Position numbers and translations under genes: made by a program
In this document: positions 1 to 64,000 of the stretch, one piece after another
How positions within the stretch are numbered: the stretch's first letter is position 1
How the letters are laid out: the number at the start of each line of letters is the position of its first letter
From: Parcubacteria group bacterium
Lineage (GTDB): Bacteria; Patescibacteriota; Minisyncoccia; Minisyncoccales; UBA10102
Direction: 5' to 3'
Length of the DNA: 64,000 nt
Assembly: GCA_016203945.1 (NCBI GenBank)
Contig: JACQLT010000002.1
Span: forward strand, 73,585-137,584
The notes under the pieces: model-generated
What the model was told of the DNA's origin: nothing
Database searches by the model: none
What the model saw: only the letters and a program-made list of their open reading frames with translations

Positions 1-831
1 GTAAGAGCAAAAGATTATGTCAAAGAAGTTTTCTTTGAGGGGAAGCAGGGAGACGCTCTCCATATCCATCACAATGGGTTTTACATTGGGCAGATTTTTT
101 GCGGCAAGCACGGATACCGCATCCCGAGAAACATCGGAGGCGTACACAATCCCTTGGGGGCAAAGGCGCGACATGATTTCTGTTTGGGTGCCCGTTCCGC
201 AGCACAATTCAAGAATAACGGCGTTTGGCGCAAGCTCGAACTGCTTAAATATCCACTCGTGAAGATTTTGGGAAGAATATCGCGCGTTAGAGCTTAGGCG
301 TTCTTGCAAATCAGAAGCGCTCACCGCCTTTTCCAACACGTCCTCGCTTAACTGCCCCGAAGATTGTTCCCTTTTCTCGTATGTCATAAGCATGCATTCA
401 TTGCCTTGAAACGTTGTCTTTCCTTTTGGCTGAAACCCGGCACGCTCAAAGGATTTTTGGGAAGCTATGTTCGATTCTTTAATATACGCACTGATGGTCT
501 CAATATCTGCACGCTCTTGAAACACGAGCGAGACCGCCTGCTGAATTGCCCCGGGCGCGTACCCTTTTCCCCGCCAAGAAGACATAAGCGCAATGTCTAT
601 TTCCCCTGCGTTCCCATGAAGATCAATGCGCACCTGACCGATCTTCTCTCCTTCTCTCTCTATCACGAAAAGGCAGGCGTTGGAATCTTGAAATTTTGAA
701 GCAAACCACGCCTTGTGAGTTGCGAGGTCAATTGGTTCTGTATTGAAATGAAGCTTCTTTGCAGAAGGATCATTGCGCAGTTCAAAATAGAACATAAGGT
801 CTTCAGGCGCTGCTCTGCGGAGTGAAACCAT
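1..831 (-). CDS. GNAT N-acetyltransferase fused to class I SAM-dependent methyltransferase (start at 831; C-terminus runs off window start)
   Basis: Hand translation of the reverse strand from ATG at 829-831 gives MVSLRRAAPEDLMFYFELRNDP...; GNAT motif IDIALMSSWRGKGYAPGAIQQAV; then MTase motif I VILELCCGTGTQTEIM. Not in the ORF track because there is no stop codon in the window. Confidence 0.6.
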   Translation of the reverse strand, partial: MVSLRRAAPEDLMFYFELRNDPSAKKLHFNTEPIDLATHKAWFASKFQDSNACLFVIEREGEKIGQVRIDLHGNAGEIDIALMSSWRGKGYAPGAIQQAVSLVFQERADIETISAYIKESNIASQKSFERAGFQPKGKTTFQGNECMLMTYEKREQSSGQLSEDVLEKAVSASDLQERLSSNARYSSQNLHEWIFKQFELAPNAVILELCCGTGTQTEIMSRLCPQGIVYASDVSRDAVSVLAAKNLPNVKPIVMDMESVSLLPLKENFFDIIFCSY

Positions 832-865
832 GCACGGATTATCCTAACAAAAAAGGGGGGCTTAT

Positions 866-1993
866 TCAAGCCCCCACGAGATCCAAGGTGAGAGGAGTTG
901 CCTCCTCAATATCTCTTGTGGCCCTCTTCCCCAGCACTCCGTCAAAGTGTTTGGGCAAAAGTCCTGCTCCTGGACGCGCCACCCGAATGTTTTCTAAGGT
1001 AAAAAGCTCTCCTTTTTTGACGGGTTTCTGCACCCATATTGAGGGCCGGAACTCCTTATTCGCCTCTTCAGCAGGAGAAGCAGGTCCATAGTGAACCTGA
1101 CCCATGGCTTTCTCCACCTGCTCTGAAGAAATGCTCAGCTCCGAGAGCACTGCTTCTCGCTCCCCTTTCTCTCCCCTTCTGATGAGCTCTACCATGTACT
1201 TGAACTCTTTTGGTTCTAGAGAGAATCTTGCGTCAGGCCCTCCCAAAGAGCGGTCCAATATAAAATGTTTCTCAAGGACAGAGGCGCCTGCCGCCACCGC
1301 AGCTACTACTGGAATTTCAATGCCGGCATTATTATCCGAAAACCCTCCGATAACCCCAAACCGCTGACTCACATCCGTAATCACCCGCAAGTTCGCATGC
1401 TCCCACGAGGGCTTGTCCGAATATGTCGTGATGCAATGAAGCGCAACAATATCCTGACAGCCGTTGCTCCGCAGGGTGCGTAAGGCTTCATCCACTTCTT
1501 CAAGTGAAGCAAAGCCGATGGATATAATCGCCGGCTTCCCGGTTTTGGCAACTTTTTGCAGTAGCGGAATGTGCACTGCCTCATACGCACCTATTTTGTA
1601 GCACGGAGGTTGAACCTCTTTCTCCAGAAAATCTACTGCGCTTTCAAAAAAGGGCGTGGAGAAAAGAACAATGCCGAGTTCGTCTGCCAGCTTCTTGAGT
1701 TTTGGCTGCCATTCCCAGGGAGTATATGCGGTCTGGTAGAGCTCCCACAAACTTCTGTCAACCCATGCTTCGGGCCGGTCCCCTTCAGCTTTCACCACAA
1801 ACCACTTTTTGCGTGAGTTCAAAGTAATTTCTGGCGTGTAGGTCTGCAGTTTTACCGCGTCAGCTCCAGCTTTCTTTGCCTGCTTTATCAGTTCTACTGC
1901 TTCTTCGTACTTTTGATGATGATTCCCTGACAACTCCGCCACAATAAAACAGGGTTGACCCTCTCCTACCATTTTTTTTCCTATACGTATCAT
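866..1993 (-). CDS. pseI: NeuB-family nonulosonic acid synthase with C-terminal SAF domain, closest to pseudaminic acid synthase PseI
   Basis: FIVAELSGNH and KKAGADAVKLQTYTPEITLNS motifs closely parallel PseI/NeuB; TIM-barrel plus SAF tail. Confidence 0.75.
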   Translation of the reverse strand: MIRIGKKMVGEGQPCFIVAELSGNHHQKYEEAVELIKQAKKAGADAVKLQTYTPEITLNSRKKWFVVKAEGDRPEAWVDRSLWELYQTAYTPWEWQPKLKKLADELGIVLFSTPFFESAVDFLEKEVQPPCYKIGAYEAVHIPLLQKVAKTGKPAIISIGFASLEEVDEALRTLRSNGCQDIVALHCITTYSDKPSWEHANLRVITDVSQRFGVIGGFSDNNAGIEIPVVAAVAAGASVLEKHFILDRSLGGPDARFSLEPKEFKYMVELIRRGEKGEREAVLSELSISSEQVEKAMGQVHYGPASPAEEANKEFRPSIWVQKPVKKGELFTLENIRVARPGAGLLPKHFDGVLGKRATRDIEEATPLTLDLVGA

Positions 1994-1998
1994 AAGCT

Positions 1999-2748
1999 CT
2001 ACAATTTTCGTATTTCAGCGAGAATCGCAAAATGGTCGCTTACCCCGTCTTGTAAACGTACATTGGAAGCTTCGTACTGGGGGGTAGTGAAAAGACCGTC
2101 TATCATCAATGACCTGCCACGCAGCTTTTCTCCTAACCGATGCAAATTGACATCAATACTTGTCGTATAGTGAGAAGGGATATTATCTTTATAGCACTTC
2201 GCCAGCTCAGCGAAAATCTCTTCTCCTCTGGGCGCGTTGAAATCTCCGCAAAACACCATATCCGGAAAATCCTGCAGGGTCTTCAAAAGCCCTGCCACAT
2301 GCGTTCTTTGAACATCATCTACTTTCCCGTCTGGCGTCCAGGTGAAATGAGTTGTCCCAATAGTAAAGCCCTTCCCATCCTTCTGAAGCGCTGCAGAAAG
2401 CACAAGATGATAATACGACTGATGGTTTCCGTCGAACATAAGATTCCGCACTGACTCTTCGTCTCCGTGGTAGTATGATTTTCTAAGATTGCTCATAGGC
2501 AAACGAGAGAGTAGGGCGATGCCAAAGGGAAGAAAAAGGGGTTCCAGTTTGTTATCCCTGCCCATAAGCACCATCTGCCCAAAGGCGCTCTCCATGCCGA
2601 GTTCCTCTGCGAACTTTTGCAGATCATGTTCATATATCTCCTGAAGGCAGACCACATCGGGTTTTTCTTTTTGCAAAAAAGCCAAAACTCTATCCAGATG
2701 TTTTGTCCCTTCAATGTTAACGCACGCAAGAGAAAGAAAATTACTCAT
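1999..2748 (-). CDS. endonuclease/exonuclease/phosphatase (EEP) family protein
   Basis: EEP-like motifs incl. C-terminal SDHFAI; start chosen at MSNFLS (ATGA overlap with upstream gene). Confidence 0.55.
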   Translation of the reverse strand: MSNFLSLACVNIEGTKHLDRVLAFLQKEKPDVVCLQEIYEHDLQKFAEELGMESAFGQMVLMGRDNKLEPLFLPFGIALLSRLPMSNLRKSYYHGDEESVRNLMFDGNHQSYYHLVLSAALQKDGKGFTIGTTHFTWTPDGKVDDVQRTHVAGLLKTLQDFPDMVFCGDFNAPRGEEIFAELAKCYKDNIPSHYTTSIDVNLHRLGEKLRGRSLMIDGLFTTPQYEASNVRLQDGVSDHFAILAEIRKL

Positions 2749-3545
2749 AGAGGTTTTTTTGCGCGAAAAGAAGTAGCGGCCCACGGAGTTTGTTCAATGT
2801 CCACAAGCCCGCATTTCTCAAACCACGCTTGTACCTCGGCAGTAGTATAGGCCCTTTGATGAAAGGGCGTGAGGCTGTCAAACGTATCGTGAGCAGACCA
2901 TTGAAAGTCGGGCAGCGCAACAAAAGGAAATATTGCCCGCACTGCTTTTCCTAAAAAAGGGATGCGTGCGACAGGGAGAAAGAGCGAGACTACGGCGTAA
3001 GAGTACCACAGCGGCAGTGTATATCCAAAGAGTGGGCGGAGCAGTCGAAACATAGTGCGATAGAGACGCAAGGTCGGAAAATCATAGTATCCTCCTTTTT
3101 TGTAGACCGAAACCGCAACCCAGCCGCCGGGTTTTACCGTCCTCACCATTTCCTGAAATCCCCGGAAGGGATCTTTCGTGTGATGAAGAACGCCGATGGA
3201 AAAGGCTCCGTCCAAAGAATTTGATTCGATGGGAGCTTGCAGCACGTCTCCTTGATACAGCACCACATGAGGATCGTTCTTAAAATGCTGCTTTGCGATC
3301 TCTAACGCTGCCTCATCTGCCTCAATGCCAACGACCCTGCCGTTTTTCATGCGCACCACCTCCAAAAATCTCCCGGGTCCGCATCCAAAGTCGCCGATCG
3401 TCATCCCCTCCAAGGAGCCCTTCTTTCCTGTTATCTGCTCCCACATGCGAAGGGTATAGCCCTCCAGGAGCTTTCCCTTGTTCTCGCTTTCAAACTGAAG
3501 TTTTTTCCAGTGTTTCCACTGATAATTGAAAGAAGATGTATTCAT
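2745..3545 (-). CDS. class I SAM-dependent methyltransferase
   Basis: Motif I DFGCGPGRF, Methyltransf_11-like layout. Confidence 0.7.
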   Translation of the reverse strand: MNTSSFNYQWKHWKKLQFESENKGKLLEGYTLRMWEQITGKKGSLEGMTIGDFGCGPGRFLEVVRMKNGRVVGIEADEAALEIAKQHFKNDPHVVLYQGDVLQAPIESNSLDGAFSIGVLHHTKDPFRGFQEMVRTVKPGGWVAVSVYKKGGYYDFPTLRLYRTMFRLLRPLFGYTLPLWYSYAVVSLFLPVARIPFLGKAVRAIFPFVALPDFQWSAHDTFDSLTPFHQRAYTTAEVQAWFEKCGLVDIEQTPWAATSFRAKKPL

Positions 3546-3556
3546 AGTTCAAAATT

Positions 3557-4486
3557 TTACGAGCACCTCAAAACGCACTCAAGAAAGTTCGCCTGTTTGG
3601 GAAAATCGCAAGCCCAAACAGATTTCCCTGTTTTCTGCCATTGGCGCATGATATAGCTTATTCTTGAAAAGATTTCTGCAAGAAATCCGAGGCGAAGCTG
3701 GGCAAAAGAAATATCGTGCGCTCCATAGAACTTGGCAAAGCGCATAACACGCTCTTTGATTGCGTGAGGAGAAAGCTTTTTTGCGTCAAACAGAGAAAAT
3801 CGGAATGCGGCAAAAGCAAGCTCGCAGAGCGCATCTCCCCGATGCATTCCTCCAAAATCTAATATAAGAGCAACCGTATTTCCCGCAAAAAACACATTTC
3901 CCGGCTGCAGATCTCCATGAATGAGCTGGGGCCGAGCGAGTACGCGCTTTCGTTTTGCAAGCAAGGTAGAGGCCTCTAAAAGCGCAGAGAAATAAGCGGC
4001 CCACTCTTTTCTGCGAGAGAATTTTTTCTCCATTCTTTTGAGTTCACGCGGTGAGAGCATGTTATACAAACGAGCGTTCATCCTCTGCGCAGGATACGGA
4101 ACAGGGCAGCGTAAGAGCGCTTCGTGGAGACGGGCAAGTTCTCTTGCGAAAGAACGCATTTCTTTTGAGTTTCCAGAAAAGAATTTTCCTTTGGAGAAAA
4201 CAAAGAGCAAGAACCCTCCCCTTCCTGCAAATGCGCCTTTTGCCGTAGGAAGAACCTCCGGCACCTTAGCCCCCTTTCTCTTGCAAAAAGCAAGAACCCG
4301 CGCCTCAAGCTCCAGACGCTTTCGGGGAATGATCGTATCTTTTTTAAGCACGTATTTCCTCCCGCCTGCTCCTATGAGATAGTTGGCGCTGTTGATGTTT
4401 GCCCCCGGGAGCTTCCGACAAATCGAAACCCTGCCCAGGGCAGGATACTCCTGCTCAACGTATTTTTTCACTCCAGCATTTCCCAT
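3557..4486 (-). CDS. aminoglycoside phosphotransferase/choline-kinase family (APH-fold) kinase
   Basis: Brenner motif LIHGDLQPGNVFF and ILDFGGMHRGD (catalytic/Mg-binding loop) typical of APH/ChoK fold. Confidence 0.6.
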   Translation of the reverse strand: MGNAGVKKYVEQEYPALGRVSICRKLPGANINSANYLIGAGGRKYVLKKDTIIPRKRLELEARVLAFCKRKGAKVPEVLPTAKGAFAGRGGFLLFVFSKGKFFSGNSKEMRSFARELARLHEALLRCPVPYPAQRMNARLYNMLSPRELKRMEKKFSRRKEWAAYFSALLEASTLLAKRKRVLARPQLIHGDLQPGNVFFAGNTVALILDFGGMHRGDALCELAFAAFRFSLFDAKKLSPHAIKERVMRFAKFYGAHDISFAQLRLGFLAEIFSRISYIMRQWQKTGKSVWACDFPKQANFLECVLRCS

Positions 4487-5517
4487 TGGAGAAAAGTTCC
4501 TGCGGGAATATCTTGCGCCGCTTTCTTTCCCAGAACTTCGTGGCCCTGGGCAACAGAAATACCGGCATTTCCGGGGCGGCGAAAGTCAAGCATCTCAAGC
4601 GTAATGTTTTCGCCCTGGGCAATGTTGCGGTTGGCTACAAAGCTTCTCCGCGCATTCTCCTCCACCCGCGAAGAGGAAAGAATGTCAGCCGACCCCATAG
4701 CTTTTTCTACTCTCCGCACATTGTCAACGAACTGCTTGAGCTCGTGGGGCTCCAAAGACATAAAATGTTCCACTCTTTCGGTTGCCCGGTCGGGAGAAAG
4801 AGTTTTCTCCAACATATTAGCTCCCAGGGCCACCGCCGCATAGTTCATAAGGTCTCCAAGAGAATGATCGGCAAAGCCTACGGGAAACCCAGTCATTTCC
4901 TTGATGGCGGGGATCGCGCGAAGATGCACGGTGTCGTCGAGAGCGGGATACCCCGCAGGGCAGTGCATGATGATCACCTCCTCGTTTCCTGCCTTTTTGC
5001 AAATCTCCACTCCCCTTCTTACATCTTCAAATTTTTCTCTTCCGTCAAGAATCACGGGGAGACCGGTCTTTGCCATTGCTTCAATTAATAACGCATTGTT
5101 CACGTCTCCTTTACTTACCTTGAGCGCATCCACTCCAAGATCTCGCATGCGTGCCACCGTGTCAAAAAAATAGGCAGAAGCGATAAAAAGGAGCCCATTC
5201 TCGTGGGCAAAAGAAGCTAAGGCCTTCCACTCTTCAAAATGGAGTTCCCTTCTTTTAAGGGCCTCTTGCACCGATTCCTTTTTTCTGCCCGTGGGAGTGC
5301 CGAACTCCACCTCAATATCCCTTCTACCTCCCATCATGCGCTCCGCTTCCCCGGGAAGAAACGTCTGGAACTTTACCGCGTCAGCTCCTGCTGCTGCCAC
5401 CGCGTCCAAGAGCGCTTTTGCTTCCGAAACTGTAGTGTAGGTAGCGCTGGGTTCAAAGGCAATAAGGCAGGGGTTGCCGTCTCCTACCAATGTATGGCCA
5501 ATGCTTACCTGTTTCAT
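4468..5517 (-). CDS. second NeuB-family synthase paralog (divergent), with SAF domain
   Basis: AAGADAVKFQTF, NeuB-like TIM barrel and C-terminal SAF (antifreeze-like) domain; clearly different subfamily from the gene at 866-1993. Confidence 0.75.
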   Translation of the reverse strand: MKQVSIGHTLVGDGNPCLIAFEPSATYTTVSEAKALLDAVAAAGADAVKFQTFLPGEAERMMGGRRDIEVEFGTPTGRKKESVQEALKRRELHFEEWKALASFAHENGLLFIASAYFFDTVARMRDLGVDALKVSKGDVNNALLIEAMAKTGLPVILDGREKFEDVRRGVEICKKAGNEEVIIMHCPAGYPALDDTVHLRAIPAIKEMTGFPVGFADHSLGDLMNYAAVALGANMLEKTLSPDRATERVEHFMSLEPHELKQFVDNVRRVEKAMGSADILSSSRVEENARRSFVANRNIAQGENITLEMLDFRRPGNAGISVAQGHEVLGKKAAQDIPAGTFLQWEMLE

Positions 5518-6227
5518 AAATAGAGGTTGTGTTGTTTGTTCATACGCATGAGCGAGGGCCGTGAGGATAAAAATCGCACGATATCCTGAAGAGAAAACTG
5601 CGGGTTGTTTTCGTAGAAATTCTCGTATATTTCTTTGATCACCTCAATATCTTCGGGATAATCAAGCGTGATGCGAATGTGAGCGAGGCTGGGCGTCCTG
5701 ACCATATCTTCCGCCTTGAGATCTGTATCTTCCAACAAAGGCGTTACAGGATTCTCTCCCTTCCCCTCTTTTTTAACCCATGCCCTCTCAAGGGCCGAAC
5801 TGGCAAAGATCTCAAAATCGAGGCCGTCGGGATACGATCGTATTCTCGCGTTGGTCAGAATATCACACCTCTTTTCCCTAAACAAGCGCATTCCTTCTGC
5901 AACGAGTTGAGGGTCAATAAGAGGGCAGTCGCCGGTCACGCGCACGATGGTATCCGGGCCAAACTCTCTGCCTGCTTGATAGAAACGATCCAAAAGATTG
6001 TCTTCGCTTCCGAAAAAACATGGGGTGCCGAGACGGTTAGCTTCTCTTGCAAGGATGTCATTCTTTTCTTGGGAGCCGGTTACGAGAATGATCTGACGGA
6101 TGCCCGGCACCCGCCGCAATCGTTCTATGATAAGCTCAAACACCGATTTGCCGCATATGCGCATCAAAACCTTGCCCGGCAGGCGAGTTGATCCGAGGCG
6201 CGCCTGAAGGAATATATCGGTATTCAT
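5514..6227 (-). CDS. acylneuraminate cytidylyltransferase family (CMP-nonulosonic acid synthetase, PseF/NeuA-like)
   Basis: N-terminal ARLGSTRLPGK motif of CMP-NeuAc/CMP-Kdo synthetase family; start set at MNTDIF (ATGA overlap); ORF track gives longer 5514-6299. Confidence 0.7.
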   Translation of the reverse strand: MNTDIFLQARLGSTRLPGKVLMRICGKSVFELIIERLRRVPGIRQIILVTGSQEKNDILAREANRLGTPCFFGSEDNLLDRFYQAGREFGPDTIVRVTGDCPLIDPQLVAEGMRLFREKRCDILTNARIRSYPDGLDFEIFASSALERAWVKKEGKGENPVTPLLEDTDLKAEDMVRTPSLAHIRITLDYPEDIEVIKEIYENFYENNPQFSLQDIVRFLSSRPSLMRMNKQHNLYL

Positions 6228-7174
6228 TGCAATATGAGTTTCAGTGTCTCTCTGCCGCGCTCCACCGTATTGAAGGTTTGGCGCCTCCGTCTGACGCATC
6301 CCAAAAAGTAGCGCATCTCCTCTCTCAGGGCGGTTTCGTGATCATGCTTGGTGCCTCGGAAAAGAATCTTTCGCCGCTCTTTTCTTCGCTCAACCCATTC
6401 TTTGCAGACCCTGTTATCCCAAGAATCCCATACGAGAGTCCCCTTTTCTCCTACGATACGAATTGTTTTTTCGCGCACCCGCTGAAGATAATCTGCGCGA
6501 ATGACGCCAAACACCTTATTGGCAAGCAGCGCGTGCACGCTGCCTACGTCCGGAACGTCAGTTGCTAGCGTACTCACCTTTGCCTGCAACACGTGCCTTT
6601 TGAGCACTTGGGGAAAGTTATTCAGCCACAGAAACAAGTCGGCGTCGTGGATATCATCAAGCAGTACTCCTCCTCCTAAATGCTTTTTGGCGGCATAGGT
6701 CGTGCGCAAATCCATCCCGGGGCGTTGATAGGGCAAGTATCTCCCGTAGGTAAACTCCATGAGCAATGGCCTGCCTACGCGCCCTTGCGCCAGGGCTTTG
6801 CGCATATATTGAACGGCAGGATGAAATCTGTAGTTGCACGCCACAAAGTTCACCAGGCCTTTCTGTTTGCACAAAAGAGAAAGTTTGCCGGTGCCGGCTA
6901 ACGTGTGAGAGAGCGGTTTTTCAATAAAAAGGTGGAGTCCTGCGAGCGCGCATAGTTGGGCCGTCTTTACATGTTCTGCCGTGGGGTTGGCAATCACCGC
7001 CACATCAAACTTTTGGAGCGCGCGCAGAGAAAACGAGGGCATTGCTTTTGTCCCTGCGAGGGCTGCTCTTCTCTTATCAGGATCGTATCCCCACACCTCT
7101 GCCGCCCCTAACTTGGAGAGATTGGCAAAGTGCCGACTACCGATAGAACCCAAACCAATGACAAGTATTTTCAT
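6224..7174 (-). CDS. Gfo/Idh/MocA family NAD(P)-dependent oxidoreductase
   Basis: N-terminal Rossmann MKILVIGLGSIGSRH, EKP motif (FIEKPLS). Confidence 0.7.
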   Translation of the reverse strand: MKILVIGLGSIGSRHFANLSKLGAAEVWGYDPDKRRAALAGTKAMPSFSLRALQKFDVAVIANPTAEHVKTAQLCALAGLHLFIEKPLSHTLAGTGKLSLLCKQKGLVNFVACNYRFHPAVQYMRKALAQGRVGRPLLMEFTYGRYLPYQRPGMDLRTTYAAKKHLGGGVLLDDIHDADLFLWLNNFPQVLKRHVLQAKVSTLATDVPDVGSVHALLANKVFGVIRADYLQRVREKTIRIVGEKGTLVWDSWDNRVCKEWVERRKERRKILFRGTKHDHETALREEMRYFLGCVRRRRQTFNTVERGRETLKLILQ

Positions 7175-8469
7175 ACTGCTCTCACGTTGTAATTGCCCTG
7201 GATGGGCTTCCCTCCGAGACCGGAGCGAAGGGTACGAAAACGCAAAGCGTCTTGCAACGCCCGAAACGTTTTATCGTACGCGTTGAGCACCATGCGCACT
7301 TCTTTTTCCCCGTGGCTGAAACTCATATTATGACTCCCTGTCCACAACACGCCTCTCTGGAGCATCTCTCGCTGAATGAAGCTCTTGATTTCCAAATCGG
7401 AAAAACCGGCAGCGGGCCGTATCGCAACAATGTGCCACGGAGGCAAACCCTTAAGCTCAATGAAATCATGCAGGCCATGTTTCTCAAGAAGCTCGTGCGT
7501 GCCCTCTTTCAACATGCGCCCTATGCGCCAGAGATGAGGGATGACGCGCTTCTTCTCTATTTCTTCAATAGTCGCTAAAGCAGCTGCTAACGAAAGGCAT
7601 TCTCCCCCGAATGTGAACGAAAAGAATATATCTTCCATATGCTTCATATGTTTCTCTTTGCCGACCACGACGGAAATCGGCATGCCGTTTGCCATGCTCT
7701 TGCCAAAGCAGGCAAGGTCTGGCACCACCCCAAAGTACTCCTCAGCTCCTCCCAGGGCAAACCGGAATCCGGTAACAATCTCGTCAAAAATGAGAAGCGC
7801 GCCCTCCTTATGCGCAAGTTTTTTCACGTCTTGGAGAAAATCTCCTCGCGGCTCCTCAACAGACATGGGTTCCATAATCACTCCGGCGACCTTCCCTTTA
7901 TAGCGCCTGAAAAGCGCGCGAAGCGACTTGATGTTGTTGTATTCAAACCGATGCACAAGGTTCTTGACGGCGTCGGGCACTCCCGCATTGCGCGGGTTCA
8001 GACCAATGTACCAATCCTGCCACCCATGATATCCGCACGCCAATATATGGTCTCTTTTTGTGATCGCCCGGGCCAAACGCACAGCTCCCGCAGTGGCGTC
8101 AGAACCATTCTTTCCAAAACGCACCATTTCAGCTGCCGGAATCAAGCGCGTGAGCTTTTCTGCAAGTTTGTATTCCAAGGGAGAGGCAAGAGAAAAAAGA
8201 ATGCCCTTCTTGAGTTGGGCCTTGATCGCCTTGTCCACCCTGGGATATTGGTAGCCAAGCACTATTGGCAAGAGCGCATTTACAAGGTCAAGATATTTGT
8301 TCCCGTCAACGTCCCACACGTAGGCTCCCTTGCCGCGCGTGATAAAAAGAGGGGCTTGCCCTTGAATGTACTGAAGATGACTCTTGCTAAAGGTCTGGGA
8401 GGCAAGAGGAATGGCTCTGCGAACCCTCTTGAAAAGAGAGCTACTCCTTGAGAACTTTCGCTTCCTCAT
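7171..8469 (-). CDS. class III aminotransferase, glutamate-1-semialdehyde 2,1-aminomutase-like
   Basis: GSA-AT-like PLP fold, lysine motif region FGKSMANGMPI; start probably internal Met (MRKRKF...), ORF track 7171-8547. Confidence 0.7.
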   Translation of the reverse strand: MRKRKFSRSSSLFKRVRRAIPLASQTFSKSHLQYIQGQAPLFITRGKGAYVWDVDGNKYLDLVNALLPIVLGYQYPRVDKAIKAQLKKGILFSLASPLEYKLAEKLTRLIPAAEMVRFGKNGSDATAGAVRLARAITKRDHILACGYHGWQDWYIGLNPRNAGVPDAVKNLVHRFEYNNIKSLRALFRRYKGKVAGVIMEPMSVEEPRGDFLQDVKKLAHKEGALLIFDEIVTGFRFALGGAEEYFGVVPDLACFGKSMANGMPISVVVGKEKHMKHMEDIFFSFTFGGECLSLAAALATIEEIEKKRVIPHLWRIGRMLKEGTHELLEKHGLHDFIELKGLPPWHIVAIRPAAGFSDLEIKSFIQREMLQRGVLWTGSHNMSFSHGEKEVRMVLNAYDKTFRALQDALRFRTLRSGLGGKPIQGNYNVRAV

Positions 8470-9145
8470 GGGGGGTTTGGGGCGCTTGCGTGGCGCGAGA
8501 GCTCTCCCGTAACGATTGCGTGTGTATGCCGCACTCGCCGCCCTCATTGGTGGTGCCTACCCAGCGGCCCGCTCTTTCTGGCTCATTTTCATCCTGCTCT
8601 TTTGCAGAGCATATTCTGCAAGAGAGAGAACGGTATCCCATGCCATAGAGAGAGCTTGCGGGCACTCCGAAAGCAGCGGTGTAGTGCCAGATGTCTTTTT
8701 CGGTAAAATCAAGAAGGGGATTTATCTTTACCAGCCCGTCCTTCTCTTCAACGTATTGAAAATCGGTGCGGGTGAACCCTTCATCCCGACGAATGGCAGA
8801 GAACCAGCAGTCAAGATTTGCGACAGCTTCCTTAAATTTTTCCACTTTGGCTTCCCTGCAACAGTGCTCAATGCCCAAAGCAGGATCGTTATGGAATACA
8901 TGTTCTTTGTAGTTAAGCTTCCAATCTCGCACTACCTTGTCTCGCAATGCAAGAGTTTCTGGAAACTCGGTGTCAGAGAGCACAGAGAATGCCATAACGT
9001 CTGGCTTGACCTGAATGGCCAAATGAGTCAGCACCATGCTGTCTTTTCCAAAAGAAAGCGCAATTCCATTGCGAGGGTAGCGATCGATATATTCTTGCAC
9101 GAGATCTTTTGCGTTTTGGATTTTTTTGAGAAAGGTGACGGGCAT
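8441..9145 (-). CDS. PAPS-reductase-family (CysH-like) PP-loop enzyme
   Basis: PP-loop SFGKDSMVLTHL near N-terminus and C-terminal ECGIH motif (ECGLH in CysH). Confidence 0.7.
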   Translation of the reverse strand: MPVTFLKKIQNAKDLVQEYIDRYPRNGIALSFGKDSMVLTHLAIQVKPDVMAFSVLSDTEFPETLALRDKVVRDWKLNYKEHVFHNDPALGIEHCCREAKVEKFKEAVANLDCWFSAIRRDEGFTRTDFQYVEEKDGLVKINPLLDFTEKDIWHYTAAFGVPASSLYGMGYRSLSCRICSAKEQDENEPERAGRWVGTTNEGGECGIHTQSLRESSRATQAPQTPHEEAKVLKE

Positions 9146-9234
9146 ATGTATGTATGGATTAGATGACTTATTTCCTGCTCTTCAGTATATCAAGGCGAAA
9201 AAGAAAAGGCAAGAATACCAGCTTTCATTTCTGT

Positions 9235-9993
9235 TCATTTCTGAAAGTATGCTCCCTCTTTGTCTACCCTCATGATGCGGGGGCGTATATTGCGCTTTGC
9301 CAAAAACTCGTCCACTGCCTTTTTGCATCCCTCCCAACAATAATAGTCGTCAATGATAACATAGCCGCCTTGAACCACGTTGTCAAAAAGATTTTCCAGA
9401 ATGCACTTTGTGGACTCATACCAGTCAGCATCCATACGAAGCAGTGCAATGGGGCCCACCTTTTCTCTTGCGGCAGGAAGCGTTTCTTGGAACCAACCCT
9501 GCTCAATATGAATAGTGTTTCCGGGCAAACGAAGAACCCGAAAGAAAAGCCGCCGTACATCCTCCAAGGGACCCACGCACTTCCCAATTGAGGCAAGCGT
9601 GCCCGAAGTTCTGTTGCTTGCATACTCTTTGGCCCTTGCGCCGTCATGCAGGGTGGGCTCTGGCAGACCCTCAAAAGAATCGAACAGCCAGATCTGACGC
9701 TTGGGACCCGCAACAGAGGCCATTACAGCGGCAGCCCCTCCTTTCCACACCCCGCATTCCACAAACGCTCCTGCAATCTTTCTCTTTTCGATATCTTCCG
9801 CAAGTTCGTAGGCATTCTTAAGCCGCTCATAGCTCACCATAGTGAAAGGACGAACTTTCAAAAAGAGCATAAGGCGCCGAGGGAAAAAGAAGTTATGGCG
9901 CACGGCTTTCGCCAGGAATATCGTTTTCCAATAGAACGCTCTTGCAAAAGCGCTCTTTCTTGCGATATGTTTCAAAAAAGAAATCATGCTCAT
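9235..9993 (-). CDS. TylF/MycF-type (macrocin O-methyltransferase family) sugar O-methyltransferase
   Basis: VECGVWKGG and LRMDADWYEST motifs of the Methyltransf_24/TylF family. Confidence 0.7.
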   Translation of the reverse strand: MSMISFLKHIARKSAFARAFYWKTIFLAKAVRHNFFFPRRLMLFLKVRPFTMVSYERLKNAYELAEDIEKRKIAGAFVECGVWKGGAAAVMASVAGPKRQIWLFDSFEGLPEPTLHDGARAKEYASNRTSGTLASIGKCVGPLEDVRRLFFRVLRLPGNTIHIEQGWFQETLPAAREKVGPIALLRMDADWYESTKCILENLFDNVVQGGYVIIDDYYCWEGCKKAVDEFLAKRNIRPRIMRVDKEGAYFQK

Positions 9994-10064
9994 TTAGATG
10001 AACTACCCTACAAAACAACCTATCACTCTTTTGTTTTTTATGCCAATGAAAAGGGAGAACGCAT

Positions 10065-10475
10065 CTAAGGTTCCCCCATGAGCCTCGCTTCCAGAGCGGA
10101 CACTATCCTATCCTCGTTGGCGGGAAGACGGAGCTTTTTGATCTCTTCCAACGTCTTCCAATGCATCTGCCCTTCGTTGGACTGAATTTCCACATATCCC
10201 ACAAAGCAGAGAAACACTTTGTCTCTGTAGGATTTTCTCCTGTGGGAATACGGAAAATCGATGAGTTTCTGAAGGTCGCTGATGCTTACACGAACCCCGG
10301 TTTCCTCGGCTATTTCCCGCACGGCGCATTCGGCGGGAGTTTCTCCCTCTTCCCTCGCTCCGCCCGGGATGACCCATCTTCCCGGGTACCAGATACCTCT
10401 CTTCCAATCTCTCTTCTGAAGAAGGATTTTCCCGTCTGGCCTTACCAGCACAAAACTTGCATCACTGAATTCCAA
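10065..10475 (-). CDS. NUDIX hydrolase
   Basis: Nudix box GGAREEGETPAECAVREIAEETG. Confidence 0.8.
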   Translation of the reverse strand: MEFSDASFVLVRPDGKILLQKRDWKRGIWYPGRWVIPGGAREEGETPAECAVREIAEETGVRVSISDLQKLIDFPYSHRRKSYRDKVFLCFVGYVEIQSNEGQMHWKTLEEIKKLRLPANEDRIVSALEARLMGEP

Positions 10476-10527
10476 GCAATGGCCTCTTCTTTCTCCCTTT
10501 TAAGGTGCTGTGATATCGCTCAAAAAT

Positions 10528-10556
10528 AGTTTAGCATTTTGTATAAAATTTGTCAA
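10528..10556 (-). promoter_or_regulatory. sigma70-like promoter (TTGACA-17-TAAACT) for the NUDIX gene
   Basis: Reverse strand reads CCTTGACAAATTTTATACAAAATGCTAAACT; same extended -35 (TTGACAAA) recurs at 36806, 37020, 37500. Confidence 0.45.
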
Positions 10557-10561
10557 GGAGA

Positions 10562-11743
10562 TTATTTGCGAATGGATCGGGTACCCCTTATGTGGCGCCA
10601 GAATACAGGGAGAAACAAGAACACCATGAGATTTGCGGGGAGATAGAAGATGATGGCGTGTGACTGAGGATGATTTACCATATCTCCCGGCATCACAATT
10701 GTCCAAGAAAGAGCCGCGATGTAAGAAAAGGCAAGAGCGAATACAAGAGCGCCCCCTTGGGTTCCGGAAAACTTCTCGCGGTACTTTTTCGCAGAAAAAA
10801 GCAGCAAGAGAATGCCGAGGAGAAAGATGCCCGCCGTCCAAAGATACGCCAAGGTAATCAAAAGAGTAGCTCCCGTCTCTGCTTTCAGATATGCGGGTCC
10901 CAAGAGATAATCGAGAACGATCCGTGGAGCGAAAAGGGGTTCGCCAAAGGAACGCTGTAGCCCCTTCCCTACGATATGTTCAAGAATTTCTCTTTTTGAC
11001 CCCAGATAGGCGATTCCCTGAGCCATATGCAGATTCAGGGCAAGCAAAAATCCAGCGAATCCCGCAATGTATATCCATACCGACTTCCGAGCGATAGCAC
11101 TAAGGCGAGTGCCGTTTCTTAACTCATAATAGAGAACGGGAACAAGCGTTGAGAGAAGAATGTTGGAAAGAAACTCATATCCGGAAAGAGCTTTGAAAAA
11201 AATCAAAAAACCGATCGCAAAACAAAAAAACGGAAACTTTGACTTTAGGTATGGATATAACATCCAACTGAACACAAAGGGGAGGAACGACGCAAAAATC
11301 ATCCATGCCAGGCCTCCGCTATACAACACGAGCCAAGGCGAAGACAAAATTCCTGCGGCAAGAAAAAGCGCGGAGAATCTTCCGAATTCTTTTGCTACCA
11401 CAAGCACAAATCCGGCAAGGGTTGCGGCGAATAGAAATGCGAGAAGAATGTACAGACCCCGCACATATTGCTCAAGAGGCACATTTGGCGGCCAGAGCAA
11501 CGCAAAAATTTTGAACTGCAATCCATACTGGGAAAGATAGGCCTTGGGCAAACCCTGCTCGTCTTTTGCCACTAAAAACCCTCCGGATTCAAAACTTCCG
11601 TCGGCTTGGTACCTCAAAGCGTCAATGACGGGGTCGCTCGCGCCTCTGTGAAATTTCTGAACAAGCGCGTTTGTCTGAAAAAAGGAAAACCAGAGCGCAA
11701 AAACCGCAAACAGGATAATAAATAGTGAGAGCTGTTTTGTCAT
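10562..11743 (-). CDS. polytopic integral membrane protein (about 10 TM), possible GT-C-type glycosyltransferase or polymerase
   Basis: Hydrophobic helices throughout; no recognizable soluble domain; sits next to DPM1-like GT2. Confidence 0.5.
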   Translation of the reverse strand: MTKQLSLFIILFAVFALWFSFFQTNALVQKFHRGASDPVIDALRYQADGSFESGGFLVAKDEQGLPKAYLSQYGLQFKIFALLWPPNVPLEQYVRGLYILLAFLFAATLAGFVLVVAKEFGRFSALFLAAGILSSPWLVLYSGGLAWMIFASFLPFVFSWMLYPYLKSKFPFFCFAIGFLIFFKALSGYEFLSNILLSTLVPVLYYELRNGTRLSAIARKSVWIYIAGFAGFLLALNLHMAQGIAYLGSKREILEHIVGKGLQRSFGEPLFAPRIVLDYLLGPAYLKAETGATLLITLAYLWTAGIFLLGILLLLFSAKKYREKFSGTQGGALVFALAFSYIAALSWTIVMPGDMVNHPQSHAIIFYLPANLMVFLFLPVFWRHIRGTRSIRK

Positions 11744-11756
11744 ATACTAATAAAGC

Positions 11757-12467
11757 TTATTTTCGAGAACGGAGCCAAAATAAACACAATTCAAAGAAAG
11801 TCGTGAATGCAGCTCTCAGGGTGCCCCCGACCGACTTGCCGTATTTGCGCCCGGAAGAATGCACTTCGACTTCTGCGATGCGGTATCTCTGCTGTTTTGC
11901 CTGAATGAGCAATTCCGCAAGGCAAAAAAATCTTGGCGAAGTGATATGAACGGTCTTGAACACCTCCCTTCTGACTAATTTTACCCAGTTTGGATCCTGG
12001 GTGCGAAACCCGAAAAACAATCTCAGCAGCAGAAGATTGATGGCTGTCACCATGCGCCGGTACCAACCGTACGAAGGCCTAAATAATCGAACTCCCGACA
12101 CGATGTCAGATGTTCTGCTCAATGGAATAAGTGCCGCAAGTTCTCGAATGTCGAACTGCAGATCGGCCGAAGTGATAAAAATGAATTCTTTGCTGGCCTT
12201 GGCAATGCCGGTTCGCAGAGCGGCCCCTATGCCCTGATTCCGTTCATGATGACACACCTTAAGAAATGGAAGTGACGGCTTGATGGTATCCAAAATTTCT
12301 TTTGTCCTGTCTTTGCTTCCGTCGTTTACCACAATAACCTCAAAATCCTCCGCAAGCTGAGGAAGCGCCTTCGCGCATTCCCCAAGCGCTTGCGCCATAT
12401 TTTCTTCTTCATTGTACGCCGGCATGAAGACGCTCAGAGATTCAAGCCTCATAAAATTTTTTAACAT
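11757..12467 (-). CDS. family 2 glycosyltransferase, DPM1/GtrB-like polyprenyl-phosphate sugar synthase
   Basis: FMPAYNEEENM, VIVVNDGSKDRT, DxD-type ED..., Q-rich C-terminal TM-less tail typical of GtrB/DPM1. Confidence 0.75.
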   Translation of the reverse strand: MLKNFMRLESLSVFMPAYNEEENMAQALGECAKALPQLAEDFEVIVVNDGSKDRTKEILDTIKPSLPFLKVCHHERNQGIGAALRTGIAKASKEFIFITSADLQFDIRELAALIPLSRTSDIVSGVRLFRPSYGWYRRMVTAINLLLLRLFFGFRTQDPNWVKLVRREVFKTVHITSPRFFCLAELLIQAKQQRYRIAEVEVHSSGRKYGKSVGGTLRAAFTTFFELCLFWLRSRK

Positions 12468-13551
12468 GTGAAGCGACGTATCGTATATGGCCGTCCGTCA
12501 GTTCGGGGTACATTGGCAAACTCAGTATTTCCTTAGCGCACCGCTCTGCCGCAGGAAAATCTCCTTTCTTATACCCCAGATGAAAAAACGCTTTTTGAAG
12601 ATGCACCGGAGTCGGGTAGTGAATCTGGGTCTGGATGCCGTGCTTGGCCAAATACGAGGCGAGCTCATTTCTCCGCCTACAGCGGATAACATAGGCATAC
12701 ATACTTGAGACGGAATGGGGTCGTTCAACGGGCAAAAGAACATTCGCTGATAACGATTTCAAAAGTGCATTGTACGTTCTCGCATTTTTTCTCCTCAGCG
12801 CAACCCACGAATTGAGATGCTTGAGTTTTACCCTCAGGAATGCCGCTTGCAGCGCCTGTATACGGTAATTGTAGCCTATGACCTCGTGTGCGTGTTTTGA
12901 GATTTGGCCGTGATCTCTCAATGCTCGTATTGCTTTTTCCATCTTTTTGCTGTTCGTCAGCACCGCTCCCCCCTCGCCGTACGCCCCCAGCACCTTGCTG
13001 GGATAAAAACTGAAACAGGTGGTATTCCCAAAAGATCCTATTGTCTTGCCTCTATATGTTGCTCCGTGAGCTTGAGCGGCGTCTTCAATAATCGCAATGT
13101 TGTGCTTTCTCGCAATGCGCAGAAGCGCATTCATATCCGCGGCATTTCCATAGAGATGAACGGGAATAATTGCTTTTGTTTTCTTAGTGATGGCGCGCTC
13201 AACGCCAGCGACATCCAGCGTATGAGATACAGGGTCAATGTCGGCAAATACCGGCTTTGCCCCCACGTATGCTATCGCTTCACACGTAGCAACAAACGTG
13301 TTTGGCTGGGTTATGACCTCGTCTCCAAATCGTATCCCATGAGCCAAAAGAGCTACGTGCAGAGCCGAGGTGCCCGAGTTTACCGCCACGCAATATCGTG
13401 CCCCGCAATATCTCGCAAATTCCTGTTCAAAACCCTCCGTTTCTTTACCGAGAATAAAGATTCCAGATTCCATCACCCGCGCAAAGGCCGCATTGATATG
13501 AGTACGGATGCTCTTAATTTGAGGATGGAGATCAAGAAAGGGAACTTTCAT
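12442..13551 (-). CDS. DegT/DnrJ/EryC1/StrS family sugar aminotransferase
   Basis: PLP-dependent DegT-like fold; FSFYPSKVLGAYGEGGAV lysine region; start set at MKVPFLDL (ORF track 12442-13677). Confidence 0.8.
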   Translation of the reverse strand: MKVPFLDLHPQIKSIRTHINAAFARVMESGIFILGKETEGFEQEFARYCGARYCVAVNSGTSALHVALLAHGIRFGDEVITQPNTFVATCEAIAYVGAKPVFADIDPVSHTLDVAGVERAITKKTKAIIPVHLYGNAADMNALLRIARKHNIAIIEDAAQAHGATYRGKTIGSFGNTTCFSFYPSKVLGAYGEGGAVLTNSKKMEKAIRALRDHGQISKHAHEVIGYNYRIQALQAAFLRVKLKHLNSWVALRRKNARTYNALLKSLSANVLLPVERPHSVSSMYAYVIRCRRRNELASYLAKHGIQTQIHYPTPVHLQKAFFHLGYKKGDFPAAERCAKEILSLPMYPELTDGHIRYVASHVKKFYEA

Positions 13552-14189
13552 GAAAGAGTTGAGAGAATTGATCGGATATCTTGCACGATGCGATCTGGTT
13601 TCAGCTTTTTCAGGCAAGAAAACTGACGCATGCCAGAAAGCACCCCCACCGTTATCATTCCAAGGCCCTTCCCGCACATCATATCAGCTTCCGTATCGCC
13701 CACCATTATATCACGCGTATGAGTAAACCGCTTCACCAATTTCTTTTTCGTCTCATAATCGCTCTTCCCATTAAACACACGGGGGCTCCCTTGCAATATT
13801 GAAACTGCGGCAGGAAAACCAAACCTCTCTGTTTCTTTAAAAAGATTTTTTCTGTTCCTTCGCAGGGTTACCACGAATATGCGGAACCCAAGCTTCCTCA
13901 GCTTTTTAAGAACGCGCAAAGAGAAACTGAACATCTTGTCATATTTCAAATAGCGCTCGCGCTCAATATTCTCAAGAAAAAACGATTCGTATCGCGCAAG
14001 CATTTTTTTATCTTTGAACATGCTGCTATTTGACGCGCCCTTTCTTTTGAGGCGCAAAAATTTCTCTTTTGAAAAAAACGGCTTGAGCCCTTCTTGCTTC
14101 ACAAAATCCATATATACCCTGTAGTATTTTTCTGACACGTCAATGAGGGTGCCGTCGAGGTCAAAGAAGATATTCCTTATGCGGTGCAT
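13548..14189 (-). CDS. HAD-superfamily hydrolase/phosphatase
   Basis: Motif I FFDLDGTLID; motif IV GDTEADM. Confidence 0.75.
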   Translation of the reverse strand: MHRIRNIFFDLDGTLIDVSEKYYRVYMDFVKQEGLKPFFSKEKFLRLKRKGASNSSMFKDKKMLARYESFFLENIERERYLKYDKMFSFSLRVLKKLRKLGFRIFVVTLRRNRKNLFKETERFGFPAAVSILQGSPRVFNGKSDYETKKKLVKRFTHTRDIMVGDTEADMMCGKGLGMITVGVLSGMRQFSCLKKLKPDRIVQDIRSILSTLS

Positions 14190-14908
14190 TGGACGTATAG
14201 TTCCGCCAATAGTTCCGGAGGGAAATCCTTGCCAATGCGAAACATCGCATCCAGGATTTTTTCATCAAGACCAAGCCCGTCAAGCTGGCTGTTTGAGAGG
14301 GGCTTTAAAAAGATGCCTCCCATACTTTTTACTTTCAGTTTTGCGGCGCGTATATCTTTCTTCAGCGACTTTGCGTCATATACTCTCCTGTGGCCGATCC
14401 GCCTGTCTCTCTCGTTGAGCTCATGGAGATGCTTCAGCATACCGGCCATCACTCCTATCCTGCGATGAAGAGATTGGGCGTTGGGACAGATAATAAAAAT
14501 AGTTCCTTTTTTTGCGAGCCAGCGCCGCGACATGCTGAGCAGACGAACCGGATGTTGAACATGCTCAAGGATATTCACGAGCACAATGCTGTTAAATTTC
14601 TCCCGGGGCTTGAACTCTTCAAAAAGCGTGCATATGAAATCGGCATTGCGAAGGCGCAACTTTTTTGCGTCGGCAATGAGCTTTTGAGAGCCGTCTATGG
14701 CAGTGATGTGTTTGAAGTGCTTGGCAAGATTTTCTGTCATTACGCCTTCTGCGCATCCGACTTCCAATATACGATCGTTGCGAATATGTTCTCTTATGAT
14801 CGCAAAGCGGTACTTCTCCAATCTGACTTCAAAACCTTCCCGCATGGAAAAATGCTTTGCAATATCTGCGAGCCGCTTTTTTTCTGCTTCTTTGCCTTGT
14901 GTTTTCAT
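14177..14908 (-). CDS. class I SAM-dependent methyltransferase
   Basis: Motif I ILEVGCAEG. Confidence 0.7.
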   Translation of the reverse strand: MKTQGKEAEKKRLADIAKHFSMREGFEVRLEKYRFAIIREHIRNDRILEVGCAEGVMTENLAKHFKHITAIDGSQKLIADAKKLRLRNADFICTLFEEFKPREKFNSIVLVNILEHVQHPVRLLSMSRRWLAKKGTIFIICPNAQSLHRRIGVMAGMLKHLHELNERDRRIGHRRVYDAKSLKKDIRAAKLKVKSMGGIFLKPLSNSQLDGLGLDEKILDAMFRIGKDFPPELLAELYVQCTA

Positions 14909-15828
14909 GGCTTTATCTGGAAAAACTCAAACTCTTTTTTTAAACCCTCCCTGATCTCAACGGATGGAGCGTATCCGAGTTTCTCTTTTGCCGAGCTGAT
15001 ATCCATCACCAAATCAAACGCCTCTTTTATGCCGGGTTTTTGAATAGGTTCGAGCGATGCTCCCGAAATTTGCAGAAGCATAGTGAGCGCATCCCGTATG
15101 CGAATTCCCTGCCCCGAGCTGATGTTAAACGTACCTCCCAAATTTTTATTGAGGGCGAGTATGGTTGCCTGTACCACGTCATCAATATATGCATAGTCGC
15201 GCAGTTCCGAACCTAAACCATACAAGACGGGTTTCTGTTTTTGCGTAATCGCTTCAATAAACTTGGGTATTGCTTTCACAACCGGCTCTCCGGGCCCATA
15301 TACCTGAGAGTAGCGGAGAATGGTAAGAGGGATTCCCTTCTCGTCAAAAAACACGCTTAAATATTTTTCTGCCGCCGCCTTACTCGCTCCGTAGTATGTA
15401 AGAGAATTGAGAGGATGATCTTCGCGAAGGGGAAGATATTGCGGTTTGCCGTAGACATCAATGGTACTCGCATACACAAATCCTTTCACGATGTCGGGCA
15501 GGCATTCTGCAAGATACAGTGAGGCCAAAACATTGTGTTTTACATACTCTTCTGGCTTCTCATCTGTACTGCGGACAGAAGGCGTACGGCCTGCCAAATG
15601 AAGAACATAGTCAATAGGGCCTATGGCTTTAATGTTTTTACAAGCATCTCTCTTTGAAAGGTCGGCTTTTACATGTCTCACATTTCCTTCGTGGCCTGGG
15701 ATTGCGTCTTTTGACAGCGAAATAATGCTGACTCCTTCTTGTTTTCTCAACGCCTCCACCACGCGTGAGCCAATAAAACCGTTCCCTCCGGTTACCAGAA
15801 TAATTTTTTCAGGCGAGCTGCTATTCAT
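14905..15828 (-). CDS. NAD-dependent sugar-nucleotide epimerase/dehydratase (extended SDR)
   Basis: TGGNGFIGS Rossmann, YGASK catalytic YxxxK. Confidence 0.8.
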   Translation of the reverse strand: MNSSSPEKIILVTGGNGFIGSRVVEALRKQEGVSIISLSKDAIPGHEGNVRHVKADLSKRDACKNIKAIGPIDYVLHLAGRTPSVRSTDEKPEEYVKHNVLASLYLAECLPDIVKGFVYASTIDVYGKPQYLPLREDHPLNSLTYYGASKAAAEKYLSVFFDEKGIPLTILRYSQVYGPGEPVVKAIPKFIEAITQKQKPVLYGLGSELRDYAYIDDVVQATILALNKNLGGTFNISSGQGIRIRDALTMLLQISGASLEPIQKPGIKEAFDLVMDISSAKEKLGYAPSVEIREGLKKEFEFFQIKP

Positions 15829-16894
15829 GAAGCTGTTGTTTTCGTTTTATCAGGTCTTGCCTGCACCGCTCTATTTCTTTTGTGCCAGTAAGCACCGGCT
15901 CCACGTCCATGCCTCGTATCCAAACAAGCCCGTCTGGAAGAGGGTTGAAGATTTTTGAGGGTTCCGGGTACTCTTCTCCGAATGCCAGCCCGAGCATGAT
16001 CTCTGGCATATTGAGACCTGCTTTGGAAAAAAAGAAGTGGGTGGTAAAGAAACGGCCGATATTTATCTCCGTAGGATTTGGCACGCCCGTCTTGTCGTAT
16101 GTAAGGTCAACTGAGAAAATGCCGTGCGGATTTTGGTCAATTGCCTTGATTGCTTTCAGGGCAAGCTCATCAAGCGCTGGATCAGAATACGTCATTCCAC
16201 CACCAGTAATCCCGGTGACTCCGGAAGGAGCCCTGTTCGCAAACTCCCAATAGAGCCTCTCTCTCCCTTGGGCCGCAACAAGTGTGCCCTTATTCCAAAT
16301 TGACATCCATGTAACCGAATGTTCCGTAAGAACTTCGGCCGCAGTGAACCTGCCCCAGCCGTTTCGTGAATGAATCCACGAAAGAGCATCTTCGTATGCT
16401 TTGGCAGGATACGACCCTTCCCCGGCAGCCCCTTTTCTGTTCCTCAGCCAAAGATACGATCCAATGTTTTGAAATGCCTCTTTCAGGTCTTGAGGTTTTT
16501 GAATAAGCACGGTGCGGGGAATAGGCAAGGAAGCTTGCTCCCATAGCTGATAGGAAGCGAATTTATCCAGACATACCTCCACCGTTTTTTTATCGGGAAG
16601 AAATGTTCTCGTGTTTACCTCTTCTCTGTGTTGCGAGAGAAATTCAACCTCTTTGTCGTTTTGCGCATGAATGAATTCAATGTCGTATTCTTTTATGATC
16701 TGGTTCAGTATCGGCAGGTACTCCCTGTCTTCAACCCTTGGAACCAAAAGGCGAATATCGGTCTTCGCTCTCTGAAGCGTGTACTCGTTGCAGTCCACCC
16801 CCACAAGAAACATGGGGCCTTTCATCAGTCGCAAAGAATTAACAAAGTTTGTTGCGGGCGCTCCTCCGGCCCCGCATACCAATATTTTTTTCAT
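15821..16894 (-). CDS. ATP-grasp domain protein
   Basis: CPSase/PurK-like ATP-grasp fold pattern; start probably MKKILVCGAGG (ORF track 15821-16939). Confidence 0.55.
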   Translation of the reverse strand: MKKILVCGAGGAPATNFVNSLRLMKGPMFLVGVDCNEYTLQRAKTDIRLLVPRVEDREYLPILNQIIKEYDIEFIHAQNDKEVEFLSQHREEVNTRTFLPDKKTVEVCLDKFASYQLWEQASLPIPRTVLIQKPQDLKEAFQNIGSYLWLRNRKGAAGEGSYPAKAYEDALSWIHSRNGWGRFTAAEVLTEHSVTWMSIWNKGTLVAAQGRERLYWEFANRAPSGVTGITGGGMTYSDPALDELALKAIKAIDQNPHGIFSVDLTYDKTGVPNPTEINIGRFFTTHFFFSKAGLNMPEIMLGLAFGEEYPEPSKIFNPLPDGLVWIRGMDVEPVLTGTKEIERCRQDLIKRKQQLHE

Positions 16895-17913
16895 GAAGAC
16901 AAAAGTACTTTCTTTCCTTCTTTCATGCTCTGGTCGCACGCTTCCAGCATGCGCACTACTTCGAGCCCCTCGCGCCCCGGCGTCTGGGGCTCCGCGCCAG
17001 AACGGATGCAGTCAATAAAATGCTGGGTCTCAACAGAGAGAGCTTCCGTGGTATCAAGTTTTGGTATGACAATATCCCCAACCCGATACAATGGGTTAAA
17101 AGGCGTGATATTCTGGAGATTCAACGAGATTCCCTTGTCGTACACCTTCACCTTCTCAGATGGCTCCAGGTCGTCGTAGAGAATCATTTTGCGGCTTCCT
17201 CCGATGAGTATTTTTCGTATCTTCAGGGGCGACAGCCAGCTCGCGTGAACATGAGCCACGATGCCAGATTCCATTTCAAGGGTGACGTGGGCCATTTCTT
17301 CTCCGTGCGAGGAGAGATGTCGTGTGCCTTGCGCAAACACCGCCTTGGGGCGAACATCTCCAAAAAGAAAGCGGAGAATGGAAAAGTCGTGGGCTGCAAG
17401 ATCCCACAGTACCGAAGCATCATGCTGAATGAGCCCGAAATTAATGCGCTCTGAATCAAAATAGTAAATATCCCCCAGCTCTTGCATAAGCTCTTTGATT
17501 TTTTTCACCGCTCCCGTATATACAAAGGTGTGATCAATCATCAAAATCAGCCCTTTGCTCTCTGCAAGATCGATCAATTCTTGGCACTGGACAACAGAAG
17601 ATGCCATTGGTTTTTCCAAAAGCACGTGCTTGCCTCGTTCCAGCGCAGTTTTCGCAAGTTCATAATGAGTGGAAAGGGGCGTGGCAATGGCGACCGCCTG
17701 CACCGTGTCATCTTGCAGGATATCTTCGTATGATACGGTAAATTTTGTGGAAGGATATTGCACGGCAAGCTTGCGAAAAACGTCTTTCTTAATATCGCAT
17801 CCATACGCGACTTCGCATCCTTCAAGCTGAGAGAAGTTGCGAAGGAGGTTGGGCCCCCAATATCCAAGCCCGACGACCCCAATTTTGATAATGTGATTTT
17901 GATGGCTCTCCAT
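16891..17913 (-). CDS. Gfo/Idh/MocA family oxidoreductase (WbpB-like sugar dehydrogenase)
   Basis: IGVVGLGYWGPNLLRN Rossmann, EKP motif. Confidence 0.8.
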   Translation of the reverse strand: MESHQNHIIKIGVVGLGYWGPNLLRNFSQLEGCEVAYGCDIKKDVFRKLAVQYPSTKFTVSYEDILQDDTVQAVAIATPLSTHYELAKTALERGKHVLLEKPMASSVVQCQELIDLAESKGLILMIDHTFVYTGAVKKIKELMQELGDIYYFDSERINFGLIQHDASVLWDLAAHDFSILRFLFGDVRPKAVFAQGTRHLSSHGEEMAHVTLEMESGIVAHVHASWLSPLKIRKILIGGSRKMILYDDLEPSEKVKVYDKGISLNLQNITPFNPLYRVGDIVIPKLDTTEALSVETQHFIDCIRSGAEPQTPGREGLEVVRMLEACDQSMKEGKKVLLSS

Positions 17914-17921
17914 AGTAAAAA

Positions 17922-19574
17922 TTAGAGAAGGGGCGGCAAACCGCCTGTGACCATGATCTTCTGGCCGGTCGTGAAAGAAGCATAGTCAGAAGCCAAAAAA
18001 GCAACTGCTCGTGCAATATCCAAGGGTTCCGCGTATCTTCCCAAAGGAGACTCCTCCGCAATCTTTTTGCGAAACCCATCCGGGATATGCGCAATCAAGT
18101 CAGTTTCAACCATACTGGGCACCACCATGTTAACGAGAATATTTTGTCTGGCATATTCTACGGCCAGAGCCCTGGTGAGTCCTACGAGGCCACTCTTTGC
18201 GATGACATATTTGCTATGCCGCGAAGGAGGGTCATCGGTTGCCACGGTGCCAATGGTAATAATGCGACCTCCTCCTGCTTTGATCATACCGGGTATCACT
18301 TCCTGGGAGCAGTGAACGCTTCCTTTCACCACCACGTCCAGATCTCTTTGAATATCTTCCCATTGCGTAGAAAGAAAATCTTTTGGAAGGAAATCTCTTA
18401 CCGCATTGTTCACGAGCACGTCAACTGTGCCAAAAAATTCGTTGATTTTTCCAACCATAGCCCGTACCTGCTCGCGGTGGGTAATGTCCGCCTGAAAGCA
18501 AAGGGCTTTGCCGTCCCCTTTGCGGATGTCTTCTACGAGGTTTTCTGCGTCCTCCTTTCCCCGCAGATAGTTGATAGCTACCTTGGCTCCCAGCGCGGCA
18601 AAGAGCATGGCGCATGTGGCGCCAATTCCGCTGTTGGCGCCGGTAATAAGCACTACCTTGTCCTTGAGACCCATATCATGTGCTTTCTCCTGTATATCGG
18701 CAAAGGAAGCAAGGCGTGCACGCGGGCTCCTCACCCCGGCGGTAATAAATCCTCGTATGGCAGATCCGACGGCAAACTCTTTTTTTATACTGTGCGTTGC
18801 CCCCGACACGAACACCACCTCTTCTTTGAACTCGTAAAGAGCGTCGAGAACAATAGGGTTCTCTATCGTTGCCTCAAATCCGTACAGCGTCGCAAATGTC
18901 CCCGGCATAACCATTCCCACGGAAGGAGAACACATGAGCAGGGCCAATAACTCGAACGGAGAAAAAGCGGGGCTGAACTTTTCGTCCGGCAATCCTTCTT
19001 GCAAAAGAAACCGCGCACCTGCCATGGCTCCTTGAGATACGGCAAAGCGCATCGTGTTTGCCATGCCTTCCTGAATTTCCTGCATGGCGTATGTGCGTTC
19101 TTGAATGTTGTCTCTCAGCAAACTCTCTTCTGGCGCATCGCTTGCGATGGGAATGCGTGCCTCAGAAGGGACCATCTCTCCCTTTCCTTCAATCAATGAC
19201 TCCTGGGATTTGCGGTTGAGTATGCGCCACGAAAACCCGCCTTGCTCTCGCACATGCGCTTCAAGCGTTAAAGCATCGTTTAAAAAAATCGGCTTAAGGA
19301 ATTTTGCCCGGAGCGAGCGCAATCTCCATGTTCTGCGGGGAAATTGAACCGCCAATAAAAAGCAAAGGGGGAGAAATCCATGCACAATACGCTCGCGGTA
19401 CGCGGAGGTTGCCGCAACATCTTCATGGAGATGCAATGGATTGGTATCGCCCGAGAGAAACGCAAAGCGTCTCACCATGGATTCGGTAATCTGAAAGGAG
19501 ATGTGCTGCGGCTGATTGTGTGCTTGTGACATATGCTTAGAAGGCAAGCTTTTTCCGACGAGAAAGCCACTCAT
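17922..19574 (-). CDS. fusion protein: N-terminal MaoC-like (hot-dog) dehydratase plus C-terminal FabG-like short-chain ketoreductase
   Basis: GDTNPLHLHEDVAATSAYRERIVHGF (MaoC); LITGANSGIGAT, NNAV, YVIAKSG (SDR). Confidence 0.7.
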   Translation of the reverse strand: MSGFLVGKSLPSKHMSQAHNQPQHISFQITESMVRRFAFLSGDTNPLHLHEDVAATSAYRERIVHGFLPLCFLLAVQFPRRTWRLRSLRAKFLKPIFLNDALTLEAHVREQGGFSWRILNRKSQESLIEGKGEMVPSEARIPIASDAPEESLLRDNIQERTYAMQEIQEGMANTMRFAVSQGAMAGARFLLQEGLPDEKFSPAFSPFELLALLMCSPSVGMVMPGTFATLYGFEATIENPIVLDALYEFKEEVVFVSGATHSIKKEFAVGSAIRGFITAGVRSPRARLASFADIQEKAHDMGLKDKVVLITGANSGIGATCAMLFAALGAKVAINYLRGKEDAENLVEDIRKGDGKALCFQADITHREQVRAMVGKINEFFGTVDVLVNNAVRDFLPKDFLSTQWEDIQRDLDVVVKGSVHCSQEVIPGMIKAGGGRIITIGTVATDDPPSRHSKYVIAKSGLVGLTRALAVEYARQNILVNMVVPSMVETDLIAHIPDGFRKKIAEESPLGRYAEPLDIARAVAFLASDYASFTTGQKIMVTGGLPPLL

Positions 19575-20106
19575 CTCTGGTTATTCCATACCACACCTGA
19601 TCGACAAATGCTCCTTTATACAGCAACCGCTCCTTAAACGTACCCTGGTACGAAAGACCCATCTTTTTGTAGTTGAATACGGAAGCGACATTGGGAGCGT
19701 AGGCGCCCGTGGAAATAGAGCGGATTCGAAGCTTCAGAAACGCGAAATCAAACACAAGAGCAATGGCTTCCTGCGCAGCTCCCGTGCCCCAGTACTTCTT
19801 GTTCCCGATAAGATATCCGTAGTTCGCGTATTTGTGCATCGGATGAATGTCATACAGCGTAATGACGCCGATGTGCTTTTTTGTTTTCTTGTCAAATATC
19901 CCCCAAAGAAACTTGGTCTTCTGGTCAAAGCCCCTCACATACGCTCTCTGCGTTGCCAGAGTATGTTTCTTGAAACGCGCCTCAAGAAACTCATTCACCC
20001 CGGGGTCCTTCAGCCAAGAGACATATTCTTGGGTCACATCTTCTGGGAAAAGCGGCTTGAGCTGCGTCTGCCTGCCTTCAAACACGAGGGAACTATTCCT
20101 TGCCAT
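19537..20106 (-). CDS. GNAT family N-acyltransferase
   Basis: GNAT motif A region GYLIGNKKYWGTGAAQEAIALVFDFAF. Confidence 0.7.
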   Translation of the reverse strand: MARNSSLVFEGRQTQLKPLFPEDVTQEYVSWLKDPGVNEFLEARFKKHTLATQRAYVRGFDQKTKFLWGIFDKKTKKHIGVITLYDIHPMHKYANYGYLIGNKKYWGTGAAQEAIALVFDFAFLKLRIRSISTGAYAPNVASVFNYKKMGLSYQGTFKERLLYKGAFVDQVWYGITRDEWLSRRKKLAF

Positions 20107-20341
20107 GGGATTTCATTTTCTTTGTTATCGCTTCTTGGATTGCTGCGAAAGAGACGAGATCTGGAATTTCCCGATCGCCAAAACGCATGCCAAACTCTTC
20201 CTGGAGAGCCATGACAAGACGGAGATGCTGAAGCGAATCCCACTGGGCAATGGTATAAATGGATGCGTTGTCTTTGATGAGAGTGCGATCCACTTCCAAA
20301 GAATCCGCCATAATGCTTTTAATGCGTTCTTCCGTGCTCAT
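20093..20341 (-). CDS. acyl carrier protein
   Basis: About 80 aa with phosphopantetheine-attachment DSL motif (AQWDSLQHLRLVMALQEEFG); start taken at MSTEERIKSIM (ATGA overlap with FkbH gene). Confidence 0.7.
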   Translation of the reverse strand: MSTEERIKSIMADSLEVDRTLIKDNASIYTIAQWDSLQHLRLVMALQEEFGMRFGDREIPDLVSFAAIQEAITKKMKSHGKE

Positions 20342-22122
20342 ACGGCCTGCTGCGGAGTCATATGTATTGTCTGGAACCACGGAGGAAGGAAAGGAAGAGC
20401 GCCTTCTATATTCAATGCGTACACGTTCTCAGCTTGCTTTGTAAAACCTAGGTGCGGATAGAGATCTTTTACCACGGCATTCTTTGCGGTAGGAATATAT
20501 TCTCCAGTTATCAATGTTACTCCTTGTTCTTGCAGATACAACGCTACCTTAGAAATAACCGCTTGTTCAATCGTACGGCCAATGACCCGACAGCTCTGAA
20601 GAAACATATCAATACTCGCCTTCTTGTCTTGAATCTTTACAATGAGGAGGCCGACGACCCCGTTATCCCCGAATTTATCCTGTACAGACCAGGAAAAAAC
20701 CTGCCATTTGGGATCTTCCATGCGTCTCGTAATGTCTGCTTCAGAATACTTTTTTGTCGTAAGGTTGAACTGATTTGTCTTCTGGGTCATCTGGGCCAGG
20801 CGCGGAATCTGCATTTTCTCATTCACAAAAATCGTGAGACGCATGTCCAGGGTCCTCCAGAAATCTTCCAATGAAGCCGACTCCTGCTTTAGAGAGGCCC
20901 GTTTGCCCTGATCTTGATATATCCGCACCTTTTTCAGATCTTCTTGAGAATAGATATTCTTCTCAAATACGTGTAATTCCTGAAGGAACGCTGCGTATTC
21001 GCCAGCCCCCTCCGGAAGTTCCGGGGTATACACTTCGGGAACCCGTTCTCGCATTAATTCCCGCTCAACGGGGCTGTCGTCAAGGAATACCATGCTATCT
21101 AAACCGATATCGAGCTCTTGGGCTATTTCTTGGATTGATTGAGGTTTTAGGCCCCAGCCAATCTTTGTAATAACAAAATCCTCTAGGGCAAGAGGCATAT
21201 CGTCTTTCCTTTTTAGGAATGCTTCTTTGACGTCTTCAGGATTGTTTTTTGAGGCCATTGCAAGGACAATGCCTTTTGAAGAAAGATGTTTCAATTGAAG
21301 CTGAAAATCGTAATACGCGCGCCCGGGACCCGTTGGCCCAACGATGACGCGATCTGGCCCCTCCTCTCCCACAACCCCCCCCCACAGCGTATTATCAAGA
21401 TCAAGCACAATGCACTTTTTAGTTTTTCCGTAGGCGGCAAACATAACACGGGCAATCTCTTTTCCAATCTCTACCAAACCCTCTGAAGAAAAGGGTAAAG
21501 AAGAATGGTAGTACATATTCCAGTCGTAGAAACGCTTCTTGCCGATTCTTGAGGCGATGTCTTGAACATCAAGCATATATACCTCTTTATGCCGCGAGGC
21601 CGCAGCGGCAATGCTTCTGTTGAGATGGACTAACGCTTCTTTCTGGGAATAATCCCTCTGCGCATCCAGAATGCCATAATACCATCTGCCAGGATGATCG
21701 AATGTCGTAAGAATGATGCGGGGCTGTGATGTTCTGCGGGCTGCTGCAACAAGCTGCTCCATGCGATGAACAACTTCCTGCGTCTTCTTTTCCAGTTCCA
21801 AGGGAGTTATGTTGTGAAAGTCGTAGATGAGTTCGGGAAAAAATTCTTGGAGAGTGGCAAAGAGAAGAACGACATCATACGCGCCTTTGCCATACTCTCC
21901 TGCCGGGTCGAGAAGTTCCTGCTCAAATATGTTATAGCCGAAAAATCGGATGGTTGGCGCGAATCCTTCTGAAACAAGCTCGACCCGCACCACGGGCTCA
22001 ATGGGTTCCAGCGTGCACGAACGGAATACGGCAAGCGAAAGAGGCGTCCCTCGGGGTGTCTCGCCAATCTGTCTTGCTAGTTCCAAATAATCCTTGTACG
22101 TACTCTTCATTGTTTGGTGCAT
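20338..22122 (-). CDS. FkbH-like HAD-superfamily (subfamily IIIC) protein with C-terminal acyltransferase-like domain
   Basis: HAD motif LDLDNTLWGG, FkbH-domain architecture (about 590 aa). Confidence 0.7.
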   Translation of the reverse strand: MHQTMKSTYKDYLELARQIGETPRGTPLSLAVFRSCTLEPIEPVVRVELVSEGFAPTIRFFGYNIFEQELLDPAGEYGKGAYDVVLLFATLQEFFPELIYDFHNITPLELEKKTQEVVHRMEQLVAAARRTSQPRIILTTFDHPGRWYYGILDAQRDYSQKEALVHLNRSIAAAASRHKEVYMLDVQDIASRIGKKRFYDWNMYYHSSLPFSSEGLVEIGKEIARVMFAAYGKTKKCIVLDLDNTLWGGVVGEEGPDRVIVGPTGPGRAYYDFQLQLKHLSSKGIVLAMASKNNPEDVKEAFLKRKDDMPLALEDFVITKIGWGLKPQSIQEIAQELDIGLDSMVFLDDSPVERELMRERVPEVYTPELPEGAGEYAAFLQELHVFEKNIYSQEDLKKVRIYQDQGKRASLKQESASLEDFWRTLDMRLTIFVNEKMQIPRLAQMTQKTNQFNLTTKKYSEADITRRMEDPKWQVFSWSVQDKFGDNGVVGLLIVKIQDKKASIDMFLQSCRVIGRTIEQAVISKVALYLQEQGVTLITGEYIPTAKNAVVKDLYPHLGFTKQAENVYALNIEGALPFLPPWFQTIHMTPQQAV

Positions 22123-22457
22123 ATGACGAATGCCAAAGCATAATCTTTTACGTGAGCCATGCTTATCTGACAGGCAGGATGGCGGGCCTGCTTTTGCGGC
22201 AAGAATGCAATGGAGGGTTTTCCCGATGCGGATGTTCTGATCTCAACCTGCAGATAGGATACGGGCTTTTCGATCGCTTTGAATGTTGCTTCTTTTGCCG
22301 CAAAGCGCGCGGCAAAATGTTGGAGCGGAAATGCCTTGCTCTTGCAGAAGCGGATCTCTTTTGCGCTAAATACGCGCTTCATAAATTCTTGCTTCTTCAT
22401 TGCCTTGGCAAAATCAGGAAGAAATACGATATCAACGCCGACTCCTAATACAGACAT
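22107..22457 (-). CDS. acpS: holo-ACP synthase (4'-phosphopantetheinyl transferase, AcpS-type)
   Basis: MSVLGVGVDIV N-terminus and ASGKPSI motif typical of AcpS. Confidence 0.7.
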   Translation of the reverse strand: MSVLGVGVDIVFLPDFAKAMKKQEFMKRVFSAKEIRFCKSKAFPLQHFAARFAAKEATFKAIEKPVSYLQVEIRTSASGKPSIAFLPQKQARHPACQISMAHVKDYALAFVICTKQ

Positions 22458-22467
22458 ACGCGTGTGG

Positions 22468-23607
22468 CTATCTTCGATATCGCGCAATGATCTCGCGCAC
22501 TGCCCTGACAACAGCGCGTATTTCTCCCGATATCATCTTGGGAAACAACGGCAGGGTTATCGCCCGCTCATAATACTGTTCAGCAATGGGGAAATCGCCT
22601 TTCTTGTATCCGAATGTTTTTTTATAAAACGGATGGAGGTGAACCGGAATATAGTGCACCTGCACGCCAAGGCCTTTGTTGCGCAACGCTTCAAATATTT
22701 TTCTTCTTCCGGTTTTTAATAATTCCAAGCGCAGTCGGATGGGATACAAATGATACGCAGACCTGGCATACGCTTTCTCGACAGGAAGAATTATCTCTGA
22801 AATATTACGAAACGCTTGGTTATACCGTCGCACGATCTCTCTTCTCGTCTTTACGAACCTATCCAGTTTCTGGAACTGACTGAGGCCCAGGGCGCACTGT
22901 ATGTCAGAAATGCGGTAATTATATCCCGGCCTCTCTATCTCGTAATACCATGCTCCCCTCTCTGGTTTTCTGATAAGTCCGTGGTTTCGAAACGCCTTTA
23001 GAGTTCTGTAGAAATCCTTTCTGTCGGTAACAACCATTCCTCCTTCTCCCGTAGTAATGGCTTTTACCGGATGAAAGCTGAACATGGTCATATCGGAGAA
23101 TGATCCTACTTTCTTGCCTTTGTATTCTGAACCCAAGGCATGGGCGGCATCTTCAATAACCAGAAGATTGTGCTCTCTCGCGATCTTTTTTATGGTGTCC
23201 AGTTCTGCTGGATGACCTGCAAAATCAACCGGAGCCAACGCCTTGGTCCTTTTGGTAATTTTCTTTTTGATTGCTTCTGGGCTGATATTCAACGTATTCT
23301 CTTGAATATCGGCAAAGACGGGCTTTCCTCCGCAATACACAATGGCGTTCGCGGTCGCGGCAAACGTCATGGGAGTGGTGATAACTTCGTCTCCCGGCCC
23401 GATGCGAGCCGCAGCGTATGCCGCGTGCAAAGCTGCGGTTCCCGAAGAAAACGCCACCGCGTACTTTACTCCGCAATACCCGGCTATTGCCTGCTCAAAT
23501 TGCTCGACTCTTGGCCCCTGGGTAATCCAGTCGCTCTTTAATATACGCACAACGGAAGCAATATCGCTCCCGTCTATTTGCTGGTGGCCGTAGGGAATAG
23601 TTTTCAT
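22468..23607 (-). CDS. pseC: UDP-4-amino-4,6-dideoxy-N-acetyl-beta-L-altrosamine transaminase
   Basis: Strong identity to PseC blocks: AHALGSEYKGKKVGSF, FSFHPVKAITTGEGGMVVTD. Confidence 0.85.
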   Translation of the reverse strand: MKTIPYGHQQIDGSDIASVVRILKSDWITQGPRVEQFEQAIAGYCGVKYAVAFSSGTAALHAAYAAARIGPGDEVITTPMTFAATANAIVYCGGKPVFADIQENTLNISPEAIKKKITKRTKALAPVDFAGHPAELDTIKKIAREHNLLVIEDAAHALGSEYKGKKVGSFSDMTMFSFHPVKAITTGEGGMVVTDRKDFYRTLKAFRNHGLIRKPERGAWYYEIERPGYNYRISDIQCALGLSQFQKLDRFVKTRREIVRRYNQAFRNISEIILPVEKAYARSAYHLYPIRLRLELLKTGRRKIFEALRNKGLGVQVHYIPVHLHPFYKKTFGYKKGDFPIAEQYYERAITLPLFPKMISGEIRAVVRAVREIIARYRR

Positions 23608-24587
23608 ATCTCATGCTTCATTGTATCAAGCATCTTTTTCATTTCTTCCTTTGTGATGGCGCGCTCATTCCGGTCGCTCCGATATGAAAAACTGGCGGGG
23701 ACGGGCTTCCCTTCCTTTGAGTTTTCTTCTTTCCAGAAAGAAAATTCGGGAGCAATCACATACATATCATCAAACTCTCTTGTATGTCTTGCCTCTTCTT
23801 CGCAAATGAGCGTTTCGTGAAGCTTCTCTCCGGGGCGAATGCCGACGATTTTTACTTTGGCTTCGGGCGCCACCGTCTGAGCCAGATCAAGAACCCGCAT
23901 GCTCGGAACTTTTGGCACGAACACTTCGCCTCCATGCATGCGCTCAATGCATGTGATGACGAAACGAATGCCTTCTTCGAGCGAGATCCAAAATCGCGTC
24001 ATGCGCTCGTCGGTTACGGTAACTTCCCCTGTTTTGCGCTGTTCCAGGAATAGAGGAATGACAGATCCTGAAGAGGCGATCACGTTGCCGTAGCGAGCCG
24101 AGCTCAGACGCACGTTCTTATGGCTGCCGTATGCGTTTCCCTGAACAAAGAGTTTTTCCGCAACCATCTTTGTGGCCCCATACAAATTTGCGGGCTGCAC
24201 CGATTTATCGGTGCCGATGTTCATCACCAAGGGCACCCGCTGATCAATGGCGGCGTCAATCACATTGACGGCTCCTTCAATGTTGGTGCGTACCGCCTCA
24301 ATCGGATTGTATTCGCACACGGGGATATGCTTTAAGGCTGCGGCATGCACCACCACGTCAACGTCTGCCATAGAACGCTCCAGGCGACTCTTGTCTCGTA
24401 CGTCTCCGAGAAAAAAGCGCAGGCGCCTATCAGAAAACCTGCGCCCCATTTCAACGAGTTGCAGCTCGTTGTTGTCAAAAATACGCACGACCGCAGGGTT
24501 GTGTTCCTTGAGAATAACCTCGGCAAACTCCTGCCCAAAAGAACCCGCCCCTCCCGTTATCAAAATTGTTTTGCCTTGAAAAATCAT
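23604..24587 (-). CDS. pseB: UDP-N-acetylglucosamine 4,6-dehydratase (inverting)
   Basis: KTILITGGAGSFGQEF, RMTRFWISLEEGIRFV, GIRPGEKLHE blocks match FlaA1/PseB. Confidence 0.85.
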   Translation of the reverse strand: MIFQGKTILITGGAGSFGQEFAEVILKEHNPAVVRIFDNNELQLVEMGRRFSDRRLRFFLGDVRDKSRLERSMADVDVVVHAAALKHIPVCEYNPIEAVRTNIEGAVNVIDAAIDQRVPLVMNIGTDKSVQPANLYGATKMVAEKLFVQGNAYGSHKNVRLSSARYGNVIASSGSVIPLFLEQRKTGEVTVTDERMTRFWISLEEGIRFVITCIERMHGGEVFVPKVPSMRVLDLAQTVAPEAKVKIVGIRPGEKLHETLICEEEARHTREFDDMYVIAPEFSFWKEENSKEGKPVPASFSYRSDRNERAITKEEMKKMLDTMKHEI

Positions 24588-24627
24588 GAAATCCGTAGAC
24601 CCTGTATATCACACATGCTCCGCTTTA

Positions 24628-26523
24628 TCAACGAGGTGTCATCCAGCGCTCGTACCACATTTGAAACATGAGCAGGAACCAGAGCTTGTGCGCATCCACT
24701 CCCCTGCCTTCTCTATGGCGCTTGAGCGCGCGCTGAACCGCCCGCTGGTCGAATAACCCGTGCAGCAAAAGACGCTCTGGTGCCAGATACTCCTGAAGAA
24801 AACGGGAAAAATCCTGCCTAAGCCAGGCATGGATGGGAATGCCAAATCCCTGCTTGGGGCGCTCGATGAGTTCCTCTGGGATGTAGCGCGCAAGAATCTT
24901 CTTGAGTAAATATTTGCTTTGTCCCTTTTTAAACTTGATGGAACTTGGAACCCGAGCAACGTACTCGGCTATCTTTTGATCAAGAAATGGCTCTCTCCCT
25001 TCCAGGCCGACTGCCATGGTCGCCCGATCTGCTTTTACCAAGATATCGTCTGGCAGGTACACGCGAAAATCCGCGACTTGCATCTTGGCGAACGCATCAA
25101 GAGAACCAAGCTCATTAAACCCGTAGAAACTGCTGTTGGCATCAAATGGAAATCGAAGAAGCTGCAAAAGCTGCTGGCGCGTCCAGAAGGAGTTGGCGGT
25201 GCGGAATATGTCTTCAAATGAGCGTTCGCGCAGAAGATTTCTTAGTTTATACACCTTATTTTTTAAGTTCGTATGTTTTTTTAAAGAAGGAGAAAAAAGG
25301 GCTAGTCCAACAGCGAGCGAACGAGAGAGCGCTGGCGGCAACGCCCCAAATTTTCTCTGGTACCACTCCAAAGCCCCGTATTTGGGGTATCCGCCAAAAA
25401 GCTCGTCTCCCCCATCTCCGGAAAGAACTACTTTTACCTGTTCTCTCGCAAACTTGGAAACCAGATGTGTCGGGATTGCCGAGCTGTCTCCAAACGGCTC
25501 GTCATACATGTCGGGAAGCTGGGGAATGACGTCGGCTGCCATTTCTTTGGTGCAGTAGAGCTCGTGGTGTTCGGTCCCAAAATATTGAGCTATCTTCTTT
25601 GCGAATGGCGCCTCGTCGTATCCTTTTTCATGGAACCCAATTGTGAACGTCTTTATGGGAGCTCCCGCCTGTTTCTGCAAGAGAGCGGCTATCGTGGAAG
25701 AATCTAGGCCGCCGCTCAAAAATATCCCGACTGGCACGTCTGCCACCATGCGGTAGCGAAACGATTCAAGAAGAATGCCTTCCAATTCTTCTATGATTTC
25801 CTCTTCGGATTTCTGAAAAGGTCCAAGCTGGTAAAAGGAGGCGATGTCCCAGTATCGCACTTCCTTTGAGTTGCCGTGCGTATCAATCTCAAGATAGGAG
25901 CCCGGCTGCAGCTTGAAGGTGTTCTGAAATATAGTATGGGGCGCCGGAATGTAGCCGAGCTGCAGAAACAAAGCAAGCGCTTCGTAATTGATCTCTTTCT
26001 TGAACTCGGGGTGTTTGTGAAGCGCCTTGAGTTCTGAAGCAAAAAGCAAGAGGCCGTTTTTTTGGTAATAGTACAAAGGTTTTACGCCCGCCCGGTCCCT
26101 GCACAAGATGAGTTTGCCGGAGTTGGCATCCCAAATGGCAAAAGCGAACATGCCCCGGAACCTTGCGACACTTTCCATGCCCCATTCTTCATACGCCTCA
26201 AGAATGACTTCTGTGTCCGAGGCGCTCTTAAATTTCCTGCCTCGTTTCTCAAGCTCGCTGCGAACTTCTTGAAAATTATAGATCTCTCCATTGAACGCGA
26301 TCCAAAGAGTTTTCGTTTTGTTTGCCATGGGCTGATGCCCCAGCGAAGACAAGTCAATGATGGCAAGACGCGTATGACCCAGACCGATGCCGTGTTCTTG
26401 AGAAACAAAAACGCCCCGGTCGTCAGGACCCCGATGGCTGAGGCATTCTGCCATGCGCGAGAGCACGCTCTCCTCAAGAAAAGAGCGCTGCCGAGCGTCA
26501 AAAATACCGACAATGCCGCACAT
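24628..26523 (-). CDS. asparagine synthetase B-family glutamine amidotransferase
   Basis: MCGIVGIF Ntn-amidotransferase start, PP-loop SGGLDSS. Confidence 0.85.
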   Translation of the reverse strand: MCGIVGIFDARQRSFLEESVLSRMAECLSHRGPDDRGVFVSQEHGIGLGHTRLAIIDLSSLGHQPMANKTKTLWIAFNGEIYNFQEVRSELEKRGRKFKSASDTEVILEAYEEWGMESVARFRGMFAFAIWDANSGKLILCRDRAGVKPLYYYQKNGLLLFASELKALHKHPEFKKEINYEALALFLQLGYIPAPHTIFQNTFKLQPGSYLEIDTHGNSKEVRYWDIASFYQLGPFQKSEEEIIEELEGILLESFRYRMVADVPVGIFLSGGLDSSTIAALLQKQAGAPIKTFTIGFHEKGYDEAPFAKKIAQYFGTEHHELYCTKEMAADVIPQLPDMYDEPFGDSSAIPTHLVSKFAREQVKVVLSGDGGDELFGGYPKYGALEWYQRKFGALPPALSRSLAVGLALFSPSLKKHTNLKNKVYKLRNLLRERSFEDIFRTANSFWTRQQLLQLLRFPFDANSSFYGFNELGSLDAFAKMQVADFRVYLPDDILVKADRATMAVGLEGREPFLDQKIAEYVARVPSSIKFKKGQSKYLLKKILARYIPEELIERPKQGFGIPIHAWLRQDFSRFLQEYLAPERLLLHGLFDQRAVQRALKRHREGRGVDAHKLWFLLMFQMWYERWMTPR

Positions 26524-26568
26524 AGAGCTAAGTGGACACAGACACAGAATTTCTATATCATATAATCG

Positions 26569-28924
26569 TATGCTCTACAAGAAGGATTGGGGACGCCGTA
26601 TTCTTTTTTTGTGCTTTGCAGTAATTCTTTTTCTCCCCCTATTAGACATCCCCCCTTGGCTCTCTCCGCCCGACTGGGGGAAAGCCATAGTCTTTAGAAT
26701 TGCTGTTTCTCTTTTGTGGATGTATGTTGCATGGACCGTATGCACCGGAAAAAAACGGATAGGAACAATTTCTCTCAAGAGCATACCAGGGCTGCTTATT
26801 ATCGTTCTTGTGTTACAGGTACTGGTGTACTTGCTTGCTGCTGTCTTTTCTCCAGATCCTCTTATGAGTTTTCTGGGAGATCCGATAAGATCCGGGGGTC
26901 TCGTGAATTATGCTTTTCTGGCATCGTTTGTATTTCTCTTGCTCTTCTTCCTGGAATCTGACGACTGGCAGACCGTTATGAAATGGGCTATTTGGGGAGC
27001 AGTTGGAGTAAGCGCCGTAGCCATTGTTCAGTGGCAAGGCCTTCTCCCGGAACTCTTTGTCGCCACCGGCACAAGGCCCACAAGCACCCTTGGAAGCACC
27101 ATGACCCTTGGCCTATTTCTTATTTTGTTTGTATTTCTGTCTCTTACCAATAAAAAGTGGGGCCTCCCGCTTGCCGCGCTCTTTACCTTTGTGATTGCGC
27201 TCACGGAAACAAGGGCGGTATTTCTGGGCTTGGGAATCGGCCTGTTTTTCTTCCTTTTCTGGTATCCGACAAAAGAGAAAGCGCGAGCTCTCTTCATGAA
27301 GTACGTCCTTATAGGAACGCTTCTCTTGGGAGGAGTGTTGCTGCTTGCGGCAAACCTCTCGCTCTCATCCCCGGATCTTCTAAAACGCCTAAAAGTTCCA
27401 AATTTCCAAAACGAACCGCGTTTTGCCGCATGGCAGGTTACGCTTCAGGCTATCAACGCAAGCCCTGTCTTGGGATATGGGCCTGAAAACTTTGCCATCG
27501 GTTTTGACAAATTCTACAATCCCGCGCTTCCCAACCTTAGCAGAGTGCCGGGTTCTGGCGTCACCACGTGGTGGGACCGCGGCCACAACATTCTTTTAGA
27601 CACTGCCATGCAAGGAGGGATAGGAGCCGTTCTTCTTCTCTTGCTGCTCTGGATGCTTCTTTTCTGGGGCCTTCAGAAGGTAAAGAAAGAGAAGGGTGAG
27701 CTTGCGCTTAAGGCTCACGGCCTGCAGGCCGCATTCCTTGGGTATGGGGTGGCAAATCTTTTCAGTTTTGAAACCTTTTCCACCCAGCTCATCTTCTTTA
27801 CTCTTCTGGCTTATTCTTTGCATCTGATTTCTTTACGGAGGGACCTGCCGCCAAAGCGAAGTTCGGGCGAGGCAGGTCCCTCCAAGCTACGAGTGCCCAT
27901 CTTCATACTTGTGGGCTTCGCTTTCCTCTGGTTCAATTGGAATTATACGCTCAAGCCATTGGCTGCGAACGCAAATATTATAGAAGCAAAAGCGCTTGCT
28001 AAAAGCGGCAACTGCCAAGAAGCCCTGCCTCTCGCAGAGAACGCCGTGCGTGGGGCCCCGGGTCCCATGAAATCATACGCTGCGCTTTCTTTGGGAGATA
28101 TTATTTTAGATTGCCAAAGCCAGCTGCCAGACAAACGCCCAGAGTTGGCGCAAAAAGCAATTGAGGCCTTGCAAACAGCAGATGAAAGCCGGCCGCTCTT
28201 TCCAAGAGCATGGATAGCGATGGGGGGCTTCACCAACATATTGCTGGAAACAGCTTCAAGAGAAGGAAACCAGGAAAAAGTGAAGGGGGAAGCTGCAAAT
28301 GCCGATATGTTTTTCAGAAAGGCCCTTGAGTTGAGCCCCAAGCGCCAGGAAACATACATTGAATGGGTAAAAACCTTCTTGATTCAGGGCGATTATGAGG
28401 GGGCTAAAGAAAAAATCGGAGAGTGTCTTTCGCTCAACATCAACTCTGCTCACTGCTGGTTTCTCTTGGCAAGAGCTGAAATTTCTTTGGGGAATGCAGA
28501 GCAGGGATCTCATGCCCTCAAGACAGCTGAACTGCTTGGATACAATCCGACATCAAGACGATCGCTTCTCCAGTTAGCCAATGCGTATCTTGCCTCTCAA
28601 AACTACCAAGCAATGGCAAAGATATACGAAACACTGACATCTTCCAATTACGACCCCGTGCCTCGCGCGTATTATGAGACCCTAATTGCGCTCTATCAAC
28701 AACTCGGCCAAAGAGAAAACATACTGCACGCAGCAGGAAGAATGTATCTTGTCTTTGGGGATTACGAAAAATCGAAGGTCACTGCCAAGGAGTGCATTGC
28801 CTTCAATGCCCAATCTGCCTATTGCTGGTACTTGCTTGGAAAAGCTGAGTCTGCCTTAGGTAATGAAGAAGAAGGAGAAAGGGCAAAGGCGAGAGCCCAG
28901 GAACTCTTTGAAATAAAACAATGA
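26569..28924 (+). CDS. Wzy_C (O-antigen ligase/O-OTase-like) polytopic membrane domain fused to C-terminal TPR repeats
   Basis: Multi-TM N-terminal half with TETRAVFLGLG and periplasmic-loop GHNILLDT motif; TPR-like C-terminal 350 aa. ORF track start 26453 overlaps asnB, so ATG at 26569 used. Confidence 0.7.
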
Positions 28925-31179
28925 AAATACCCCTCCGTACCTTGACTATATCGCTGTTCTGTCTGGCAGCCGCATTGCCCATTGTTTCCACCAATGCGCT
29001 CTTTCACCCGCAGGCATGGGCTCAATCAAGCGTATTTCGGGTCTTGACTGCAGGGCTCGTATCCCTGCTGCTTTTGCAACAGCTGCTGCGACCTTTTGAC
29101 AAAAAAGCGCTGCTTGAGCGCCTTGGTTCAGCAAAAATAGTCCTCATTCCCCTCTCGCTCTTTGCTGTAGTGCTGGCAATCGCAACGCTCTTTTCCCAAG
29201 ATCCGTATTTTAGTTTCTGGGGCACGCCCGCTCGTGGCTGGGGACTACTTAACGACTTTCTCCTCATGCTCTTTGCAGTAGGAGCGTTTCTTTTCCTCTC
29301 TCATGAGGACTGGAAAAAGGTGTGGGGCGTGGCTCTTGCGGCAGGGGTCGGGGTGGCGGGCATTGCCCTGATCCAAACCTTCGGGCTGCTGCCTTCTGTA
29401 TTTAACGCAACGGGTCTCGGAGCTCCCGGCACTCTGGGCAGCTCCATTGTCTTGGGCCTATACCTGGTATTGCTTGCATTTGCGGCTCTTGCCTTGAGAA
29501 AATTTCCGCTTTTTCTATTCTTTGCTTTTGCTGTTGCGCTCACGCTTTCCCGCAGCTCCTGGATTGGATTTGCCGCAGGTATTATATTCTTTCTGGCTTT
29601 CTTTCCTCGAAAACAAGTCCGATGGCGCGCTGCCGCTCTTATTCTGCTGGCGTGCGGAGTGCTTGTACTCCTCATTATAAACCTTGTTGCCCTCCCCTCT
29701 TTTGTAAAGGACATTCCTTTGCTATCTCCTTTATTGTCCCGCGCTTGGCAGGATCTCCAGTGGGAGAATGTTTTTGACCTGTCGCGCATCTTGGCTTGGC
29801 AAATTGAACTCAAAGCTCTGGCAGAAAAACCCCTCCTTGGCTGGGGACCCTATAACTCTTCCATCGGGTTCAACAAATACTTTGACCCGATTGTCACCCA
29901 GGCGCACGCTCGCCCCTATTTTGATACTTCCCACAACGAATTTCTCGATATTGCCCTAGGGTCGGGATTCTTGGGTCTTGCTGCCTATCTTTGGTTCATA
30001 GGGGCGTTTCTGTGGAAACTACAGAAATCGGCGCTTGAGAATAGGTGGCAGGCGAGAATGGTGCAAGCCGGTATCATAGGGGGGCATGCCGCGCTCTTTT
30101 TCTTTCCCTTTATGTTCTCCACGCATCTGCTGTTTTTCCTCCTCATTGCATACGGACTGCATCTGTCCGCTGCGGCTCCACCTTTGCCAATGACTGGAGG
30201 CGGAACGAAAACAGAGCTTCCTTCAAAAAAGCTTGCCGTATTCGGAGGAGCATCTCTCCTACTGGTGTCCTTTGCTTTCTTTTTCGCGATACAGCCCCTT
30301 GCATGGAACAGAACCCTGAACGTTGCGGCACAGCAGGCAGATCGAGGGAAGTGTTCCTTGGCGCTTCCCGCGGCAGAAGAAGTCCTTGAGCGCGGCAAGA
30401 ACAGCTTCTTTTCATACTGGATACATCTCAAATATGTAGAGGCTGTGGATTCCTGTATTGGGAGTCAGGAGGAAGGGGTTCAGCAGATATTATCTGAAAA
30501 AGCTGCCGCTGCCCTCAATGAAGAGCTGCTTGTTCGGCCCAAAGAACCAAGGACCTGGATATTGCTTGGAGGATATTTCAATAATTTGGCCGCTTTTTCC
30601 AAAGACTCTCAAGAACGCTCGGACTTTCTCAACCAGGCAAGAACTGCCTTTGAAAAAGCGAGGGGATTAAGCCCAAGCCGCTATGAAACCTTTTTAGAAT
30701 GGACAAGAACCGAAATGCTTTCAAAAAACTATGAGGCGGCGAAACAAAAGGCAGCTCAATGCATTATGCTCAACCCGAACTCGCAAAACTGCTGGATTAG
30801 ATTATCTCTTGCCCAATTCGCGCTCAAGAATACCGAGGGCGGGCTGCACGCCTTAGACAAGGCGCGCGAGGGGAATATTACGATAGCAACAACGATACAA
30901 AGCGAACAGGTTCTCATAGAAATCTTGAGGCAAACACTTGCTTTGCCGCAGAAACCCTACCAGGATGTGGTATTTTTATTGAGCACCCTTATCGACCTCA
31001 ACCCAAACAACCCGCAGTACTACGCTTCCCTTGCCGCCGTGTACCTTGAGCTTGGAGAATATGGAAATGCGGGACAAGCTGCACTCGCGGTGCTTGAGCT
31101 GCAGCCGGAAAACGAAGAAGCAATACGGCAATTCTTCCAGCAACTCCCTAAAGAATTCCGCCCGGACAGATTCAAATAA
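28921..31179 (+). CDS. second Wzy_C + TPR paralog
   Basis: LTLSRSSWIGF, SHNEFLDIALGSG loop motif, TPR C-terminus; ATGA overlap with preceding paralog. Confidence 0.7.
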   Translation: MKIPLRTLTISLFCLAAALPIVSTNALFHPQAWAQSSVFRVLTAGLVSLLLLQQLLRPFDKKALLERLGSAKIVLIPLSLFAVVLAIATLFSQDPYFSFWGTPARGWGLLNDFLLMLFAVGAFLFLSHEDWKKVWGVALAAGVGVAGIALIQTFGLLPSVFNATGLGAPGTLGSSIVLGLYLVLLAFAALALRKFPLFLFFAFAVALTLSRSSWIGFAAGIIFFLAFFPRKQVRWRAAALILLACGVLVLLIINLVALPSFVKDIPLLSPLLSRAWQDLQWENVFDLSRILAWQIELKALAEKPLLGWGPYNSSIGFNKYFDPIVTQAHARPYFDTSHNEFLDIALGSGFLGLAAYLWFIGAFLWKLQKSALENRWQARMVQAGIIGGHAALFFFPFMFSTHLLFFLLIAYGLHLSAAAPPLPMTGGGTKTELPSKKLAVFGGASLLLVSFAFFFAIQPLAWNRTLNVAAQQADRGKCSLALPAAEEVLERGKNSFFSYWIHLKYVEAVDSCIGSQEEGVQQILSEKAAAALNEELLVRPKEPRTWILLGGYFNNLAAFSKDSQERSDFLNQARTAFEKARGLSPSRYETFLEWTRTEMLSKNYEAAKQKAAQCIMLNPNSQNCWIRLSLAQFALKNTEGGLHALDKAREGNITIATTIQSEQVLIEILRQTLALPQKPYQDVVFLLSTLIDLNPNNPQYYASLAAVYLELGEYGNAGQAALAVLELQPENEEAIRQFFQQLPKEFRPDRFK

Positions 31180-31203
31180 TATACCCGCCGATACATATAG
31201 GCG

Positions 31204-31244
31204 GAAATCAAAGGCCGCCCCATGTGAGGCGGCTCTTTGATTTC
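31204..31244. terminator. bidirectional hairpin between convergent genes
   Basis: GAAATCAAAGGCCGCC-CCATGTGA-GGCGGCTCTTTGATTTC near-perfect inverted repeat; U-rich arms on both strands. Confidence 0.4.
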
Positions 31245-31303
31245 GCCAAGTGGCGAATCGTTACCCTCTTGCCACAAGAAAGAGAGTAGACGTCCTGTCG
31301 GGA

Positions 31304-34300
31304 TTACGGGTTCACCAAGCTGCCTGCGTAGATGTCTGGCCTGAAGATGATGGTTCCTCTGCGGTAGGCGTTTGAGGTTCCGTCAACGCCGAACTCCACA
31401 TTGGAATCAGCAACATCGCTCAGCCACAGCTGAATCTGGTCGCCGTCAGTGTCAAGCTCGGTCGTGTCGCTGTAGATCAGCAAGGTCTTGGTCTGGCCTG
31501 CTGGCACCCTCAGCTCAGTTGTCGCGAAGGTAAAGGTTACGCTTTCGCTGGTGGACTCGTCTACCTGACCTTCTTCACCCGTACCAACTGCCGAAATTGC
31601 GTTGCTGTATATGGTGCCGTCCGGATCCTGCAAGGTGAAGGTCTCTTCTGTGCCGTCAGACGTGCTGATGGACTGTGTGATGTTCACCACCAGCTTGTTG
31701 CCGTCTCCGTTCTGGAAGGTGACATCGTCCGAACCCACAGCAGTCACGTCAAACTTGGCAAGAAGCGTGTTTGCTGAAGGAATGAGGTTGCCCGAAGGCG
31801 TGGTAGAGTTGACCGTGAACTTCGGATACGCGCGGAACATCCGGTGCGTGTTGGAAGAACCTGTCGGGGCGGCATCGCTTACCGTAGTGCCAGACCCTTT
31901 GCCCGTGGTATCCACGTCACGAATGGCAACTCCGGTCGCAACGTCGTTTTGCGCTGCTGCCGACGTGTTGCTGAAGAAGTCCGCTTTCACCGTGATCAAT
32001 TGGTAGCCGTTTGACGGAATCGTCAATGTGCCATCGTCAAACGTAATATCACTAAGTGACTGAGGCGAGGCTCCTCCCGCAGATACCGACTTGAGCAAGG
32101 TTGAGCCGTTGTACAGGTGCAGGGTTTGAATGAAGTTGCTCCCCGATACCTGAAGGCTTATCTCGTCAAGGTCAAGGTCTTCCACGGCGTCCGACGCAAG
32201 CCGGAATATGCCAATGGTGTTGCCTGTTGTCGAGGCCGCAAAGAGACTGCTGGACGGCTGTGAGGAGTCAACTGACGTTGTCAGCGTGCCTCCTGTCACC
32301 ACAGACATGACCTGACCAGCTCCTGAGCGGGTTTCGGTAATGTCGTTTCCGGTATCAGCTCCTGTCGCGGTTGTCGCGGTTTCAGCGACCTGGTGAGCAT
32401 CGGTGAGATTGCCGGAAGCTCCGGTGTCGGCGTTGGCCTTAAGGTCGGCCACCACGGCAAGCTCCATAGTAGTTCCTTTCTTGACAATCAAGGTCTGCGT
32501 CAAGGTGAAGGCAATGGTGTCTGCCGTGCCGTCTGTGGTGCTGTCATAGCTCGTGGTGTTAGACACCTTTGTTTCGTAGACATCTCCCCTTGAGCTTGAG
32601 GCAGTCGTCAGGTTTGCCCAAATCTCCACATTGATCATGTCGTCAGCCGGAGCTCCTGTGCCAGGGTCGTTCTGTATGGTGATGGAACTCACCTGCACGT
32701 CTTCTCCGGAAGCTCCCGCGTCAAGCGCAAGCTTGGCAAAGATGAAGTCACTCGTACCAACTGCCACGTCTCGCGCAGCCGGGGATACCAGAGTATTCAC
32801 TACCAAGGCTCCCGCTTTTACGGTCTGCGTATTGCCAGCAGCCGCACTGGCGGTCGGAGTTGCGGTAATGGAGTTGTTGCTCGTCATTCCGGTCACCGTA
32901 AGATCGGTGTCTGGATCAGCAATTGCCGCTTGAATGGTGTCGCCTGCAGAGGTAGCAGTCGCGATTCTTCCTTTCACCGTGTACTTGTGCACGCCTACAG
33001 GAACAATGATGGTGTCGGTGTAGGTTACCGATACCTCGTAGGTGGTGCCGTTCGCGGTGTAATCCGTAGTGCTCGGATCCAAGGGACCTGCTACCAGAGT
33101 GCCGTTCTCGTCAAACAGCTTCACTGCCGTAAGTTCGGCGTCAAGCATTGTACCCAGGTCAAAGGAAATTCTGACCGAGGTAAGCTTTACCGACTCACCA
33201 ATCGCGTTGAGGTCCCACGTTGCCAAGTTCTGGTCTGCTGCCTGGGCAATGTTGCCCGTGGGAGCAGTGGTAGAGGACTTGGAAACGCTCAGGGCTCCCG
33301 AGTTGATGGTCTGGTTGTTTGCAGCCAACCCGTCGTTGGCATTGGTCCAGTCAGCAGCGTCGTTGCCGTCCGGAGTGATGTACATGCCGTAGGTGTTGCC
33401 CTTTGTGGATATTAACACATCACTGCCGTCCATGAGGTCGGCGTTTATTGTCAAACTGGGGCCGTCCACGACGTCAAGCATGATCTTGAATCTTCGGCTG
33501 TCTCCCTTGGCAATCACCATGTTGAGGTTTGACCACGAGGCCTTGCCTTCTCCAGACCATTGCGTGGTCCCGAGCGACTGGCTCTTCGATACGTCGTACA
33601 GCTCAATGTTTGTGGTGTCGTCAAGAGAAGCAGAACCCGACTCCATCACGGTAATCTGCTCTAATGTCACGTCTTCTGTTGACCCTACCGTCACTTTGAA
33701 GGCGTTCACCGTAACATCGGTGTCGCCAACATCGGGCGTGGAGTCAACGAGCGCGCCGTCTTCCTGCACGTCAACCGTGCCGATGGTCAAGGCAACAGTG
33801 GTAAAGTCGTTCCCTTTTATGGGGAAGGCTCCGGTCACCGTTGCTGATCCGGCGCTGATGTCTGCTGCAGAGGCAATACCCATTGCCACGGTCTTCGCTC
33901 CTGCGGTTCCGTCAACAATTCCTACGCGAATGAAAAACGCCTTGGAAGTGTTGGCAGGAATCTTGAGGTTCGTGGAGAAGGTCATCTGGGCTCTGCTGTT
34001 TGTGTTCAGGGAACCCAAGCTGCCTACCCTCACTCCGTCCTCGTCAAGGATTCTGATGTTTTCCACGTCCGCATTTGCGGTCAACCCATAACGGGTGAGC
34101 CAAATGGTGGAAATAGCAACATCGGATGCTCCTGCGCTCAGGAAGAACTTCGTTACGTTAACGTTTCCTGCGTCTGCCACAGTAGCTGAAGCTGGCGTGT
34201 CAGAAGCCAAGGATACGCTTAGCGTTCCAGCTTGAGCCGGAGGCGTTGGCGCTCCTGGCGTGCTGGGCGTGCTTGGCGTGCCGGGCGTGCTTGGAGCAGT

Positions 34301-34732
34301 TCCTGCCACGGCAGTGTACTTTGCCCGAGAAATCGGTCCGAAGTATCCTACCGCGGGGCTCACTCCGTTCGCAGCCTGCCATGCTGCTACTGCTGCTTGC
34401 GTGCGGGAACCGTAAAAAGTGGTCTCAGAGCCAGGAGATCCTGCGCCCGAAGAAGCCAGCTGGTGTCCCGCACCATTCAGGTACTGTTGCAAGCACATTA
34501 CGTCATCACCCGAAGAAACTCCTACGTAGAGGCTGCGGGTAAAGGTGCAAGCGGTTGCGCCAGCTCCTGATCCTTGCTGTGCCTGAAGCTGTTGAAGCTG
34601 GACCAGCAAGGCGTCAATCTGCGCTTGCAATTCTGCTATTGTCACTGCGCCTGCGGGCATTGGAGCTACCATGCTCACGGCAATGCTCGCTGCGGCTGCA
34701 GTGGTAATTGCTTTCTTTAAGAATTTACTCAT
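31304..34732 (-). CDS. large secreted cell-surface (S-layer-like) protein
   Basis: Signal peptide MSKFLKKAITTAAAASIAVSMVAPMPAGA. Coiled segment. PG_binding_1-like block LQQYLNGAGHQL...TQAAVAAWQAANGV. Linker APSTPGTPSTPSTPGAPTPP. About 900 aa of Thr/Ser/Val/Asp-rich repeats, no Cys. Confidence 0.7.
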   Translation of the reverse strand: MSKFLKKAITTAAAASIAVSMVAPMPAGAVTIAELQAQIDALLVQLQQLQAQQGSGAGATACTFTRSLYVGVSSGDDVMCLQQYLNGAGHQLASSGAGSPGSETTFYGSRTQAAVAAWQAANGVSPAVGYFGPISRAKYTAVAGTAPSTPGTPSTPSTPGAPTPPAQAGTLSVSLASDTPASATVADAGNVNVTKFFLSAGASDVAISTIWLTRYGLTANADVENIRILDEDGVRVGSLGSLNTNSRAQMTFSTNLKIPANTSKAFFIRVGIVDGTAGAKTVAMGIASAADISAGSATVTGAFPIKGNDFTTVALTIGTVDVQEDGALVDSTPDVGDTDVTVNAFKVTVGSTEDVTLEQITVMESGSASLDDTTNIELYDVSKSQSLGTTQWSGEGKASWSNLNMVIAKGDSRRFKIMLDVVDGPSLTINADLMDGSDVLISTKGNTYGMYITPDGNDAADWTNANDGLAANNQTINSGALSVSKSSTTAPTGNIAQAADQNLATWDLNAIGESVKLTSVRISFDLGTMLDAELTAVKLFDENGTLVAGPLDPSTTDYTANGTTYEVSVTYTDTIIVPVGVHKYTVKGRIATATSAGDTIQAAIADPDTDLTVTGMTSNNSITATPTASAAAGNTQTVKAGALVVNTLVSPAARDVAVGTSDFIFAKLALDAGASGEDVQVSSITIQNDPGTGAPADDMINVEIWANLTTASSSRGDVYETKVSNTTSYDSTTDGTADTIAFTLTQTLIVKKGTTMELAVVADLKANADTGASGNLTDAHQVAETATTATGADTGNDITETRSGAGQVMSVVTGGTLTTSVDSSQPSSSLFAASTTGNTIGIFRLASDAVEDLDLDEISLQVSGSNFIQTLHLYNGSTLLKSVSAGGASPQSLSDITFDDGTLTIPSNGYQLITVKADFFSNTSAAAQNDVATGVAIRDVDTTGKGSGTTVSDAAPTGSSNTHRMFRAYPKFTVNSTTPSGNLIPSANTLLAKFDVTAVGSDDVTFQNGDGNKLVVNITQSISTSDGTEETFTLQDPDGTIYSNAISAVGTGEEGQVDESTSESVTFTFATTELRVPAGQTKTLLIYSDTTELDTDGDQIQLWLSDVADSNVEFGVDGTSNAYRRGTIIFRPDIYAGSLVNP

Positions 34733-34814
34733 TTATTGTTTGTTTGGTTAATTTACGAAATGTATTATGTGTATAGGTTAATCCTATAACACATGCCGAC
34801 CTTTGTATTCGGTT

Positions 34815-35603
34815 TCAATCTCCACTCTTCGTGGAGCCAACCTTCAAAAGATATTCCAACGCCGTCTCGTACTCTCCTGCCTCGGAAGCCGCGACTGCTT
34901 TTGAGACCAGCGCTGCCTGCTCTTCATTGAGCGTCCGAGTTTCCAAATCTTTCAGCTCGCTCTCTACCACCACCCTAGTGGCTTCGGCCAAGCTGTCATT
35001 CTCCCCTTCCCCGATACTTGTTCCGAGCACCCGTTCCAGTTTAGATCTCTCTTTCTGAAGCTCCAGCAAAACTTTTCCCGCCTGGAGCGCGACTCGCGGC
35101 TCCTGATCAACCAGCCCTGGCAATGCCTGCGACACCTCAGAAACCCTGCTCTGGTATCCCTTGATTGCGGCCGCAAGATCCTTAGTTCGGTTCTGCGCAG
35201 TCACCTGCTTTAACTCATCTAATCTGCGCTGGGCAAGCTCCAGCTGCACGAACGCGCGATCTTTGCTCGGAGAAAGCGCGAACTCCACCTGTTCCCTAGT
35301 TGACTTTACGGAGTACAAAGGGTCTCCTGGCAAGCTGGAAGAAGAAATCTGCAGTGCGAGGCTTACTCCCACCACAAGCATGAGGCCTGCAAACGCAAAA
35401 GCCGGTTTCTCAAAGTATCTTGTTGCCAGCACTAACTCTCCCAGTATACGGGAGGCAAGAGACCCCTGCAATATCCTTGGTTCGACCAAGCTATTCACAC
35501 CTATCTGGCTCATCACCTGGCTTTTAACGGAAAAAACCCAGTCCTGTCTGGGTGTAATGCTCTTCAAAAGGTTTAGCTTCTCTATGGTCTGACGATGTTC
35601 CAT
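34815..35603 (-). CDS. DUF5667-like single-pass membrane protein, probable anti-sigma factor
   Basis: One TM (FAFAGLMLVVGVSLAL), coiled C-terminal region; immediately downstream of ECF sigma gene. Confidence 0.4.
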   Translation of the reverse strand: MEHRQTIEKLNLLKSITPRQDWVFSVKSQVMSQIGVNSLVEPRILQGSLASRILGELVLATRYFEKPAFAFAGLMLVVGVSLALQISSSSLPGDPLYSVKSTREQVEFALSPSKDRAFVQLELAQRRLDELKQVTAQNRTKDLAAAIKGYQSRVSEVSQALPGLVDQEPRVALQAGKVLLELQKERSKLERVLGTSIGEGENDSLAEATRVVVESELKDLETRTLNEEQAALVSKAVAASEAGEYETALEYLLKVGSTKSGD

Positions 35604-35647
35604 TGAGAGTGGCTTATATACTCTATGTCGTAAAAACTGCTGTTTTG

Positions 35648-36130
35648 TTACACTAATCTCTCCTTCAATGCCTCTAGCGCTCTATGGACTCCTACCCTCA
35701 CATTTGTTTCAGTTTTGCCGGTAATTTGGGCTATCTCGGATATCGAAAGCTCGTCTAAATAGCGCCAGATGACCAGGTTTTGATACTCGTCATTGAGCTC
35801 AGCAAGAGCCTTCTGTACCTGTTCCATATCCGAGCTTACGGCTAGCGTATCGGCAAAATGGGAATCTTCCGCTATATCAAGCACATTGCCCTCTAAAGAG
35901 ACCGTGGAAACCTGCTTTTTCCGATAGTGGTCTGCTATGACGTTCCGGGCAATACCATACAGAAAAGCCCTATCATTGTCAATGCGGGAACTGTTGAGTT
36001 GTTTCCAGAAACGCAAGAACACCTCAGAAGACAAATCCTCGGCAAGATCCCTGGAGCTCACCTTCAGGTAGCAGAAGCGGTAGATGCTGGCAACGTGTTC
36101 GTCGTATACTTTACTGAACCTTTCTTTCAT
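35648..36130 (-). CDS. RNA polymerase sigma-70 factor, ECF subfamily
   Basis: Region 2 (FLRFWKQL...YGIARNVIADHYRK) and region 4 HTH (LSISEIAQITGKTETNVRVGVHRA). Confidence 0.8.
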   Translation of the reverse strand: MKERFSKVYDEHVASIYRFCYLKVSSRDLAEDLSSEVFLRFWKQLNSSRIDNDRAFLYGIARNVIADHYRKKQVSTVSLEGNVLDIAEDSHFADTLAVSSDMEQVQKALAELNDEYQNLVIWRYLDELSISEIAQITGKTETNVRVGVHRALEALKERLV

Positions 36131-36156
36131 ATTGTCCTAACCCTATTCAATATGTC

Positions 36157-36795
36157 CTATCTCTGTCCTACTATTCCTAACACTTTTTCCACAGAAACTC
36201 CTGTTCCGGCACTGATTCTATAAAATATATCATTCCATTCCCCTTCCCGGATCACAAGGTTGCGCTTGAGCAGATCATCCAGATCCCGCCTCAGGGTGCG
36301 CTTGGTAACCTCGGGAAGGAGCTTTTTGAGCTCCCAGACCTGAACTTTTTCTTTGTACCTTAGGATCTCAAGCATCTTCTCCTGCCGGCTGTTAAGCTCC
36401 TTGGGATTAGACACAGAAGAGGTCTGCCTGAGCGAAGGTGCCCGCTGAAGCGAAGTTCGGGTCAAAAACCTTCGCACTTTAGCGTATTCTCGCTCCAGAA
36501 CAACGAAGTTTTTATCGTTAATAACCCGCAGGCGCTTTACGCTCTGAAGAAAGCCCAAAAGCATTTGCAGCTCAGCTGAAGCGCGGATAATCGTTTCGTT
36601 CTTTTCTTCGGGATTTTGGTTCCTGGTCAGGAAAATGAGATGTATGAGAAGACGGCTTGCCGATTCCTCAATCTTGGAACGTAGAACAGAGCCCCCGGAA
36701 AGAAGCTCGGTTACTCGGTACAACCCGAACGTAAGTCGCATAAAAAAGTCCGAGTCCATAAACTTGAATGTACCAAAACCAAGATACTCGGTCAA
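36157..36795 (-). CDS. hypothetical regulator: N-terminal four-helix-bundle-like domain plus C-terminal DeoR-like winged HTH
   Basis: C-terminal SRQEKMLEILRYKEKVQVWELKKLLPEVTKRTLRRDLDDL resembles DeoR HTH; N-terminal half resembles the four-helix-bundle family. Confidence 0.35.
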   Translation of the reverse strand: MTEYLGFGTFKFMDSDFFMRLTFGLYRVTELLSGGSVLRSKIEESASRLLIHLIFLTRNQNPEEKNETIIRASAELQMLLGFLQSVKRLRVINDKNFVVLEREYAKVRRFLTRTSLQRAPSLRQTSSVSNPKELNSRQEKMLEILRYKEKVQVWELKKLLPEVTKRTLRRDLDDLLKRNLVIREGEWNDIFYRISAGTGVSVEKVLGIVGQR

Positions 36796-36805
36796 TTCTT
36801 AACTA

Positions 36806-36835
36806 TTGACAAATATGTCTAACCTGTGGTATGGT
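36806..36835 (+). promoter_or_regulatory. sigma70-like promoter TTGACA-18-TATGGT with TGn extended -10
   Basis: ATTGACAAATATGTCTAACCTGTGGTATGGT. Confidence 0.4.
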
Positions 36836-36842
36836 TGTGTTA

Positions 36843-36990
36843 CAAACGGCTTAGCTCTTTAGACCACAAACCTGGAGACCGAGTGGTGACGGTTTCCAGT
36901 CCCAATGCCCCTGCTTGTGCGAGGTGACTCCAATGCGTCTTCCGTGTCGCCGCAAAAGAGTCTTTCCGCACAGCAGGGGCTCTTTTTTTC
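36843..36990 (+). ncRNA. candidate small RNA (promoter to U-run)
   Basis: Hairpin CTGGAGACCG/CGGTTTCCAG; long closing helix 36908-36921/36967-36979 followed by T7 run at 36983-36989; no conserved SRP/6S/RNase P motifs. Confidence 0.2.
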
Positions 36991-37007
36991 CCTTGACTTA
37001 GTCAAGG
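36991..37007. promoter_or_regulatory. 17-bp palindrome CCTTGACTTAGTCAAGG just upstream of the -35 of the MraZ-like gene
   Basis: Perfect 7-bp arms around TTA; operator-like. Confidence 0.3.
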
Positions 37008-37019
37008 ACAAAGCTTTTC

Positions 37020-37050
37020 TTGACAAAATGCCAGTACTTGAGTTATAGAA
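37020..37050 (+). promoter_or_regulatory. sigma70-like promoter (TTGACAAAAT ... TATAGA)
   Basis: Extended -35 TTGACAAA as at 36806 and 37500; followed by strong SD AAGGAGG 10 nt before ATG 37084. Confidence 0.4.
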
Positions 37051-37083
37051 ATGACAGTGGCGGAGTAAGGAGGTCCTTACCCC

Positions 37084-37431
37084 ATGGAGGAACAATCGAT
37101 AGGGATCGAAGTAAGGCCTGACGAAAGGAAGCGCGTCTGCATCCCTCATCAGTTCAGGGGAATAGCTCCGGGAGACAAACTCGTCGTTTCTATAGACGAA
37201 GGACCGTGTCTGGTCCTCACGAAACCTTTCGGAGCGTCTGGGACACGATTTGAGTACACGCTGGTAGTGGATAAGCAGAGGCGTATTGCCATCGGGCAAC
37301 TCCAAACAGCCATCAAGCTCAAGCGAAGAAGCAAGGCGATCGTAACTTCTGTAGAGGGCCGTCTCCAGATCTGGGCGATGCCCGTATGGCGACGCCATCA
37401 AGCTTCAGGTGCTAAGGCGCCTGAGCACTGA
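37084..37431 (+). CDS. MraZ-like protein (tandem AbrB/SpoVT-type half-domains)
   Basis: Two DXXXR motifs (VRPDERKRVCIP and VVDKQRRIAIG) spaced as in MraZ; strong SD; own promoter and terminator. Confidence 0.45.
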   Translation: MEEQSIGIEVRPDERKRVCIPHQFRGIAPGDKLVVSIDEGPCLVLTKPFGASGTRFEYTLVVDKQRRIAIGQLQTAIKLKRRSKAIVTSVEGRLQIWAMPVWRRHQASGAKAPEH

Positions 37432-37462
37432 CATCCGACCCCCCTCGGATGTCCTTTTTTTA
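37430..37462 (+). terminator. rho-independent terminator
   Basis: GACATCCGA-CCCCCC-TCGGATGTC followed by CTTTTTTTATT. Confidence 0.65.
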
Positions 37463-37499
37463 TTCACCATTCATCATTTGTGCATGTATGCTTTAGCTA

Positions 37500-37528
37500 T
37501 TGACAAAATGGCTTTATTCATATATAAA
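37500..37528 (+). promoter_or_regulatory. sigma70 promoter TTGACA-17-TATAAA
   Basis: ATTGACAAAATGGCTTTATTCATATATAAA. Confidence 0.5.
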
Positions 37529-37565
37529 GGGGCTGGTGGCTGGGTGGGAAGGAAGCCCACCTCGC

Positions 37566-37859
37566 ATGAAAATTCGCGTTTCCATCATTCAGGAAAGGAT
37601 CTTCTGCTATTTGTTCTTCGTAGGGTGCGTTTCCGCTCTGTGGGCCGGGTTCTTGCTCTTCTGGGCACTTGTCTATGCGTACGACAAGAACATCCCAGAT
37701 CCAGGCCTCATCGCAGAAGCACCCCACTGGCTCCTTTACCCGAGCCCCCTGTCATTCCTGGGCCTTCTCCCGTCAACACGGGAAGCCATCGGGAGATTGA
37801 TCTCACGGAGACAGGAAACTATTGGGGAATGGATCGACCGGGTCCTTCGATTGAATTGA
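37566..37859 (+). CDS. small (97 aa) single-TM membrane protein, hypothetical
   Basis: MKIRVSIIQERIFCYLFFVGCVSALWAGFLLFWALVYAY...; RBS GGAAGGAAG 9 nt upstream; flanked by promoter and terminator. ORF track lists a longer form starting at 37500. Confidence 0.4.
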   Translation: MKIRVSIIQERIFCYLFFVGCVSALWAGFLLFWALVYAYDKNIPDPGLIAEAPHWLLYPSPLSFLGLLPSTREAIGRLISRRQETIGEWIDRVLRLN

Positions 37860-37881
37860 ATTGACTTTCATCGAGGGCCCA

Positions 37882-37934
37882 CCCCTGCTGCGACAAGGCA
37901 CCCGCCAATGTCGCACCAGGGGGTTCTTTTTTTT
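37882..37934 (+). terminator. rho-independent terminator
   Basis: CCCCTGCTGCGACA ... TGTCGCACCAGGGG then GTTCTTTTTTTT. Confidence 0.55.
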
Positions 37935-37947
37935 CCCAGCGCTTCAT

Positions 37948-37992
37948 CCTTGGCCGAACCAAGGTGTGGATAACTAGGTTCGGCCAAGTTAT
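37948..37992. repeat. palindromic element with two inverted perfect DnaA-box 9-mers (TGTGGATAA / TTATCCACA) flanked by CCTTGG-N5-CCAAGG hairpin units
   Basis: CCTTGGCCGAACCAAGGTGTGGATAACTAGGTTCGGCCAAGTTATCCACAAGG; related copy at 52628-52668. Confidence 0.5.
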
Positions 37993-38045
37993 CCACAAGG
38001 GGCTATGTTGCGTCAATCTTTGAAGGGTTGGTAGAATGGAATGGT

Positions 38046-40082
38046 ATGAAGAAAAATTTAATGGTAGTAGGCATTGCGCTAACGCTTATCCTTGCAGGTG
38101 GAAGCGTTTTTTTGTGGCAAAGAAGCCAGGCTGATGTACGGGCGGTGAATAAAACACCCCCTATCGGCAATCAAATCGGTAGATTTACGGATATTCTAAA
38201 TAAATTAACTGTTCAAATCGATAATAAACTTGGAGCAACCGTCGCCACCACAACAAAACCAGAACAGACTCAGGAAGAAATAACCGAAGAACCCCCTACT
38301 GCTCAAGAAGATCAGCAGCAACCAGAAATTGCACAGTTGCCGCAAACCAATACGCCAGTAATTCCTCCACAGCCACAACCACAAGAAATTCTATTAGAGA
38401 CTACTCCTGCCATTGAAGAGATTGCGAAAACAGAGAAGACAAGTAAGGGACAAGAGGAGGAAATTGTTATAGAATCGAAACCTGATCGGCTCGCCTGCGC
38501 AATACAAACAAACACATTACCAAAACTTCAAAGTCTCGTGCTGAACGAGATTGCATGGATGGGTACTACAAACTCTGCAACTGATGAGTGGATAGAGCTT
38601 AAAAATATTGCACATCAAGAAATCGCGCTCGCAAACTGGCAGCTGCAAGACGAAGACGGCCAGATTCATTTCATTTTTCCCGATATAAAAATCCAGTCTC
38701 AAGCATTCTATTTGCTCGAACGCACAGATGACAGTACGCTTCCCGATATCACGGCAGATGCGGTCTATAAAGGCAGCTTGGGTAATACAAACGAAGCTCT
38801 CTATCTCTTTGACGCAGAGTGCCTGCTGCAAGACAGCGTAGAGGCAAGTCCCAATTGGCCAGCCGGAGACGCAGAGAAGAAAACTCCTATGGAACGAACA
38901 CTGGATTTGCAATGGCGAACTGCGCCCTCTTCAAGTCCCCGTGCGGAAAATACCCAATCATTCGGCCCAGGGGTCTTTTTTTCTTCAAGTGTTTCTGCTG
39001 GCGGAGGCGGGGGGAGCACATCTAATCCAGTCGTCTATCCAAAAATTCTCATTACAGAACTTCAGGCATCCCCTATTGGAGAACGCTTTATTGAACTCTA
39101 CAATCCAAACGAAACTTCTGTTGATCTTACCGATTGGTACGTCCAAAGAAGAACTGAAGGCGGATCTCTCGGTTCTTTTGTTTCTTCGCCCAATCTTGTT
39201 GGAAAAAGCATATCCGCAAAAAGCCACTTTTTTATCGCGCGGAGCACCTCGTCTTTCTCTAGTCAGGCAGACATCCTTTTAGATCTCACCATAACCGAAC
39301 ACAATACGTTCATTATAAAAAATCCTGCTGGCGAGATTGCAGACAAAGTTGGTGTTGGCCAAAACGCTCCAGAGTTTGAAGGATCCCCAGCTCAGTTTCC
39401 GCCGGAAAATCAGGGTTTGGCAAGAGAGTGGAATCTCTCAACGCAATCCTATGCTGACACAGAGAACGATGCCGAGGACTTTCTCGTCGCTTCTCCAACT
39501 CCAAAAGCACAAAACGCGCAATCTCCCTCAGAGTCCCCGCCGGAAGAACCGGGGCCCGAACCAGAACCAACTCCATCTCAACTCGTGGTATTCAATGAAA
39601 TCGCATGGATGGGCACTGGCGTAAGCGCAAACGATGAATGGATTGAACTTTTGAGCACCGTCACCAGTACAACAACCGATATGACTGGATGGAGGATCGT
39701 GGCGGAAGACGGCACGCCGAATATTGCGCTAAGCGATACTGTTAGTCCCCAAGGATACTACCTGTTAGAACGCACGGCTGATACTACCGTTTCAGATATT
39801 TCAGCGAATAAAATTTACACCGGAGCGCTCAGCAACCAGGGAGAACTGCTGCGTCTTTTTGATGCCCAAAATAATCTTATTGATGTAGTGGATGCTTCCG
39901 GCGGTTGGTTCGCGGGGGATAATACGACAAAACAAAGCATGGAACGGATAAACATTTCCGCATCGGGGTCCACTGCGACAAACTGGGCAAACAATAATCT
40001 TATGAGCGTGAATGGTAAAGCTGCGGACGACACAACGCAAATCAATGGTACGCCAGGCCAACAGAATAGCGTTTCTAACTAA
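38046..40082 (+). CDS. membrane-anchored protein with three lamin-tail-domain (LTD) repeats
   Basis: N-terminal TM (MKKNLMVVGIALTLILAGG). Three blocks: NEIAWMGT..DEWIELKN, IELYNPNETSVDLTDWYV, NEIAWMGTGVSANDEWIELL. P/Q/E-rich linkers. ORF track start 38028. Confidence 0.7.
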   Translation: MKKNLMVVGIALTLILAGGSVFLWQRSQADVRAVNKTPPIGNQIGRFTDILNKLTVQIDNKLGATVATTTKPEQTQEEITEEPPTAQEDQQQPEIAQLPQTNTPVIPPQPQPQEILLETTPAIEEIAKTEKTSKGQEEEIVIESKPDRLACAIQTNTLPKLQSLVLNEIAWMGTTNSATDEWIELKNIAHQEIALANWQLQDEDGQIHFIFPDIKIQSQAFYLLERTDDSTLPDITADAVYKGSLGNTNEALYLFDAECLLQDSVEASPNWPAGDAEKKTPMERTLDLQWRTAPSSSPRAENTQSFGPGVFFSSSVSAGGGGGSTSNPVVYPKILITELQASPIGERFIELYNPNETSVDLTDWYVQRRTEGGSLGSFVSSPNLVGKSISAKSHFFIARSTSSFSSQADILLDLTITEHNTFIIKNPAGEIADKVGVGQNAPEFEGSPAQFPPENQGLAREWNLSTQSYADTENDAEDFLVASPTPKAQNAQSPSESPPEEPGPEPEPTPSQLVVFNEIAWMGTGVSANDEWIELLSTVTSTTTDMTGWRIVAEDGTPNIALSDTVSPQGYYLLERTADTTVSDISANKIYTGALSNQGELLRLFDAQNNLIDVVDASGGWFAGDNTTKQSMERINISASGSTATNWANNNLMSVNGKAADDTTQINGTPGQQNSVSN

Positions 40083-40085
40083 GCG

Positions 40086-42908
40086 TCATCGGAACTTCTT
40101 GAGCCACTGGCCGGTGTAGCTCTTCTTGCTTTTCATAATATCCTGAGGGGTCCCTTCTGCGACAATCCTTCCCCCGCGATCTCCCCCGTCGGGCCCAAGA
40201 TCTATGACCCAGTCAGAGCTCAAAATTACATCCAGGTTGTGTTCAATCACCACAACCGTGTTTCCCTTTGCCACCAGCTCCTTGAGCACATGAAGAAGTT
40301 TCTTCACGTCGTCAAAGTGCAGCCCCGTGGTGGGCTCGTCTAAGATATATAGCGTTCTGCCGGTGGCGCGCTTCGCAAGTTCGGTAGCAAGCTTTACCCG
40401 CTGAGCCTCTCCTCCAGAAAGAGAAGGGGCAGGCTGGCCAACTTCAATATATCCTAGTCCTACGTCGTTGAGCGTCTTGAGTTTCTGGGTAAGCACCGGG
40501 ATGTTCTTGAAGAATTCGAGCGCTTCTTCTACGGTGAGGCGCAGGGCATCAGAAATATTCTTTCCCTTGTACTCAATCTCCAACACCTCCCTGTTGTATC
40601 GCTTGCCCTGGCATTCTTCGCATTCAACATAGACGTCGGGCAGAAAATACATTTCAATCTTCTTTAATCCTTGGCCTTCGCACGATTCGCACCTTCCTCC
40701 TTTTACGTTGAATGAGAAACGGCCCGCTTCGTATCCCCTGATCTTGGATTCTTTGGTTTTGGCGAACAGGTCGCGAATGGTGTTGAAGGCTCCGGTATAG
40801 GTTGCGGGGTTGGAACGCGGAGTTCTGCCTATTGGCGACTGGTCAATAAGCACCACTTTGTTGAGAAGCTTTGTGCCCTCTATCTTGTCATGGGCTCCGG
40901 GATCCTCTTTTGCGCGGTAGAACTTCTTGAGCAAAGATTTTGCGAGAATATCGTTTACGAGCGTGCTCTTCCCAGACCCCGATACTCCGGTCACGCATAC
41001 GAACCTCTCAAGCGGGATGCGAACATCAACATTTTTTAGGTTGTGCTCTTTTGCTCCTTTGATAACCAGAAATTGAGGTTTCTTGTTCTTGAAATCTGCA
41101 GAGAGAATATATACCCTCTTCTTTCCCACAAGATATTCTCCGGTAAGGGTTTTTGCCCTGAGAAGCTGGGAGGACGTGCCTGCGAATATAATTTTGCCCC
41201 CGTGTTTTCCAGCTCCAGGTCCTACGTCTATAACCCAGTCAGCAGCCTTAATGGTTTGGGAATCGTGTTCCACCACCAGCACGCTATTTCCTATATCTCT
41301 TAGCTGTTTGAGTGTTGTGATGAGCCGGGCTTGGTCTCGCGCATGCAAGCCAATTGAGGGCTCATCTAAGATGTAGAGCACCCCGGTGAGTTTTGAGCCG
41401 ATCTGCGTTGCCAGCCGGATGCGCTGTTCCTCTCCTCCGGAAAGCGTGCCCGCCTTTCTGGAAAGGGTGAGATATTCCAGGCCAACGTCCACGAGGAACT
41501 GCAAGCGGTTCTTGATTTCCTTCACGATAGGGAGCGCGATCGATTTCTCCTGGCTGGATAGTTGAGAAGAAAGAACGCTTGAAAACGCGCTCGCTTTCTC
41601 AATACTAAACTGCACCACGTCATCTATAGATTTCCCAGCTACGTGAACGCTCAGAACTTCCGGCTTTAAGCGTTTCCCCTTGCAGGTCTCGCAGACACGC
41701 TCCACCATGTACTGCTCAATCTCTTCTCTCGCGTAATCAGAATCGGTCTCGTGATACCTGCGCTGAAGCCAGGGGATGACGCCTTCAAATTCATCGTCTC
41801 CCTGAAATACAAGATCTATGACTTTTTTGGGCAGATCTTTTACCGGAGCTGTAAGAGAAAACTTTTCTTGCTTGGCCAATTCCTCCAGCTTCCACCAGAA
41901 GAATCCCTGCCTTCCGATTTTATGAGAAGCATGCGCCCAGGGAAAAATAGCCCCCTCTGCAACAGAAAGGCGCGGATTGGGAATGACGAGGCTGGGATCA
42001 ACCTCTAGCTTTTCTCCCAGGCCCTGGCAGGAAGGACAGGCGCCGTATGGGCTGTTGAAAGAGAACATGCGAGGCTCTATTTCGGGAAGATTGATGCCGC
42101 AGGATTCGCAGGCGAATCGCTCCGAGAACACCATATCTGCCATTCCCTGCCCGCCCGCAACGCTTCGCGTAGCGAGGCGGGCGGGCTGAGCCACCACAAC
42201 AACTCCTTTTCCGAGACGCAGAGCGGTTTCAACCGAATCTGCCAGACGCGACCGGTCCAAATCCTTATCAATGACTAAACGATCCACCACTACGTCAATG
42301 GCGTGCTTCTTTTTCCGGTCAAGCTTTTTCTCCAGCGCCTCTTCAATGCGCCATACAATGCCGTCTATGCGAACCCTCACGAACCCGCCGCGCTGGATTT
42401 CTTCCAGCACCCCCCGGTGTTCGCCTTTCCGATCCCGCACTATAGGACCCAAGATCATGATTTCTTTTCCGGGCTGCAGACGGCTGAGATGCTCTGCGAT
42501 CTGGCTAGGGCTTTGGCGCAGCACCCGCTTTCCGCACCTGGGACAATGCGGAACTCCGATTCTTGCAAACAGCAATCTGAGATAGTCGTAGATTTCGGTG
42601 ATGGTGCCGACAGTAGAACGCGGATTGTGGCTGCTTTTTCTCTGGTCAATGGCGATGGCAGGGCTGATGCCGTCTATACGATCCACATCGGGCTTATCCA
42701 TGACGCCCAAGAACTGGCGCGCGTATGCGGACAATGACTCAACATACCTGCGCTGGCCTTCTGCATAGAGCGTGTCAAACGCGAGCGAACTTTTTCCAGA
42801 ACCCGAAAGTCCGGTAATCACCACGAGCTTGCGTTTGGGAATGTCCACGTCAACATTTTTGAGATTGTGGACACGCGCCCCGCGGATTTGAATAAGATCT
42901 TTTGACAT
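40086..42908 (-). CDS. uvrA: excinuclease ABC subunit A
   Basis: 940 aa, two ABC ATPase cassettes ([14 protein letters not shown]; [14 protein letters not shown]), zinc-finger CxxC pairs. Confidence 0.95.
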
Positions 42909-42966
42909 ACAGGTTCATAGTATATACCAATGTCAAAACAAAGAAAAGGGCGGGCAACCCTTGTTA

Positions 42967-42994
42967 TTGAAAGAAATTGTATGTATGGTATACT
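42967..42994 (+). promoter_or_regulatory. sigma70-like promoter TTGAAA-16-TATACT (extended TGn)
   Basis: TTGAAAGAAATTGTATGTATGGTATACT. Confidence 0.4.
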
Positions 42995-43042
42995 GTATCT
43001 GCAGAACAACGAAACAGCACATTGAGTTGAGGAGGAGAACAT

Positions 43043-43138
43043 ATGTGGCAACGGTTCTCTGCTCTAGACAAATTGTTCTTCGGGGTCCTCGTTATTGGTG
43101 TCTTAATAACGGCAGGACTCAAGATTCCCCTTCCATGA
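43043..43138 (+). CDS. candidate 31-aa hydrophobic small protein
   Basis: GAGGAGGAG SD 5-7 nt before ATG; MWQRFSALDKLFFGVLVIGVLITAGLKIPLP; followed by hairpin plus T-run at about 43147-43182; not in ORF track (below size cutoff). Confidence 0.3.
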   Translation: MWQRFSALDKLFFGVLVIGVLITAGLKIPLP

Positions 43139-43287
43139 ATCTAGAACCCTTTCTTGCTCGCGCAGGAAAAGGGTTCTTTTTTACAACTTGATTCTTTGAC
43201 TTAGTTAAGGATAAGGTGGGGGCAGATATATGAACCATCCCTCACTGCGTTCGGGAGAACCATATAGTTCTCGCTAACGCTCAAACT

Positions 43288-44646
43288 ATGAAGTTTAAAT
43301 ATACAAAGAAAACTGGAATTGGGAAGATTCCGCGAGAAGCCGGGGTTTATTCATTTTGGAGCAAAATAGGCCTGCTCTATATAGGAAAGGCGGCGAACCT
43401 GCGCAGCAGGATAAAAAACCACTTCAAAGTACCCTCCTACAGAGATAACCTGTTCATGGACCAGGTACAGAAAATAGGGTACCTGGAAACCGGCTCTGAA
43501 ATTGAAGCCCTTCTACTGGAGTCCCGGCTCATCAAACACCACCAGCCCAAGTACAACGTCATGTGGCGGGACGACAAGAATTATTTCTATGTCGCCATTA
43601 CCAAAGAGGATCTGCCAAAGGTTTTTCTTACCCACCAACCAAGAAAGGCGCTTGCCTCCGCTTCGTCCGCCAAACCTGCCTGGCCGGCAGGCAGGCCCAC
43701 GGCCTTACCCGAACTTCGCTTCGGCAAGCGCCTTCATGTGAATTACATTGGCCCGTTTACCGAGGGCAAGCCGATTAAGCTGGTCTTAAGAAGCTTACGA
43801 GAGATCTTTCCTTACTATACGTCCAGAAACCATTCGAAAACTCTGTGCCAATATTGCCATCTGGGCCTGTGCCCCGGCCCCGCTCCCGATACAAAGCAGT
43901 ATCGCAAAAACATTCGCAATCTTGTTGCCGTATTGCAAGGCAAAGAAACTTCGGTCTTAAATAATCTAAAAAAAGAAATGCACTTGGCTTCACAGCGCGA
44001 ACAGTACGAAAAAGCGGCCAATCTGCGAAATCAAGTCCAGGCGCTGGAAGCCGTATTTTCGCACTCTTTTCTCTTTTCTCGAGCACCGCACGAAAAACAA
44101 GGGAGGAATTATGCATCTCTGGAACCAGAGCTGCGAGCTATTCTTGGCAGCACAAAAAAAATCGCGCGTATGGAAGCATACGACATCTCCAACATACAGG
44201 GGAAAGAAACAACGGGATCCATGGTCGTATTCGTGAAGGGCCGCCCCGACAAGAATGAATACCGGAAATTCAAGATTCGCCTTGACGGCAAGCCGAATGA
44301 CTTTGCCATGATGGAGGAACTCGTCTTTCGCCGTCTTGCGCATGCGGAATGGCCCGCCCCAGATTTCATGCTCATTGACGGGGGCAAGGGCCAACTCACT
44401 GCTGCACTGAATGCGGCAAAATCCCTGCCTCGCCGGCAGGCAGGCGAAATTCAAAATCCAAAATTCAAAATCGGGGCTCTTGCCAAGCGCAACAACGAGC
44501 TATTTCTTCCAGGAAAGAAGAGCCCCCTACTTTTATCTGACATGTCTTTTGGGTTGCGGAACATACTCTTGCATATCAGAGACGAGGCGCACCGCTTTGC
44601 CATCTCCTATCATCGGAAGCTCCATAGAAAAAGCTCTCTGGGCTAG
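43288..44646 (+). CDS. uvrC: excinuclease ABC subunit C (short form)
   Basis: GIY-YIG (GVYSFWSKIGLLYIGKAANLRSRIKNHF), UvrBC and RNase H-like endonuclease regions; 452 aa, C-terminal (HhH)2 apparently absent. Confidence 0.8.
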   Translation: MKFKYTKKTGIGKIPREAGVYSFWSKIGLLYIGKAANLRSRIKNHFKVPSYRDNLFMDQVQKIGYLETGSEIEALLLESRLIKHHQPKYNVMWRDDKNYFYVAITKEDLPKVFLTHQPRKALASASSAKPAWPAGRPTALPELRFGKRLHVNYIGPFTEGKPIKLVLRSLREIFPYYTSRNHSKTLCQYCHLGLCPGPAPDTKQYRKNIRNLVAVLQGKETSVLNNLKKEMHLASQREQYEKAANLRNQVQALEAVFSHSFLFSRAPHEKQGRNYASLEPELRAILGSTKKIARMEAYDISNIQGKETTGSMVVFVKGRPDKNEYRKFKIRLDGKPNDFAMMEELVFRRLAHAEWPAPDFMLIDGGKGQLTAALNAAKSLPRRQAGEIQNPKFKIGALAKRNNELFLPGKKSPLLLSDMSFGLRNILLHIRDEAHRFAISYHRKLHRKSSLG

Positions 44647-44701
44647 CCATGAGCGAAGTCGAAGGGTTGACGCAGGAAAAAATAGAGGGTATTATGGACG
44701 C

Positions 44702-45046
44702 ATGCTCCAACGAGCAATATTGCAGACCGCAGGGGCCTTTGCAGGACTATGGTTGGCCTCGCGCTTCCTGGAAAACGTCTCGTTTACCGGGTCTGTCCTC
44801 GTCCTTGGGCAGGCGGCCCTCGTACTCGGAGTGGCAAACGCCTTTCTTAAGCCCATTTTGAACCTTTTGACATTACCCGTACGCATACTCACGCTGGGAC
44901 TTTCCAGTCTCTTGATTAACGTGGCGTTCGTGTGGCTATTGGATATTATATTCCCCGAACTCATCATCGGCAGTATTATTGCGCTCTTAGAAACAACGGT
45001 TGTCGTGTGGATATTTTCCACCATTCTGTCTGTAGCGAAAAAATGA
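44702..45046 (+). CDS. YvlD-type phage-holin-family (superfamily IV) membrane protein
   Basis: LVLGVANAFLKPILNLLTLPVRILTLGLSSLLINVAFVWLL signature; ORF track start 44411 overlaps uvrC so internal Met used. Confidence 0.55.
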   Translation: MLQRAILQTAGAFAGLWLASRFLENVSFTGSVLVLGQAALVLGVANAFLKPILNLLTLPVRILTLGLSSLLINVAFVWLLDIIFPELIIGSIIALLETTVVVWIFSTILSVAKK

Positions 45047-45267
45047 ATATCGATAATCTTCTTACCATAGCTGAAGTTCTGATCGCCGCGTGCGCCATCG
45101 TATTGATTTTGCTTCAGCAGCGGGGCACTGCTCTGGGATCTGCCTTTGGCGGCGGAGAAGGAACTTCGTACGCCACACGAAGAGGCGTTCAGAAATATCT
45201 TTTGTGGGGCACCATCGTTTGTCTTGCATTGTTCGTCGGACTCGCGCTCGTGAGCGTCGCGATCTGA
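45043..45267 (+). CDS. secG: preprotein translocase subunit SecG
   Basis: MNIDNLLTIAEVLIAACAIVLILLQQRGTALGSAFGGGEG; ATGA overlap with upstream gene. Confidence 0.7.
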   Translation: MNIDNLLTIAEVLIAACAIVLILLQQRGTALGSAFGGGEGTSYATRRGVQKYLLWGTIVCLALFVGLALVSVAI

Positions 45268-45283
45268 TATTAACGTTCCCTTC

Positions 45284-47242
45284 ATGCAACTTCCCTCGCT
45301 TATTCATTGGAAAGAATTCCCACGGATTCTCTCCAGAAAAGAAAAATTGGTTTTCGTATTGCTGGCGGCGATATTTCTGATCTCGTCATTCACCCTCTGG
45401 CGTATGTTTCTCGACAGGTTCACAGAGGTGGTTCCGGCTTCGGGAGGAACGATCGTGGAGGGCGTGGTGGGATTCCCCAGGTTTATCAACCCTCTCTATG
45501 CGGATACCAGGGACGCCGACCGCGACCTTACAGAGCTCGTGTTTTCCGGCCTCTTCACGTACGACTCGACGGGAAGGTTCATTCCCGACCTTGCCCAGAA
45601 CTATCAGGTGCTTGAGGACGGAAAAACCGTTGAGATACAGCTGAAAGAAGACGCGTTCTGGCATGACGGAAAACCTTTTAGGGCAGACGACGTCATGTTC
45701 ACGGTGCGGACCCTTCAGAATCCTAGCGTCAAGAGCCCGGTGCGGGCGAACTGGGCAGGTGTCCAGGTGGAAAAGATTTCTGACCTGAGGGTGCGATTTA
45801 CGCTCAGAGAACCGTATGCCGCCTTTATGGAAAAGCTCACTCTAAAAATCATCCCCGCGCACATCTGGCAAGAGGTTCCAGTGGAACAGATCGCCCTTTC
45901 CCCGCTCAACCTTAAGCCAATCGGCACGGGACCTTACCGCGTGGAGAAAACAATCCAGGATAGGTCTGGGCTGGTGGAAGAAATACGCCTTAAGGCATTT
46001 TCCAAGTACATCAACAAGCAGCCATTCATCTCTTCTCTAACGTTTAAGTTCTTTGAGAACGAGGAGAAGATGCTCTCAGCTGCCCGGAGCGGCCAGATTG
46101 AAAGCTTCCCTGTGTCGTCCCCCAATGCGGCAAAATATGCGGGACTTGGAGAACGCGTGGAGCAATTCTCCCTGCCCCGTGCCTTCAGCATATTCTTCAA
46201 TCTCGCCTCCCCGGAGCAAACATTCCAGGCGCGAGGCGTGAGGCAGGCGCTTGCGCTTGCCATAGACCGAGAAAAGCTCGCGCAAACCCTTGCCCCAGAC
46301 GCCAAGGCAGCATTTTCTCCACTGCTTCCCGAGTTCTTTGGATTTGATTCTCCTGCTCTTGCGGCGCCCGACAAAACAGGAGCTCTCGCCCTTCTCAAGC
46401 AAGCTGGGTTCCGAGAACTTGACGGAAAGCTCACCAAGCCGGAAAAAGAAAGAGGCACATTCCGCTCTGATCTCAAGCGAGGAAGCCAGAACCAGGAGGT
46501 GAAACTTTTACAGCAATGCCTTGCCGATCAGCCTGGAATCTATCCTTTGGGGACGGTAAACGGCGTGTTCGGACCCTCTACGCAACAGGCGGTCATCCGA
46601 TTCCAAGAAACGTACGCTCAGGAAATCTTGGCTCCCTCGGGCCTTACCAAAGGAAACGGACAGGTGAAAGCCGGGACGCGCGCAAAGCTCAACGAAATCT
46701 GCTTTCCTCAAACCGGAGACGATTCATTCAGCATTACTCTTACCACGGTAGCCCAGCCGACCCTTCAGAAAGTGGCAGAATTCGTACAGGGGGAATGGCA
46801 GCAGCTCGGCATACAGGTCTACATCAACGCGGTGTCTCCAGAAGACATGGCAATGAACATCATCAAGCCGAGGAACTACGAGGCGCTCTTGTTCGGAGAA
46901 GCCCTGGGCATCGTACCAGATCCCCTGCCCTTCTGGCATTCTTCTCAGGTCGTAGATCCCGGCCTAAACATAGCCGGCTACGAAAACAAGCAGGCAGACG
47001 CCTTGCTGGAAAAGATCAGGAAGGAAACGGACACGACAAAGCGCAATGCGTTCATGAAACAGCTCCAGGACATATTGCTCGCGGACATGCCCGCCGTGGC
47101 CTTGTATGACTTGAGCTACTCATACGTGGTGCCCGACCGCCTCAAAGGCATTGAGGGGTACAAGATAGCGGATCCTTCCCAACGCTTTGCGAATGTGGGA
47201 GAGTGGTATATAAAGACAGGGAGAAAATGGAAATTCTTTTAA
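45284..47242 (+). CDS. family 5 extracellular solute-binding protein (peptide-type ABC transporter SBP) with inserted peptidoglycan-binding domain
   Basis: SBP_bac_5 layout with N-terminal anchor; insert LLQQCLADQPGIYPLGTVNGVFGPSTQQAVIRFQETYA matches PG_binding_1. Confidence 0.7.
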   Translation: MQLPSLIHWKEFPRILSRKEKLVFVLLAAIFLISSFTLWRMFLDRFTEVVPASGGTIVEGVVGFPRFINPLYADTRDADRDLTELVFSGLFTYDSTGRFIPDLAQNYQVLEDGKTVEIQLKEDAFWHDGKPFRADDVMFTVRTLQNPSVKSPVRANWAGVQVEKISDLRVRFTLREPYAAFMEKLTLKIIPAHIWQEVPVEQIALSPLNLKPIGTGPYRVEKTIQDRSGLVEEIRLKAFSKYINKQPFISSLTFKFFENEEKMLSAARSGQIESFPVSSPNAAKYAGLGERVEQFSLPRAFSIFFNLASPEQTFQARGVRQALALAIDREKLAQTLAPDAKAAFSPLLPEFFGFDSPALAAPDKTGALALLKQAGFRELDGKLTKPEKERGTFRSDLKRGSQNQEVKLLQQCLADQPGIYPLGTVNGVFGPSTQQAVIRFQETYAQEILAPSGLTKGNGQVKAGTRAKLNEICFPQTGDDSFSITLTTVAQPTLQKVAEFVQGEWQQLGIQVYINAVSPEDMAMNIIKPRNYEALLFGEALGIVPDPLPFWHSSQVVDPGLNIAGYENKQADALLEKIRKETDTTKRNAFMKQLQDILLADMPAVALYDLSYSYVVPDRLKGIEGYKIADPSQRFANVGEWYIKTGRKWKFF

Positions 47243-47258
47243 TTAATCATCAAACTTT

Positions 47259-47345
47259 GGGCGAGTGGCGAAACTGGCAGACGCGCTAGCTTCAGGAGCT
47301 AGTGACCGCAAGGTCGTGGAGGTTCAAATCCTCTCTCGCCCACCA
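47259..47345 (+). tRNA. tRNA-Leu (anticodon CAG)
   Basis: 7-bp acceptor GGGCGAG/CTCGCCC, anticodon loop TTCAGGA, long variable arm, TPsiC GGTTCAAATCC, encoded CCA. Confidence 0.85.
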
Positions 47346-47360
47346 CTGCATCATACAACT

Positions 47361-49043
47361 ATGATCACAACAAAATCTCAGCAGCAGCTGCGCATCATCC
47401 CTCTTGGGGGGCTGGGCGAAGTCGGTCGCAACATGATGCTCATTGAATGGCAGGAGGAAATCCTGATTATTGACATGGGCTTCCGCATGCCAGAAGAAGA
47501 CATGCCGGGCATTGACTATATCATTCCCAACATCTCATACCTCAAGGGAAAAGAGAAGAAGATCCTGGGACTGCTGGTCACGCACGGCCACTACGATCAC
47601 ATGGGAGCCATTCCGTATTTCATCGGAAAACTCGGCAACCCCCCGATTTACGCGGGAGGCATGGCCAAGGCCATTATCCTCAGACGCCAGGAAGACTTCC
47701 CAAACCAGCCCAAGCTCCACATCATTGACGTGAAAGACGGGAGCAGATTCTCCATAGGAAGCTTTTCCGTGGAAGCGTTCCGTCAGAACCATAACATCAC
47801 AGACAACTACGGATACGTCATTACTACTCCGATTGGAAATATCGTGCATACATCTGATTTTAAGTTCGACTCAAGCCCGGTGAACGATCCTCCGAGCGAT
47901 TTTGAAAAACTGCGAGATATCGGAGACCGGAAAATATTGCTTTTGATGTCCGATTCTACGAACGCGGAAGAACCCAACCACTCTCTTTCAGAAAAGAAAA
48001 TCATGGAAAACTTAGATGAACTTATAAAGAATGCAAAGGGCCGCATCATTACGGCAACCTTTGCCTCTTTACTGAACCGAATTCAGCAAATCATCACGCT
48101 CTCTGAACAATACGGAAGAAAGGTGAGCCCCGAAGGATTCTCTATGAAAACAAACATTGAGATATCAAAACAGCTTGGCTATCTGAAAGCCCGCAAGGGA
48201 ACCATCCTCTCCACAAGAGAAGTGCTGAAATATCCCGATTCCAAAATCACCATTTTAGCCACCGGGGCTCAGGGAGAAGAACGCGCGGTGCTTATGCGCA
48301 TCGTGAACCGAGAACATCCCCTTCTGAAAATCCAGAGGGGAGATACGGTTATCTTTTCTTCTTCTGTCATTCCGGGCAATGAACGCACCGTGCAGTATGT
48401 AAAAGACAACTTGTACCGCCAGGGAGCTAACGTATTCAACTACAAAATGCTTGACATTCATGCTTCCGGCCACGCCAATCAAGACGAATTAAAAGAAATG
48501 ATAGAGCTCATGCGGCCTAAATTCCTCTTGCCCGTGCACGGACAGTTTTCCATGCTGGTAAACCACGCCAAACTTGCCGCCTCGTCCGGCATTCCGGAAA
48601 AAAACATAGTGGTCATGGAGAATGGACAAATCCTCAATGTTTCCAAAACCGGAATTTCCGTAGAAAAGAAAACGGTACCTGCCAACTACATCATGGTGGA
48701 TGGCCTCGGGGTCGGAGACGTGGGAGAGGTGGTGCTCCGCGACCGCCAGAGCCTGGCGAAAGACGGCATGTTCGTTCTCATCGTGGTCGTGGACCGGCAG
48801 ACAGGACGCGTCAAAGGCTCTCCCGACATCATTTCTCGCGGCTTCATCTATCTGCGGGAATCCGGAGATCTTCTGCACCAGGTGCGCAGGCGAGTCGTTG
48901 AGATCGTGAACCAGTCCGCAGGGAGCGGAGGAGCCATAAACTGGATATATGTGCGGGACAACGTGAAAAATAAGGTGGGAGAATTTCTCTTTACCAAGAC
49001 CCAGCGAAGACCCATGGTATTGCCCGTTATAATCGAAGTATAG
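47361..49043 (+). CDS. rnj: ribonuclease J (beta-CASP metallo-beta-lactamase RNase)
   Basis: LRIIPLGGLGEVGRNM, HxHxDH motif THGHYDHMGAIPY; ORF-track start 47265 lies inside the tRNA so ATG 47361 used. Confidence 0.85.
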   Translation: MITTKSQQQLRIIPLGGLGEVGRNMMLIEWQEEILIIDMGFRMPEEDMPGIDYIIPNISYLKGKEKKILGLLVTHGHYDHMGAIPYFIGKLGNPPIYAGGMAKAIILRRQEDFPNQPKLHIIDVKDGSRFSIGSFSVEAFRQNHNITDNYGYVITTPIGNIVHTSDFKFDSSPVNDPPSDFEKLRDIGDRKILLLMSDSTNAEEPNHSLSEKKIMENLDELIKNAKGRIITATFASLLNRIQQIITLSEQYGRKVSPEGFSMKTNIEISKQLGYLKARKGTILSTREVLKYPDSKITILATGAQGEERAVLMRIVNREHPLLKIQRGDTVIFSSSVIPGNERTVQYVKDNLYRQGANVFNYKMLDIHASGHANQDELKEMIELMRPKFLLPVHGQFSMLVNHAKLAASSGIPEKNIVVMENGQILNVSKTGISVEKKTVPANYIMVDGLGVGDVGEVVLRDRQSLAKDGMFVLIVVVDRQTGRVKGSPDIISRGFIYLRESGDLLHQVRRRVVEIVNQSAGSGGAINWIYVRDNVKNKVGEFLFTKTQRRPMVLPVIIEV

Positions 49044-49047
49044 CTGT

Positions 49048-50031
49048 ATGAGAATCGTAAGCGGCATTCAGCCAACAGGAAAATATCATATTGGAAACTA
49101 TTTGGGAGCGATCAGGCATTGGATCAAACTCCAAGAAGAACATGAGTGCTTCTTTTTCGTTGCCGACCTGCACGCGATCACCCTTCCTCAAGATCCGGAA
49201 GAACTCAAAAAAGCCACGCTTCAAAAAATCATTGAGCTCGTGGCGTTGGGACTCAGTACCGAACGCTGCTGCCTGTTCGTGCAGTCGCACATCCAGGAAG
49301 CCCCCGAGCTTGCCTGGATATTCAGCACCATCACTCCCATAGGGGAACTGGAGCGCATGACCCAGTACAAAGACAAGAAGAACAAGACAAAAGATTCTGC
49401 CAACGCGGGGCTCTTTCTCTACCCGACTCTCATGGCTGCAGACATTCTTTTGTACAAGGCAGAGGGAGTCCCTGTAGGACAAGATCAGCTCCAGCACCTT
49501 GAGCTCACGCGGGAAACCGCAAGAAGGTTCAACAAGCGCTTCGGAGAGACGTTCCTCATTCCAAAAGCAATGGTTCCCGAGTTGGGGGCAAAAATCCTTT
49601 CGCTCACGGACCCGAAGAGGAAAATGTCCAAGTCAGACCCTCTGGATTCCCAGATCCTGCTTTTGGATGAGCCCGACGCCATCCGCAAAAAGATATTCCG
49701 GGCGGTTACCGACCGCGGCACCGTGGTTTCGTACGATCCCGCTAAAAAACCCGGAATATCAAACCTTCTCACCGTCTACTCGCTCTTTGCCGAAATATCC
49801 GTCAAAGAGGTGGAGCGAAAATTCGCAAAGAAGGGATACGCCGTCTTCAAGAAAGCCCTCGCTGATCTCCTGGTACGCAAGCTAGAACCCTTCAGAAGAA
49901 AATACGCAGAGCTCGCCTCTCGCGACGTCTATGTCCAAGAAATCATCAAACAAGGCGCAAAACGCGCCAGCTCCGTGGCGCAAGACACCATGGAAGAGGT
50001 GCGGGGCAAGGTGGGATTCTTGCAGGTTTAG
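49048..50031 (+). CDS. trpS: tryptophan--tRNA ligase
   Basis: HIGH variant YHIGNY, KMSKS. Confidence 0.9.
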   Translation: MRIVSGIQPTGKYHIGNYLGAIRHWIKLQEEHECFFFVADLHAITLPQDPEELKKATLQKIIELVALGLSTERCCLFVQSHIQEAPELAWIFSTITPIGELERMTQYKDKKNKTKDSANAGLFLYPTLMAADILLYKAEGVPVGQDQLQHLELTRETARRFNKRFGETFLIPKAMVPELGAKILSLTDPKRKMSKSDPLDSQILLLDEPDAIRKKIFRAVTDRGTVVSYDPAKKPGISNLLTVYSLFAEISVKEVERKFAKKGYAVFKKALADLLVRKLEPFRRKYAELASRDVYVQEIIKQGAKRASSVAQDTMEEVRGKVGFLQV

Positions 50032-50032
50032 C

Positions 50033-51517
50033 TCACACCCAGCCGAGTTTGCCGGTCAAGGTCACGACTTCGAAGCGGTTGAGCTTGTCCTGGATCTGGG
50101 GGAATTTTTCCAGCTCATCGGCAAGGATATTCTTTACTTTGAGCACCTCTTCTTTTGAAGCCCCCTCTACTCGCACGGTGAGATAGGGCGAGGTGTTGGA
50201 TGCCCGGACAATGCCCCACGCCTTTTCCGTTACCTGAATTCGCACTCCATCAATGAGCACGGCTGGATACTGCTTCTTTAAGTCTTCTGTAATCTGCTGC
50301 ACGACTTCAAACTTGTCCTCGTCTTTGCATGGCAGCTTTATCTCGGGCGTCCTCACCCGCTGCGGAATATCCTTAAACATTGAGGAGAATGGGCCCGTCT
50401 GACGAGAAAAGAGCTCAAGCATCTTGCCTGCTGCGAATACTCCGTCATCAATCTTGAAGTAGTCCTCCACGAAGAAAAAGTGGCCCGACGCCTCTCCGCC
50501 AAAGATAACATCTGGATCCTTGCGCAGGGTCTCCTTGATGGGAGCGTGTCCTGTCCTGTGCATCATGGGTATTCCCCCGTAGTGAGGGATGAGCTCTTCT
50601 AAAAGCTGGGAGCACTTGGTGTCATACAATATCTTCTTTCCCGGGTGCCTTGAAAGCGCGTCTTTCGCAAAGAGCAAAAGCGGCAGGTCGGCTGAGATAA
50701 ACTTGCCTTGTTCGTCCACGAAGCCCATCCGATCCCCGTCTGCATCAAAGGCGATGCCGAGGTCAGCCTTCTCTTCCACAACCTTCTTTCCAAGGGCTAC
50801 CATGTTCTGCGGCCCTTCCGGGTCAGGATCATGATTCGGAAAGGTAGCGTCTGGCTCGGCATACATTGAGATAACCTCGCATCCGAGCTTCTCAAAGAGG
50901 CCTGGGACAAAGATGCCGGCGCTTCCGTTGCCAGTATCTATAACAATGCGAAGCTTCCGGGAAAGCCTGATGTGCTCTAAAAAGTACTTCTCGTATACAG
51001 GGAACATCTCTGTTGTCTCAAGCTGCCCCATGGGCTGGCTTTCGTAGTCCTCTTGCTCAATCATCTTTCTCATCTCCTGCAACTCCTCGCCGAAAAGCGG
51101 CCAGACGCCCTTCTTCATGAATTTAAAGCCATTGTAAAAATAGACGTTGTGGCTGCCCGTAACGTTCACGCCCCCGTCAAACCCCAGGAACGCGGTTGCA
51201 AAGTAGATGATAGGGGTAAGGGCAATCCCGGCATCAACAATGTCGCATCCGGTGGAGCGTATGCCAGAAACAAACATATCCTTGAGCTCCTTTCCAGAAG
51301 GCCTCACCTCATACCCGACCACCACCCTCTTCCCCTCGGCTCTCCGGATCATCGTGCCGTACGCTTTTCCTATCTCAAGGACTGCATCCTGGGTGAGCGT
51401 AATGCCGGGAAATGGACCGTACCATTTTTCGTACTTGGCGATTTCCTCTTTTGAGAATGAGATGCCTGCTATCCCCCGAATATCGTATTCCCGAAATATT
51501 GATGAGGCCAGTTGCAT
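50033..51517 (-). CDS. phosphoglucomutase/phosphomannomutase family protein
   Basis: Active-site serine loop TGSHN, four-domain PGM/PMM layout. Confidence 0.85.
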   Translation of the reverse strand: MQLASSIFREYDIRGIAGISFSKEEIAKYEKWYGPFPGITLTQDAVLEIGKAYGTMIRRAEGKRVVVGYEVRPSGKELKDMFVSGIRSTGCDIVDAGIALTPIIYFATAFLGFDGGVNVTGSHNVYFYNGFKFMKKGVWPLFGEELQEMRKMIEQEDYESQPMGQLETTEMFPVYEKYFLEHIRLSRKLRIVIDTGNGSAGIFVPGLFEKLGCEVISMYAEPDATFPNHDPDPEGPQNMVALGKKVVEEKADLGIAFDADGDRMGFVDEQGKFISADLPLLLFAKDALSRHPGKKILYDTKCSQLLEELIPHYGGIPMMHRTGHAPIKETLRKDPDVIFGGEASGHFFFVEDYFKIDDGVFAAGKMLELFSRQTGPFSSMFKDIPQRVRTPEIKLPCKDEDKFEVVQQITEDLKKQYPAVLIDGVRIQVTEKAWGIVRASNTSPYLTVRVEGASKEEVLKVKNILADELEKFPQIQDKLNRFEVVTLTGKLGWV

Positions 51518-51546
51518 ACTTCACTATTATATACTAAGATATCCTC

Positions 51547-51963
51547 ATGCCAAATTACGAATGGACACTTCTTCTGGATCCCGTACTTGAAGAAAAGCAG
51601 GCCAGGCAACAGGTTGCCTCGGCAGCCTCTCTTGTGCAGGAAGGCGGAGGCATAGTGCAGTCGCAAGAAGTATTAGGAAAGCGCCCCCTGCCAAGCACCA
51701 TACGGAAACACAGGGAAGTCAATCTTGCCCGTATTGAGGCAACGATTGCCCAGGATCGCGTAGAAGCCGTGGCAAAGAAGCTTGACGAAATACCCGCAAT
51801 CCTCCGCATCATGCTGACCATAAAAAGGCGCCGCGCGCCCATGCCCCCACGAAGACAGCTGCACCGGAGCGTGTTGAAAACGCCCGTGCAAGCCAAGGAA
51901 AAAATGGATGTCCGGGAGATTGACAAGAAGATTGAAGAACTCCTCCAAGAACCTCAAATATGA
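51547..51963 (+). CDS. rpsF: 30S ribosomal protein S6 with basic C-terminal extension
   Basis: S6-like N-terminus (YEWTLLLDP), position ahead of ssb-rpsR. Confidence 0.65.
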   Translation: MPNYEWTLLLDPVLEEKQARQQVASAASLVQEGGGIVQSQEVLGKRPLPSTIRKHREVNLARIEATIAQDRVEAVAKKLDEIPAILRIMLTIKRRRAPMPPRRQLHRSVLKTPVQAKEKMDVREIDKKIEELLQEPQI

Positions 51964-52409
51964 ATCTCAACAAAATATTTCTTATCGGAAACTTAACCGC
52001 GGATCCAGAATTGCGAACTACGACTTCCGGACAAAAAGTCTGCACGATGCGCATGGCCACGAACCGAACGTGGAAAAATCAGGCCGGCCAGAAGCAAGAG
52101 AAAGCGGAGTTTCACAGCGTCATCTTGTGGGGAAGGCTTGCTGAAATAGCCAGCCAGTACCTCAAAAAGGGAAATATGGCGTACGTGGAAGGACGCATTG
52201 AGACGCGAAGCTGGGACGACCAGCAAAGCGGCCAGAAAAAATACCGCACCGAGATCATAGCAGAGCGCCTTCAGCTCGGCCCCAAAGGGCAACACTCACA
52301 CGAAGGAGAGGACCTTCGCGCCTCCCCTCCCAAGGAAACTCCTGCAGCCGAGGAAATCCCCATCATTGAAGAAGACGAAGATATCGACGTAAAAGACATA
52401 CCCTTCTAA
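51960..52409 (+). CDS. ssb: single-stranded DNA-binding protein
   Basis: OB-fold N-terminus MNLNKIFLIGNLTADPELR, acidic tail ending DIPF. Confidence 0.85.
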   Translation: MNLNKIFLIGNLTADPELRTTTSGQKVCTMRMATNRTWKNQAGQKQEKAEFHSVILWGRLAEIASQYLKKGNMAYVEGRIETRSWDDQQSGQKKYRTEIIAERLQLGPKGQHSHEGEDLRASPPKETPAAEEIPIIEEDEDIDVKDIPF

Positions 52410-52414
52410 CTACT

Positions 52415-52612
52415 ATGGATTGCTCACTCTGCAAGAAAAACATCCAGGACGTGGATTTTAAGGACACAATCGCGCTCAAGCGCTTTATTTCCGGTCTTGG
52501 AAAAATCCGAGGGCGGAAGCGAACCGGCCTGTGTGCATCCCACCAGCGCCAGGTGGGACGCGCAATCAAAAGAGCGAGGCATCTCGGCCTGCTCTCTGCC
52601 ACATCCAAATAA
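52415..52612 (+). CDS. rpsR: 30S ribosomal protein S18
   Basis: 65 aa, FKDTIALKRFIS and RHLGLL motifs. Confidence 0.8.
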   Translation: MDCSLCKKNIQDVDFKDTIALKRFISGLGKIRGRKRTGLCASHQRQVGRAIKRARHLGLLSATSK

Positions 52613-52627
52613 CCCCTCTATTCACAT

Positions 52628-52700
52628 CCTTGGTTCGGCCAAGTTATCCACACCTTGGCCGAACCAAGGATTTCCAAGGATTTTTGCCAAGGATTTTTGG
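52628..52700. repeat. second copy of hairpin/DnaA-box element plus CCAAGGATTT(TTG) tandem repeat x3
   Basis: CCTTGGTTCGGCCAAGTTATCCACACCTTGGCCGAACCAAGG then ATTTCCAAGGATTTTTGCCAAGGATTTTTGG; between convergent rpsR and the inactive HtrA-like gene. Confidence 0.5.
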
Positions 52701-53420
52701 TTAGAGACCCAAGAAGTTGCGCAAGAACAAAGCCGGAATCACCGTGACGCTTCCTGAAGAACTGATCGCGGCAATGCCTGCCACGCGGCCTTCCACCGTG
52801 AAGACCGCGGCTCCAGTCGAAGCCGCCGTCTCTGTTATCGTGCTCTGAATCAGATCTCCCGCGACAGAACGCACCACTCCTTCATTCACGATTATTCCTG
52901 CGGTACTTTGCGCTATCAACACAAGTTTCATCCCGGGATTTAACTCTCCTTCATTAACGAACCCGGCCGTGGGCAGATTGTTCTTTTCCACCTTCAGGAG
53001 AACAAGATTGCTTGCCGCATCACGCTTCAACACCTGAGCGGGAATGGTCTCCTGGTTTTGATCAAGCGACACCGAAACTCCAAAACCAGGGGGCGTCAAT
53101 GAAGCCCGGGTCAAGATCAAGCCGTCTGAAGTTACGATAAGCCCGGAACCCTTTCTCCCAGCTCCGCTCTGCACCAATACCACGGTCTTGCCAGACTTTT
53201 CTACGGTCTTCTCTAGGGCTGCTGGCTCCTCAACAGAAATCTGAGAAACAGGCTGTACAAGAACCGTGCGCGCGTTCCAGTCCTGGATGAACTTCAAGTC
53301 CTGGAATGCGGGCGAAGACGCGAGATATGGCAACAGGAACGCCTGCGCCCAAATTCCTCCCGCAGCCCCCAGAACAAACATAGAGACAATCAAAAAGATG
53401 CGTTGTATCATGCAATTCAC
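52701..53420 (-). CDS. HtrA-like protease-fold protein with all three catalytic residues substituted (predicted inactive), no PDZ
   Basis: Aligns to htrA at 56159-57493: [19 protein letters not shown] (His to Ser), NLVLLKVE (Asp to Asn), [10 protein letters not shown] (Ser to Thr in GNSGGP position); N-terminal TM/signal. Confidence 0.55.
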
Positions 53421-56122
53421 GCAACAACAGCCCGAGTTGTCTTTTTCTTTTGAGGAGAAACGATATGGCCCAATCCCTGGAATACGATCTCTCCGTCCTT
53501 CTCGTCCAGAATTACCCGTACTCCGGCGGGAATCTCTCCTGCGACGATTTTCAAAGACAAGGGGTCTAGCACGAGCCGCTGGATCACTCGGCGCAGGGGC
53601 CGGGCGCCAAGATTCGGGTCAAAGCCCTTTTGAGCGAGCAGGGTTTTTGCTTTTTCGGTCGCCTCCAGCTCAATATTCTGGGCAGCTAAGCGCTCCGCAA
53701 CCTTCGCAAGCTCAAGCTCCACGATGCGCGTGATTTCTCCTTTTGCCAGGTAGTTAAAGATGATAATTTCGTCAATACGGTTCAAGAACTCCGGACGAAA
53801 CTCCTCTTTCAGGGCAGCCATCACCTTTTCTCGCACATTTGATTTTGCTTCCTCGCCCTGCTCTCCCAGGAAACCCAACGGAGCCATGAGCGCTATGTGC
53901 GAAGAGCCGACGTTGGACGTCATGATGATGATGGCGTTCTTGAACGAAGCCACCCTTCCCTTGGCGTCGGTAAGCCGGCCGTCTTCCAGGATCTGCAGAA
54001 GAATGTTGAATACTTCGGGATGCGCCTTTTCCACCTCGTCCAACAGGATGACGCTGTACGGACGCCGGCGGATCTTCTCGGTCAGCTGGCCCCCTTCTTC
54101 ATATCCGACATATCCCGGAGGAGAGCCGATCATGCGAGAAACGGCATGGCGCTCCATATACTCTGACATGTCCAAGCGGATCATGGCATTCTCGTCATTA
54201 AACAGAAACTCGGCCAGGGCTTTTGCGGTTTCCGTCTTGCCGACTCCAGTGGGACCAAGAAAGAGAAACGAGCCCAAGGGCCTGTTCTCCTCAGAAAGAC
54301 CCGCTCTGCTCCTTCTGATGGCAGCAGATATGGCTCCCAGCGCCTCGTCCTGCCCCACCACGCGGCGACGCAGTGCGTCTTCAATCTTCTCTAACTTCTT
54401 TGCCTCTTCTTCCAGGAGACGCATGACGGGGATTCCCGTCCACCTTGCTACCACTTTTGCCATGTCTTCTTCCGTCACCTCTTCTTTGACAATCGGACGG
54501 TTCTTTTGGAATCTCAGAAGCCGACGCTCTTCTGACCGAAGCCTCTTGAGAAGGTCTGGGATGAGGGAATATTTCACTTCGGCTACCTTTTGCAGATTGC
54601 CTGCCGTCTGCTCTCGCTCAGCTTCAAACCGAAGCTGATCCAATTTCGCTTTTAATTCTTTGATGCTGTTCACCACTTCCTTTTCCGTAGACCACTTTGC
54701 TTCAATTCCCTTTGCCTTCTCTCTCAGATCGGCTAACTGCCGGATGATGCCTTTTGTTTTGTTTGTCTTCCCTTTTTCTGAGGCGAGCGCCTCTTGCTCA
54801 ATTTCAAGCTTTTGAATTTCGCGCTTGAGCTGATCCAACTCAACCGGCTCTGACTCCATGTCCAGCCGCAGGGCTGACATGGCTTCGTCCATGAGATCAA
54901 TCGCTTTGTCGGGCAGGAAGCGATCTGCAATATACCTGGCGGCAAGGTTTGCCGCTGCCACCAAGGCGGCATCCCTCACCTTAACGCCGTGGTGCAGCTC
55001 ATATTTTTCTTTGATGCCCCGCAGAATGGACACGGCGTCTTCAATAGAAGGTTCTGCCACGTAGATGGGCTGGAAGCGGCGCTCTAAGGCCGCGTCTCGC
55101 TCAATGTACTTCTGGTATTCCTTAAGCGTGGTGGCTCCAATAGCCCTGAGATCTCCCCGCGCCAACGCGGGCTTGAGAAGGTTGGAAGCGTCAATCGCGC
55201 CTTCAGCAGCTCCCGCTCCCACGAGTGTATGCAGCTCATCAATAAACAGCAGGTACTTGCCGGCAGCCCGATCCAGCTCCTTGAGCAGGGCCTTGATGCG
55301 ATCTTCAAACTCTCCGCGGTACTTGGTGCCAGCGATCAACGATCCCAAATCAAGCGCAATAATCTCTTTGTCTTTCAGGGATTCGGGCACTTCTCCCTTC
55401 ATGATTTTTTGAGCTAAGCCTTCTGCAACCGCGGTCTTCCCAACGCCAGCCTCCCCGATGAGAACGGGGTTGTTTTTCGTGCGCCGGGAAAGCACCTGCA
55501 TGAGCCTCCTGATTTCCTGCTCCCTGCCGATTACCGGGTCAAGCTTGCCGAGCTCGGCCAAGCGCGTCAGATTTTTCGTATATCGTTCAATGACCTGGTA
55601 CTTGGATTCCGGAGTGGGATCCGTAATCCGAACTCCTCCCCGGATCTCTGCCAATACTTTGAGCACGGTGTCGTAATCAAGCTTGCCGACTTCCAGCATG
55701 GCGGCATCCTTTCCCCCCTGCACAATGTGCGTACGCTCCAGCACTTCCTTGGCCTGGGTTTGGGCATCAACCAGAGCAAGCAACAGATGTTCTACCGAAA
55801 CGTATTCATCGCCCATCTTCCCGGCTTCTGTCCTGGCTCTCTCCAGCACGCGCGCCAAGTCTTGCGTCAGATAGAACTGGCCGAATACGGCAGGGCTGGT
55901 GCTTTTCGGAAGGCGTTCTAACGCGTTCGCCGTCTTTTTCTTCAAGTCTTCCACGTCTGCCCCAATCTTGGCCAAGACGGTCTGCACCACCGATCCCTCC
56001 TGCGAAAGCAACGCCAAAAGCAGATGGAGTGCATCCACCTGTTGCTGGCCTTTTTCCTGGGCCATCTGCTGGGCCTGCATGATGGCCTCTTGCGCCTTGT
56101 TTGTAAAGTTTCCGCCAGTCAT
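53417..56122 (-). CDS. clpB: ATP-dependent chaperone ClpB
   Basis: Clp_N repeats, two AAA+ modules (GEAGVGKTA; GPTGVGKTE), long coiled-coil middle domain. Confidence 0.95.
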
Positions 56123-56158
56123 GATTCTTTTATATCATAAAACCCTTAATAATCAAGC

Positions 56159-57493
56159 CTACTGCGTGCGGGAACCGAGCTCCACGTTTATAGTTTTTTC
56201 TTGAGAACCAGAGAATATGGTAAGGGTTACGAAATCTCCCGGATCGTATTTCTGGATGATAGTGCCCAACGAGTTGTCCTGCGTAATCCGCTCTCCGTTC
56301 AGTCGCAAAATGACATCTCCTGCCCTGAGTCCTGCCTTGGCTGCGGGAGATCCGGGTTCAATCGCAGCCTCTCCGCTCTCACCCCTCACCACGAGGGCGC
56401 CGTAGTCCACCGTCAGATTCCGGTCTTTCTGCACGGCCGATGTGACCCCAACATATCTGACGCCCAAAAATGCATAGGTGATTTCGCCTCCTTTGCGCAC
56501 CTGATCAATAGAACGCCTCACCTTGTTTATGGGAATCGCAAATCCGATGCTCTGAGCTCCCGAAACAGTCGCGGTGTCCATGCCGATCACTTGGCCCGCA
56601 AGATTGAGAAGCGGCCCTCCGGAGTTTCCCTGGTTGATTGCGGCATCCGTCTGAATGACATCTTCAATTGTTTCTACGAAAGTTCCTCCGGTCGCTGTGA
56701 TGGTGCGGCCGAGCCCGGACACCACGCCCGTAGACACCGTGTTGCGGAACTCTCCAAGCGCGTTGCCAATAGCAATGACCGTCTGGCCTATTTGCAGGGC
56801 GTCAGAGTCCCCGAGATTCGCCACCGGGAAACCTCCGTTGGGATTTTCTATCTTCAGAATGGCAAGATCCTGTACGGGGTCCCGCGCGAGCACCTTGGCA
56901 GGATATGACTTGCCGTCGTTCGTAAAGACGGTGTATTCTGCTTTCTCGTCAAGCACCACATGCTTATTCGTCACCACTAGGCCGTCGGCCGCAACGATGA
57001 ATCCGGATCCCCCGCCCACCTCTTTCTTTTCCGTGCCGCGTTGCCGGTACTGGGGGACTTCAACCTTGAAGGGCGATCCTTCTCCGAACGGATTGACAAA
57101 GTATTGTTCCACAATGGGAACATCCTTTGTGATTACGATAGACACCACGGCTGGAGAAACGCTCTCCACGGCTCCGATGATCTTTTCTTCCTGGGTCGTC
57201 TGGGGGACATACGAGGTTTCAAACCCCGGAGAAAACGTGCTCTGAAGATCTATTAATTCGCGCGAGAATAGTCCGCCTCCTTTGGCGTAGTACGACCCTG
57301 CCAATCCTCCAAAGAATCCTGCCACGACAGCTCCCACGAATATGCCTGCCACGAACAAAGCCGCCTTCTCTTGAAAGAAGGAAGGCATTTTTATATGAAG
57401 CCGCGGCATCCGGAACTTGCCCCGTATAAATGCAAGCATTCTTCGGGGCTTGCGCGGCAGCTGCGGAAACGAAGGAAGATCGTAAAGGCTCAT
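56159..57493 (-). CDS. htrA: HtrA/DegP-family serine protease with PDZ domain, membrane anchored
   Basis: Catalytic H (TNKHVV), D (DLAILKI), S (GNSGGPLLN), PDZ C-terminus; start may be an internal Met. Confidence 0.8.
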   Translation of the reverse strand: MSLYDLPSFPQLPRKPRRMLAFIRGKFRMPRLHIKMPSFFQEKAALFVAGIFVGAVVAGFFGGLAGSYYAKGGGLFSRELIDLQSTFSPGFETSYVPQTTQEEKIIGAVESVSPAVVSIVITKDVPIVEQYFVNPFGEGSPFKVEVPQYRQRGTEKKEVGGGSGFIVAADGLVVTNKHVVLDEKAEYTVFTNDGKSYPAKVLARDPVQDLAILKIENPNGGFPVANLGDSDALQIGQTVIAIGNALGEFRNTVSTGVVSGLGRTITATGGTFVETIEDVIQTDAAINQGNSGGPLLNLAGQVIGMDTATVSGAQSIGFAIPINKVRRSIDQVRKGGEITYAFLGVRYVGVTSAVQKDRNLTVDYGALVVRGESGEAAIEPGSPAAKAGLRAGDVILRLNGERITQDNSLGTIIQKYDPGDFVTLTIFSGSQEKTINVELGSRTQ

Positions 57494-57505
57494 AGAGTAC
57501 CGCTA

Positions 57506-58693
57506 TTATACGACCCGCTTGCGGAGCTGGTCAACTAAAGGAGGGAGCGTCTTTAAGACCCGCACGATATCCTCTTTTGTTGTGCGCCTACCAAGGGTGA
57601 TGCGCAACGAGCCCAGGGCTTCTTTGGGAGACATGCCGAGCGCCAACAATACGTGTGAGGGCTCCTGAGAACGCTCAGAACACGCGGATCCCGTAGAAAC
57701 CGCAACGCCCTTCTGGTCAAGCAGCATGACTAAATCCCTCCCCTCTATTCTGGCAAACGTGAAGTGCGCGTTATTTGGAAGGCGCCTTGCCATGGAACCC
57801 GTGCAGGCGCTCTCTGGAATCTGCTTTAACACGCTCTTGATGAGTTGATCCCGCATGTGGCGGATGCGCACTGCTTCCACCTGAACCTTGGGGCTCTGGA
57901 GATCGGCCAGCGCTTTTCCCATACCAACGATCGCCGCCACATTTTCCGTACCGGAGCGCAGTCCCCCCTCCTGGGACCCTCCCTCCAGCAGAGGATCTAC
58001 TGCCACCCCTTTGCGCACGAACAACAGCCCTGCGCCCTTGGGCCCGTAGATCTTATGCGAACTCAGCGTACACAGATCTATGTGAAGCTGTTCAACGCTG
58101 CAATCCAGAAAATTTGCGGCTTGCGCCGCATCCGTGTGGAATACGACTGACGATTTTTTTTTCTCTCTGATCATGCGCCCGATTTCAGCTATCGGCTGCA
58201 CGGTGCCGATCTCGCTGTTCGCGTACTGCACGGAAACCAACACGGTATTCTCTTTGATTGCTTTCCCAACGTCTTCTGCATGCACTATCCCATCCTTGCC
58301 AGCTGGTATATATGTAGCCTCTATAATCCCTTCTTTCTCCAATTTCTGAATTGGCGCCAACACCGACTCGTGCTCTATTGCCGAAGTAATCACGTGCGGC
58401 TTGACCGTTTGCTCGCCCTGAGCCGCGTCGAAAGGTCGAACCACTCCCCGAATGGCGAGATTGTTCGCTTCTGTGGCTCCTGAGGTAAAGACGACTTCAT
58501 CTGCTGCGCAATGCAGGAAGGACGAGGCCTGCAATCGAGCCCGCTCAAGCGCCGAGGTAGCTCTCTGCCCCATGTGATGGAGAGAAGAAGGATTGCCGTA
58601 TTCCTGCTTCAGATACGGCATCATTACGACGAGCACGCCGGGATCCACCGGGGTTGACGCGGCATAGTCGAGATAGAGTGTTTTCTTTCTCAT
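57506..58693 (-). CDS. cysteine desulfurase (NifS/IscS family)
   Basis: LYLDYAASTPVDP N-terminus, PLP lysine loop SSHKIYGPKGAGLLFVR. Confidence 0.85.
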   Translation of the reverse strand: MRKKTLYLDYAASTPVDPGVLVVMMPYLKQEYGNPSSLHHMGQRATSALERARLQASSFLHCAADEVVFTSGATEANNLAIRGVVRPFDAAQGEQTVKPHVITSAIEHESVLAPIQKLEKEGIIEATYIPAGKDGIVHAEDVGKAIKENTVLVSVQYANSEIGTVQPIAEIGRMIREKKKSSVVFHTDAAQAANFLDCSVEQLHIDLCTLSSHKIYGPKGAGLLFVRKGVAVDPLLEGGSQEGGLRSGTENVAAIVGMGKALADLQSPKVQVEAVRIRHMRDQLIKSVLKQIPESACTGSMARRLPNNAHFTFARIEGRDLVMLLDQKGVAVSTGSACSERSQEPSHVLLALGMSPKEALGSLRITLGRRTTKEDIVRVLKTLPPLVDQLRKRVV

Positions 58694-59466
58694 GCGTTTT
58701 CCTTGTGGGAATGCAGTTTTCTAATCTTGGAAAGATGTTCAAACCGGTACTTGAAAATGTCCGAGCGAATGGGGCCAATAAGGATCATGTATACCTCTGC
58801 AAGCAGGTACTGGACGATGATTTTTTTCATGTCATCTTCGGCTCTCCGCGGAGAAACGAAAAACTGGTGTTTTGTCAAAAATCCAAACTTTCCTTGTTTT
58901 GCCCCAGCCCGAATGTACATAAAATCCTCACCAAGTTTGATTGTTTCGTCAAAACCGCCCACTGCTTCATGCAGCCACTTCTTTATCACGATGCAGTTGG
59001 TGGCATGCGGGTAGAATTTCTCAATACTCTTGAAGTACAGAGTATACAATTTCTCAAAGAGGCGATAAATCTTTTTTTTCCCGTGTATTTTCATGGAACA
59101 TCCCGCAATGTCCAGACGCCTTCGCTCAAACTCTGGAAGAAAACGCTCCAGGAACTTTGGGGGCAGTATCGCGTCCGCATCCAAAAATATCAAGATTTCG
59201 CCCTTTGCGACTTTTGCTCCCTCGTTCCTTCCCTTGCCCGGCATCCCCCCTTTAACCACCCTGCACCCGAACGCTCGTGCGATCTCAACGGTGGCATCTT
59301 TGGAATCCGCATCTGCGACAATAACTTCAAGATCTTTAAACTTCTGCTTCTTAATGGAACGGAGGGCTTTGGGCAAATAGAGCTCTTCGTTTAGAGTGGG
59401 AATAATAATGCTGACTCTGGGCCGCATGCCTACCAGTATATCATACGTTCCTTTCTGGTCCTCCAA
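58690..59466 (-). CDS. family 2 glycosyltransferase
   Basis: VSIIIPTLNEE, VIVADADSKD (DxD-type). Confidence 0.75.
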   Translation of the reverse strand: MEDQKGTYDILVGMRPRVSIIIPTLNEELYLPKALRSIKKQKFKDLEVIVADADSKDATVEIARAFGCRVVKGGMPGKGRNEGAKVAKGEILIFLDADAILPPKFLERFLPEFERRRLDIAGCSMKIHGKKKIYRLFEKLYTLYFKSIEKFYPHATNCIVIKKWLHEAVGGFDETIKLGEDFMYIRAGAKQGKFGFLTKHQFFVSPRRAEDDMKKIIVQYLLAEVYMILIGPIRSDIFKYRFEHLSKIRKLHSHKENA

Positions 59467-60911
59467 ACAAAGAGGCCCGCTCCCGCGAACAGCGTGGCAG
59501 AAACAAAAGTAGCTCCCTCGCCCACGGCAACTGCCGCGAACGGAAGACGGGAGAATGCCTCTGCTACAAACGAAAAATAGGAGAGGAGGAATATGAGGGG
59601 CAGGGAGAACAAGAATGCCGCGGCGCTCCCCAGCAAGTTTCCTGCCAGCAGAAATACCAGACCGGCCCCCACGAGCAAGGGAGCTATGGGGCCTATGAGA
59701 ATATTCGTGATTGGAGATACAAGAGACACGAAACCGAAGTTTGAGATGATGATTGGAAGCGTAAACAGCTGGGCTGCGATGGTCATTGCCGCAACGTCGC
59801 GAATGCCGAACATCTCAGGAAGCCGCGCGAATGCCCTTCTGAAATACGCATGGCACCATAAAATCCCCAGAACCGCGAGAAACGAAAGCTGAAAGCCAAC
59901 ATCCCGTGAGAGAAGCAGGGGGTTGAGCGCCAGCATGACAGCTCCCGCAAACGCCAATGCCCGAATGGAGTCGCTCCTTCTGCCAGCAAGCGTTCCTGCC
60001 ATTCCCAAGGTTCCCATAATGCCTGCGCGAATGGCAGAGGCCTCAAATCCGGTCACGACGATAAACAGGATGACGAACGCGAGAACGAGAAGAGTGGCCT
60101 GCTTCTTCCATAGCCCGAGCATGAGAAAGACCGGCAGCAGAATTGCTGAGAATATGGTGATGTGCTGCCCTGAGATTGCGGTGACGTGCGTGAGCCCGGT
60201 GCGATTAAGCGCCGTTGAAAAATCGTCCGACCAGTCGCTTTTGTCCGCGAGCAGGGTGGCGGCCAGAATACCGCTTTCAGGAGGAGAGAAGTAATTTCTT
60301 ACCATTTCTTTCCATTTCGTCTTTTGCTCAAACAGCCGGCGCATGAAGCCATCTGCAAGATGTTGAGGGGGCTCAATCCCCAAGCTCGCGATCGTGGGAT
60401 AGTACATCACCGCATACACGCCGTCCTTTGCCAGATACCTACGGTAATTAAAATCTTCAAATACAGCGGGGGTTTGGAGCTTGCCCTGCACGGATATCGT
60501 TTCTCCATAGTGCCAGCTTGTAAATGGGTTTGTAGTGAGAAGAATCAGTCCCTGTTGTTCGCCTTTGGGTGCCACGACAAGGCGGCTGCTCCCCTTACGC
60601 TCTTCTGGATCTCTTACGATCGTTCCTGAAAACGCGAATGGCTCTTGGCGCTCTATAAGATCTTCGAAGTGCGCAGAAAGAAGATTCTCTCTTGCGATTG
60701 CCTGGGTATGCCGCGCAATTCCCACCAAACAGCTCACCAAGAAAACTGCACAGAGTACGGCTCTCGAATCGCGAAAGGGGGCGAGAAGAAAACAAACGCC
60801 AGCCGTGGCAAAGAGAAGCTGGACGAAAAAAGGAATTGAAACGGCGGACGAAAGGGCGACGCCTCCAATGAATGCCCAGGCCCCGAAGAACAGCAAGCGG
60901 GAAATTCTCAT
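59430..60911 (-). CDS. ComEC/Rec2-family competence membrane protein (no C-terminal metallo-beta-lactamase domain)
   Basis: Competence-domain motif GLTHVTAISGQHITIF, many TM helices; 493 aa. Confidence 0.7.
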   Translation of the reverse strand: MRISRLLFFGAWAFIGGVALSSAVSIPFFVQLLFATAGVCFLLAPFRDSRAVLCAVFLVSCLVGIARHTQAIARENLLSAHFEDLIERQEPFAFSGTIVRDPEERKGSSRLVVAPKGEQQGLILLTTNPFTSWHYGETISVQGKLQTPAVFEDFNYRRYLAKDGVYAVMYYPTIASLGIEPPQHLADGFMRRLFEQKTKWKEMVRNYFSPPESGILAATLLADKSDWSDDFSTALNRTGLTHVTAISGQHITIFSAILLPVFLMLGLWKKQATLLVLAFVILFIVVTGFEASAIRAGIMGTLGMAGTLAGRRSDSIRALAFAGAVMLALNPLLLSRDVGFQLSFLAVLGILWCHAYFRRAFARLPEMFGIRDVAAMTIAAQLFTLPIIISNFGFVSLVSPITNILIGPIAPLLVGAGLVFLLAGNLLGSAAAFLFSLPLIFLLSYFSFVAEAFSRLPFAAVAVGEGATFVSATLFAGAGLFVWRTRKERMIYW

Positions 60912-61870
60912 TCCCTCGGGCGTAGCCCTATGGGCGAGCTATTGGGAAATCCGCAAGCGAGCACTGTAATCTGTACTTCTCCTGGCTTTAAATCCCTATC
61001 CCGAACCGCTCCGAAGATAGTTTTGGCTTCGGGGCTCGCCTTCTGGCGCAGAATGTGCGCCGTCTCTTCAACTTCCGCCAACGACAAATCATCGAGCCCT
61101 GCGATATTGAAGAGAATCCCCCGCGCGCCCTGTATGGAAAGCGCAAGAAATGGCGAGTTCAGCGCCCGGTCAAGGGCTTGCGTGATGCGACGCTCTCCCT
61201 TTGCCTTTCCCATGCCGAATACGGCTCTTCCCGAACGCGCCATGAGATTGCGCACGTCCGCAAAGTCTACGTTGATGAGACCGGGCTTGGTGATAAGGTC
61301 GGAAATTCCCTGGACTGCCTGGCGCAACACCTCGTCTGCGGCCCAAAACGCATCCACCAGAGTGATGTCTGGAGAAGCGAGTTCCAGCACCCTATCATTG
61401 GGAATGACGAGAAGGGTATCCACGATGCGCTCCAGATCTTTCAGGGCTGCTTGGGCAAGCCGCGAGCGCCAGGATCCTTCAAAAGAAAAAGGTAGTCCCA
61501 CTACGGCCACCGTAAGCGCCCCTTGCTCTTTCGCAAGATGAGCAATAACGGGAGCAGCTCCTCCTCCGGTGCCTCCTCCAAGGCCCGCTGCCAAAAATAC
61601 CATGTCAGATCCTTTTAGCGCCTGCGATATTTCAGCTGCGCTTTCCTGAGCCGCCTTTTTGCCAAGCTCGGGATTCATACCAGCTCCCAATCCTTTCGTA
61701 CTTGCCTCGCCAATGCGAAGCTTCCGATGCGCTCTGACGCTCTTGAGGTCCTGTACATCGGTGTTCGCCGCAATAAGGTCAATACCCTTAAGGTCGGCTG
61801 CCATCATGCGATCCACCGCGTTTCCCCCGGCTCCCCCTATGCCGATAAGTTTGATGATTGCCTTGTTCAT
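60908..61870 (-). CDS. ftsZ: cell division protein FtsZ (short, 320 aa)
   Basis: GIGGAGGNAV and GGGTGGGAAPVIA tubulin signature. Confidence 0.95.
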   Translation of the reverse strand: MNKAIIKLIGIGGAGGNAVDRMMAADLKGIDLIAANTDVQDLKSVRAHRKLRIGEASTKGLGAGMNPELGKKAAQESAAEISQALKGSDMVFLAAGLGGGTGGGAAPVIAHLAKEQGALTVAVVGLPFSFEGSWRSRLAQAALKDLERIVDTLLVIPNDRVLELASPDITLVDAFWAADEVLRQAVQGISDLITKPGLINVDFADVRNLMARSGRAVFGMGKAKGERRITQALDRALNSPFLALSIQGARGILFNIAGLDDLSLAEVEETAHILRQKASPEAKTIFGAVRDRDLKPGEVQITVLACGFPNSSPIGLRPRE

Positions 61871-63075
61871 GGTAGGAATACTCTAATTGCTTTCTTCACG
61901 GTTTTCCAGGCGTTGCCGGGACGGGAACCGTGGACCCCGCCTCCGGATTCTGCTATTTCATAAGCCCTGCGCACCAACCCCATTGCCCCGAAGAATGCGG
62001 GGTCTGCCTGCGCGTTCCAAATACCCTGGGGAGTTCCCCGTTTTACCGACACGCGGAATTCTTTCTTGCCGAACTCTATGACCCCGGGAAGTTTCACTCC
62101 GCCCCCTGCCAGAATAACTCCGGCTGGCAGCTTGCCTTGCCGAGCCACCTTTTTCAGCTCCTTGTTTGCGAGCTGAAAAATCTCCTGCATGCGGGAAGCA
62201 ATGATGTAGGTGAGAAGCTTGCGGGGAAACTTGATTTCCTCTCCTCCTTCAATCTGTACCCTCTCAACGCGCTTTCCCTGCGAAGAAAGGCAACTCCCAT
62301 ATTCCTTCTTGATGATTTCTGCTACCTCCGGAACCGTACGCAGCCCAATGGCGATATCCTGAGTAATATTGTCAGAACCTATGGGAAGCACCGCGAGATG
62401 GATAAGATCTCCTTCTTCAAACACGGCGAGTCCGCAGGTAGCCGCTCCCACGTCCAAAAGCGCAACTCCCGACTCTTTCTGGTTGGGAGACAAAAGCGCG
62501 TGAGCAGAAGCCAGAGGAGCTGGCACGATGTCTGCGATTTCCAGGCCCGAGGCGAGCACGGCGTCGCTCAGGTGTTTCACGTAGGGAGAGAAAGCACAGA
62601 TTGCGGCAACCTCCGTTTCCAAACGGATGCCCCTCATGCCCACGGCCTCCTTGACTCCGCCGTTTCCATCCACGATGAATTCTTGTGGAACCACCTCTAA
62701 AATCTCCTTATTGGAAGGGAGGGAAAGGGCTTGGGCTGCCTGCAGCACCCGCTCCACGTCTTCTTGCGAAATCTGGCCGTCGGCACGGGAAACCGCAACA
62801 ACCCCTCTTGAAGGGGTGATAAAGATATGGCTTCCGCCAATAGACACTACCGCTTCTTCTATTCTTCTGGAAATCGTCTGCTCAAGGCGCGTCTTGAGCG
62901 CGGAAATTCTCTTTGCGAGCTCTTCTGGATTCACCACGGCTCCCTTACGCACGCCCGCAGACTGCTCTTCTCCAAATGCGATGATCTCAAGTCCTTCGCC
63001 TTCTCCCTGGGGCTTTGCCGCAATCATCTTTAAGGAAGCGGATCCTATGTCCAGGCCGATAAAATGGGTCTTCAT
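61867..63075 (-). CDS. ftsA: cell division protein FtsA
   Basis: Actin-fold GLDIGSASLK, SHS2 insert, position upstream of ftsZ with ATGA overlap. Confidence 0.9.
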   Translation of the reverse strand: MKTHFIGLDIGSASLKMIAAKPQGEGEGLEIIAFGEEQSAGVRKGAVVNPEELAKRISALKTRLEQTISRRIEEAVVSIGGSHIFITPSRGVVAVSRADGQISQEDVERVLQAAQALSLPSNKEILEVVPQEFIVDGNGGVKEAVGMRGIRLETEVAAICAFSPYVKHLSDAVLASGLEIADIVPAPLASAHALLSPNQKESGVALLDVGAATCGLAVFEEGDLIHLAVLPIGSDNITQDIAIGLRTVPEVAEIIKKEYGSCLSSQGKRVERVQIEGGEEIKFPRKLLTYIIASRMQEIFQLANKELKKVARQGKLPAGVILAGGGVKLPGVIEFGKKEFRVSVKRGTPQGIWNAQADPAFFGAMGLVRRAYEIAESGGGVHGSRPGNAWKTVKKAIRVFLP

Positions 63076-63094
63076 AGTGAGCTTGTCGAATCTA

Positions 63095-63502
63095 TCATGA
63101 AATGCGAGAACGATATGACTTCTCCTTACTGGCCATTTGACTATGAGTATACCCGATCAGATGCAATATGCCGTGTACAAGCATCCAGGCCATTGCTCTT
63201 TTATATGATATACCATATTCTTTGGCATTTTTCCTAATCTCAGAAGGACACAGAACAACCTCTCCCAATCCAAGCTCTGGAATGGGCTTGCCCTGAGCGT
63301 CGTCGAAGGGAAAAGACAGCACGTTCGCAGCCCTGTCTTTCTTCCGGTATATTCTGTTGAGCTCAAGCATGCGTTTCTTCTCTAGCAGCACAATGGATAA
63401 CCCTGCTCCCCTCTGTTTTTCAAAGCGCAGCACCGACTGCGCAACTTTCTTTAAAAACTCCCGGGGGACAGTTTCTTTGGTAAGATTATTCAGCTCAATC
63501 AC
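63095..63502 (-). CDS. ybeY: rRNA maturation endoribonuclease YbeY
   Basis: HGILHLIGYTH zinc-binding H3xH5xH motif. Confidence 0.85.
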   Translation of the reverse strand: MIELNNLTKETVPREFLKKVAQSVLRFEKQRGAGLSIVLLEKKRMLELNRIYRKKDRAANVLSFPFDDAQGKPIPELGLGEVVLCPSEIRKNAKEYGISYKRAMAWMLVHGILHLIGYTHSQMASKEKSYRSRIS

Positions 63503-63542
63503 GATAATATATTGTATCCTTTTTTAGGATTCCATCAAGGCC

Positions 63543-63570
63543 TTGACTTCTCGTCCACATGCCCTATGCT
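63543..63570 (+). promoter_or_regulatory. sigma70-like promoter TTGACT-16-TATGCT
   Basis: GGCCTTGACTTCTCGTCCACATGCCCTATGCT. Confidence 0.35.
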
Positions 63571-63576
63571 GGCATC

Positions 63577-63697
63577 AGTATCCTCCTTATTAGGGGTTAA
63601 TCGCGTCGCGGAGTTTCTCTCCGTTTCGCCGCGAGCGCGGTTTTCCTGGGGGGCGACGAGGGCTTGCCTGACCCCTTTGTCGCCCCCCCCTTTTTTT
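63577..63697 (+). ncRNA. candidate small RNA ending in strong intrinsic terminator
   Basis: Internal hairpin CGCGTCGCGG...CCGCGAGCGCG; terminator GGGGGGCGAC...GTCGCCCCCC + T7 (63648-63697); second hairpin+T-run at 63751-63792. Confidence 0.25.
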
Positions 63698-63859
63698 ACC
63701 GCATTACCGCTAAAACCTAGCTCGCCAAGCAGCATCGGAGAAACACCAAAGGGGGTGTCAGCAATATGCTGGCACCCCCTCTTCATTTTTTATAACAACC
63801 TCTCCGGTTCCTCCTTGTTCCTTGTCCCGGACAAGGAAATGAGGACAAGGAGATGGTGG

Positions 63860-64000
63860 CTATGATAAGAGGTCTTTTACCTTTTGGCTGACGAGAGAAC
63901 CATCGGCACGACCCTTCACTTTAGGAGCAAGCGCTCCCATGACTTTGCCCAGATCTTTTGGGGCTGCGGCTCCCGTGTTTGTGATTGCCTCTTTAACCAA
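63860..64000 (-). CDS. GatB/YqeY-domain protein (C-terminal part; gene continues past window end)
   Basis: Reverse-strand translation ...LVKEAITNTGAAAPKDLGKVMGALAPKVKGRADGSLVSQKVKDLLS* matches YqeY C-terminus; stop at 63860-63862. Confidence 0.5.
   Translation of the reverse strand: MVKEAITNTGAAAPKDLGKVMGALAPKVKGRADGSLVSQKVKDLLS

What the first reader, a model, noticed from the sequence alone, without database searches (positions are those of the whole stretch)
1..26523. 26.5-kb co-directional supercluster for a heavily decorated pseudaminic-acid-type nonulosonic acid
Everything from 26523 down to 1 is on the minus strand with gaps mostly under 15 nt and at least nine ATGA overlaps, consistent with one or two transcription units. 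PseB (23604-24587) and PseC (22468-23607) are clear orthologs, fixing the pathway as pseudaminic-acid-like. Around them sit two NeuB/PseI synthases, a CMP-transferase, GNATs and an AsnB-like amidotransferase. The cluster also carries a PAPS-reductase-like PP-loop enzyme, a GSA-aminomutase-like aminotransferase, a second DegT aminotransferase and two Gfo/Idh/MocA oxidoreductases. It further has an SDR epimerase, four methyltransferases (one TylF-type O-MTase), an ATP-grasp enzyme, an APH-like kinase, and NUDIX and HAD hydrolases. A DPM1-like GT2 plus polytopic membrane protein, and an acyl-carrier module, are also present. This diversity of tailoring enzymes around a Pse core is far beyond canonical pseB-C-H-G-I-F loci and implies a multiply N-acylated/O-methylated nonulosonic acid (plus possibly a second diamino sugar).
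Basis: partly seen in the sequence, partly recalled or inferred. Interest (0 to 1): 0.85.

Follow-up and report, generated by a model that had tools for sequence, protein, structure and literature searches.

The report
Mosaic pseudaminic-acid glycan island in Parcubacteria
A tightly packed run of 28 same-strand genes in an uncultured Parcubacteria (CPR) genome really does encode pseudaminic-acid synthesis, but comparison with relatives shows a patchwork of at least three separable sugar pathways, not one pathway for a single heavily decorated sugar.

Summary
Window 1-26523 holds 28 minus-strand genes, 10-11 possible 4-nt start/stop overlaps and only five gaps over 30 nt.

The island is a mosaic of separable parts.

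(A) AsnB-PseB-PseC-AcpS-FkbH-ACP-GNAT-MaoC/ketoreductase is a Pse core with an ACP-borne glycerate-derived N-acyl donor. It is collinear in close relatives.

(C) The left block has a conserved trio (SpsF-like cytidylyltransferase, divergent NeuB2, APH kinase) that is also found in Thaumarchaeota. This points to a second ulosonic acid.

No PseG or PseF equivalog is present. The cluster runs off the window's left end, so 26.5 kb is a lower bound. It is a new variant of a known kind, the glycosylation island, of moderate interest.

The parts
24628..26523 (-). g28, AsnB-type glutamine amidotransferase (631 aa, N-terminal MCGIVG). First gene of the run. Its role in the glycan is inferred only.
   Evidence: Pfam Asn_synthase 373 bits plus GATase_6/7. 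TIGR01536 scores 533 bits (cut-off 267); TIGR03108 scores 610 bits, below its cut-off of 817. An AsnB at 62% identity sits in the same position in L044.
23604..24587 (-). g27, PseB: UDP-GlcNAc 4,6-dehydratase (inverting).
   Evidence: TIGR03589 scores 444.1 bits against a cut-off of 407.75. Pfam Polysacc_synt_2 scores 312 bits. The protein is 87-88% identical in L044 and L048.
22468..23607 (-). g26, PseC: UDP-4-amino-4,6-dideoxy-beta-L-AltNAc transaminase. It overlaps PseB by 4 nt.
   Evidence: TIGR03588 scores 498.9 bits against a cut-off of 423.5. The overlap is shown.
22107..22457 (-). g25, AcpS-type 4'-phosphopantetheinyl transferase. The probable start is the ATG at 22457; the maximal ORF reaches 22511.
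   Evidence: Pfam ACPS 57.7 bits. TIGR00556 scores 77.7 bits (cut-off 45). Relatives call a 116-aa protein.
20338..22122 (-). g24, FkbH-like loader (HAD-IIIC phosphatase plus transferase). It is predicted to load a glyceryl unit onto the ACP.
   Evidence: TIGR01686 FkbH domain scores 289.8 bits (cut-off 146.65). The DLDNTLW motif is present. The best PDB match is 3slr (BF1531) at 174 bits. Close relatives are 69-86% identical, after which identity drops to about 40%.
20093..20341 (-). g23, acyl carrier protein (83 aa counted from the ATG at 20341; DSL serine motif).
   Evidence: Pfam PP-binding and NCBIfam ACP models score 43 bits, below their cut-offs. The motif WDSLQHL is seen. Relatives aa.
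19537..20106 (-). g22, GNAT (Acetyltransf_3). It is the candidate acyl-ACP-dependent N-acyltransferase that would take the PseH position.
   Evidence: Pfam Acetyltransf_3 69.5 bits. PseH TIGR03585 scores only 26.8 bits (cut-off 93). The gene always follows the ACP in L044-L046.
17922..19574 (-). g21, MaoC hot-dog dehydratase fused to a FabG-like ketoreductase (SDR). It probably remodels the ACP-bound acyl group.
   Evidence: Pfam MaoC_dehydratas covers residues 23-110 and adh_short_C2 covers 312-546. The motifs SGDTNPLH, TGxxxGIG and YxxxK are present. The protein is 84-89% identical in L044-L046.
16891..17913 (-). g20, Gfo/Idh/MocA oxidoreductase resembling UDP-GlcNAc 3-dehydrogenase. It is the first gene of the separable cassette.
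   Evidence: NF040723 scores 162.5 bits, below its cut-off of 450. Homologs of 40-42% identity sit next to the ATP-grasp gene in 9 loci. Only its first ~17 nt survive in L045.
15821..16894 (-). g19, ATP-grasp ligase (PylC-like N-terminal domain). It is the marker gene of the cassette.
   Evidence: Pfam PylC-like_N 36 bits. PRK12767-type models score 73 bits, below their cut-offs. There are 43 related loci at about 45-57% identity across many phyla.
14905..15828 (-). g18, NAD-dependent sugar-nucleotide epimerase/dehydratase (SDR).
   Evidence: Pfam Epimerase 170 bits. It follows the ATP-grasp gene collinearly in most of the 43 loci.
14177..14908 (-). g17, class I SAM methyltransferase.
   Evidence: Pfam Methyltransf_23 69 bits. 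It is conserved in the cassette at 35-42% identity.
13548..14189 (-). g16, HAD-family phosphatase.
   Evidence: Pfam HAD_2 63 bits. It is conserved in the cassette.
12442..13551 (-). g15, second DegT-family sugar aminotransferase. The probable start is the ATG at 13551, which overlaps the HAD stop by 4 nt.
   Evidence: Pfam DegT_DnrJ_EryC1 421 bits. PseC TIGR03588 scores 295 bits, below its cut-off of 424. It is the last enzyme of the cassette in the 43 loci.
11757..12467 (-). g14, GT2 polyprenyl-phosphate glycosyltransferase of the ArnC/DPM1/GtrB type.
   Evidence: Pfam Glycos_transf_2 94.7 bits. Weak full-length matches to ArnC (58 bits), dolichyl-phosphate hexose transferase and PpgS are all below their cut-offs.
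10562..11743 (-). g13, GT-C-fold membrane glycosyltransferase (393 aa, about 10 TM helices). It has no Pfam family.
10528..10556 (-). Promoter-like TTGACA-17-TAAACT element in the 86-nt gap before NUDIX, at the cassette junction.
   Evidence: Found by the scan (10 of 12 matches, with TG). The TTGACA block and its flanks are conserved in relative L045 at the deletion junction. Its function has not been shown.
10065..10475 (-). g12, NUDIX hydrolase.
   Evidence: Pfam NUDIX 67.8 bits. It is 74% identical in L045, where it directly follows MaoC-SDR.
9235..9993 (-). g11, TylF-type O-methyltransferase.
   Evidence: Pfam TylF 176 bits. It is present in L045, L051, L052 and L058.
8441..9145 (-). g10, APS/PAPS-reductase-like PP-loop protein that keeps the CC...CxxC and ECGIH motifs.
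   Evidence: Pfam PAPS_reduct 108.6 bits. NF002537 scores 139 bits, below its cut-off of 154. The motifs are seen in the translation. It sits next to TylF in L051 and L052.
7171..8469 (-). g09, class III aminotransferase of the GSA-aminomutase-like PRK06209 type (432 aa by relatives' calls).
   Evidence: Pfam Aminotran_3 181 bits. NF004856 scores 386 bits, below its cut-off of 486. It is 60-92% identical in L048 and L051.
6224..7174 (-). g08, Gfo/Idh/MocA oxidoreductase.
   Evidence: Pfam GFO_IDH_MocA plus the C3 domain. It is 68% identical in L051. An aldo-keto reductase takes this position in L048.
5514..6227 (-). g07, SpsF-like cytidylyltransferase (237 aa counted from the ATG at 6227).
   Evidence: Pfam CTP_transf_3 67.5 bits. 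No PseF or NeuA equivalog hit was found; the best NCBIfam match is a KdsB subfamily model at 58 bits, below its cut-off of 255. It lies directly upstream of NeuB2 in L051, L052 and L054.
4468..5517 (-). g06, NeuB2: a divergent NeuB-family ulosonic-acid synthase.
   Evidence: Pfam NeuB 188 bits plus SAF. It scores below both the NeuB (227 vs 400) and PseI (184 vs 340) cut-offs. It is about equally distant from solved PseI, NeuB and SpsE (104-118 bits). Relatives of 55-68% identity occur in CPR and Thaumarchaeota.
3557..4486 (-). g05, APH-family small-molecule kinase.
   Evidence: Pfam APH 76 bits. It follows NeuB2 in L051 and L054, and in L052 after a small cupin gene. No close solved structure was found.
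2745..3545 (-). g04, class I SAM methyltransferase.
   Evidence: Pfam Methyltransf_11 76.9 bits.
1999..2748 (-). g03, endonuclease/exonuclease/phosphatase (EEP) family hydrolase, directly upstream of PseI.
   Evidence: Pfam Exo_endo_phos 45 bits. EEP lies directly upstream of PseI in L052, and in L051 with a reverse-strand NUDIX gene between them. The only PDB similarity is a faint match to nocturnin (E 0.04).
866..1993 (-). g02, PseI: pseudaminic acid synthase.
   Evidence: TIGR03586 scores 373.9 bits against a cut-off of 340.25. It scores 234 bits to solved PseI 8h2c against 122 bits to NeuB.
1..831 (-). g01, GNAT fused to a SAM methyltransferase, truncated by the window edge. The GNAT is the candidate PseH-like enzyme.
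   Evidence: Pfam Acetyltransf_3 72.5 bits plus Methyltransf_25. PseH TIGR03585 scores 36 bits, below its cut-off of 93. Relatives have PseI-GNAT and PseI-GNAT-MT fusion proteins.
26453..31179 (+). Two divergently transcribed Wzy_C (O-antigen-ligase/O-oligosaccharyltransferase-type) plus TPR membrane proteins (26453-28924 and 28921-31179).
   Evidence: Pfam Wzy_C 68 and 73 bits plus TPR repeats. The same adjacency to the Pse island is seen in L048, L052, L058 and L044.

Best explanation
This is a hypervariable cell-surface glycan island of a Parcubacteria (CPR) bacterium. It is built by stacking at least three separable biosynthetic modules behind a divergent pair of Wzy_C/TPR ligase-like genes.

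Module A (26523-17922). PseB and PseC convert UDP-GlcNAc to UDP-4-amino-4,6-dideoxy-beta-L-AltNAc; this step is shown by orthology. In place of a plain PseH acetylation, an AcpS-activated ACP is loaded by FkbH with a glycerate-derived unit. The MaoC-dehydratase/ketoreductase fusion may convert that unit to a lactyl- or pyruvoyl-type acyl group. GNAT g22 then transfers the acyl group to the sugar amine. These acyl steps are inferred.

Module B (17913-10562). This is a self-contained, Arn-like pathway. An oxidoreductase/SDR and the DegT aminotransferase make an amino-sugar nucleotide. An ATP-grasp ligase, with a methyltransferase and a HAD phosphatase, N-acylates or tailors it. The GT2 puts it on polyprenyl phosphate, and the GT-C enzyme g13 transfers it to an acceptor outside the membrane. 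The GT-C fold and the modularity are shown; the chemistry is inferred.

Module C (10475-1). NUDIX, TylF O-methyltransferase, an APS-reductase-like protein, a class-III aminotransferase with an oxidoreductase, the conserved trio SpsF-like cytidylyltransferase/NeuB2/APH kinase, a methyltransferase, an EEP phosphatase, PseI and a GNAT-methyltransferase. PseI completes Pse; this step is shown by orthology. The trio most likely makes and CMP-activates a second, different ulosonic acid, possibly through a phosphorylated intermediate; this is inferred.

No PseG is encoded. Release of UDP is probably done by a non-orthologous hydrolase (NUDIX and/or EEP) or by a gene beyond the window.
For: - Pse core: PseB, PseC and PseI are above equivalog cut-offs. 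PseI scores 234 bits to solved PseI against 122 bits to NeuB.
- Module A is collinear and 56-89% identical in L044, L045 and L046. The FkbH domain scores 290 bits against a cut-off of 147, and the ACP DSL motif, AcpS and the MaoC hydratase motif are all present.
- Precedent: C. jejuni 11168 makes Pse carrying a 2,3-di-O-methylglyceroyl N-acyl group (PMC3068675). Its flagellar glycosylation locus holds the FkbH-domain gene cj1302 (PMC7099621).
- Module B separability: by blastn, L045 matches window 23403-17900 and then jumps to 10513-9669. The junction keeps the first ~17 nt of the Gfo2 ORF.
- Module B distribution: ATP-grasp-SDR-MT-HAD-(FdtA)-DegT is collinear in most of the 43 loci from Woesearchaeota to cyanobacteria. 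A NeuB-family gene lies within 10 kb in only 2 of them. Twenty of the 43 carry an FdtA 3,4-ketoisomerase where the window variant has Gfo2 instead.
- Module C: the CTP3-NeuB2-APH order is conserved in L051, L052 and in Nitrosotalea devaniterrae L054, which also has a second NeuB and Pse-type genes. NeuB2 is below both the NeuB and PseI cut-offs and about equally distant from all solved synthases.
- Island variability at a fixed position next to Wzy_C: L048, L052 and L058.
- An SpsF-type cytidylyltransferase is required for nonulosonic-acid transfer in B. subtilis (PMC7439481).
Against: - No product chemistry, expression data or enzyme assay exists for any of these genes.
- All genes are co-directional and tightly spaced, so co-transcription and a single composite glycan that contains all the products remain possible. 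Modules may cooperate on one polymer even though they are genetically separable.
- The substrates of the ATP-grasp, class-III aminotransferase, APH, EEP, NUDIX, AsnB and APS-reductase-like proteins are guesses.
- GNAT g22's use of acyl-ACP is inferred from gene order only.
- Loss of module B in L045 shows that it is dispensable. It does not show that its product is unrelated to the Pse glycan.
- PseG and PseF could lie beyond the left edge of the window. A canonical CTP_transf_3 lies about 8 kb downstream of PseI in relative L057.
Confidence: 0.65

Rival explanations
1. One reading: the whole 26.5 kb is one pathway. Every tailoring enzyme decorates a single pseudaminic-acid-type nonulosonic acid, giving a multiply N-acylated, O-methylated, amidated and phosphorylated product.
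For: All 28 genes are co-directional with 4-nt overlaps and short gaps. The Pse core genes sit at both ends: PseB/PseC at 22.5-24.6 kb and PseI at 0.9-2 kb. Heavily modified Pse is known from C. jejuni.
Against: Genes g20-g13 are deleted in an 84%-identical relative that keeps the flanking Pse genes. Their enzyme core occurs in 41 of 43 loci without any NeuB-family gene. They include their own polyprenyl-phosphate GT2 and GT-C transferase, which act on hexose-type NDP-sugars and not on CMP-ulosonic acids. There is a second NeuB with its own cytidylyltransferase. Related islands are far smaller.
Confidence: 0.1
2. There are two variants of one sugar. NeuB2, its cytidylyltransferase and its kinase do not make a chemically different ulosonic acid. 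They form a parallel branch that condenses and activates an alternatively N-acylated Pse/Leg precursor, so the cell displays two Pse/Leg derivatives. Module B is still separate.
For: C. jejuni runs parallel Pse and Leg branches from one locus (own knowledge, and the abstract of PMC13130089 listed). JGI labels some NeuB2 relatives 'N,N'-diacetyllegionaminate synthase'. The thaumarchaeal locus L054 also has two NeuB genes beside Pse-type genes.
Against: No LegB/LegC/LegG-type genes or hydrolysing 2-epimerase are in the window. NeuB2 is below the NeuB cut-off and about equally distant from all solved synthases. The conserved kinase partner is not part of any known Pse or Leg route.
Confidence: 0.18
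3. The cluster is an artefact or a decaying locus: a chimeric metagenome assembly, or a pile of non-functional paralogs with no shared role.
For: The window comes from a metagenome-assembled genome. The two close contigs L045 and L046 from one assembly differ in content.
Against: All 28 reading frames are intact and catalytic motifs are conserved. Three independent assemblies reproduce window 484-8860 at 99.98-100% identity. L044 independently confirms the MaoC-SDR to Gfo2 junction and L045 the NUDIX-TylF order. Base composition is even across the region.
Confidence: 0.02

Closest known systems
[quoted passage not shown]
   Same: Both are large islands built around pseB/pseC with an FkbH-domain gene, ACP(s) and methyltransferases. 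The C. jejuni product includes Pse N-acylated with 2,3-di-O-methylglyceroyl (PMC3068675; PMC7099621). Both have modular, strain-variable content.
   Different: The host here is a CPR bacterium; no flagellar or maf genes were seen in the window, and PseG, PseH and PseF equivalogs are missing. This island has a MaoC-ketoreductase fusion and an AcpS that the Campylobacter locus is not reported to have. It is adjacent to Wzy_C/TPR genes, not Maf transferases. It also contains an Arn-like GT2/GT-C cassette and an APS-reductase-like gene.
Arn (PmrHFIJKLM) L-Ara4N lipid A modification pathway: ArnA (SDR), ArnB (DegT aminotransferase), N-acylation, ArnC (GT2), ArnT (GT-C)
   Different: There is no orthology: ArnC scores 58 bits against a cut-off of 529 and ArnB 220 bits against 631. 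N-acylation is by an ATP-grasp ligase, not a formyltransferase. No deformylase or ArnE/F was seen. CPR bacteria are not known to make lipid A (own knowledge), so the acceptor must differ.
FdtA/FdtB-type dTDP-3-amino-3,6-dideoxyhexose cassettes, and WbpB/WbpE (GnnA/GnnB) UDP-GlcNAc3N synthesis
   Same: Twenty of the 43 related ATP-grasp cassettes carry FdtA plus a DegT aminotransferase. The window variant instead has a Gfo/Idh/MocA enzyme resembling UDP-GlcNAc 3-dehydrogenase plus DegT.
   Different: The scores are far below equivalog cut-offs. The conserved ATP-grasp, methyltransferase and HAD partners have no described counterpart in those pathways. No paper linking them was found.
FkbH/ACP glyceryl-ACP modules of polyketide pathways (methoxymalonyl-ACP, tetronates; lactyl starter of FR901464)
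   Same: Both combine an FkbH loader with a dedicated ACP. Dehydratase plus ketoreductase acting on glyceryl-ACP to give lactyl-ACP is known for FR901464 (own knowledge). Papers on FkbH and glyceryl-ACP are listed (PMC3679948, PMC7489565).
   Different: There is no PKS here. The acyl group is proposed to go to a sugar amine through a GNAT. The dehydratase here is MaoC-type and fused to an SDR.
Legionella pneumophila Sg6/Sg12 O-antigen locus and the Bacillus subtilis sps (legionaminic acid) genes
   Same: The Legionella locus groups a class-III (GSA-like) aminotransferase, an acylneuraminate cytidylyltransferase and an aryl-alcohol-dehydrogenase-like oxidoreductase with PseG and DegT (PMC3694923). 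SpsF-type cytidylyltransferase and SpsE (NeuB) act in nonulosonic acid display in B. subtilis (PMC7439481).
   Different: Those loci keep a PseG/SpsG hydrolase. They have no NeuB2-APH pair, no FkbH module and no GT-C cassette.

Membership tests
Canonical CMP-pseudaminic acid pathway (PseB, C, H, G, I, F) | PseB: inverting UDP-GlcNAc 4,6-dehydratase | tested here: met
   g27 scores 444.1 bits on TIGR03589, above the cut-off of 407.75.
Canonical CMP-pseudaminic acid pathway (PseB, C, H, G, I, F) | PseC: aminotransferase | tested here: met
   g26 scores 498.9 bits on TIGR03588, above the cut-off of 423.5. The second DegT (g15) scores 295 bits and fails.
Canonical CMP-pseudaminic acid pathway (PseB, C, H, G, I, F) | PseH: N-acetyltransferase | tested here: inconclusive
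   The two GNATs score 36 bits (g01) and 27 bits (g22) on TIGR03585, below the cut-off of 93. Relatives fuse the g01-type GNAT to PseI, which supports a PseH-like role.
Canonical CMP-pseudaminic acid pathway (PseB, C, H, G, I, F) | PseG: UDP-sugar hydrolase (GT-B, Glyco_tran_28_C) | tested here: not met
   None of the 28 products gave a Pfam or NCBIfam hit. tblastn with a PseG-like protein from L054 finds nothing in the 64-kb window or in the CPR relatives, yet finds L017 at 25% identity. The gene could lie beyond the window.
Canonical CMP-pseudaminic acid pathway (PseB, C, H, G, I, F) | PseI: pseudaminic acid synthase | tested here: met
   g02 scores 373.9 bits on TIGR03586, above the cut-off of 340.25. 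It scores 234 bits to solved PseI 8h2c.
Canonical CMP-pseudaminic acid pathway (PseB, C, H, G, I, F) | PseF: CMP-Pse synthetase | tested here: inconclusive
   g07 is a CTP_transf_3 protein (67.5 bits) covering only profile positions 4-145 of 217. It gives no PseF or NeuA equivalog hit. A canonical CTP_transf_3 (179 bits) lies downstream of PseI in relative L057, so one may lie beyond the window edge.
FkbH-type glyceryl-ACP module | FkbH domain (HAD-IIIC phosphatase plus acyltransferase), a dedicated ACP with a phosphopantetheine serine, and a PPTase | tested here: met
   TIGR01686 scores 289.8 bits against a cut-off of 146.65, and TIGR01681 scores 67 bits against 36. The ACP DSL motif is present. 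The AcpS domain scores 77.7 bits against 45. Loading of a glyceryl unit itself was not tested.
GT-C glycosyltransferases that use polyprenyl-phosphate sugars (ArnT, PMT, ALG types) | GT-C membrane fold | tested here: met
GT-C glycosyltransferases that use polyprenyl-phosphate sugars (ArnT, PMT, ALG types) | Acidic motif in the first extracytoplasmic loop | tested here: inconclusive
   The loop at residues 29-91 contains SDPVIDAL and ADGSFE, and the family consensus is FQxDSExLV. The residues were not mapped onto a catalytic site.
GT-C glycosyltransferases that use polyprenyl-phosphate sugars (ArnT, PMT, ALG types) | Partner GT2 that makes the polyprenyl-phosphate sugar donor | tested here: met
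   g14, directly upstream, is a 236-aa GT2 with full-length weak matches to ArnC, dolichyl-phosphate hexose transferase and PpgS. Its activity was not tested.
Arn pathway orthologs (ArnB, ArnC, ArnT) | Equivalog-level similarity | tested here: not met
   ArnC NF007986 scores 58 bits against a cut-off of 529. ArnB NF008658 scores 220 bits for g15 against 631. The module works like Arn but is not a member.
N-acetylneuraminate / legionaminate synthase (for NeuB2) | Equivalog score for NeuB or PseI | tested here: not met
   NeuB_NnaB scores 226.7 bits against a cut-off of 399.65. PseI scores 184.3 bits against 340.25. NeuB2 belongs to the Pfam NeuB superfamily only (188 bits). No LegI model was matched.
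Assimilatory APS/PAPS reductase (CysH), for g10 | PAPS_reduct domain, Fe-S cysteines and the C-terminal ECG[LI]H motif | tested here: inconclusive
   The domain scores 108.6 bits, and the CC...CxxC and ECGIH motifs are present. NF002537 scores 139 bits, just below its cut-off of 154. The genomic context is not sulfur assimilation.

The most novel reading that the evidence does not exclude
Parcubacteria make CMP-pseudaminic acid without a PseG-type hydrolase, with NUDIX/EEP-family enzymes doing the nucleotide release. In addition, the conserved trio SpsF-like cytidylyltransferase / NeuB2 / APH-kinase, shared between CPR bacteria and ammonia-oxidising Thaumarchaeota, specifies a so far undescribed ulosonic acid. 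That acid would be made through a kinase-dependent (phosphorylated) intermediate, a prokaryotic parallel to the animal ManNAc-6-P/Neu5Ac-9-P route. An adjacent APS-reductase-like enzyme hints at sulfur chemistry on the sugar.
Probability: 0.2. Interest if true: 0.75.

Novelty: new variant of a known kind. Interest (0 to 1): 0.5.

Why it matters
CPR/Patescibacteria are tiny, mostly uncultured episymbionts, and attachment to hosts is thought to depend on their cell surface. Full-text searches found no paper linking pseudaminic or nonulosonic acids to CPR or Patescibacteria. Yet PseI orthologs of 57-76% identity are named from several Parcubacteria lineages. This locus shows that such organisms invest more than 26 kb in surface-sugar chemistry, at a recombination-prone site next to ligase-like Wzy_C genes.

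It also gives concrete, testable handles:
- an ACP-dependent N-acylation route for Pse;
- a widely distributed but undescribed ATP-grasp amino-sugar cassette coupled to a new GT-C family (826 representative clusters, no Pfam model);
- a NeuB2-kinase-cytidylyltransferase trio shared with Thaumarchaeota.

None of this overturns current concepts. It extends the known glycosylation-island theme to a new phylum and flags several unassigned enzyme families.

Tried and rejected
- Extending the window leftwards. Exact look-ups of the window's PseI and AsnB products found nothing. A 50-mer from the window start was absent from JGI metagenomes. The 248-kb NCBI contig that holds the identical NeuB2 was not returned. 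Only relatives could be used.
- Promoter and terminator scans over 8000-27500 gave counts no higher than shuffled sequence (21 vs 20.1 promoter-like, 29 vs 22.3 terminator-like). Operon boundaries remain undefined.
- Pfam, even at E<=5, gives nothing for g13. Scanning 42 family members gave only one weak Glyco_transf_22 hit. Structure prediction was needed to identify the fold.
- The longer g13 relatives were checked for GT2 fusions and none was found.
- PDB sequence searches for the ATP-grasp, APH and EEP proteins gave only marginal hits, so no substrate inference was drawn from them.
- Literature searches for ATP-grasp plus FdtA cassettes and for FkbH plus lactyl found nothing directly relevant.
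- An assembly artefact was considered and rejected.
- g10 as a PseA/WbpG-type amidotransferase was considered and rejected, because it keeps the CysH-specific ECGIH and Fe-S motifs.
- Rfam and tRNA scans found nothing inside the cluster.

Full report
OBSERVATION

Between positions 1 and 26523, every long ORF that has protein-family support lies on the minus strand. There are 27 complete genes plus one (a GNAT-methyltransferase fusion, 1-831) that runs off the left end. I chose start codons by family alignment and by the gene calls in near-identical or related contigs. On that basis, ten ATG starts and one GTG start overlap the preceding stop codon by 4 nt. Only five gaps are longer than 30 nt: 40, 86, 71, 89 and 34 nt. 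Elsewhere in the window gene orientation alternates, and base composition is even. Contigs assembled independently from three other sequencing runs reproduce window 484-8860 at 99.98-100% identity.

GENE CONTENT

- PseB scores 444 bits (cut-off 408), PseC 499 (cut-off 424) and PseI (866-1993) 374 (cut-off 340). All pass the curated equivalog thresholds.
- PseI matches solved PseI at 234 bits against 122 bits for NeuB.
- The second NeuB (4468-5517) fails both the NeuB and PseI thresholds. It is about equally distant from solved PseI, NeuB and SpsE.
- The cytidylyltransferase (5514-6227) is SpsF-like and is not a PseF equivalog.
- No PseG is detectable by family models. tblastn with a PseG-like protein also finds nothing, although that query does find a 25%-identical homolog in another locus.

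ORGANISM

NeuB2 is 100% identical to a protein that NCBI labels 'Parcubacteria group bacterium', from a 248.6-kb contig. The nearest PseI relatives are named Paceibacterota, Wildermuthbacteria, Yanofskybacteria and Giovannonibacteria. The rest of the window carries housekeeping genes: UvrA, UvrC, RNase J, a class I aminoacyl-tRNA synthetase and ClpB. It also holds DUF5667 and lamin-tail proteins.

MODULARITY: MODULE B (g20-g13, about 10.5-17.9 kb)

- The ATP-grasp gene (15821-16894) has relatives of about 45-57% identity in 43 genomes. They range from Woesearchaeota, Parcubacteria and Microgenomates to Nitrospirota, Geobacteraceae, Eremiobacterota and a cyanobacterium.
- In those loci the order ATP-grasp, SDR, methyltransferase, HAD, DegT is collinear with the window. 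A NeuB-family gene lies within 10 kb in only two of them.
- Twenty of the 43 loci have an FdtA 3,4-ketoisomerase between HAD and DegT. Nine have, like the window, a Gfo/Idh/MocA enzyme of 40-42% identity upstream. These look like two ways to reach the keto-sugar that the aminotransferase needs.
- An 84%-identical relative (L045) matches window 23403-17900 and then continues at 10513-9669. At the junction it keeps the first ~17 nt of the Gfo2 reading frame, followed by the promoter-like TTGACA element that precedes NUDIX in the window. Genes g20-g13 were therefore lost as a block in that lineage. A 77%-identical relative (L044) keeps the MaoC-SDR to Gfo2 junction.
- Module B is thus a complete pathway of the Arn type. 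It makes an amino sugar nucleotide, N-acylates or tailors it (ATP-grasp, methyltransferase, HAD), moves it to polyprenyl phosphate (GT2), and transfers it outside the membrane (GT-C). The fold and the modularity are shown. The sugar and the acceptor are inferred.

MODULARITY: MODULE A (26523-17922)

- AsnB, PseB, PseC, AcpS, FkbH, ACP, GNAT and MaoC-KR are collinear in L044-L046 at 56-89% identity.
- The next FkbH relatives drop to about 40% identity, in a family with thousands of members.
- FkbH enzymes load a glyceryl unit from 1,3-bisphosphoglycerate onto a dedicated ACP. This is established for methoxymalonyl-ACP and tetronate pathways; papers are listed.
- A dehydratase plus a ketoreductase converting glyceryl-ACP to lactyl-ACP is known from FR901464 biosynthesis (own knowledge).
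- The module sits exactly where PseH would act, so I infer that GNAT g22 N-acylates the PseC product from acyl-ACP.
- There is a precedent. C. jejuni 11168 flagellin carries Pse with a 2,3-di-O-methylglyceroyl N-acyl group (PMC3068675). Its locus contains the FkbH-domain gene cj1302 (PMC7099621).
- The four methyltransferases could supply O-methylation.

MODULARITY: MODULE C (10475-1)

- Relative L051 conserves the whole left block, but at very uneven identity (92% for the class-III aminotransferase, 51% for APH). This indicates recombination.
- The order cytidylyltransferase, NeuB2, APH kinase is conserved in L051 and L052. It is also conserved in the thaumarchaeon Nitrosotalea devaniterrae, which additionally has a second NeuB, a PseG-like gene, a PseB-like gene and a DegT gene.
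- I infer that the trio makes and activates a second ulosonic acid, possibly through a phosphorylated intermediate.
- The association of a class-III aminotransferase, an oxidoreductase and an SpsF-like cytidylyltransferase recurs in L048. It also recurs in Legionella pneumophila Sg6/12 O-antigen loci (PMC3694923). Its chemistry is unknown.
- SpsF is required for the surface display of legionaminic acid in B. subtilis (PMC7439481), so g07 can plausibly serve as the CMP-transferase.

THE ISLAND AS A WHOLE

- Four other Parcubacteria loci put a Pse island next to divergently oriented Wzy_C genes (with weak TPR hits in L048 and L052), as in the window at 26453-31179. Their content differs:
  - L048 has a compact core plus a Cj1295-like peptidase-fold protein, Wzx, Capsule_synth and PEP mutase.
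  - L052 has HisH/HisF-like genes.
  - L058 has an ABC exporter and phosphonate genes.
- None of them has a recognisable PseG.
- The closest relative of g01 (L055, 83%) has a PseI-GNAT-methyltransferase triple fusion followed by a PIG-L de-N-acetylase. L057 has a canonical cytidylyltransferase about 8 kb downstream of PseI. The window's cluster therefore certainly continues beyond position 1.

TRANSCRIPTION

Promoter-like and terminator-like sites are no more frequent than in shuffled sequence. The only suggestive element is the TTGACA-17-TAAACT site at 10556-10528, which is conserved in L045. Operon structure is untested.

COMPARISON AND NOVELTY

- The locus works like known glycosylation islands, above all the C. 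jejuni flagellin locus. Its module B works like the Arn pathway.
- It is not a member of the canonical pseBCHGIF set: PseG is not met, and PseH and PseF are inconclusive. It is not orthologous to Arn either.
- Full-text searches found no paper linking pseudaminic or nonulosonic acids with CPR or Patescibacteria, although databases already annotate Parcubacteria PseI proteins.
- I rate it a new variant of a known kind, with interest 0.5.
- The claim that the tailoring diversity implies one multiply decorated nonulosonic acid is not supported. The diversity comes from stacking separable cassettes.

Noticed in passing
window 8441-9145 (-): The PAPS_reduct protein keeps the hallmarks of an Fe-S assimilatory APS reductase (CC, CxxC, C-terminal ECGIH). 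It is conserved next to the TylF-like methyltransferase in CPR relatives L051 and L052. This is odd inside a sugar island of a reduced genome and may be a sulfite source for a sulfonated substituent.
   Followed up: partly
window 26453-31179 (+); L048, L052, L058, L044: Two Wzy_C plus TPR membrane proteins are divergently adjacent to the Pse island in the window. Wzy_C genes (two in L052, one seen in each of L048, L058 and L044) hold the same position in four related loci. They are candidate ligases or O-oligosaccharyltransferases for the glycan. The large PG_binding protein (31304-34732) is also syntenic in L048.
   Followed up: partly
L048 20365-21134; L058 14104-17634: Related Parcubacteria islands carry cytidylyltransferase-PEP mutase fusions, and L058 also phosphonopyruvate decarboxylase and an Fe-ADH. 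These are phosphonate (2-hydroxyethyl/aminoethylphosphonate-type) decoration genes, which the window lacks.
   Followed up: no
L048 12072-13310: A DUF4910/DUF2172/Peptidase_M28 protein has the same aminopeptidase-like architecture reported for Cj1295, which is needed for the di-O-methylglyceroyl-Pse of C. jejuni. It sits in a related CPR Pse island but not in the window.
   Followed up: no
L055 20-1945; P0124, P0125, P0128, P0136: In relatives PseI is fused in frame to the GNAT, and in L055 also to the methyltransferase, that are separate genes in the window (866-1993 and 1-831). This is gene-fusion (Rosetta-stone) evidence that this GNAT works with PseI.
   Followed up: partly
L045 and L046 (both GCA_030647175.1): One MAG assembly holds two 84-86%-identical copies of the PseC-to-MaoC/SDR segment on different contigs. 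This suggests strain heterogeneity or duplication. Only L045 reaches the deletion junction.
   Followed up: no
L051 versus window 1-9147: Protein identity along the collinear left block swings from 92% (class-III aminotransferase) and 86% (NeuB2) down to 51-52% (APH, cytidylyltransferase). This suggests gene-by-gene recombination within the island.
   Followed up: no
window 47259-47345 (+): A tRNA-Leu(CAG) overlaps the first codons of the maximal RNase J ORF (GTG at 47265), so that gene must start further downstream. It is the only Rfam or tRNA hit in the window.
   Followed up: no
window 10562-11743 (-) and P0361-P0510: The g13 family has 826 representative clusters at E<=1e-3 and lacks any Pfam model, yet it folds confidently as GT-C. 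Invariant P155 and H358 and a conserved FQxDSExLV loop motif could define a new GT-C family.
   Followed up: partly

What the first reader, a model, noticed from the sequence alone, without database searches (positions are those of the whole stretch)
17922..22457. FkbH-like loader + ACP + AcpS + MaoC-dehydratase/ketoreductase fusion + GNAT embedded inside the pse locus
Five contiguous genes encode a carrier-protein-based small-acyl biosynthesis module: AcpS (22107-22457), FkbH-like protein (20338-22122), ACP with DSL motif (20093-20341), a GNAT (19537-20106) and a MaoC-hot-dog/FabG-like fusion (17922-19574). FkbH-family enzymes are known to load a glyceryl unit from 1,3-bisphosphoglycerate onto a dedicated ACP. 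Combined with ketoreductase/dehydratase activity and methyltransferases nearby, this suggests an ACP-tethered glyceroyl/hydroxyacyl group, possibly O-methylated, that a GNAT transfers onto the amino group of the nonulosonic acid precursor. (Di-O-methylglyceroyl and hydroxybutanoyl N-acyl variants of Pse/Leg are known from other bacteria.) A dedicated AcpS inside a sugar locus is unusual.
Basis: partly seen in the sequence, partly recalled or inferred. Interest (0 to 1): 0.8.

Follow-up and report, generated by a model that had tools for sequence, protein, structure and literature searches.

The report
Carrier-protein lactyl/glyceryl module in pseudaminic-acid locus
A Parcubacteria (candidate-phyla-radiation) genome carries, inside its pseudaminic-acid sugar operon, a private carrier-protein system that most likely turns a glycolysis intermediate into a three-carbon hydroxy-acyl group (probably lactyl) and attaches it to the sugar's amino group, which gives a testable genetic route for rare N-lactyl/N-glyceroyl sialic-acid-like sugars.

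Summary
The five genes are real, contiguous, co-oriented and tightly packed. They are AcpS, a long-form FkbH-like HAD-IIIC protein, an ACP, a GNAT and a double-hot-dog MaoC dehydratase fused to a FabG-like reductase. They sit directly downstream of pseB-pseC in a 26-kb glycan operon of a Parcubacteria MAG. All expected catalytic residues are present and conserved across homologues.

The proposed products fit less well. The dehydratase-reductase fusion accompanies FkbH in 11 of 11 loci with enough flank. This combination matches the FkbH + DH-KR route that converts glyceryl-ACP via pyruvoyl-ACP to lactyl-ACP in FR901464 and lankacidin biosynthesis. No ketosynthase, acyltransferase, FkbK or FkbI is encoded.

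My best reading is N-lactyl, possibly later O-methylated, at N7 of pseudaminic acid, with the GNAT standing in for PseH. N-lactyl pseudaminic acid exists chemically, but its genetics are unknown.

The fusion family is rare (about 100 clusters at 50% identity), spans several phyla and recurs in nonulosonic-acid loci. None of the chemistry was tested. Verdict: new variant of a known kind, moderate interest.

The parts
22107..22457 (-). AcpS-type 4'-phosphopantetheinyl transferase (116 aa from Met19 of the ORF). Presumed to convert the adjacent apo-ACP to holo-ACP.
   Evidence: PF01648 E=1.4e-15. TIGR00556 scores 77.7 bits against a cut-off of 45.4, and TIGR00516 scores 65.1 against 59.8. The gene overlaps the FkbH start by 16 nt. 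AcpS is also adjacent to the module in L001, L002, L005, L011 and L048.
20338..22122 (-). Long-form FkbH-like HAD-IIIC protein (594 aa) with an N-terminal FkbH_N domain, a HAD phosphatase core and a C-terminal transferase domain. Presumed glyceryl loader that uses 1,3-bisphosphoglycerate.
   Evidence: TIGR01686 scores 289.8 bits against a cut-off of 146.7. PDB 3slr matches at E=2.7e-50. D241-L-D243-N-T245, S291, K292, K326, D348 and D349 are at least 95% conserved, and C511 (in the S-C-R motif) is present in 119 of 119 homologues.
20093..20341 (-). Dedicated acyl carrier protein (82 aa) with its attachment serine in the W-D-S-L-Q-H motif.
   Evidence: PP-binding scores 21.0 bits against a cut-off of 20.8, and ACP NCBIfam models reach E~1e-11. 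The WDS motif is invariant in 22 ACPs from related loci. The gene has a 4-nt ATGA overlap with the FkbH stop codon.
19537..20106 (-). GNAT N-acyltransferase (189 aa, Acetyltransf_3 type). It is the only N-acyltransferase-family protein found in the 26-kb operon. Proposed to transfer the ACP-borne acyl group to the PseC product, taking the PseH position.
   Evidence: Acetyltransf_3 E=6.4e-19. The PseH model gives only a weak hit (26.8 bits against a cut-off of 93.1). The ACP-GNAT-fusion order is kept in L001, L002, L049 and L050 at 66-87% identity. A 29%-identical GNAT follows the fusion in L035.
17922..19574 (-). Dehydratase-ketoreductase fusion. Residues ~20-281 form a double hot-dog MaoC-type dehydratase and residues ~300-550 a FabG-like SDR. 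The likely true start is Met15 at 19532. Proposed to convert glyceryl-ACP to pyruvoyl-ACP and then to lactyl-ACP.
22468..23607 (-). PseC, the UDP-4-amino-4,6-dideoxy-N-acetyl-beta-L-altrosamine transaminase. It makes the amine that the GNAT is proposed to acylate.
   Evidence: TIGR03588 scores 498.9 bits against a cut-off of 423.5.
23604..24587 (-). PseB, the inverting UDP-GlcNAc 4,6-dehydratase. First step of the Pse pathway.
   Evidence: TIGR03589 scores 444.1 bits against a cut-off of 407.75.
866..1993 (-). PseI-type pseudaminic acid synthase at the distal end of the same gene string. Context for the module.
   Evidence: TIGR03586 scores 373.9 bits against a cut-off of 340.25.

Best explanation
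The five genes form a self-contained module that builds a three-carbon acyl group on a carrier protein and uses it to decorate pseudaminic acid.

Proposed sequence of steps:
1. AcpS attaches phosphopantetheine to the dedicated ACP.
2. The FkbH-like enzyme takes 1,3-bisphosphoglycerate, forms a glyceryl-S-Cys511 intermediate, removes the phosphate with its HAD domain, and passes D-glyceryl to the ACP.
3. The double-hot-dog MaoC domain of the fusion removes the 3-hydroxyl. This gives enol-pyruvoyl-ACP, which tautomerises to pyruvoyl-ACP.
4. The fused FabG-like reductase reduces the 2-keto group with NAD(P)H to give lactyl-ACP (2-hydroxypropanoyl-ACP).
5. The GNAT, sitting where PseH would be, transfers this acyl group to the 4-amino group of UDP-4-amino-4,6-dideoxy-beta-L-AltNAc made by PseB and PseC.
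6. After the later steps (PseI, cytidylyltransferase) the product is a pseudaminic acid carrying N7-lactyl. One of the locus methyltransferases may O-methylate it.

Shown here: gene content and order, domain identities, conservation of catalytic residues, and the tight FkbH/fusion genomic linkage.

Inferred, not shown: every substrate, the order of the dehydration and reduction steps, the stereochemistry, the use of acyl-ACP rather than acetyl-CoA by the GNAT, and the acceptor amine.
For: **The loader looks competent.** It scores 290 bits on the FkbH domain model, with a complete HAD motif set and an invariant cysteine (119 of 119 homologues).

**The carrier and its activator look competent.** The ACP serine motif is invariant in 22 of 22 aligned ACPs. 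AcpS scores above its model cut-offs.

**The fusion looks active.**
- The hydratase-2 motif F-x-x-L-S-G-D-x-N-P-L-H is present, and D43 and H48 are invariant in 87 of 87 homologues.
- The reductase has the (S/T)443-Y456-K460 triad and the glycine motif.
- The structure model is confident (pLDDT 92). It shows a double hot dog plus a FabG-like fold.

**FkbH and the fusion are genomically linked.** Of 41 other loci with a full-length fusion, all 11 with at least 6 kb on both sides have an FkbH gene within 5.2 kb, and 23 of 41 have one overall. In 17 of those 23 it lies immediately upstream of the fusion.

**No competing chemistry is encoded.** The window has no FabH or malonyl transacylase, and no FkbK- or FkbI-type dehydrogenase appeared in any scanned ORF.

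**There is a published precedent.** DH-KR bifunctional proteins convert glyceryl-S-ACP to lactyl-S-ACP in FR901464 and lankacidin biosynthesis (PMC4765723). Pyruvoyl- or lactoyl-ACP is derived from 1,3-bisphosphoglycerate (PMC6162330).

**The predicted product class exists.** N-lactyl pseudaminic acid was found in the Psychrobacter marincola capsule (PMC7281560), and N-lactyl on amino sugars is described as rare (PMC9912281).

**The context fits.** The module lies next to PseB/PseC here and in L001 and L002. It lies in other nonulosonic-acid loci in L004, L005, L010, L032, L035 and L036. The GNAT is the only N-acyltransferase-family protein detected in the operon.
Against: - No biochemistry exists for any long-form FkbH-like protein from a glycan locus. 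The only solved relative (3slr) is a structural-genomics entry without a known function.
- FabG-like reductases normally act on 3-keto groups, not 2-keto groups.
- The window protein lacks the Arg315 of the family's TGASRGIG motif, so cofactor preference is unclear.
- The GNAT could simply be a divergent acetyl-CoA-dependent PseH.
- The one known N-lactyl Pse carries the lactyl group on N5, not N7, and its genes are unknown.
- In L048 the order is AcpS-GNAT-fusion, with no FkbH or ACP between them on that short contig.
- A second set of loci combines the same FkbH/ACP/fusion trio with FabH and an acyltransferase (L003, L009, L012, L024). The trio's product can therefore be used in other ways.
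Confidence: 0.5

Rival explanations
1. The ACP carries glyceryl (2,3-dihydroxypropanoyl), possibly O-methylated, and the GNAT transfers it to give an N-glyceroyl or di-O-methylglyceroyl pseudaminic acid. The fusion would have some accessory or unrelated role.
For: - FkbH chemistry gives glyceryl-ACP directly (PMC7489565).
- N-glyceroyl Pse is known in Tannerella forsythia.
- 5-N-(2,3-di-O-methylglyceroyl) Pse is known in C. jejuni 11168, whose flagellar glycosylation locus contains the FkbH-domain gene cj1302.
- Three methyltransferases lie in the operon.
Against: - It leaves the fusion without a function. The fusion is conserved and has intact catalytic residues.
- The fusion is linked to FkbH in 11 of 11 loci with enough flank.
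- Most FkbH-like genes do without it. There are more than 7,800 FkbH hits against about 100-150 for the fusion. The fusion therefore looks like a specific add-on that changes the product.
Confidence: 0.2
2. The GNAT is an ordinary acetyl-CoA-dependent PseH that happens to lie within the module. The ACP-borne acyl group goes elsewhere. Possible destinations are the second amino sugar made by the downstream DegT aminotransferase and SDR, a hydroxyl group, or another acceptor. A different enzyme, such as the unannotated 393-aa protein or the ATP-grasp protein, would carry out that transfer.
For: - The Pse pathway needs a 4-N-acyltransferase, and this GNAT is the only candidate.
- It gives a weak PseH-model hit at E=4.6e-6.
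- The operon encodes a second DegT aminotransferase (12442-13677), a second NeuB-like synthase (4468-5517) and several proteins of unknown role.
- In other loci the module is accompanied by different acyltransferase types: LbH, Antibiotic_NAT and larger GNAT proteins.
Against: - The ACP-GNAT-fusion order, with overlapping or abutting reading frames, is conserved down to 66% identity, including in a marine metagenome.
- A distant GNAT (29% identity) again abuts the fusion in L035.
- No other N-acyltransferase family was detected in the operon.
Confidence: 0.2
3. The module makes a four-carbon or oxidised unit. This would be either 3-hydroxybutanoyl by FabG-type reduction, or hydroxymalonyl/methoxymalonyl as in the FkbGHIJK pathway.
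For: - The SDR domain is most similar to FabG and acetoacetyl reductases.
- N-3-hydroxybutanoyl Pse and Leg are common (my knowledge).
- FkbH starts the methoxymalonyl-ACP route.
Against: - The window has no FabH-type ketosynthase or malonyl transacylase homologue, and no scanned ORF matched a ketosynthase or thiolase family.
- No FkbK-type (3-hydroxyacyl-CoA dehydrogenase) or FkbI-type (acyl-CoA dehydrogenase) protein appeared in any scanned ORF.
- An FkbH loader is unnecessary for making hydroxybutanoyl.
Confidence: 0.05

Closest known systems
Lactyl-ACP starter-unit pathway of FR901464 and lankacidin polyketide biosynthesis (FkbH-type loader + ACP + bifunctional DH-KR)
   Same: The parts list and the proposed chemistry are the same. 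1,3-bisphosphoglycerate is loaded as glyceryl-S-ACP, dehydrated to pyruvoyl-ACP and reduced to lactyl-ACP. The dehydratase and reductase are physically fused (PMC4765723; PMC6162330).
   Different: - The reductase is a FabG-like classical SDR.
- All parts are free-standing proteins.
- There is no PKS or NRPS. The product is proposed to go to a GNAT and an amino sugar rather than to a ketosynthase or condensation domain.
- The loader is the roughly 600-aa long form with an extra N-terminal FkbH_N domain.
Canonical pseudaminic acid pathway (PseB, PseC, PseH, PseG, PseI, PseF) of Campylobacter and Helicobacter
   Same: PseB, PseC and PseI score above the NCBIfam equivalog cut-offs. A GNAT follows the aminotransferase step, as PseH does.
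   Different: - The GNAT does not reach the PseH cut-off (26.8 bits against 93.1).
- No PseG was found.
- The cytidylyltransferase matches only generic KdsB-like models.
- An ACP system is inserted between pseC and the GNAT.
FkbH-domain gene cj1302 in the C. jejuni NCTC 11168 flagellin glycosylation locus, and its di-O-methylglyceroyl pseudaminic acid
   Same: An FkbH-domain gene lies inside a pseudaminic-acid glycosylation locus of an organism whose Pse carries a C3 glycerate-derived N-acyl group.
   Different: - The link between cj1302 and the glyceroyl group has not been shown in the papers I could read.
- The acyl group is on N5 and is thought to need prior deacetylation by Cj1295.
- I did not examine the C. 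jejuni locus, so I cannot say whether it has a MaoC-SDR fusion.
Methoxymalonyl-ACP pathway (FkbG, H, I, J, K) and tetronate glyceryl-ACP pathways
   Same: [quoted passage not shown]
   Different: The window has no FkbK or FkbI dehydrogenases and no FabH-like condensing enzyme. Related 'layout B' loci (L003, L009, L012, L024) do carry FabH and an acyltransferase and may be closer to tetronate-like chemistry.
Butirosin AHBA side-chain system (BtrI ACP, BtrH acyltransferase) - from my own knowledge, not checked here
   Same: A small hydroxy-acyl group is assembled on a dedicated ACP and then transferred to an amino group of an amino sugar.
   Different: The acyl unit is different (derived from glutamate), the tailoring enzymes are different and the transferase family is different. 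There is no FkbH.

Membership tests
FkbH family (TIGR01686; glyceryl transferase/phosphatase) | Match to the FkbH domain model above its curated cut-off | tested here: met
   289.8 bits against a cut-off of 146.65, covering residues 234-563 and profile positions 2-322 of 323.
FkbH family (TIGR01686; glyceryl transferase/phosphatase) | HAD catalytic motifs: DxDxT, S/T, K and DD | tested here: met
   D241-L-D243-N-T245, S291/K292, K326 and D348-D349 are each conserved in at least 95% of 119 homologues.
FkbH family (TIGR01686; glyceryl transferase/phosphatase) | Conserved C-terminal cysteine for the acyl-S-enzyme intermediate (its role is from my knowledge of OzmB and FkbH work) | tested here: met
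   C511, in the S-C-R motif, is present in 119 of 119 aligned homologues. The other two cysteines are variable.
FkbH family (TIGR01686; glyceryl transferase/phosphatase) | Uses 1,3-bisphosphoglycerate and loads glyceryl onto its ACP | not testable with these tools
   This needs an enzyme assay and ACP mass spectrometry.
Type II acyl carrier protein | PP-binding fold with a phosphopantetheine-attachment serine in the D-S-L context at the start of helix II | tested here: met
   PF00550 scores 21.0 bits against a cut-off of 20.8. W-D-S-L is invariant in 22 of 22 ACPs from related loci. NCBIfam housekeeping ACP equivalogs were not reached (43 bits against 71), so this is a specialised ACP.
AcpS-type phosphopantetheinyl transferase | Match to the ACPS / pantethn_trn models above their cut-offs, with a size of about 120 aa | tested here: met
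   PF01648 scores 57.7 against 25, TIGR00556 77.7 against 45.35, and TIGR00516 65.1 against 59.8. The protein is 116 aa.
Glyceryl-to-lactyl DH-KR system (FR901464 / lankacidin type) | FkbH loader, ACP and a fused dehydratase-ketoreductase encoded together | tested here: met
   Shown by the gene order in the window. FkbH accompanies the fusion in 11 of 11 loci with enough flank.
Glyceryl-to-lactyl DH-KR system (FR901464 / lankacidin type) | Catalytic residues of both halves are intact | tested here: met
   D43 and H48 of the hydratase-2 motif are invariant. (T/S)443, Y456 and K460 are conserved, with Y456 in 86 of 87 homologues.
Glyceryl-to-lactyl DH-KR system (FR901464 / lankacidin type) | Dehydratase homologous to the PKS-type DH domain of those enzymes | tested here: not met
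   [not shown]
Glyceryl-to-lactyl DH-KR system (FR901464 / lankacidin type) | Converts glyceryl-ACP to lactyl-ACP | not testable with these tools
   This needs in vitro reconstitution.
Pseudaminic acid biosynthesis locus | PseB, PseC and PseI equivalogs present | tested here: met
   PseB scores 444.1 against 407.75, PseC 498.9 against 423.5, and PseI 373.9 against 340.25.
Pseudaminic acid biosynthesis locus | PseH, PseG and PseF equivalogs present | tested here: not met
   The GNAT scores 26.8 against 93.1 on the PseH model. No ORF matched PseG. The cytidylyltransferase hits only KdsB-like models below their cut-offs. Functional substitutes are plausible but unproven.
Methoxymalonyl-ACP pathway (FkbGHIJK) | FkbK-type and FkbI-type dehydrogenases next to FkbH and the ACP | tested here: not met
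   No 3-hydroxyacyl-CoA dehydrogenase or acyl-CoA dehydrogenase family hit appeared in any operon ORF.

The most novel reading that the evidence does not exclude
The FkbH-ACP-(MaoC dehydratase/FabG reductase) trio would be a previously unrecognised pathway, spread across several phyla, that makes lactyl (or O-methyl-lactyl) groups for surface glycans directly from the glycolytic intermediate 1,3-bisphosphoglycerate. It would be the first genetic basis for N-lactyl amino sugars and nonulosonic acids. In this Parcubacteria cell, which probably has no fatty-acid synthesis, the ACP and AcpS pair would exist solely to decorate a sialic-acid-like sugar.
Probability: 0.4. Interest if true: 0.65.

Novelty: new variant of a known kind. 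Interest (0 to 1): 0.55.

Why it matters
**An acknowledged gap.** How bacteria put non-acetyl N-acyl groups such as glyceroyl and lactyl on pseudaminic and legionaminic acids is not known. The Tannerella forsythia authors call the genetic basis of the N-glyceroyl group 'a major challenge' (PMC5378307). The only report of N-lactyl Pse gives no genes (PMC7281560).

**What this locus offers.** It gives a compact five-gene hypothesis that can be tested in E. coli with simple mass shifts. It also suggests a rule of thumb for predicting glycan chemistry from sequence. FkbH with an ACP alone would give glyceroyl. FkbH with an ACP and the MaoC-SDR fusion would give lactyl.

**Wider relevance.** It shows that a candidate-phyla-radiation bacterium with a reduced genome invests in an elaborate sialic-acid-like surface sugar. 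These N-acyl groups determine antigenicity and recognition by phages, so the rule would help in reading glycan loci from uncultured bacteria.

Tried and rejected
1. **Search for named, cultured organisms with the module.** I wanted especially Psychrobacter marincola, which makes N-lactyl Pse.
   - The first alignment (A1) had no stretch conserved enough to search with.
   - The narrower one (A2) found only 6 genome loci, all MAGs, and 36 metagenome loci.
   - The search pattern was narrow (YR[RQE]xVVHGM), so absence from any genome proves nothing.
2. **Plasmid collection.** FkbH-like genes occur on 206 plasmids and megaplasmids. No full-length MaoC-SDR fusion was found, only generic SDR hits. 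I could not pull out the lankacidin plasmid enzymes for a direct comparison.
3. **GNAT against solved structures.** The best hits were RimL/SpeG-like acetyltransferases. No PseH structure appeared among the hits, so this neither supports nor excludes a PseH-like role.
4. **GNAT homologue search.** It returned only 5 close relatives, too few for a family-wide context test.
5. **Shewanella sfmABCDE flagellin-modification cluster.** I read the paper as a possible analogue. The cluster has a different gene content with no FkbH or ACP, so I dropped it.
6. **Hydroxybutanoyl and methoxymalonyl routes.** I considered both and rejected them because the required enzymes are absent.
7. **Flagellin glycosylation as the target.** The adjacent plus-strand genes are Wzy_C (O-antigen-ligase-like) plus TPR proteins, not Maf or FlmG. 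The acceptor of the glycan remains unknown.
8. **The 393-aa protein (10562-11743).** It had no Pfam, NCBIfam or PDB match.

Full report
**1. What is there**

The region 17922-22457 lies in a long string of minus-strand genes running from about 26523 down to 866.

- **AcpS (22107-22457).** It scores above the cut-offs of the PPTase and acpS models.
- **FkbH-like protein (20338-22122, 594 aa).** TIGR01686 FkbH domain scores 289.8 bits against a cut-off of 146.7. It also hits HAD-IIIC and FkbH_N.
- **ACP (20093-20341, 82 aa).**
- **GNAT (19537-20106).** It is of the Acetyltransf_3 type.
- **Fusion (17922-19574, 550 aa).** It has a MaoC hot-dog region and a FabG-like SDR.

The reading frames overlap or abut. 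The fusion most likely starts at Met15 (19532). Relatives start at that position, the first 17 residues are disordered in the model, and this start lies 4 nt after the GNAT stop codon.

Immediately upstream are PseC and PseB, and before them an AsnB-type amidotransferase. All of PseB, PseC and the distal PseI (866-1993) exceed their NCBIfam equivalog cut-offs.

The rest of the operon holds the following:
- two GFO/IDH/MocA oxidoreductases,
- an ATP-grasp protein,
- an SDR epimerase/dehydratase,
- three methyltransferases,
- a HAD phosphatase,
- a second DegT aminotransferase,
- a GT2 glycosyltransferase,
- a NUDIX hydrolase,
- a PAPS-reductase-like protein,
- a GSA-aminomutase-like aminotransferase,
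- a cytidylyltransferase,
- a second NeuB-like synthase,
- a kinase-like protein,
- an EEP-family protein.

No PseG, PseH or PseF equivalog is present, so 'pse locus' is true only in part.

Exact-sequence look-up of the window's ClpB and UvrA places it on a 248.6-kb contig of a 'Parcubacteria group bacterium' MAG.

**2. Are the enzymes likely to be active?**

*FkbH.* I aligned the FkbH-like protein with 118 homologues. The HAD motifs D241-x-D243-x-T245, S291/K292, K326 and D348-D349 are at least 95% conserved. Cys511, in an S-C-R motif, is present in all 119 sequences, while the other two cysteines vary.

*ACP.* Its serine sits in W-D-S-L-Q-H, and the WDS motif is invariant in 22 ACPs from related loci.

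*Fusion.* The hydratase-2 signature F-x-x-L-S-G-D-x-N-P-L-H is complete in the window protein. D43, H48, H65 and G66 are invariant in 87 homologues. The reductase half keeps the glycine motif, N389, Thr/Ser443, Y456 (86 of 87) and K460.

**3. Evidence from related sequences**

*Family sizes.* FkbH-like proteins are very common, with more than 7,800 hits at E<=1e-20. The fusion is rare. A word-indexed search found about 150 proteins. An exhaustive HMMER scan of 1.84 billion cluster representatives with the double-hot-dog half found only 99 with E<=1e-10. Most of these are 530-575 aa long, which means they are fusions.

*Loci collected.* I gathered 50 related loci and annotated them by tblastn with the window's proteins.

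*Linkage result.* Of 41 loci with a full-length fusion, 11 have at least 6 kb on both sides, and all 11 carry an FkbH gene within 5.2 kb. Overall 23 of 41 show FkbH, and most of the rest are short contigs. The dehydratase-reductase therefore belongs functionally with FkbH and its ACP.

*Two layouts.* 
- **Layout A**, as in the window, is (AcpS)-FkbH-ACP-[acyltransferase]-fusion. It recurs in nonulosonic-acid loci.
  - Pse-type: L001, L002.
  - Leg-type with PglD-like, NeuB and 2-epimerase genes: L004, L010.
  - Others with NeuB/PseI-like synthases: L005, L032, L035, L036.
- **Layout B** is fusion-Antibiotic_NAT-x-ACP-FabH-acyltransferase-FkbH-UbiA. It is seen in a Nitrospira MAG, a Pirellulaceae MAG and metagenome contigs (L003, L009, L012, L024). 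It probably uses the same unit differently.

*The GNAT.* The ACP-GNAT-fusion arrangement is kept in relatives down to 66% identity, including a TARA ocean contig (L049, L050). A 29%-identical Acetyltransf_3 GNAT directly follows the fusion in L035. Other layout-A loci have a different N-acyltransferase type nearby: LbH, PglD-like, or a larger GNAT protein together with a polysaccharide deacetylase.

**4. Mechanism**

*Established knowledge.* FkbH enzymes load D-glyceryl from 1,3-bisphosphoglycerate onto a dedicated ACP (PMC7489565).

[quoted passage not shown] *Why the chemistry fits.* Glyceryl-ACP is a 3-hydroxyacyl thioester. Elimination of the 3-hydroxyl gives the enol of pyruvoyl-ACP, and a reductase then has a keto group to reduce. 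Without the dehydration step, a reductive SDR has no substrate on glyceryl-ACP.

*What is missing.* The window contains no FabH or malonyl transacylase homologue. None of the scanned ORFs is an FkbK- or FkbI-type dehydrogenase. Chain extension (hydroxybutanoyl) and the methoxymalonyl route are therefore not encoded.

*Prediction.* I predict lactyl-ACP, transferred by the GNAT to the amine made by PseC. This would give N7-lactyl pseudaminic acid after the PseI and cytidylyltransferase steps.

*What is inference.* The acyl-ACP use by the GNAT, the acceptor and the stereochemistry are inferred from gene order only. Methyltransferase genes directly flank the fusion in several related loci (L003, L005, L010, L024, L039-L041). 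The window has three in the operon. O-methylation of the lactyl hydroxyl or of the sugar is possible but untested.

**5. Comparison with what is known**

- N-lactyl groups on amino sugars are described as rare. They are reported on Rha4N, Fuc3N and Pse (PMC9912281).
- The Pse example is Pse5(R-Lac)7Ac from the Psychrobacter marincola capsule, reported as the first of its kind and without genetics (PMC7281560).
- N-glyceroyl Pse is known in Tannerella forsythia, where the genetic basis is called a major challenge (PMC5378307).
- C. jejuni 11168 makes 5-N-(2,3-di-O-methylglyceroyl) Pse (PMC3068675). Its glycosylation locus has the FkbH-domain gene cj1302 (PMC7099621).
- A full-text search for FkbH together with pseudaminic acid returned only that single passing mention. 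I found no paper that links FkbH, an ACP and a DH-KR to a glycan.

The window's system works like the FR901464/lankacidin lactyl-ACP pathway. I do not file it as a member of that family. Its dehydratase is of a different hot-dog lineage, the parts are free-standing, and the output goes to an amino-sugar N-acyltransferase. It is also not a canonical Pse cluster, because PseH, PseG and PseF equivalogs are missing.

**6. The AcpS remark**

A private AcpS is not unique to this locus. It sits next to the module in L001, L002, L005, L011 and L048. In a Parcubacteria genome it makes sense. From my own knowledge, these bacteria usually lack fatty-acid synthesis, so there may be no housekeeping ACP or AcpS to borrow. 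I could not check the rest of the genome.

**7. Verdict**

The general mechanism, an ACP-borne C3 acyl unit from an FkbH loader used to N-acylate the Pse precursor, is well supported by sequence, structure prediction and conserved gene linkage; I give it about 0.7.

I give the full lactyl-to-N7 model about 0.5.

Nothing here is experimentally shown. The finding is a new variant of a known kind of system. It is of moderate interest because it turns an open question in bacterial glycobiology into a simple five-gene experiment.

Noticed in passing
window 26453-28924 (+) and 28921-31179 (+): Two tandem large proteins (823 and 752 aa), divergently transcribed from the sugar operon. Each has a Wzy_C (O-antigen-ligase-like) membrane domain followed by TPR repeats. 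A homologue (55% identity) sits in the same position in L001. They could be the oligosaccharyl or protein O-glycosyl transferases that use the modified sugar. They are not Maf or FlmG flagellin transferases.
   Followed up: partly
window 866-17913 (-): No PseG or PseF equivalog was found in the operon. A NUDIX hydrolase (10065-10475), a HAD phosphatase (13548-14189) and an EEP-family phosphatase/nuclease (1999-2784, next to PseI) might together replace the UDP-sugar hydrolase step. In L002 the NUDIX gene directly follows the fusion.
   Followed up: no
window 4468-9145 (-): A second NeuB-like synthase is present. It scores best on the NeuB model but below its cut-off. With it are a cytidylyltransferase, a GFO/IDH/MocA oxidoreductase, a GSA-aminomutase-like aminotransferase and a PAPS-reductase-like protein. 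This suggests a second or further-modified ulosonic acid. The PAPS-reductase-like gene is again next to AcpS-GNAT-fusion in L048, together with a Lyase_1 protein.
   Followed up: partly
window 24628-26523 (-): A full-length glutamine-dependent AsnB-type amidotransferase heads the operon. Its best hit is the XrtA/PEP-CTERM-associated amidotransferase model, below cut-off. The same gene precedes pseB in L001, and an AsnB homologue lies near the module in L032 and L036. It may amidate a carboxyl group of the glycan.
   Followed up: no
L003, L009, L012, L024, L029, L033: A second, conserved layout of the same trio was seen in a Nitrospira MAG, a Pirellulaceae MAG and metagenome contigs: fusion - Antibiotic_NAT-family protein - small ORF - ACP - FabH-like KSIII - (acyltransferase) - FkbH - UbiA prenyltransferase - methyltransferases. 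It looks like a different, possibly lipid-linked or tetronate-like, use of glyceryl- or lactyl-ACP.
   Followed up: partly
window 10562-11743 (-): A 393-aa protein inside the operon has no Pfam, NCBIfam or PDB sequence match.
   Followed up: partly
window 31304-34732 (-) and 38028-40082 (+): A 1142-aa protein has only a peptidoglycan-binding domain hit. A 684-aa protein has three lamin-tail (LTD) domains. Both are likely surface proteins of this Parcubacteria cell.
   Followed up: no
window 47259-47345 (+): tRNA-Leu (CAG) is the only RNA gene detected in the window. It overlaps the listed GTG start of the RNase J ORF (47265-49043), whose true start must lie further downstream.
   Followed up: no
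L032 and L036, about 5700-8000: In these loci a 401-aa GNAT-domain protein and a polysaccharide deacetylase lie just upstream of FkbH and the fusion. This hints at a deacetylate-then-reacylate route to an N5 substituent, like the one proposed for C. jejuni Cj1295.
   Followed up: no

Follow-up and report, generated by a model that had tools for sequence, protein, structure and literature searches.

The window analysed here, a 64-kb stretch of DNA from a member of the Parcubacteria group, contains two adjacent genes (ORF A and ORF B) that lie between a sugar locus and the gene of a large surface protein, and each encodes a Wzy_C membrane domain followed by TPR repeats. What is transferred by such proteins, and to which acceptor? 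Databases already carry them as 'O-antigen ligase family protein'. Our preferred reading, to which we assign a probability of roughly 0.55, is that both are dedicated protein O-oligosaccharyltransferases (O-OTases) that face the extracytoplasmic side and use a lipid-linked glycan. Enzymes of this kind are already known, yet the gene arrangement, which recurs across the Parcubacteria group, is unstudied.

Two overlapping paralogs

The features of the two genes are as follows.

ORF A, 26570..28924, + strand: 784 aa; membrane domain with the Wzy_C/WaaL fold, 13th TM helix, TPR domain
ORF A membrane domain, aa 1-464: Pfam Wzy_C at aa 202-357 (nt 27173-27640)
ORF A TPR domain, aa 465-784: nt 27962-28921
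ORF A conserved residues: R107, R215, R284, D336, H339, G350
ORF A Cys pairs: 482/515, 619/629, 742/752
ORF B, 28921..31179, + strand: 752 aa; paralog of ORF A
ORF B membrane domain, aa 1-460: Pfam Wzy_C at aa 197-357 (nt 29509-29991)
ORF B TPR domain, aa 461-752: nt 30301-31176
ORF B conserved residues: R105, R211 (nt 29551), R289 (29785), D335 (29923), H338 (29932), G349
ORF B Cys pairs: 478/512, 614/624

As an earlier, sequence-only reading of this DNA had stated, the genes are overlapping paralogs. The two proteins are 33% identical over about 747 columns, at full length (BLASTP, E = 2e-86), and the TGA of ORF A (28922-28924) and the ATG of ORF B (28921-28923) share an ATGA, through which translation of ORF B is probably coupled to that of ORF A. 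The start had been placed at 26569, one base off. The mechanically called ORF begins at 26453 and runs into the 5' end (26523) of the divergent asnB-like gene; because the database protein has 784 residues and homologue alignments begin at the methionine at 26570, we take the latter position as the true start of ORF A. The motifs singled out in that reading are present, TETRAVFLGLG in ORF A and LTLSRSSWIGF in ORF B, as is the HN loop (DRGHN in ORF A, DTSHN in ORF B). Each protein combines a Wzy_C domain with C-terminal TPR repeats, which extend over about 320 aa in ORF A and about 292 aa in ORF B rather than the 350 aa previously estimated.

ORF A is the widely conserved ortholog of the Wzy_C-TPR family. 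ORF B is a lineage-specific, faster-evolving duplicate, of which a B-type ortholog is found in only one other genome (loci L001 and L002, two copies of a single locus), and its donor or acceptor-site preference may differ from that of ORF A.

The flanking sugar locus and surface-protein module

On one side, ORF A is flanked by the proposed source of the donor glycan.

Glycan locus, 866..26523, - strand: divergent from ORF A
PseI, 866-1993, - strand
Second NeuB-like synthase, 4468-5517, - strand
CMP-sugar cytidylyltransferase, 5514-6299, - strand
PseC, 22468-23607, - strand
PseB, 23604-24587, - strand
AsnB-like amidotransferase, 24628-26523, - strand: first gene of the locus
Further genes of the locus, - strand: FkbH-like, MaoC/SDR, ATP-grasp, methyltransferases, HAD, GT2, 9-TM protein
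Divergent intergenic region, 26524..26569: 46 bp between the asnB-like gene and ORF A

The locus had been assigned to nonulosonic-acid synthesis, and it is of the pseudaminic-acid type, as evidenced by PseB, PseC and PseI equivalogs that exceed NCBIfam cut-offs. ORF A and ORF B had been described as downstream of it; instead, the locus lies wholly on the minus strand and diverges from them across the 46-bp gap, where sigma-70-like hexamers (26533-26566, + strand) are a match to consensus only. Neither a priming phosphoglycosyltransferase nor a Wzx flippase was detected among the window ORFs scanned against Pfam.

On the other side, ORF B converges with a module whose conserved order is surface protein, DUF5667, sigma factor and HTH protein.

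Bidirectional intrinsic-terminator-like hairpin, 31213..31234: GC-rich, T-runs on both strands; between convergent ORF B and surface-protein gene
Surface protein (proposed acceptor), 31304..34732, - strand: 1142 aa; convergent with ORF B
DUF5667 protein, 34815..35603, - strand: one TM helix (aa 66-89), anti-sigma-factor-like
ECF-type sigma factor, 35648..36130, - strand: Sigma70_r2 and r4_2
HTH (DeoR-like) protein, 36157..36795, - strand: last conserved member of the module

The surface protein, which is acidic and contains 24% Ser+Thr, features in order a signal peptide, a coiled coil, PG_binding_1, a disordered Pro/Thr/Ser linker (aa 146-163) and about seven Ig-like beta-sandwich domains. 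Its family comprises more than 400 Patescibacteria proteins of uniform length (about 1,150 aa; range 1,100-1,270 aa). The fold, PG_binding_1 plus an Ig-like array, resembles that of adhesins, and the protein may be either a fibrillar adhesin or an S-layer protein. An S-layer has been observed on Ca. Nealsonbacteria cells, and this protein could be what cryo-EM shows as an S-layer or sheath component. The Pro/Thr/Ser-rich linker is a plausible acceptor region; it is strong in just 29 of 114 homologues.

Family, fold and catalytic residues

Both proteins belong to the Wzy_C/O-antigen-ligase superfamily and have the WaaL fold. The profile search proposed in the sequence-only reading scored 68.4 bits for ORF A and 73.2 bits for ORF B with PF04932, above the gathering threshold of 31.7. 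In the same Pfam scan, several TPR families matched the C-terminal third of either protein, and PglL_A and Wzy_C_2 gave no match at E <= 0.1. The Wzy_C-TPR family, which counts 2,659 representatives at E<1e-30, is nearly confined to Patescibacteria and has a steady length of about 750-800 aa. In-frame stop codons occur in a few members (L022, L033).

Across 69 family members, R105, G108, R289, G307, G309, H338 and G349 (ORF B numbering) are invariant, and D335, N339 and R211 are conserved in at least 90% (R211 in 62 of the 69). In the alignment with E. coli K-12 WaaL, R211, R289 and H338 of ORF B fall opposite R215, R288 and H338, respectively. The H-N-x9-G motif is also present as in WaaL, H-[NSQ]-x9-G being the superfamily motif in outside loops. 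When the proteins were compared with PglL and WaaL structures, as had been suggested, the best fold match was WaaL, with a polytopic core and a large extracytoplasmic TM9-TM10 loop; the catalytic loop (aa 281-337) has low confidence in the structure model. Among solved structures, the best sequence-profile match is an O-oligosaccharyltransferase, 9rmk (E = 4e-12, profile positions 114-366), ahead of the WaaL 7tpg (E = 2e-9). H349 and the preceding Arg of 9rmk, the numbering of which we take to be consistent with Neisseria PglL, align with H338 and R289 of ORF B. Fold matches of the C-terminal TPR half include the TPR domains of OGT and SPY.

These patterns bear on the view that ORF B, alone or together with ORF A, has a regulatory or otherwise non-catalytic role, with the TPR domain serving as a chaperone or assembly factor of the surface protein and Wzy_C as a mere membrane anchor. 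Such a role would agree with the lineage-restricted, faster evolution of the ORF B duplicate and with the in-frame stops of a few relatives; however, all invariant catalytic-loop residues are kept in both proteins, and over the 69 sequences the membrane and TPR domains are equally conserved. We hold this view to be very improbable.

Placement of the TPR domain

The predicted topology is N-in, with 13 TM helices and the TPR domain out. In the 69 homologues, 'in' loops contain 0.23 K+R per residue, compared to 0.066 in short 'out' loops, and the Cys pairs 478/512 and 614/624 (ORF B numbering) are each jointly present or jointly absent in 68 of the 69 sequences. The positive-inside statistics, the extra 13th TM helix and the two co-varying Cys pairs provide strong indirect evidence, drawn from sequence, that the TPR domain is extracellular and that the catalytic loop lies on this side of the membrane too. 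A cytoplasmic TPR region with no periplasmic catalytic loop, named earlier as an outcome that would speak against a transferase, is therefore not what is predicted.

Conservation of the gene neighbourhood

The position between a nonulosonic-acid locus and a surface-protein gene, reported earlier and seen here, was followed in relatives. Of 29 close relatives whose downstream flank spans at least 5 kb, 26 have a surface-protein homologue convergent within 6.5 kb; it lies at most 400 bp away in 15 of 32 loci. Of 24 loci with at least 8 kb of flank, 19 have DUF5667 and 20 the ECF sigma factor. Glycan genes are located upstream in at least 29 of 38 loci, so that the phyletic co-occurrence proposed as a check is borne out for the surface protein and for glycan genes. 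Homologues lacking glycan genes had been regarded as potential counter-evidence; three of the seeming exceptions also bear glycan-type genes (TagD-like, FkbH, methyltransferase, radical-SAM or Wzx). Shared regulation of the cell envelope, and not a tie between enzyme and substrate, could account for this synteny.

The ortholog is always at the edge of the glycan locus, on the opposite strand. Orthologs are about 30-35% identical and collinear across genera, and the adjacent glycan loci differ fully (Pse, GT4/PGT/Wzx, TagD/FkbH). For instance, the L003 ortholog (31% identical) faces a complete Bac_transf, GT4 and Wzx cluster, inside which a separate 11-TM Wzy-like candidate is encoded. A conserved enzyme beside variable glycan loci behaves as a ligase or OTase, not as a Wzy polymerase, which normally co-varies with its repeat unit. 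We accordingly find it quite unlikely that ORF A and ORF B polymerize surface-polysaccharide repeat units at the outer face of the membrane, with the TPR domain as a built-in co-polymerase or scaffold. Pfam Wzy_C does occur in O-antigen polymerases as well, the gene sits at a glycan-locus edge, and tandem paralogs, up to four of which are found in L073, recall serotype-specific polymerase diversification. Nevertheless, separate polymerase candidates exist (the 11-TM protein of L003 and the 9-TM protein of the window), no Wzz/PCP chain-length regulator was seen, and the conserved R/R/H set is of the ligase/OTase type.

Distant Wzy_C-TPR relatives adjoin a PGT gene without a surface-protein gene, indicating that the architecture is not tied exclusively to the surface protein. 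They would suit ligases that act as functional analogues of WaaL and load a lipid-linked glycan onto something other than a protein in the monoderm envelope, for example peptidoglycan, a glycolipid anchor or a polymer akin to teichoic acid. The TPR domain would then be a scaffold towards wall-synthesis or export partners, a role for which a passage in PMC2943079 cites TPR domains as known polysaccharide-export scaffolds, and the surface protein a co-regulated envelope cargo. WaaL as the best fold match, the aligned WaaL Arg/Arg/His residues and the lack of an LCP-type ligase in the inspected loci, which means that any wall-glycopolymer pathway needs another finishing enzyme, point the same way. 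Still, it is difficult to see why the gene would converge on one protein family in 26 of 29 relatives unless the two were functionally connected, and the O-OTase outscores WaaL in the profile comparison. No LPS or lipid A-core genes were found among the scanned ORFs of the window; to our knowledge, LPS is absent from Patescibacteria, and a lipid A-core pathway is not expected. Overall, a non-protein acceptor seems unlikely to us.

Proposed function and significance

Dedicated O-OTases are usually encoded beside their substrate, and O-OTases and WaaL-type ligases are inseparable by sequence and fold, PglL_A and Wzy_C_2 alongside Wzy_C being the mark of PglL/PglS-class OTases (PMC12645811). The sequence-only reading had named ORF A and ORF B as candidate protein O-glycosyltransferases or ligases, and family, topology, synteny and Pse genes support this proposal. 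Family, fold, catalytic residues and synteny are shown by the data; we infer the topology, the donor, the protein acceptor and what the TPR domain does. According to the O-OTase reading, the variable neighbouring sugar locus would build a glycan, here decorated pseudaminic acid, on a polyprenyl-diphosphate carrier, and the lipid-linked product would be flipped across the membrane to its outer face. The TM9-TM10 outside loop (R289, D335, H338), with R105 and R211 (ORF B numbering), would transfer it en bloc onto side-chain hydroxyls of the convergently encoded, peptidoglycan-bound, Ig-repeat surface protein of about 1,150 aa. The 13th TM helix would put the disulfide-stabilised TPR domain of about 300 aa outside, where it may serve as a docking site for a partner or for the acceptor protein. 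Of the two, ORF A is the conserved ortholog and ORF B a recent duplicate.

A broader idea is possible, and we advance it tentatively: a hard-wired surface module of Parcubacteria and related Patescibacteria that combines a TPR-bearing Wzy_C O-OTase, a single peptidoglycan-anchored Ig-repeat substrate of about 1,150 aa, an ECF sigma/anti-sigma/HTH unit and an exchangeable glycan cassette, in which cassette swaps (pseudaminic acid here, other glycans elsewhere) and transferase duplication may diversify the surface that these episymbionts show to hosts and phages. If so, the surface protein may turn out to be the S-layer or sheath protein that has long been sought in these cells.

Much of bacterial diversity belongs to the Patescibacteria, which live attached to other microbes and whose surface molecules are almost uncharted. 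The locus supplies testable candidates for enzyme (ORF A/B), donor pathway (pseudaminic acid and other cassettes) and acceptor (the Ig-repeat protein). A TPR-guided O-OTase with a defined partner would also enlarge the small O-linking toolbox for bioconjugate production.

Comparison with known systems

WaaL (Cupriavidus metallidurans 7tpg/7tpj; E. coli K-12) shares with ORF A/B a 12-TM core and a large outside loop. The sequence likeness is weak (hhalign E = 0.0013, 15% identity), and WaaL acts on a lipid A-core acceptor and has neither the 13th TM helix nor a TPR domain. The PglL class (9rmk) resembles ORF A/B in the alignment of catalytic His and Arg residues and uses lipid-linked glycans at the outer face of the membrane. 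In contrast to ORF A/B, in which neither domain was detected, PglL/PglS contain PglL_A and Wzy_C_2 (PMC12645811). Moreover, PglL is a general OTase of diderm Proteobacteria with no substrate-gene linkage, whereas ORF A/B carry a long multi-repeat TPR region.

[quoted passage not shown] Their substrates, however, are type IV pilins or ComP, they lack TPR repeats, and no pilin gene adjoins ORF A/B. OGT/SPINDLY, in which a glycosyltransferase is joined to a TPR array thought to select protein substrates, and the eukaryotic TMTC1-4, which are TPR-bearing protein glycosyltransferases, offer a functional analogy only: their catalytic domains are unrelated to those of ORF A/B, and their donors are nucleotide or dolichol-phosphate monosaccharides, not polyprenyl-diphosphate oligosaccharides.

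A close parallel by published description is WsfB of Paenibacillus alvei, a predicted S-layer O-OTase that, like ORF A/B, consists of a Wzy_C membrane domain and C-terminal TPR repeats in a monoderm host (PMC2943079). Both are associated with an S-layer or surface glycan locus, and both are proposed to hand over a lipid-linked glycan en bloc to a protein of the surface layer. An asparagine-synthase homologue, wsfA, is part of the P. alvei S-layer glycan cluster (PMC2943079), as the AsnB-like gene is beside ORF A. WsaB, with the TPR protein WsaA, of Geobacillus stearothermophilus is likewise a predicted S-layer O-OTase system that can be likened to ORF A/B. Unlike WsfB and WsaB, the ORF A/B family is nearly confined to Patescibacteria, is fixed at about 750-800 aa, features two conserved Cys pairs of the disulfide type within its TPR domain and is linked by hard-wired synteny to an ECF sigma module and a PG_binding_1/Ig-repeat protein.

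Organization of the Wzy_C-TPR genes

Two paralogous membrane proteins, ORF A and ORF B, are encoded in tandem between a sugar locus and the gene of a large surface protein:

866-26523 (about 25 kb), - strand: sugar locus, pseudaminic-acid genes
from 26570, + strand: ORF A, 784 aa, Wzy_C and TPR
28921-31179, + strand: ORF B, 752 aa, Wzy_C and TPR
31304-34732, - strand: surface protein, 1142 aa

Position 26570 was taken as the start of ORF A because the database protein P0012 is 784 aa long and homologues align from that Met; a longer mechanical ORF starting at 26453 was rejected, as it extends into the divergent gene, which begins at 26523. The stop codon of ORF A (TGA) and the start codon of ORF B (ATG) share an ATGA tetranucleotide. 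The two proteins are 33% identical across ~747 aligned columns (E = 2e-86). Both match Pfam Wzy_C (68.4 bits for ORF A and 73.2 for ORF B, threshold 31.7) and, in the C-terminal third, several Pfam TPR families, confirming the tandem, overlapping Wzy_C-TPR paralogs described in the sequence-only reading. No NCBIfam model matched either protein at cut-off, the only hits being weak and of TPR type. An identical protein in NCBI (P0001) is titled 'O-antigen ligase family protein [Parcubacteria group bacterium]'. The pair does adjoin the sugar locus, but its placement "downstream" of the locus holds only positionally, because the locus is transcribed away from ORF A. The 46-bp gap between them contains sigma-70-like hexamers.

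Conserved residues and fold

In an alignment of 69 family members (ORF B numbering), R105, G108, R289, G307, G309, H338 and G349 are invariant, and D335, N339, W293 and R211 are kept in at least 90% of the sequences. The ORF A equivalents (R107, R215, R284, D336, H339 and G350) are all retained. A non-catalytic role is extremely improbable, since the catalytic residues are fully kept in both proteins.

When a profile built from 32 N-terminal domains was run against every PDB sequence, two real matches emerged. The first, 9rmk_A (deposited under the name 'Oligosaccharyltransferase'), covers profile positions 114-366 at E = 4.1e-12; the second is the WaaL (O-antigen ligase) structure 7tpg_B (E = 2.2e-9). 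In 9rmk, H349 pairs with the family His, and the Arg of the PRQIEW stretch pairs with R289. R211, R289 and H338 correspond to R215, R288 and H338 of E. coli K-12 WaaL (NC_000913.3) in a weak hhalign alignment (probability 18.6%, E = 0.0013) that serves for residue mapping and is no evidence of close kinship; the H-N-x9-G spacing is preserved in this comparison. The C-terminal half of the structure model comprises ~14 helices, forming ~7 TPR-like pairs (residues 478-739), while the catalytic loop (aa 281-337) is modelled with low confidence.

Membrane topology

Hydropathy and the model indicate 12 core TM helices and a 13th (aa 437-460) whose long helical extension enters the TPR domain. Among 69 homologues, the loops assigned inside carry 22.6 K+R per 97.8 residues (0.23 per residue), and the short loops assigned outside carry 3.65 per 55 residues (0.066 per residue). 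This distribution indicates an N-in, C-out orientation, which places both the TM9-TM10 loop (R289, D335 and H338) and the TPR domain on the extracytoplasmic side.

As an independent line of evidence, cysteines of the TPR domain vary in pairs. C478 and C512 are both present in 55 family members, both missing in 13 and found singly in one; for C614 and C624, the corresponding numbers are 63, 5 and 1. The latter form a C-x9-C motif, a third copy of which occurs in ORF A (742/752). Within the TPR units, the motif reads CLSLNINSAHC and CIAFNAQSAYC in ORF A (TPR domain at 27962-28921) and CIMLNPNSQNC in ORF B (TPR domain at 30301-31176). The other conserved pair is ~34 residues apart, and both pairs are gained or lost as units across the family. 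Such co-variation points to disulfide-stapled extracellular TPRs and fits an exported domain. The positive-inside rule, the TM count and Cys co-variation, rather than model coordinates, strongly argue that the TPR domain lies outside the cell. The sequence-only reading, which a cytoplasmic TPR region with no outside catalytic loop would have refuted, is therefore upheld on this point: the bias across the 69 homologues and the Cys pairs set the repeats on the side of the catalytic loop.

Family size and distribution

A word-indexed homologue search returned only 11 relatives; the family became visible when 1.84 billion representatives were searched exhaustively with a profile, which identified 2,659 proteins at E<1e-30. 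The best 150 of these are nearly all full-length collinear matches of ~720-880 aa. Scanning one genome per GTDB species revealed more than 579 loci (numbered L001 onwards). The best 80 are almost all from Patescibacteria, and include Staskawicz-, Nealson-, Wildermuth-, Giovannoni-, Niyogi-, Portnoy-, Kuenen- and Campbellbacteria, and Paceibacterota. A few short contigs among these 80 fall in bins of other taxa. The contigs of L011, L017, L027 and L073 fall in bins labelled Woesearchaeota, Ignavibacteria, Lutibacter or Gammaproteobacteria; the gammaproteobacterial contig measures 36 kb, the other three only 2.6-6.7 kb. These assignments probably reflect binning errors rather than true occurrence beyond Patescibacteria.

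ORF A is the conserved type: of the two proteins, it gives the higher score with most single-copy relatives. Only in one other genome, that of L001 (L002 is a second copy of the same locus), was an ortholog of the B type found; there, the A-B tandem again features an ATGA-style overlap. Tandem duplicates also arose in L008, L012 and L024. Local expansion goes well beyond the pair described here in L073, with four copies in a row (3300-12783), and in L070, with two (7744-12193), each row being followed by several GT4 genes. A single in-frame TAA splits an otherwise full-length Wzy_C-TPR gene in L033 (nt 11642-11644) and in L022 (nt 10802-10804), and the gene is in two or three pieces in L046, L047, L055 and L058. 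The split genes may be pseudogenes or assembly errors.

Conserved gene neighbourhood

The ORFs of all 84 loci analysed were searched with the neighbour proteins of the window, relatives with phmmer scores of at least 250 being regarded as close. Of the 29 close relatives with at least 5 kb of downstream sequence, 26 have a surface-protein homologue encoded no more than 6.5 kb away on the opposite strand, and in 15 of 32 loci at most 400 bp separate the two genes. Where at least 8 kb is available downstream, 19 of 24 loci go on to encode a DUF5667 protein and 20 of 24 an ECF sigma factor, usually with an HTH protein after them.

Glycan genes lie upstream in 29 of 38 close loci, as detected with a limited query set. 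Pfam analysis of three of the nine 'empty' loci revealed TagD-like cytidylyltransferases, FkbH-like proteins, methyltransferases, B12-radical-SAM proteins or a Wzx flippase. Glycan content varies by genome: the pseudaminic-acid set is present in the window and in L001, and L003, the enzyme of which is 31% identical, carries Bac_transf, GT4 and Wzx genes plus a separate 11-TM Wzy-like protein. That ORFs A and B are Wzy polymerases is quite improbable, as the enzyme stays conserved although the glycan loci next to it are unrelated, its gene stands apart from the cluster and is read from the opposite strand, and separate Wzy-like candidates coexist with it.

In 14 of 38 close loci (for instance, L003 9214-9933 and L001 6495-7436), a cytoplasmic protein of ~240-300 aa is encoded upstream of the Wzy_C-TPR gene; in several genomes the two genes are immediate neighbours on opposite strands. 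This protein has a Rossmann-like GxGxxG motif near its N-terminus and matches no Pfam family, and the 64-kb window yielded no homologue.

Distant relatives (scores ~110-160) have no surface-protein neighbour. In at least 11 distant loci, with phmmer scores of ~110-135 bits to ORF A/B (L053, L060, L062, L064, L065, L067, L068, L074, L075, L080 and L083), the Wzy_C-TPR gene is head-to-head with a gene for a ~430-500-aa Bac_transf phosphoglycosyltransferase (PGT). This PGT-paired subfamily may comprise general, not dedicated, transferases. A ligase acting on a lipid or wall-polymer acceptor would fit the PGT-linked clade and the WaaL fold, yet it appears unlikely for ORFs A and B, as it leaves the surface-protein linkage in 26 of 29 relatives unexplained.

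The surface protein and its putative regulators

The surface-protein family includes more than 400 proteins of uniform length (1,100-1,270 aa), titled only 'hypothetical' or 'peptidoglycan-binding protein'. The AF2 model of the window's member (pLDDT 86.8) features a signal peptide, a coiled coil, PG_binding_1, a Pro/Thr/Ser linker (aa 146-163, disordered) and about seven beta-sandwich domains. Foldseek matched Ig-like arrays found in adhesins (PrgB, antigen I/II C123), as well as macroglobulin or integrin domains. It is a wall-anchored Ig-repeat protein that may form an S-layer. In a cryo-EM study in which an S-layer was seen on Ca. Nealsonbacteria cells, the authors suspected peptidoglycan-binding proteins (bioRxiv 10.1101/2022.04.20.488981). 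The Pro/Thr/Ser linker was down-weighted as a universal acceptor site, being strong in only 29 of 114 homologues.

A bidirectional terminator hairpin (31213-31234) lies between the convergent ORF B and surface-protein genes. The order surface protein, DUF5667, ECF sigma factor, DeoR-like HTH (31304-36795, - strand) is kept in many Parcubacteria genera. In the DUF5667 protein, a single TM helix follows ~65 cytoplasmic residues, as in anti-sigma factors; since this protein resembles an anti-sigma partner, control of an envelope-stress type may act on the surface protein.

Other window genes were also noted. A 684-aa protein with three lamin-tail domains (LTD) is encoded near the module (38028-40082, + strand), and an LTD and CHU_C protein of more than 1,400 aa has a similar position in L003 (19086-22235); LTD proteins are another conserved surface-protein candidate. 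A family-5 solute-binding protein (SBP_bac_5; 45284-47242, + strand) with PG_binding_1 at aa 403-443 would be a wall-tethered substrate binder, fitting a monoderm envelope. The RNase J ORF (47265-49043, + strand) has a mechanical GTG start that falls within a tRNA-Leu(CAG) gene (47259-47345, + strand), so the true start must be further downstream.

The sugar locus

NCBIfam scores exceed cut-off for PseB (444 bits, cut-off 408), PseC (499, 424) and PseI (374, 340), and a second NeuB-like synthase falls below both the PseI and NeuB cut-offs. Neither PseG nor PseH was recognised in the locus. Further genes encode CTP_transf_3 cytidylyltransferase, AsnB-like amidotransferase, FkbH-like, MaoC/SDR, ATP-grasp (PylC-like), HAD, GT2, TylF O-methyltransferase, APH-type kinase, class-III aminotransferase and PAPS-reductase-like proteins. 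The locus is predicted from its gene content to make decorated pseudaminic acid, and the set suggests that the product is a nonulosonic acid with unusual decoration, or that two different ones are made. Neither a priming transferase nor a flippase turned up in the window ORFs that were scanned with Pfam. At 10562-12467 (- strand), a 236-aa GT2 with weak ArnC/PpgS/PgfS-type matches, similar to polyprenyl-phosphate glycosyltransferases, adjoins a 393-aa, 9-TM protein without a Pfam or NCBIfam family; the two could be a lipid-phosphate-sugar synthase and a GT-C-like or Wzy-like partner in a second glycan-transfer route.

Proposed function and comparison with known systems

Family membership, conserved residues, fold and synteny are established; we infer the donor, the acceptor and the TPR role as follows. 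Facing outside, ORFs A and B would transfer a glycan en bloc from a polyprenyl-diphosphate carrier to an acceptor held by the exported TPR domain; ORF B could provide a second donor or site specificity, or act as a partner of ORF A. The neighbouring surface protein is the favoured acceptor, at a probability of roughly 0.55, because linkage to its gene family is very tight while glycan loci vary, dedicated O-oligosaccharyltransferases (O-OTases) are typically encoded beside their substrate, WsfB has the same Wzy_C and TPR design, and the family profile favours O-OTase over WaaL. TfpO, TfpM and PglS are dedicated O-OTases characteristically encoded beside the substrate (PMC12645811); WsfB of the monoderm Paenibacillus alvei is a predicted S-layer O-OTase with Wzy_C and TPR (PMC2943079). 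OTases and ligases cannot be separated by sequence and fold alone (PMC12645811); assignment as WaaL sensu stricto was considered and ranked lower than protein O-OTase.

Full-text literature searches returned no paper on the Wzy_C-TPR architecture in Patescibacteria. The family is a large, phylum-restricted clade with a fixed design, 13 TM helices and a predicted disulfide-TPR domain, and a conserved partner module. An enzyme of this type was to be expected; the interest lies in the conserved module of enzyme, proposed substrate and regulator, which offers a handle on the surface layer of ultra-small bacteria and merits follow-up.

PglL_A and Wzy_C_2, the Pfam markers of PglL/PglS, are absent from ORFs A and B, which do not belong to that class as defined by accessory domains. 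Nor are they WaaL in the acceptor sense. They share the Wzy_C superfamily with O-OTases of the WsfB/PglL type, and are proposed to work alike.
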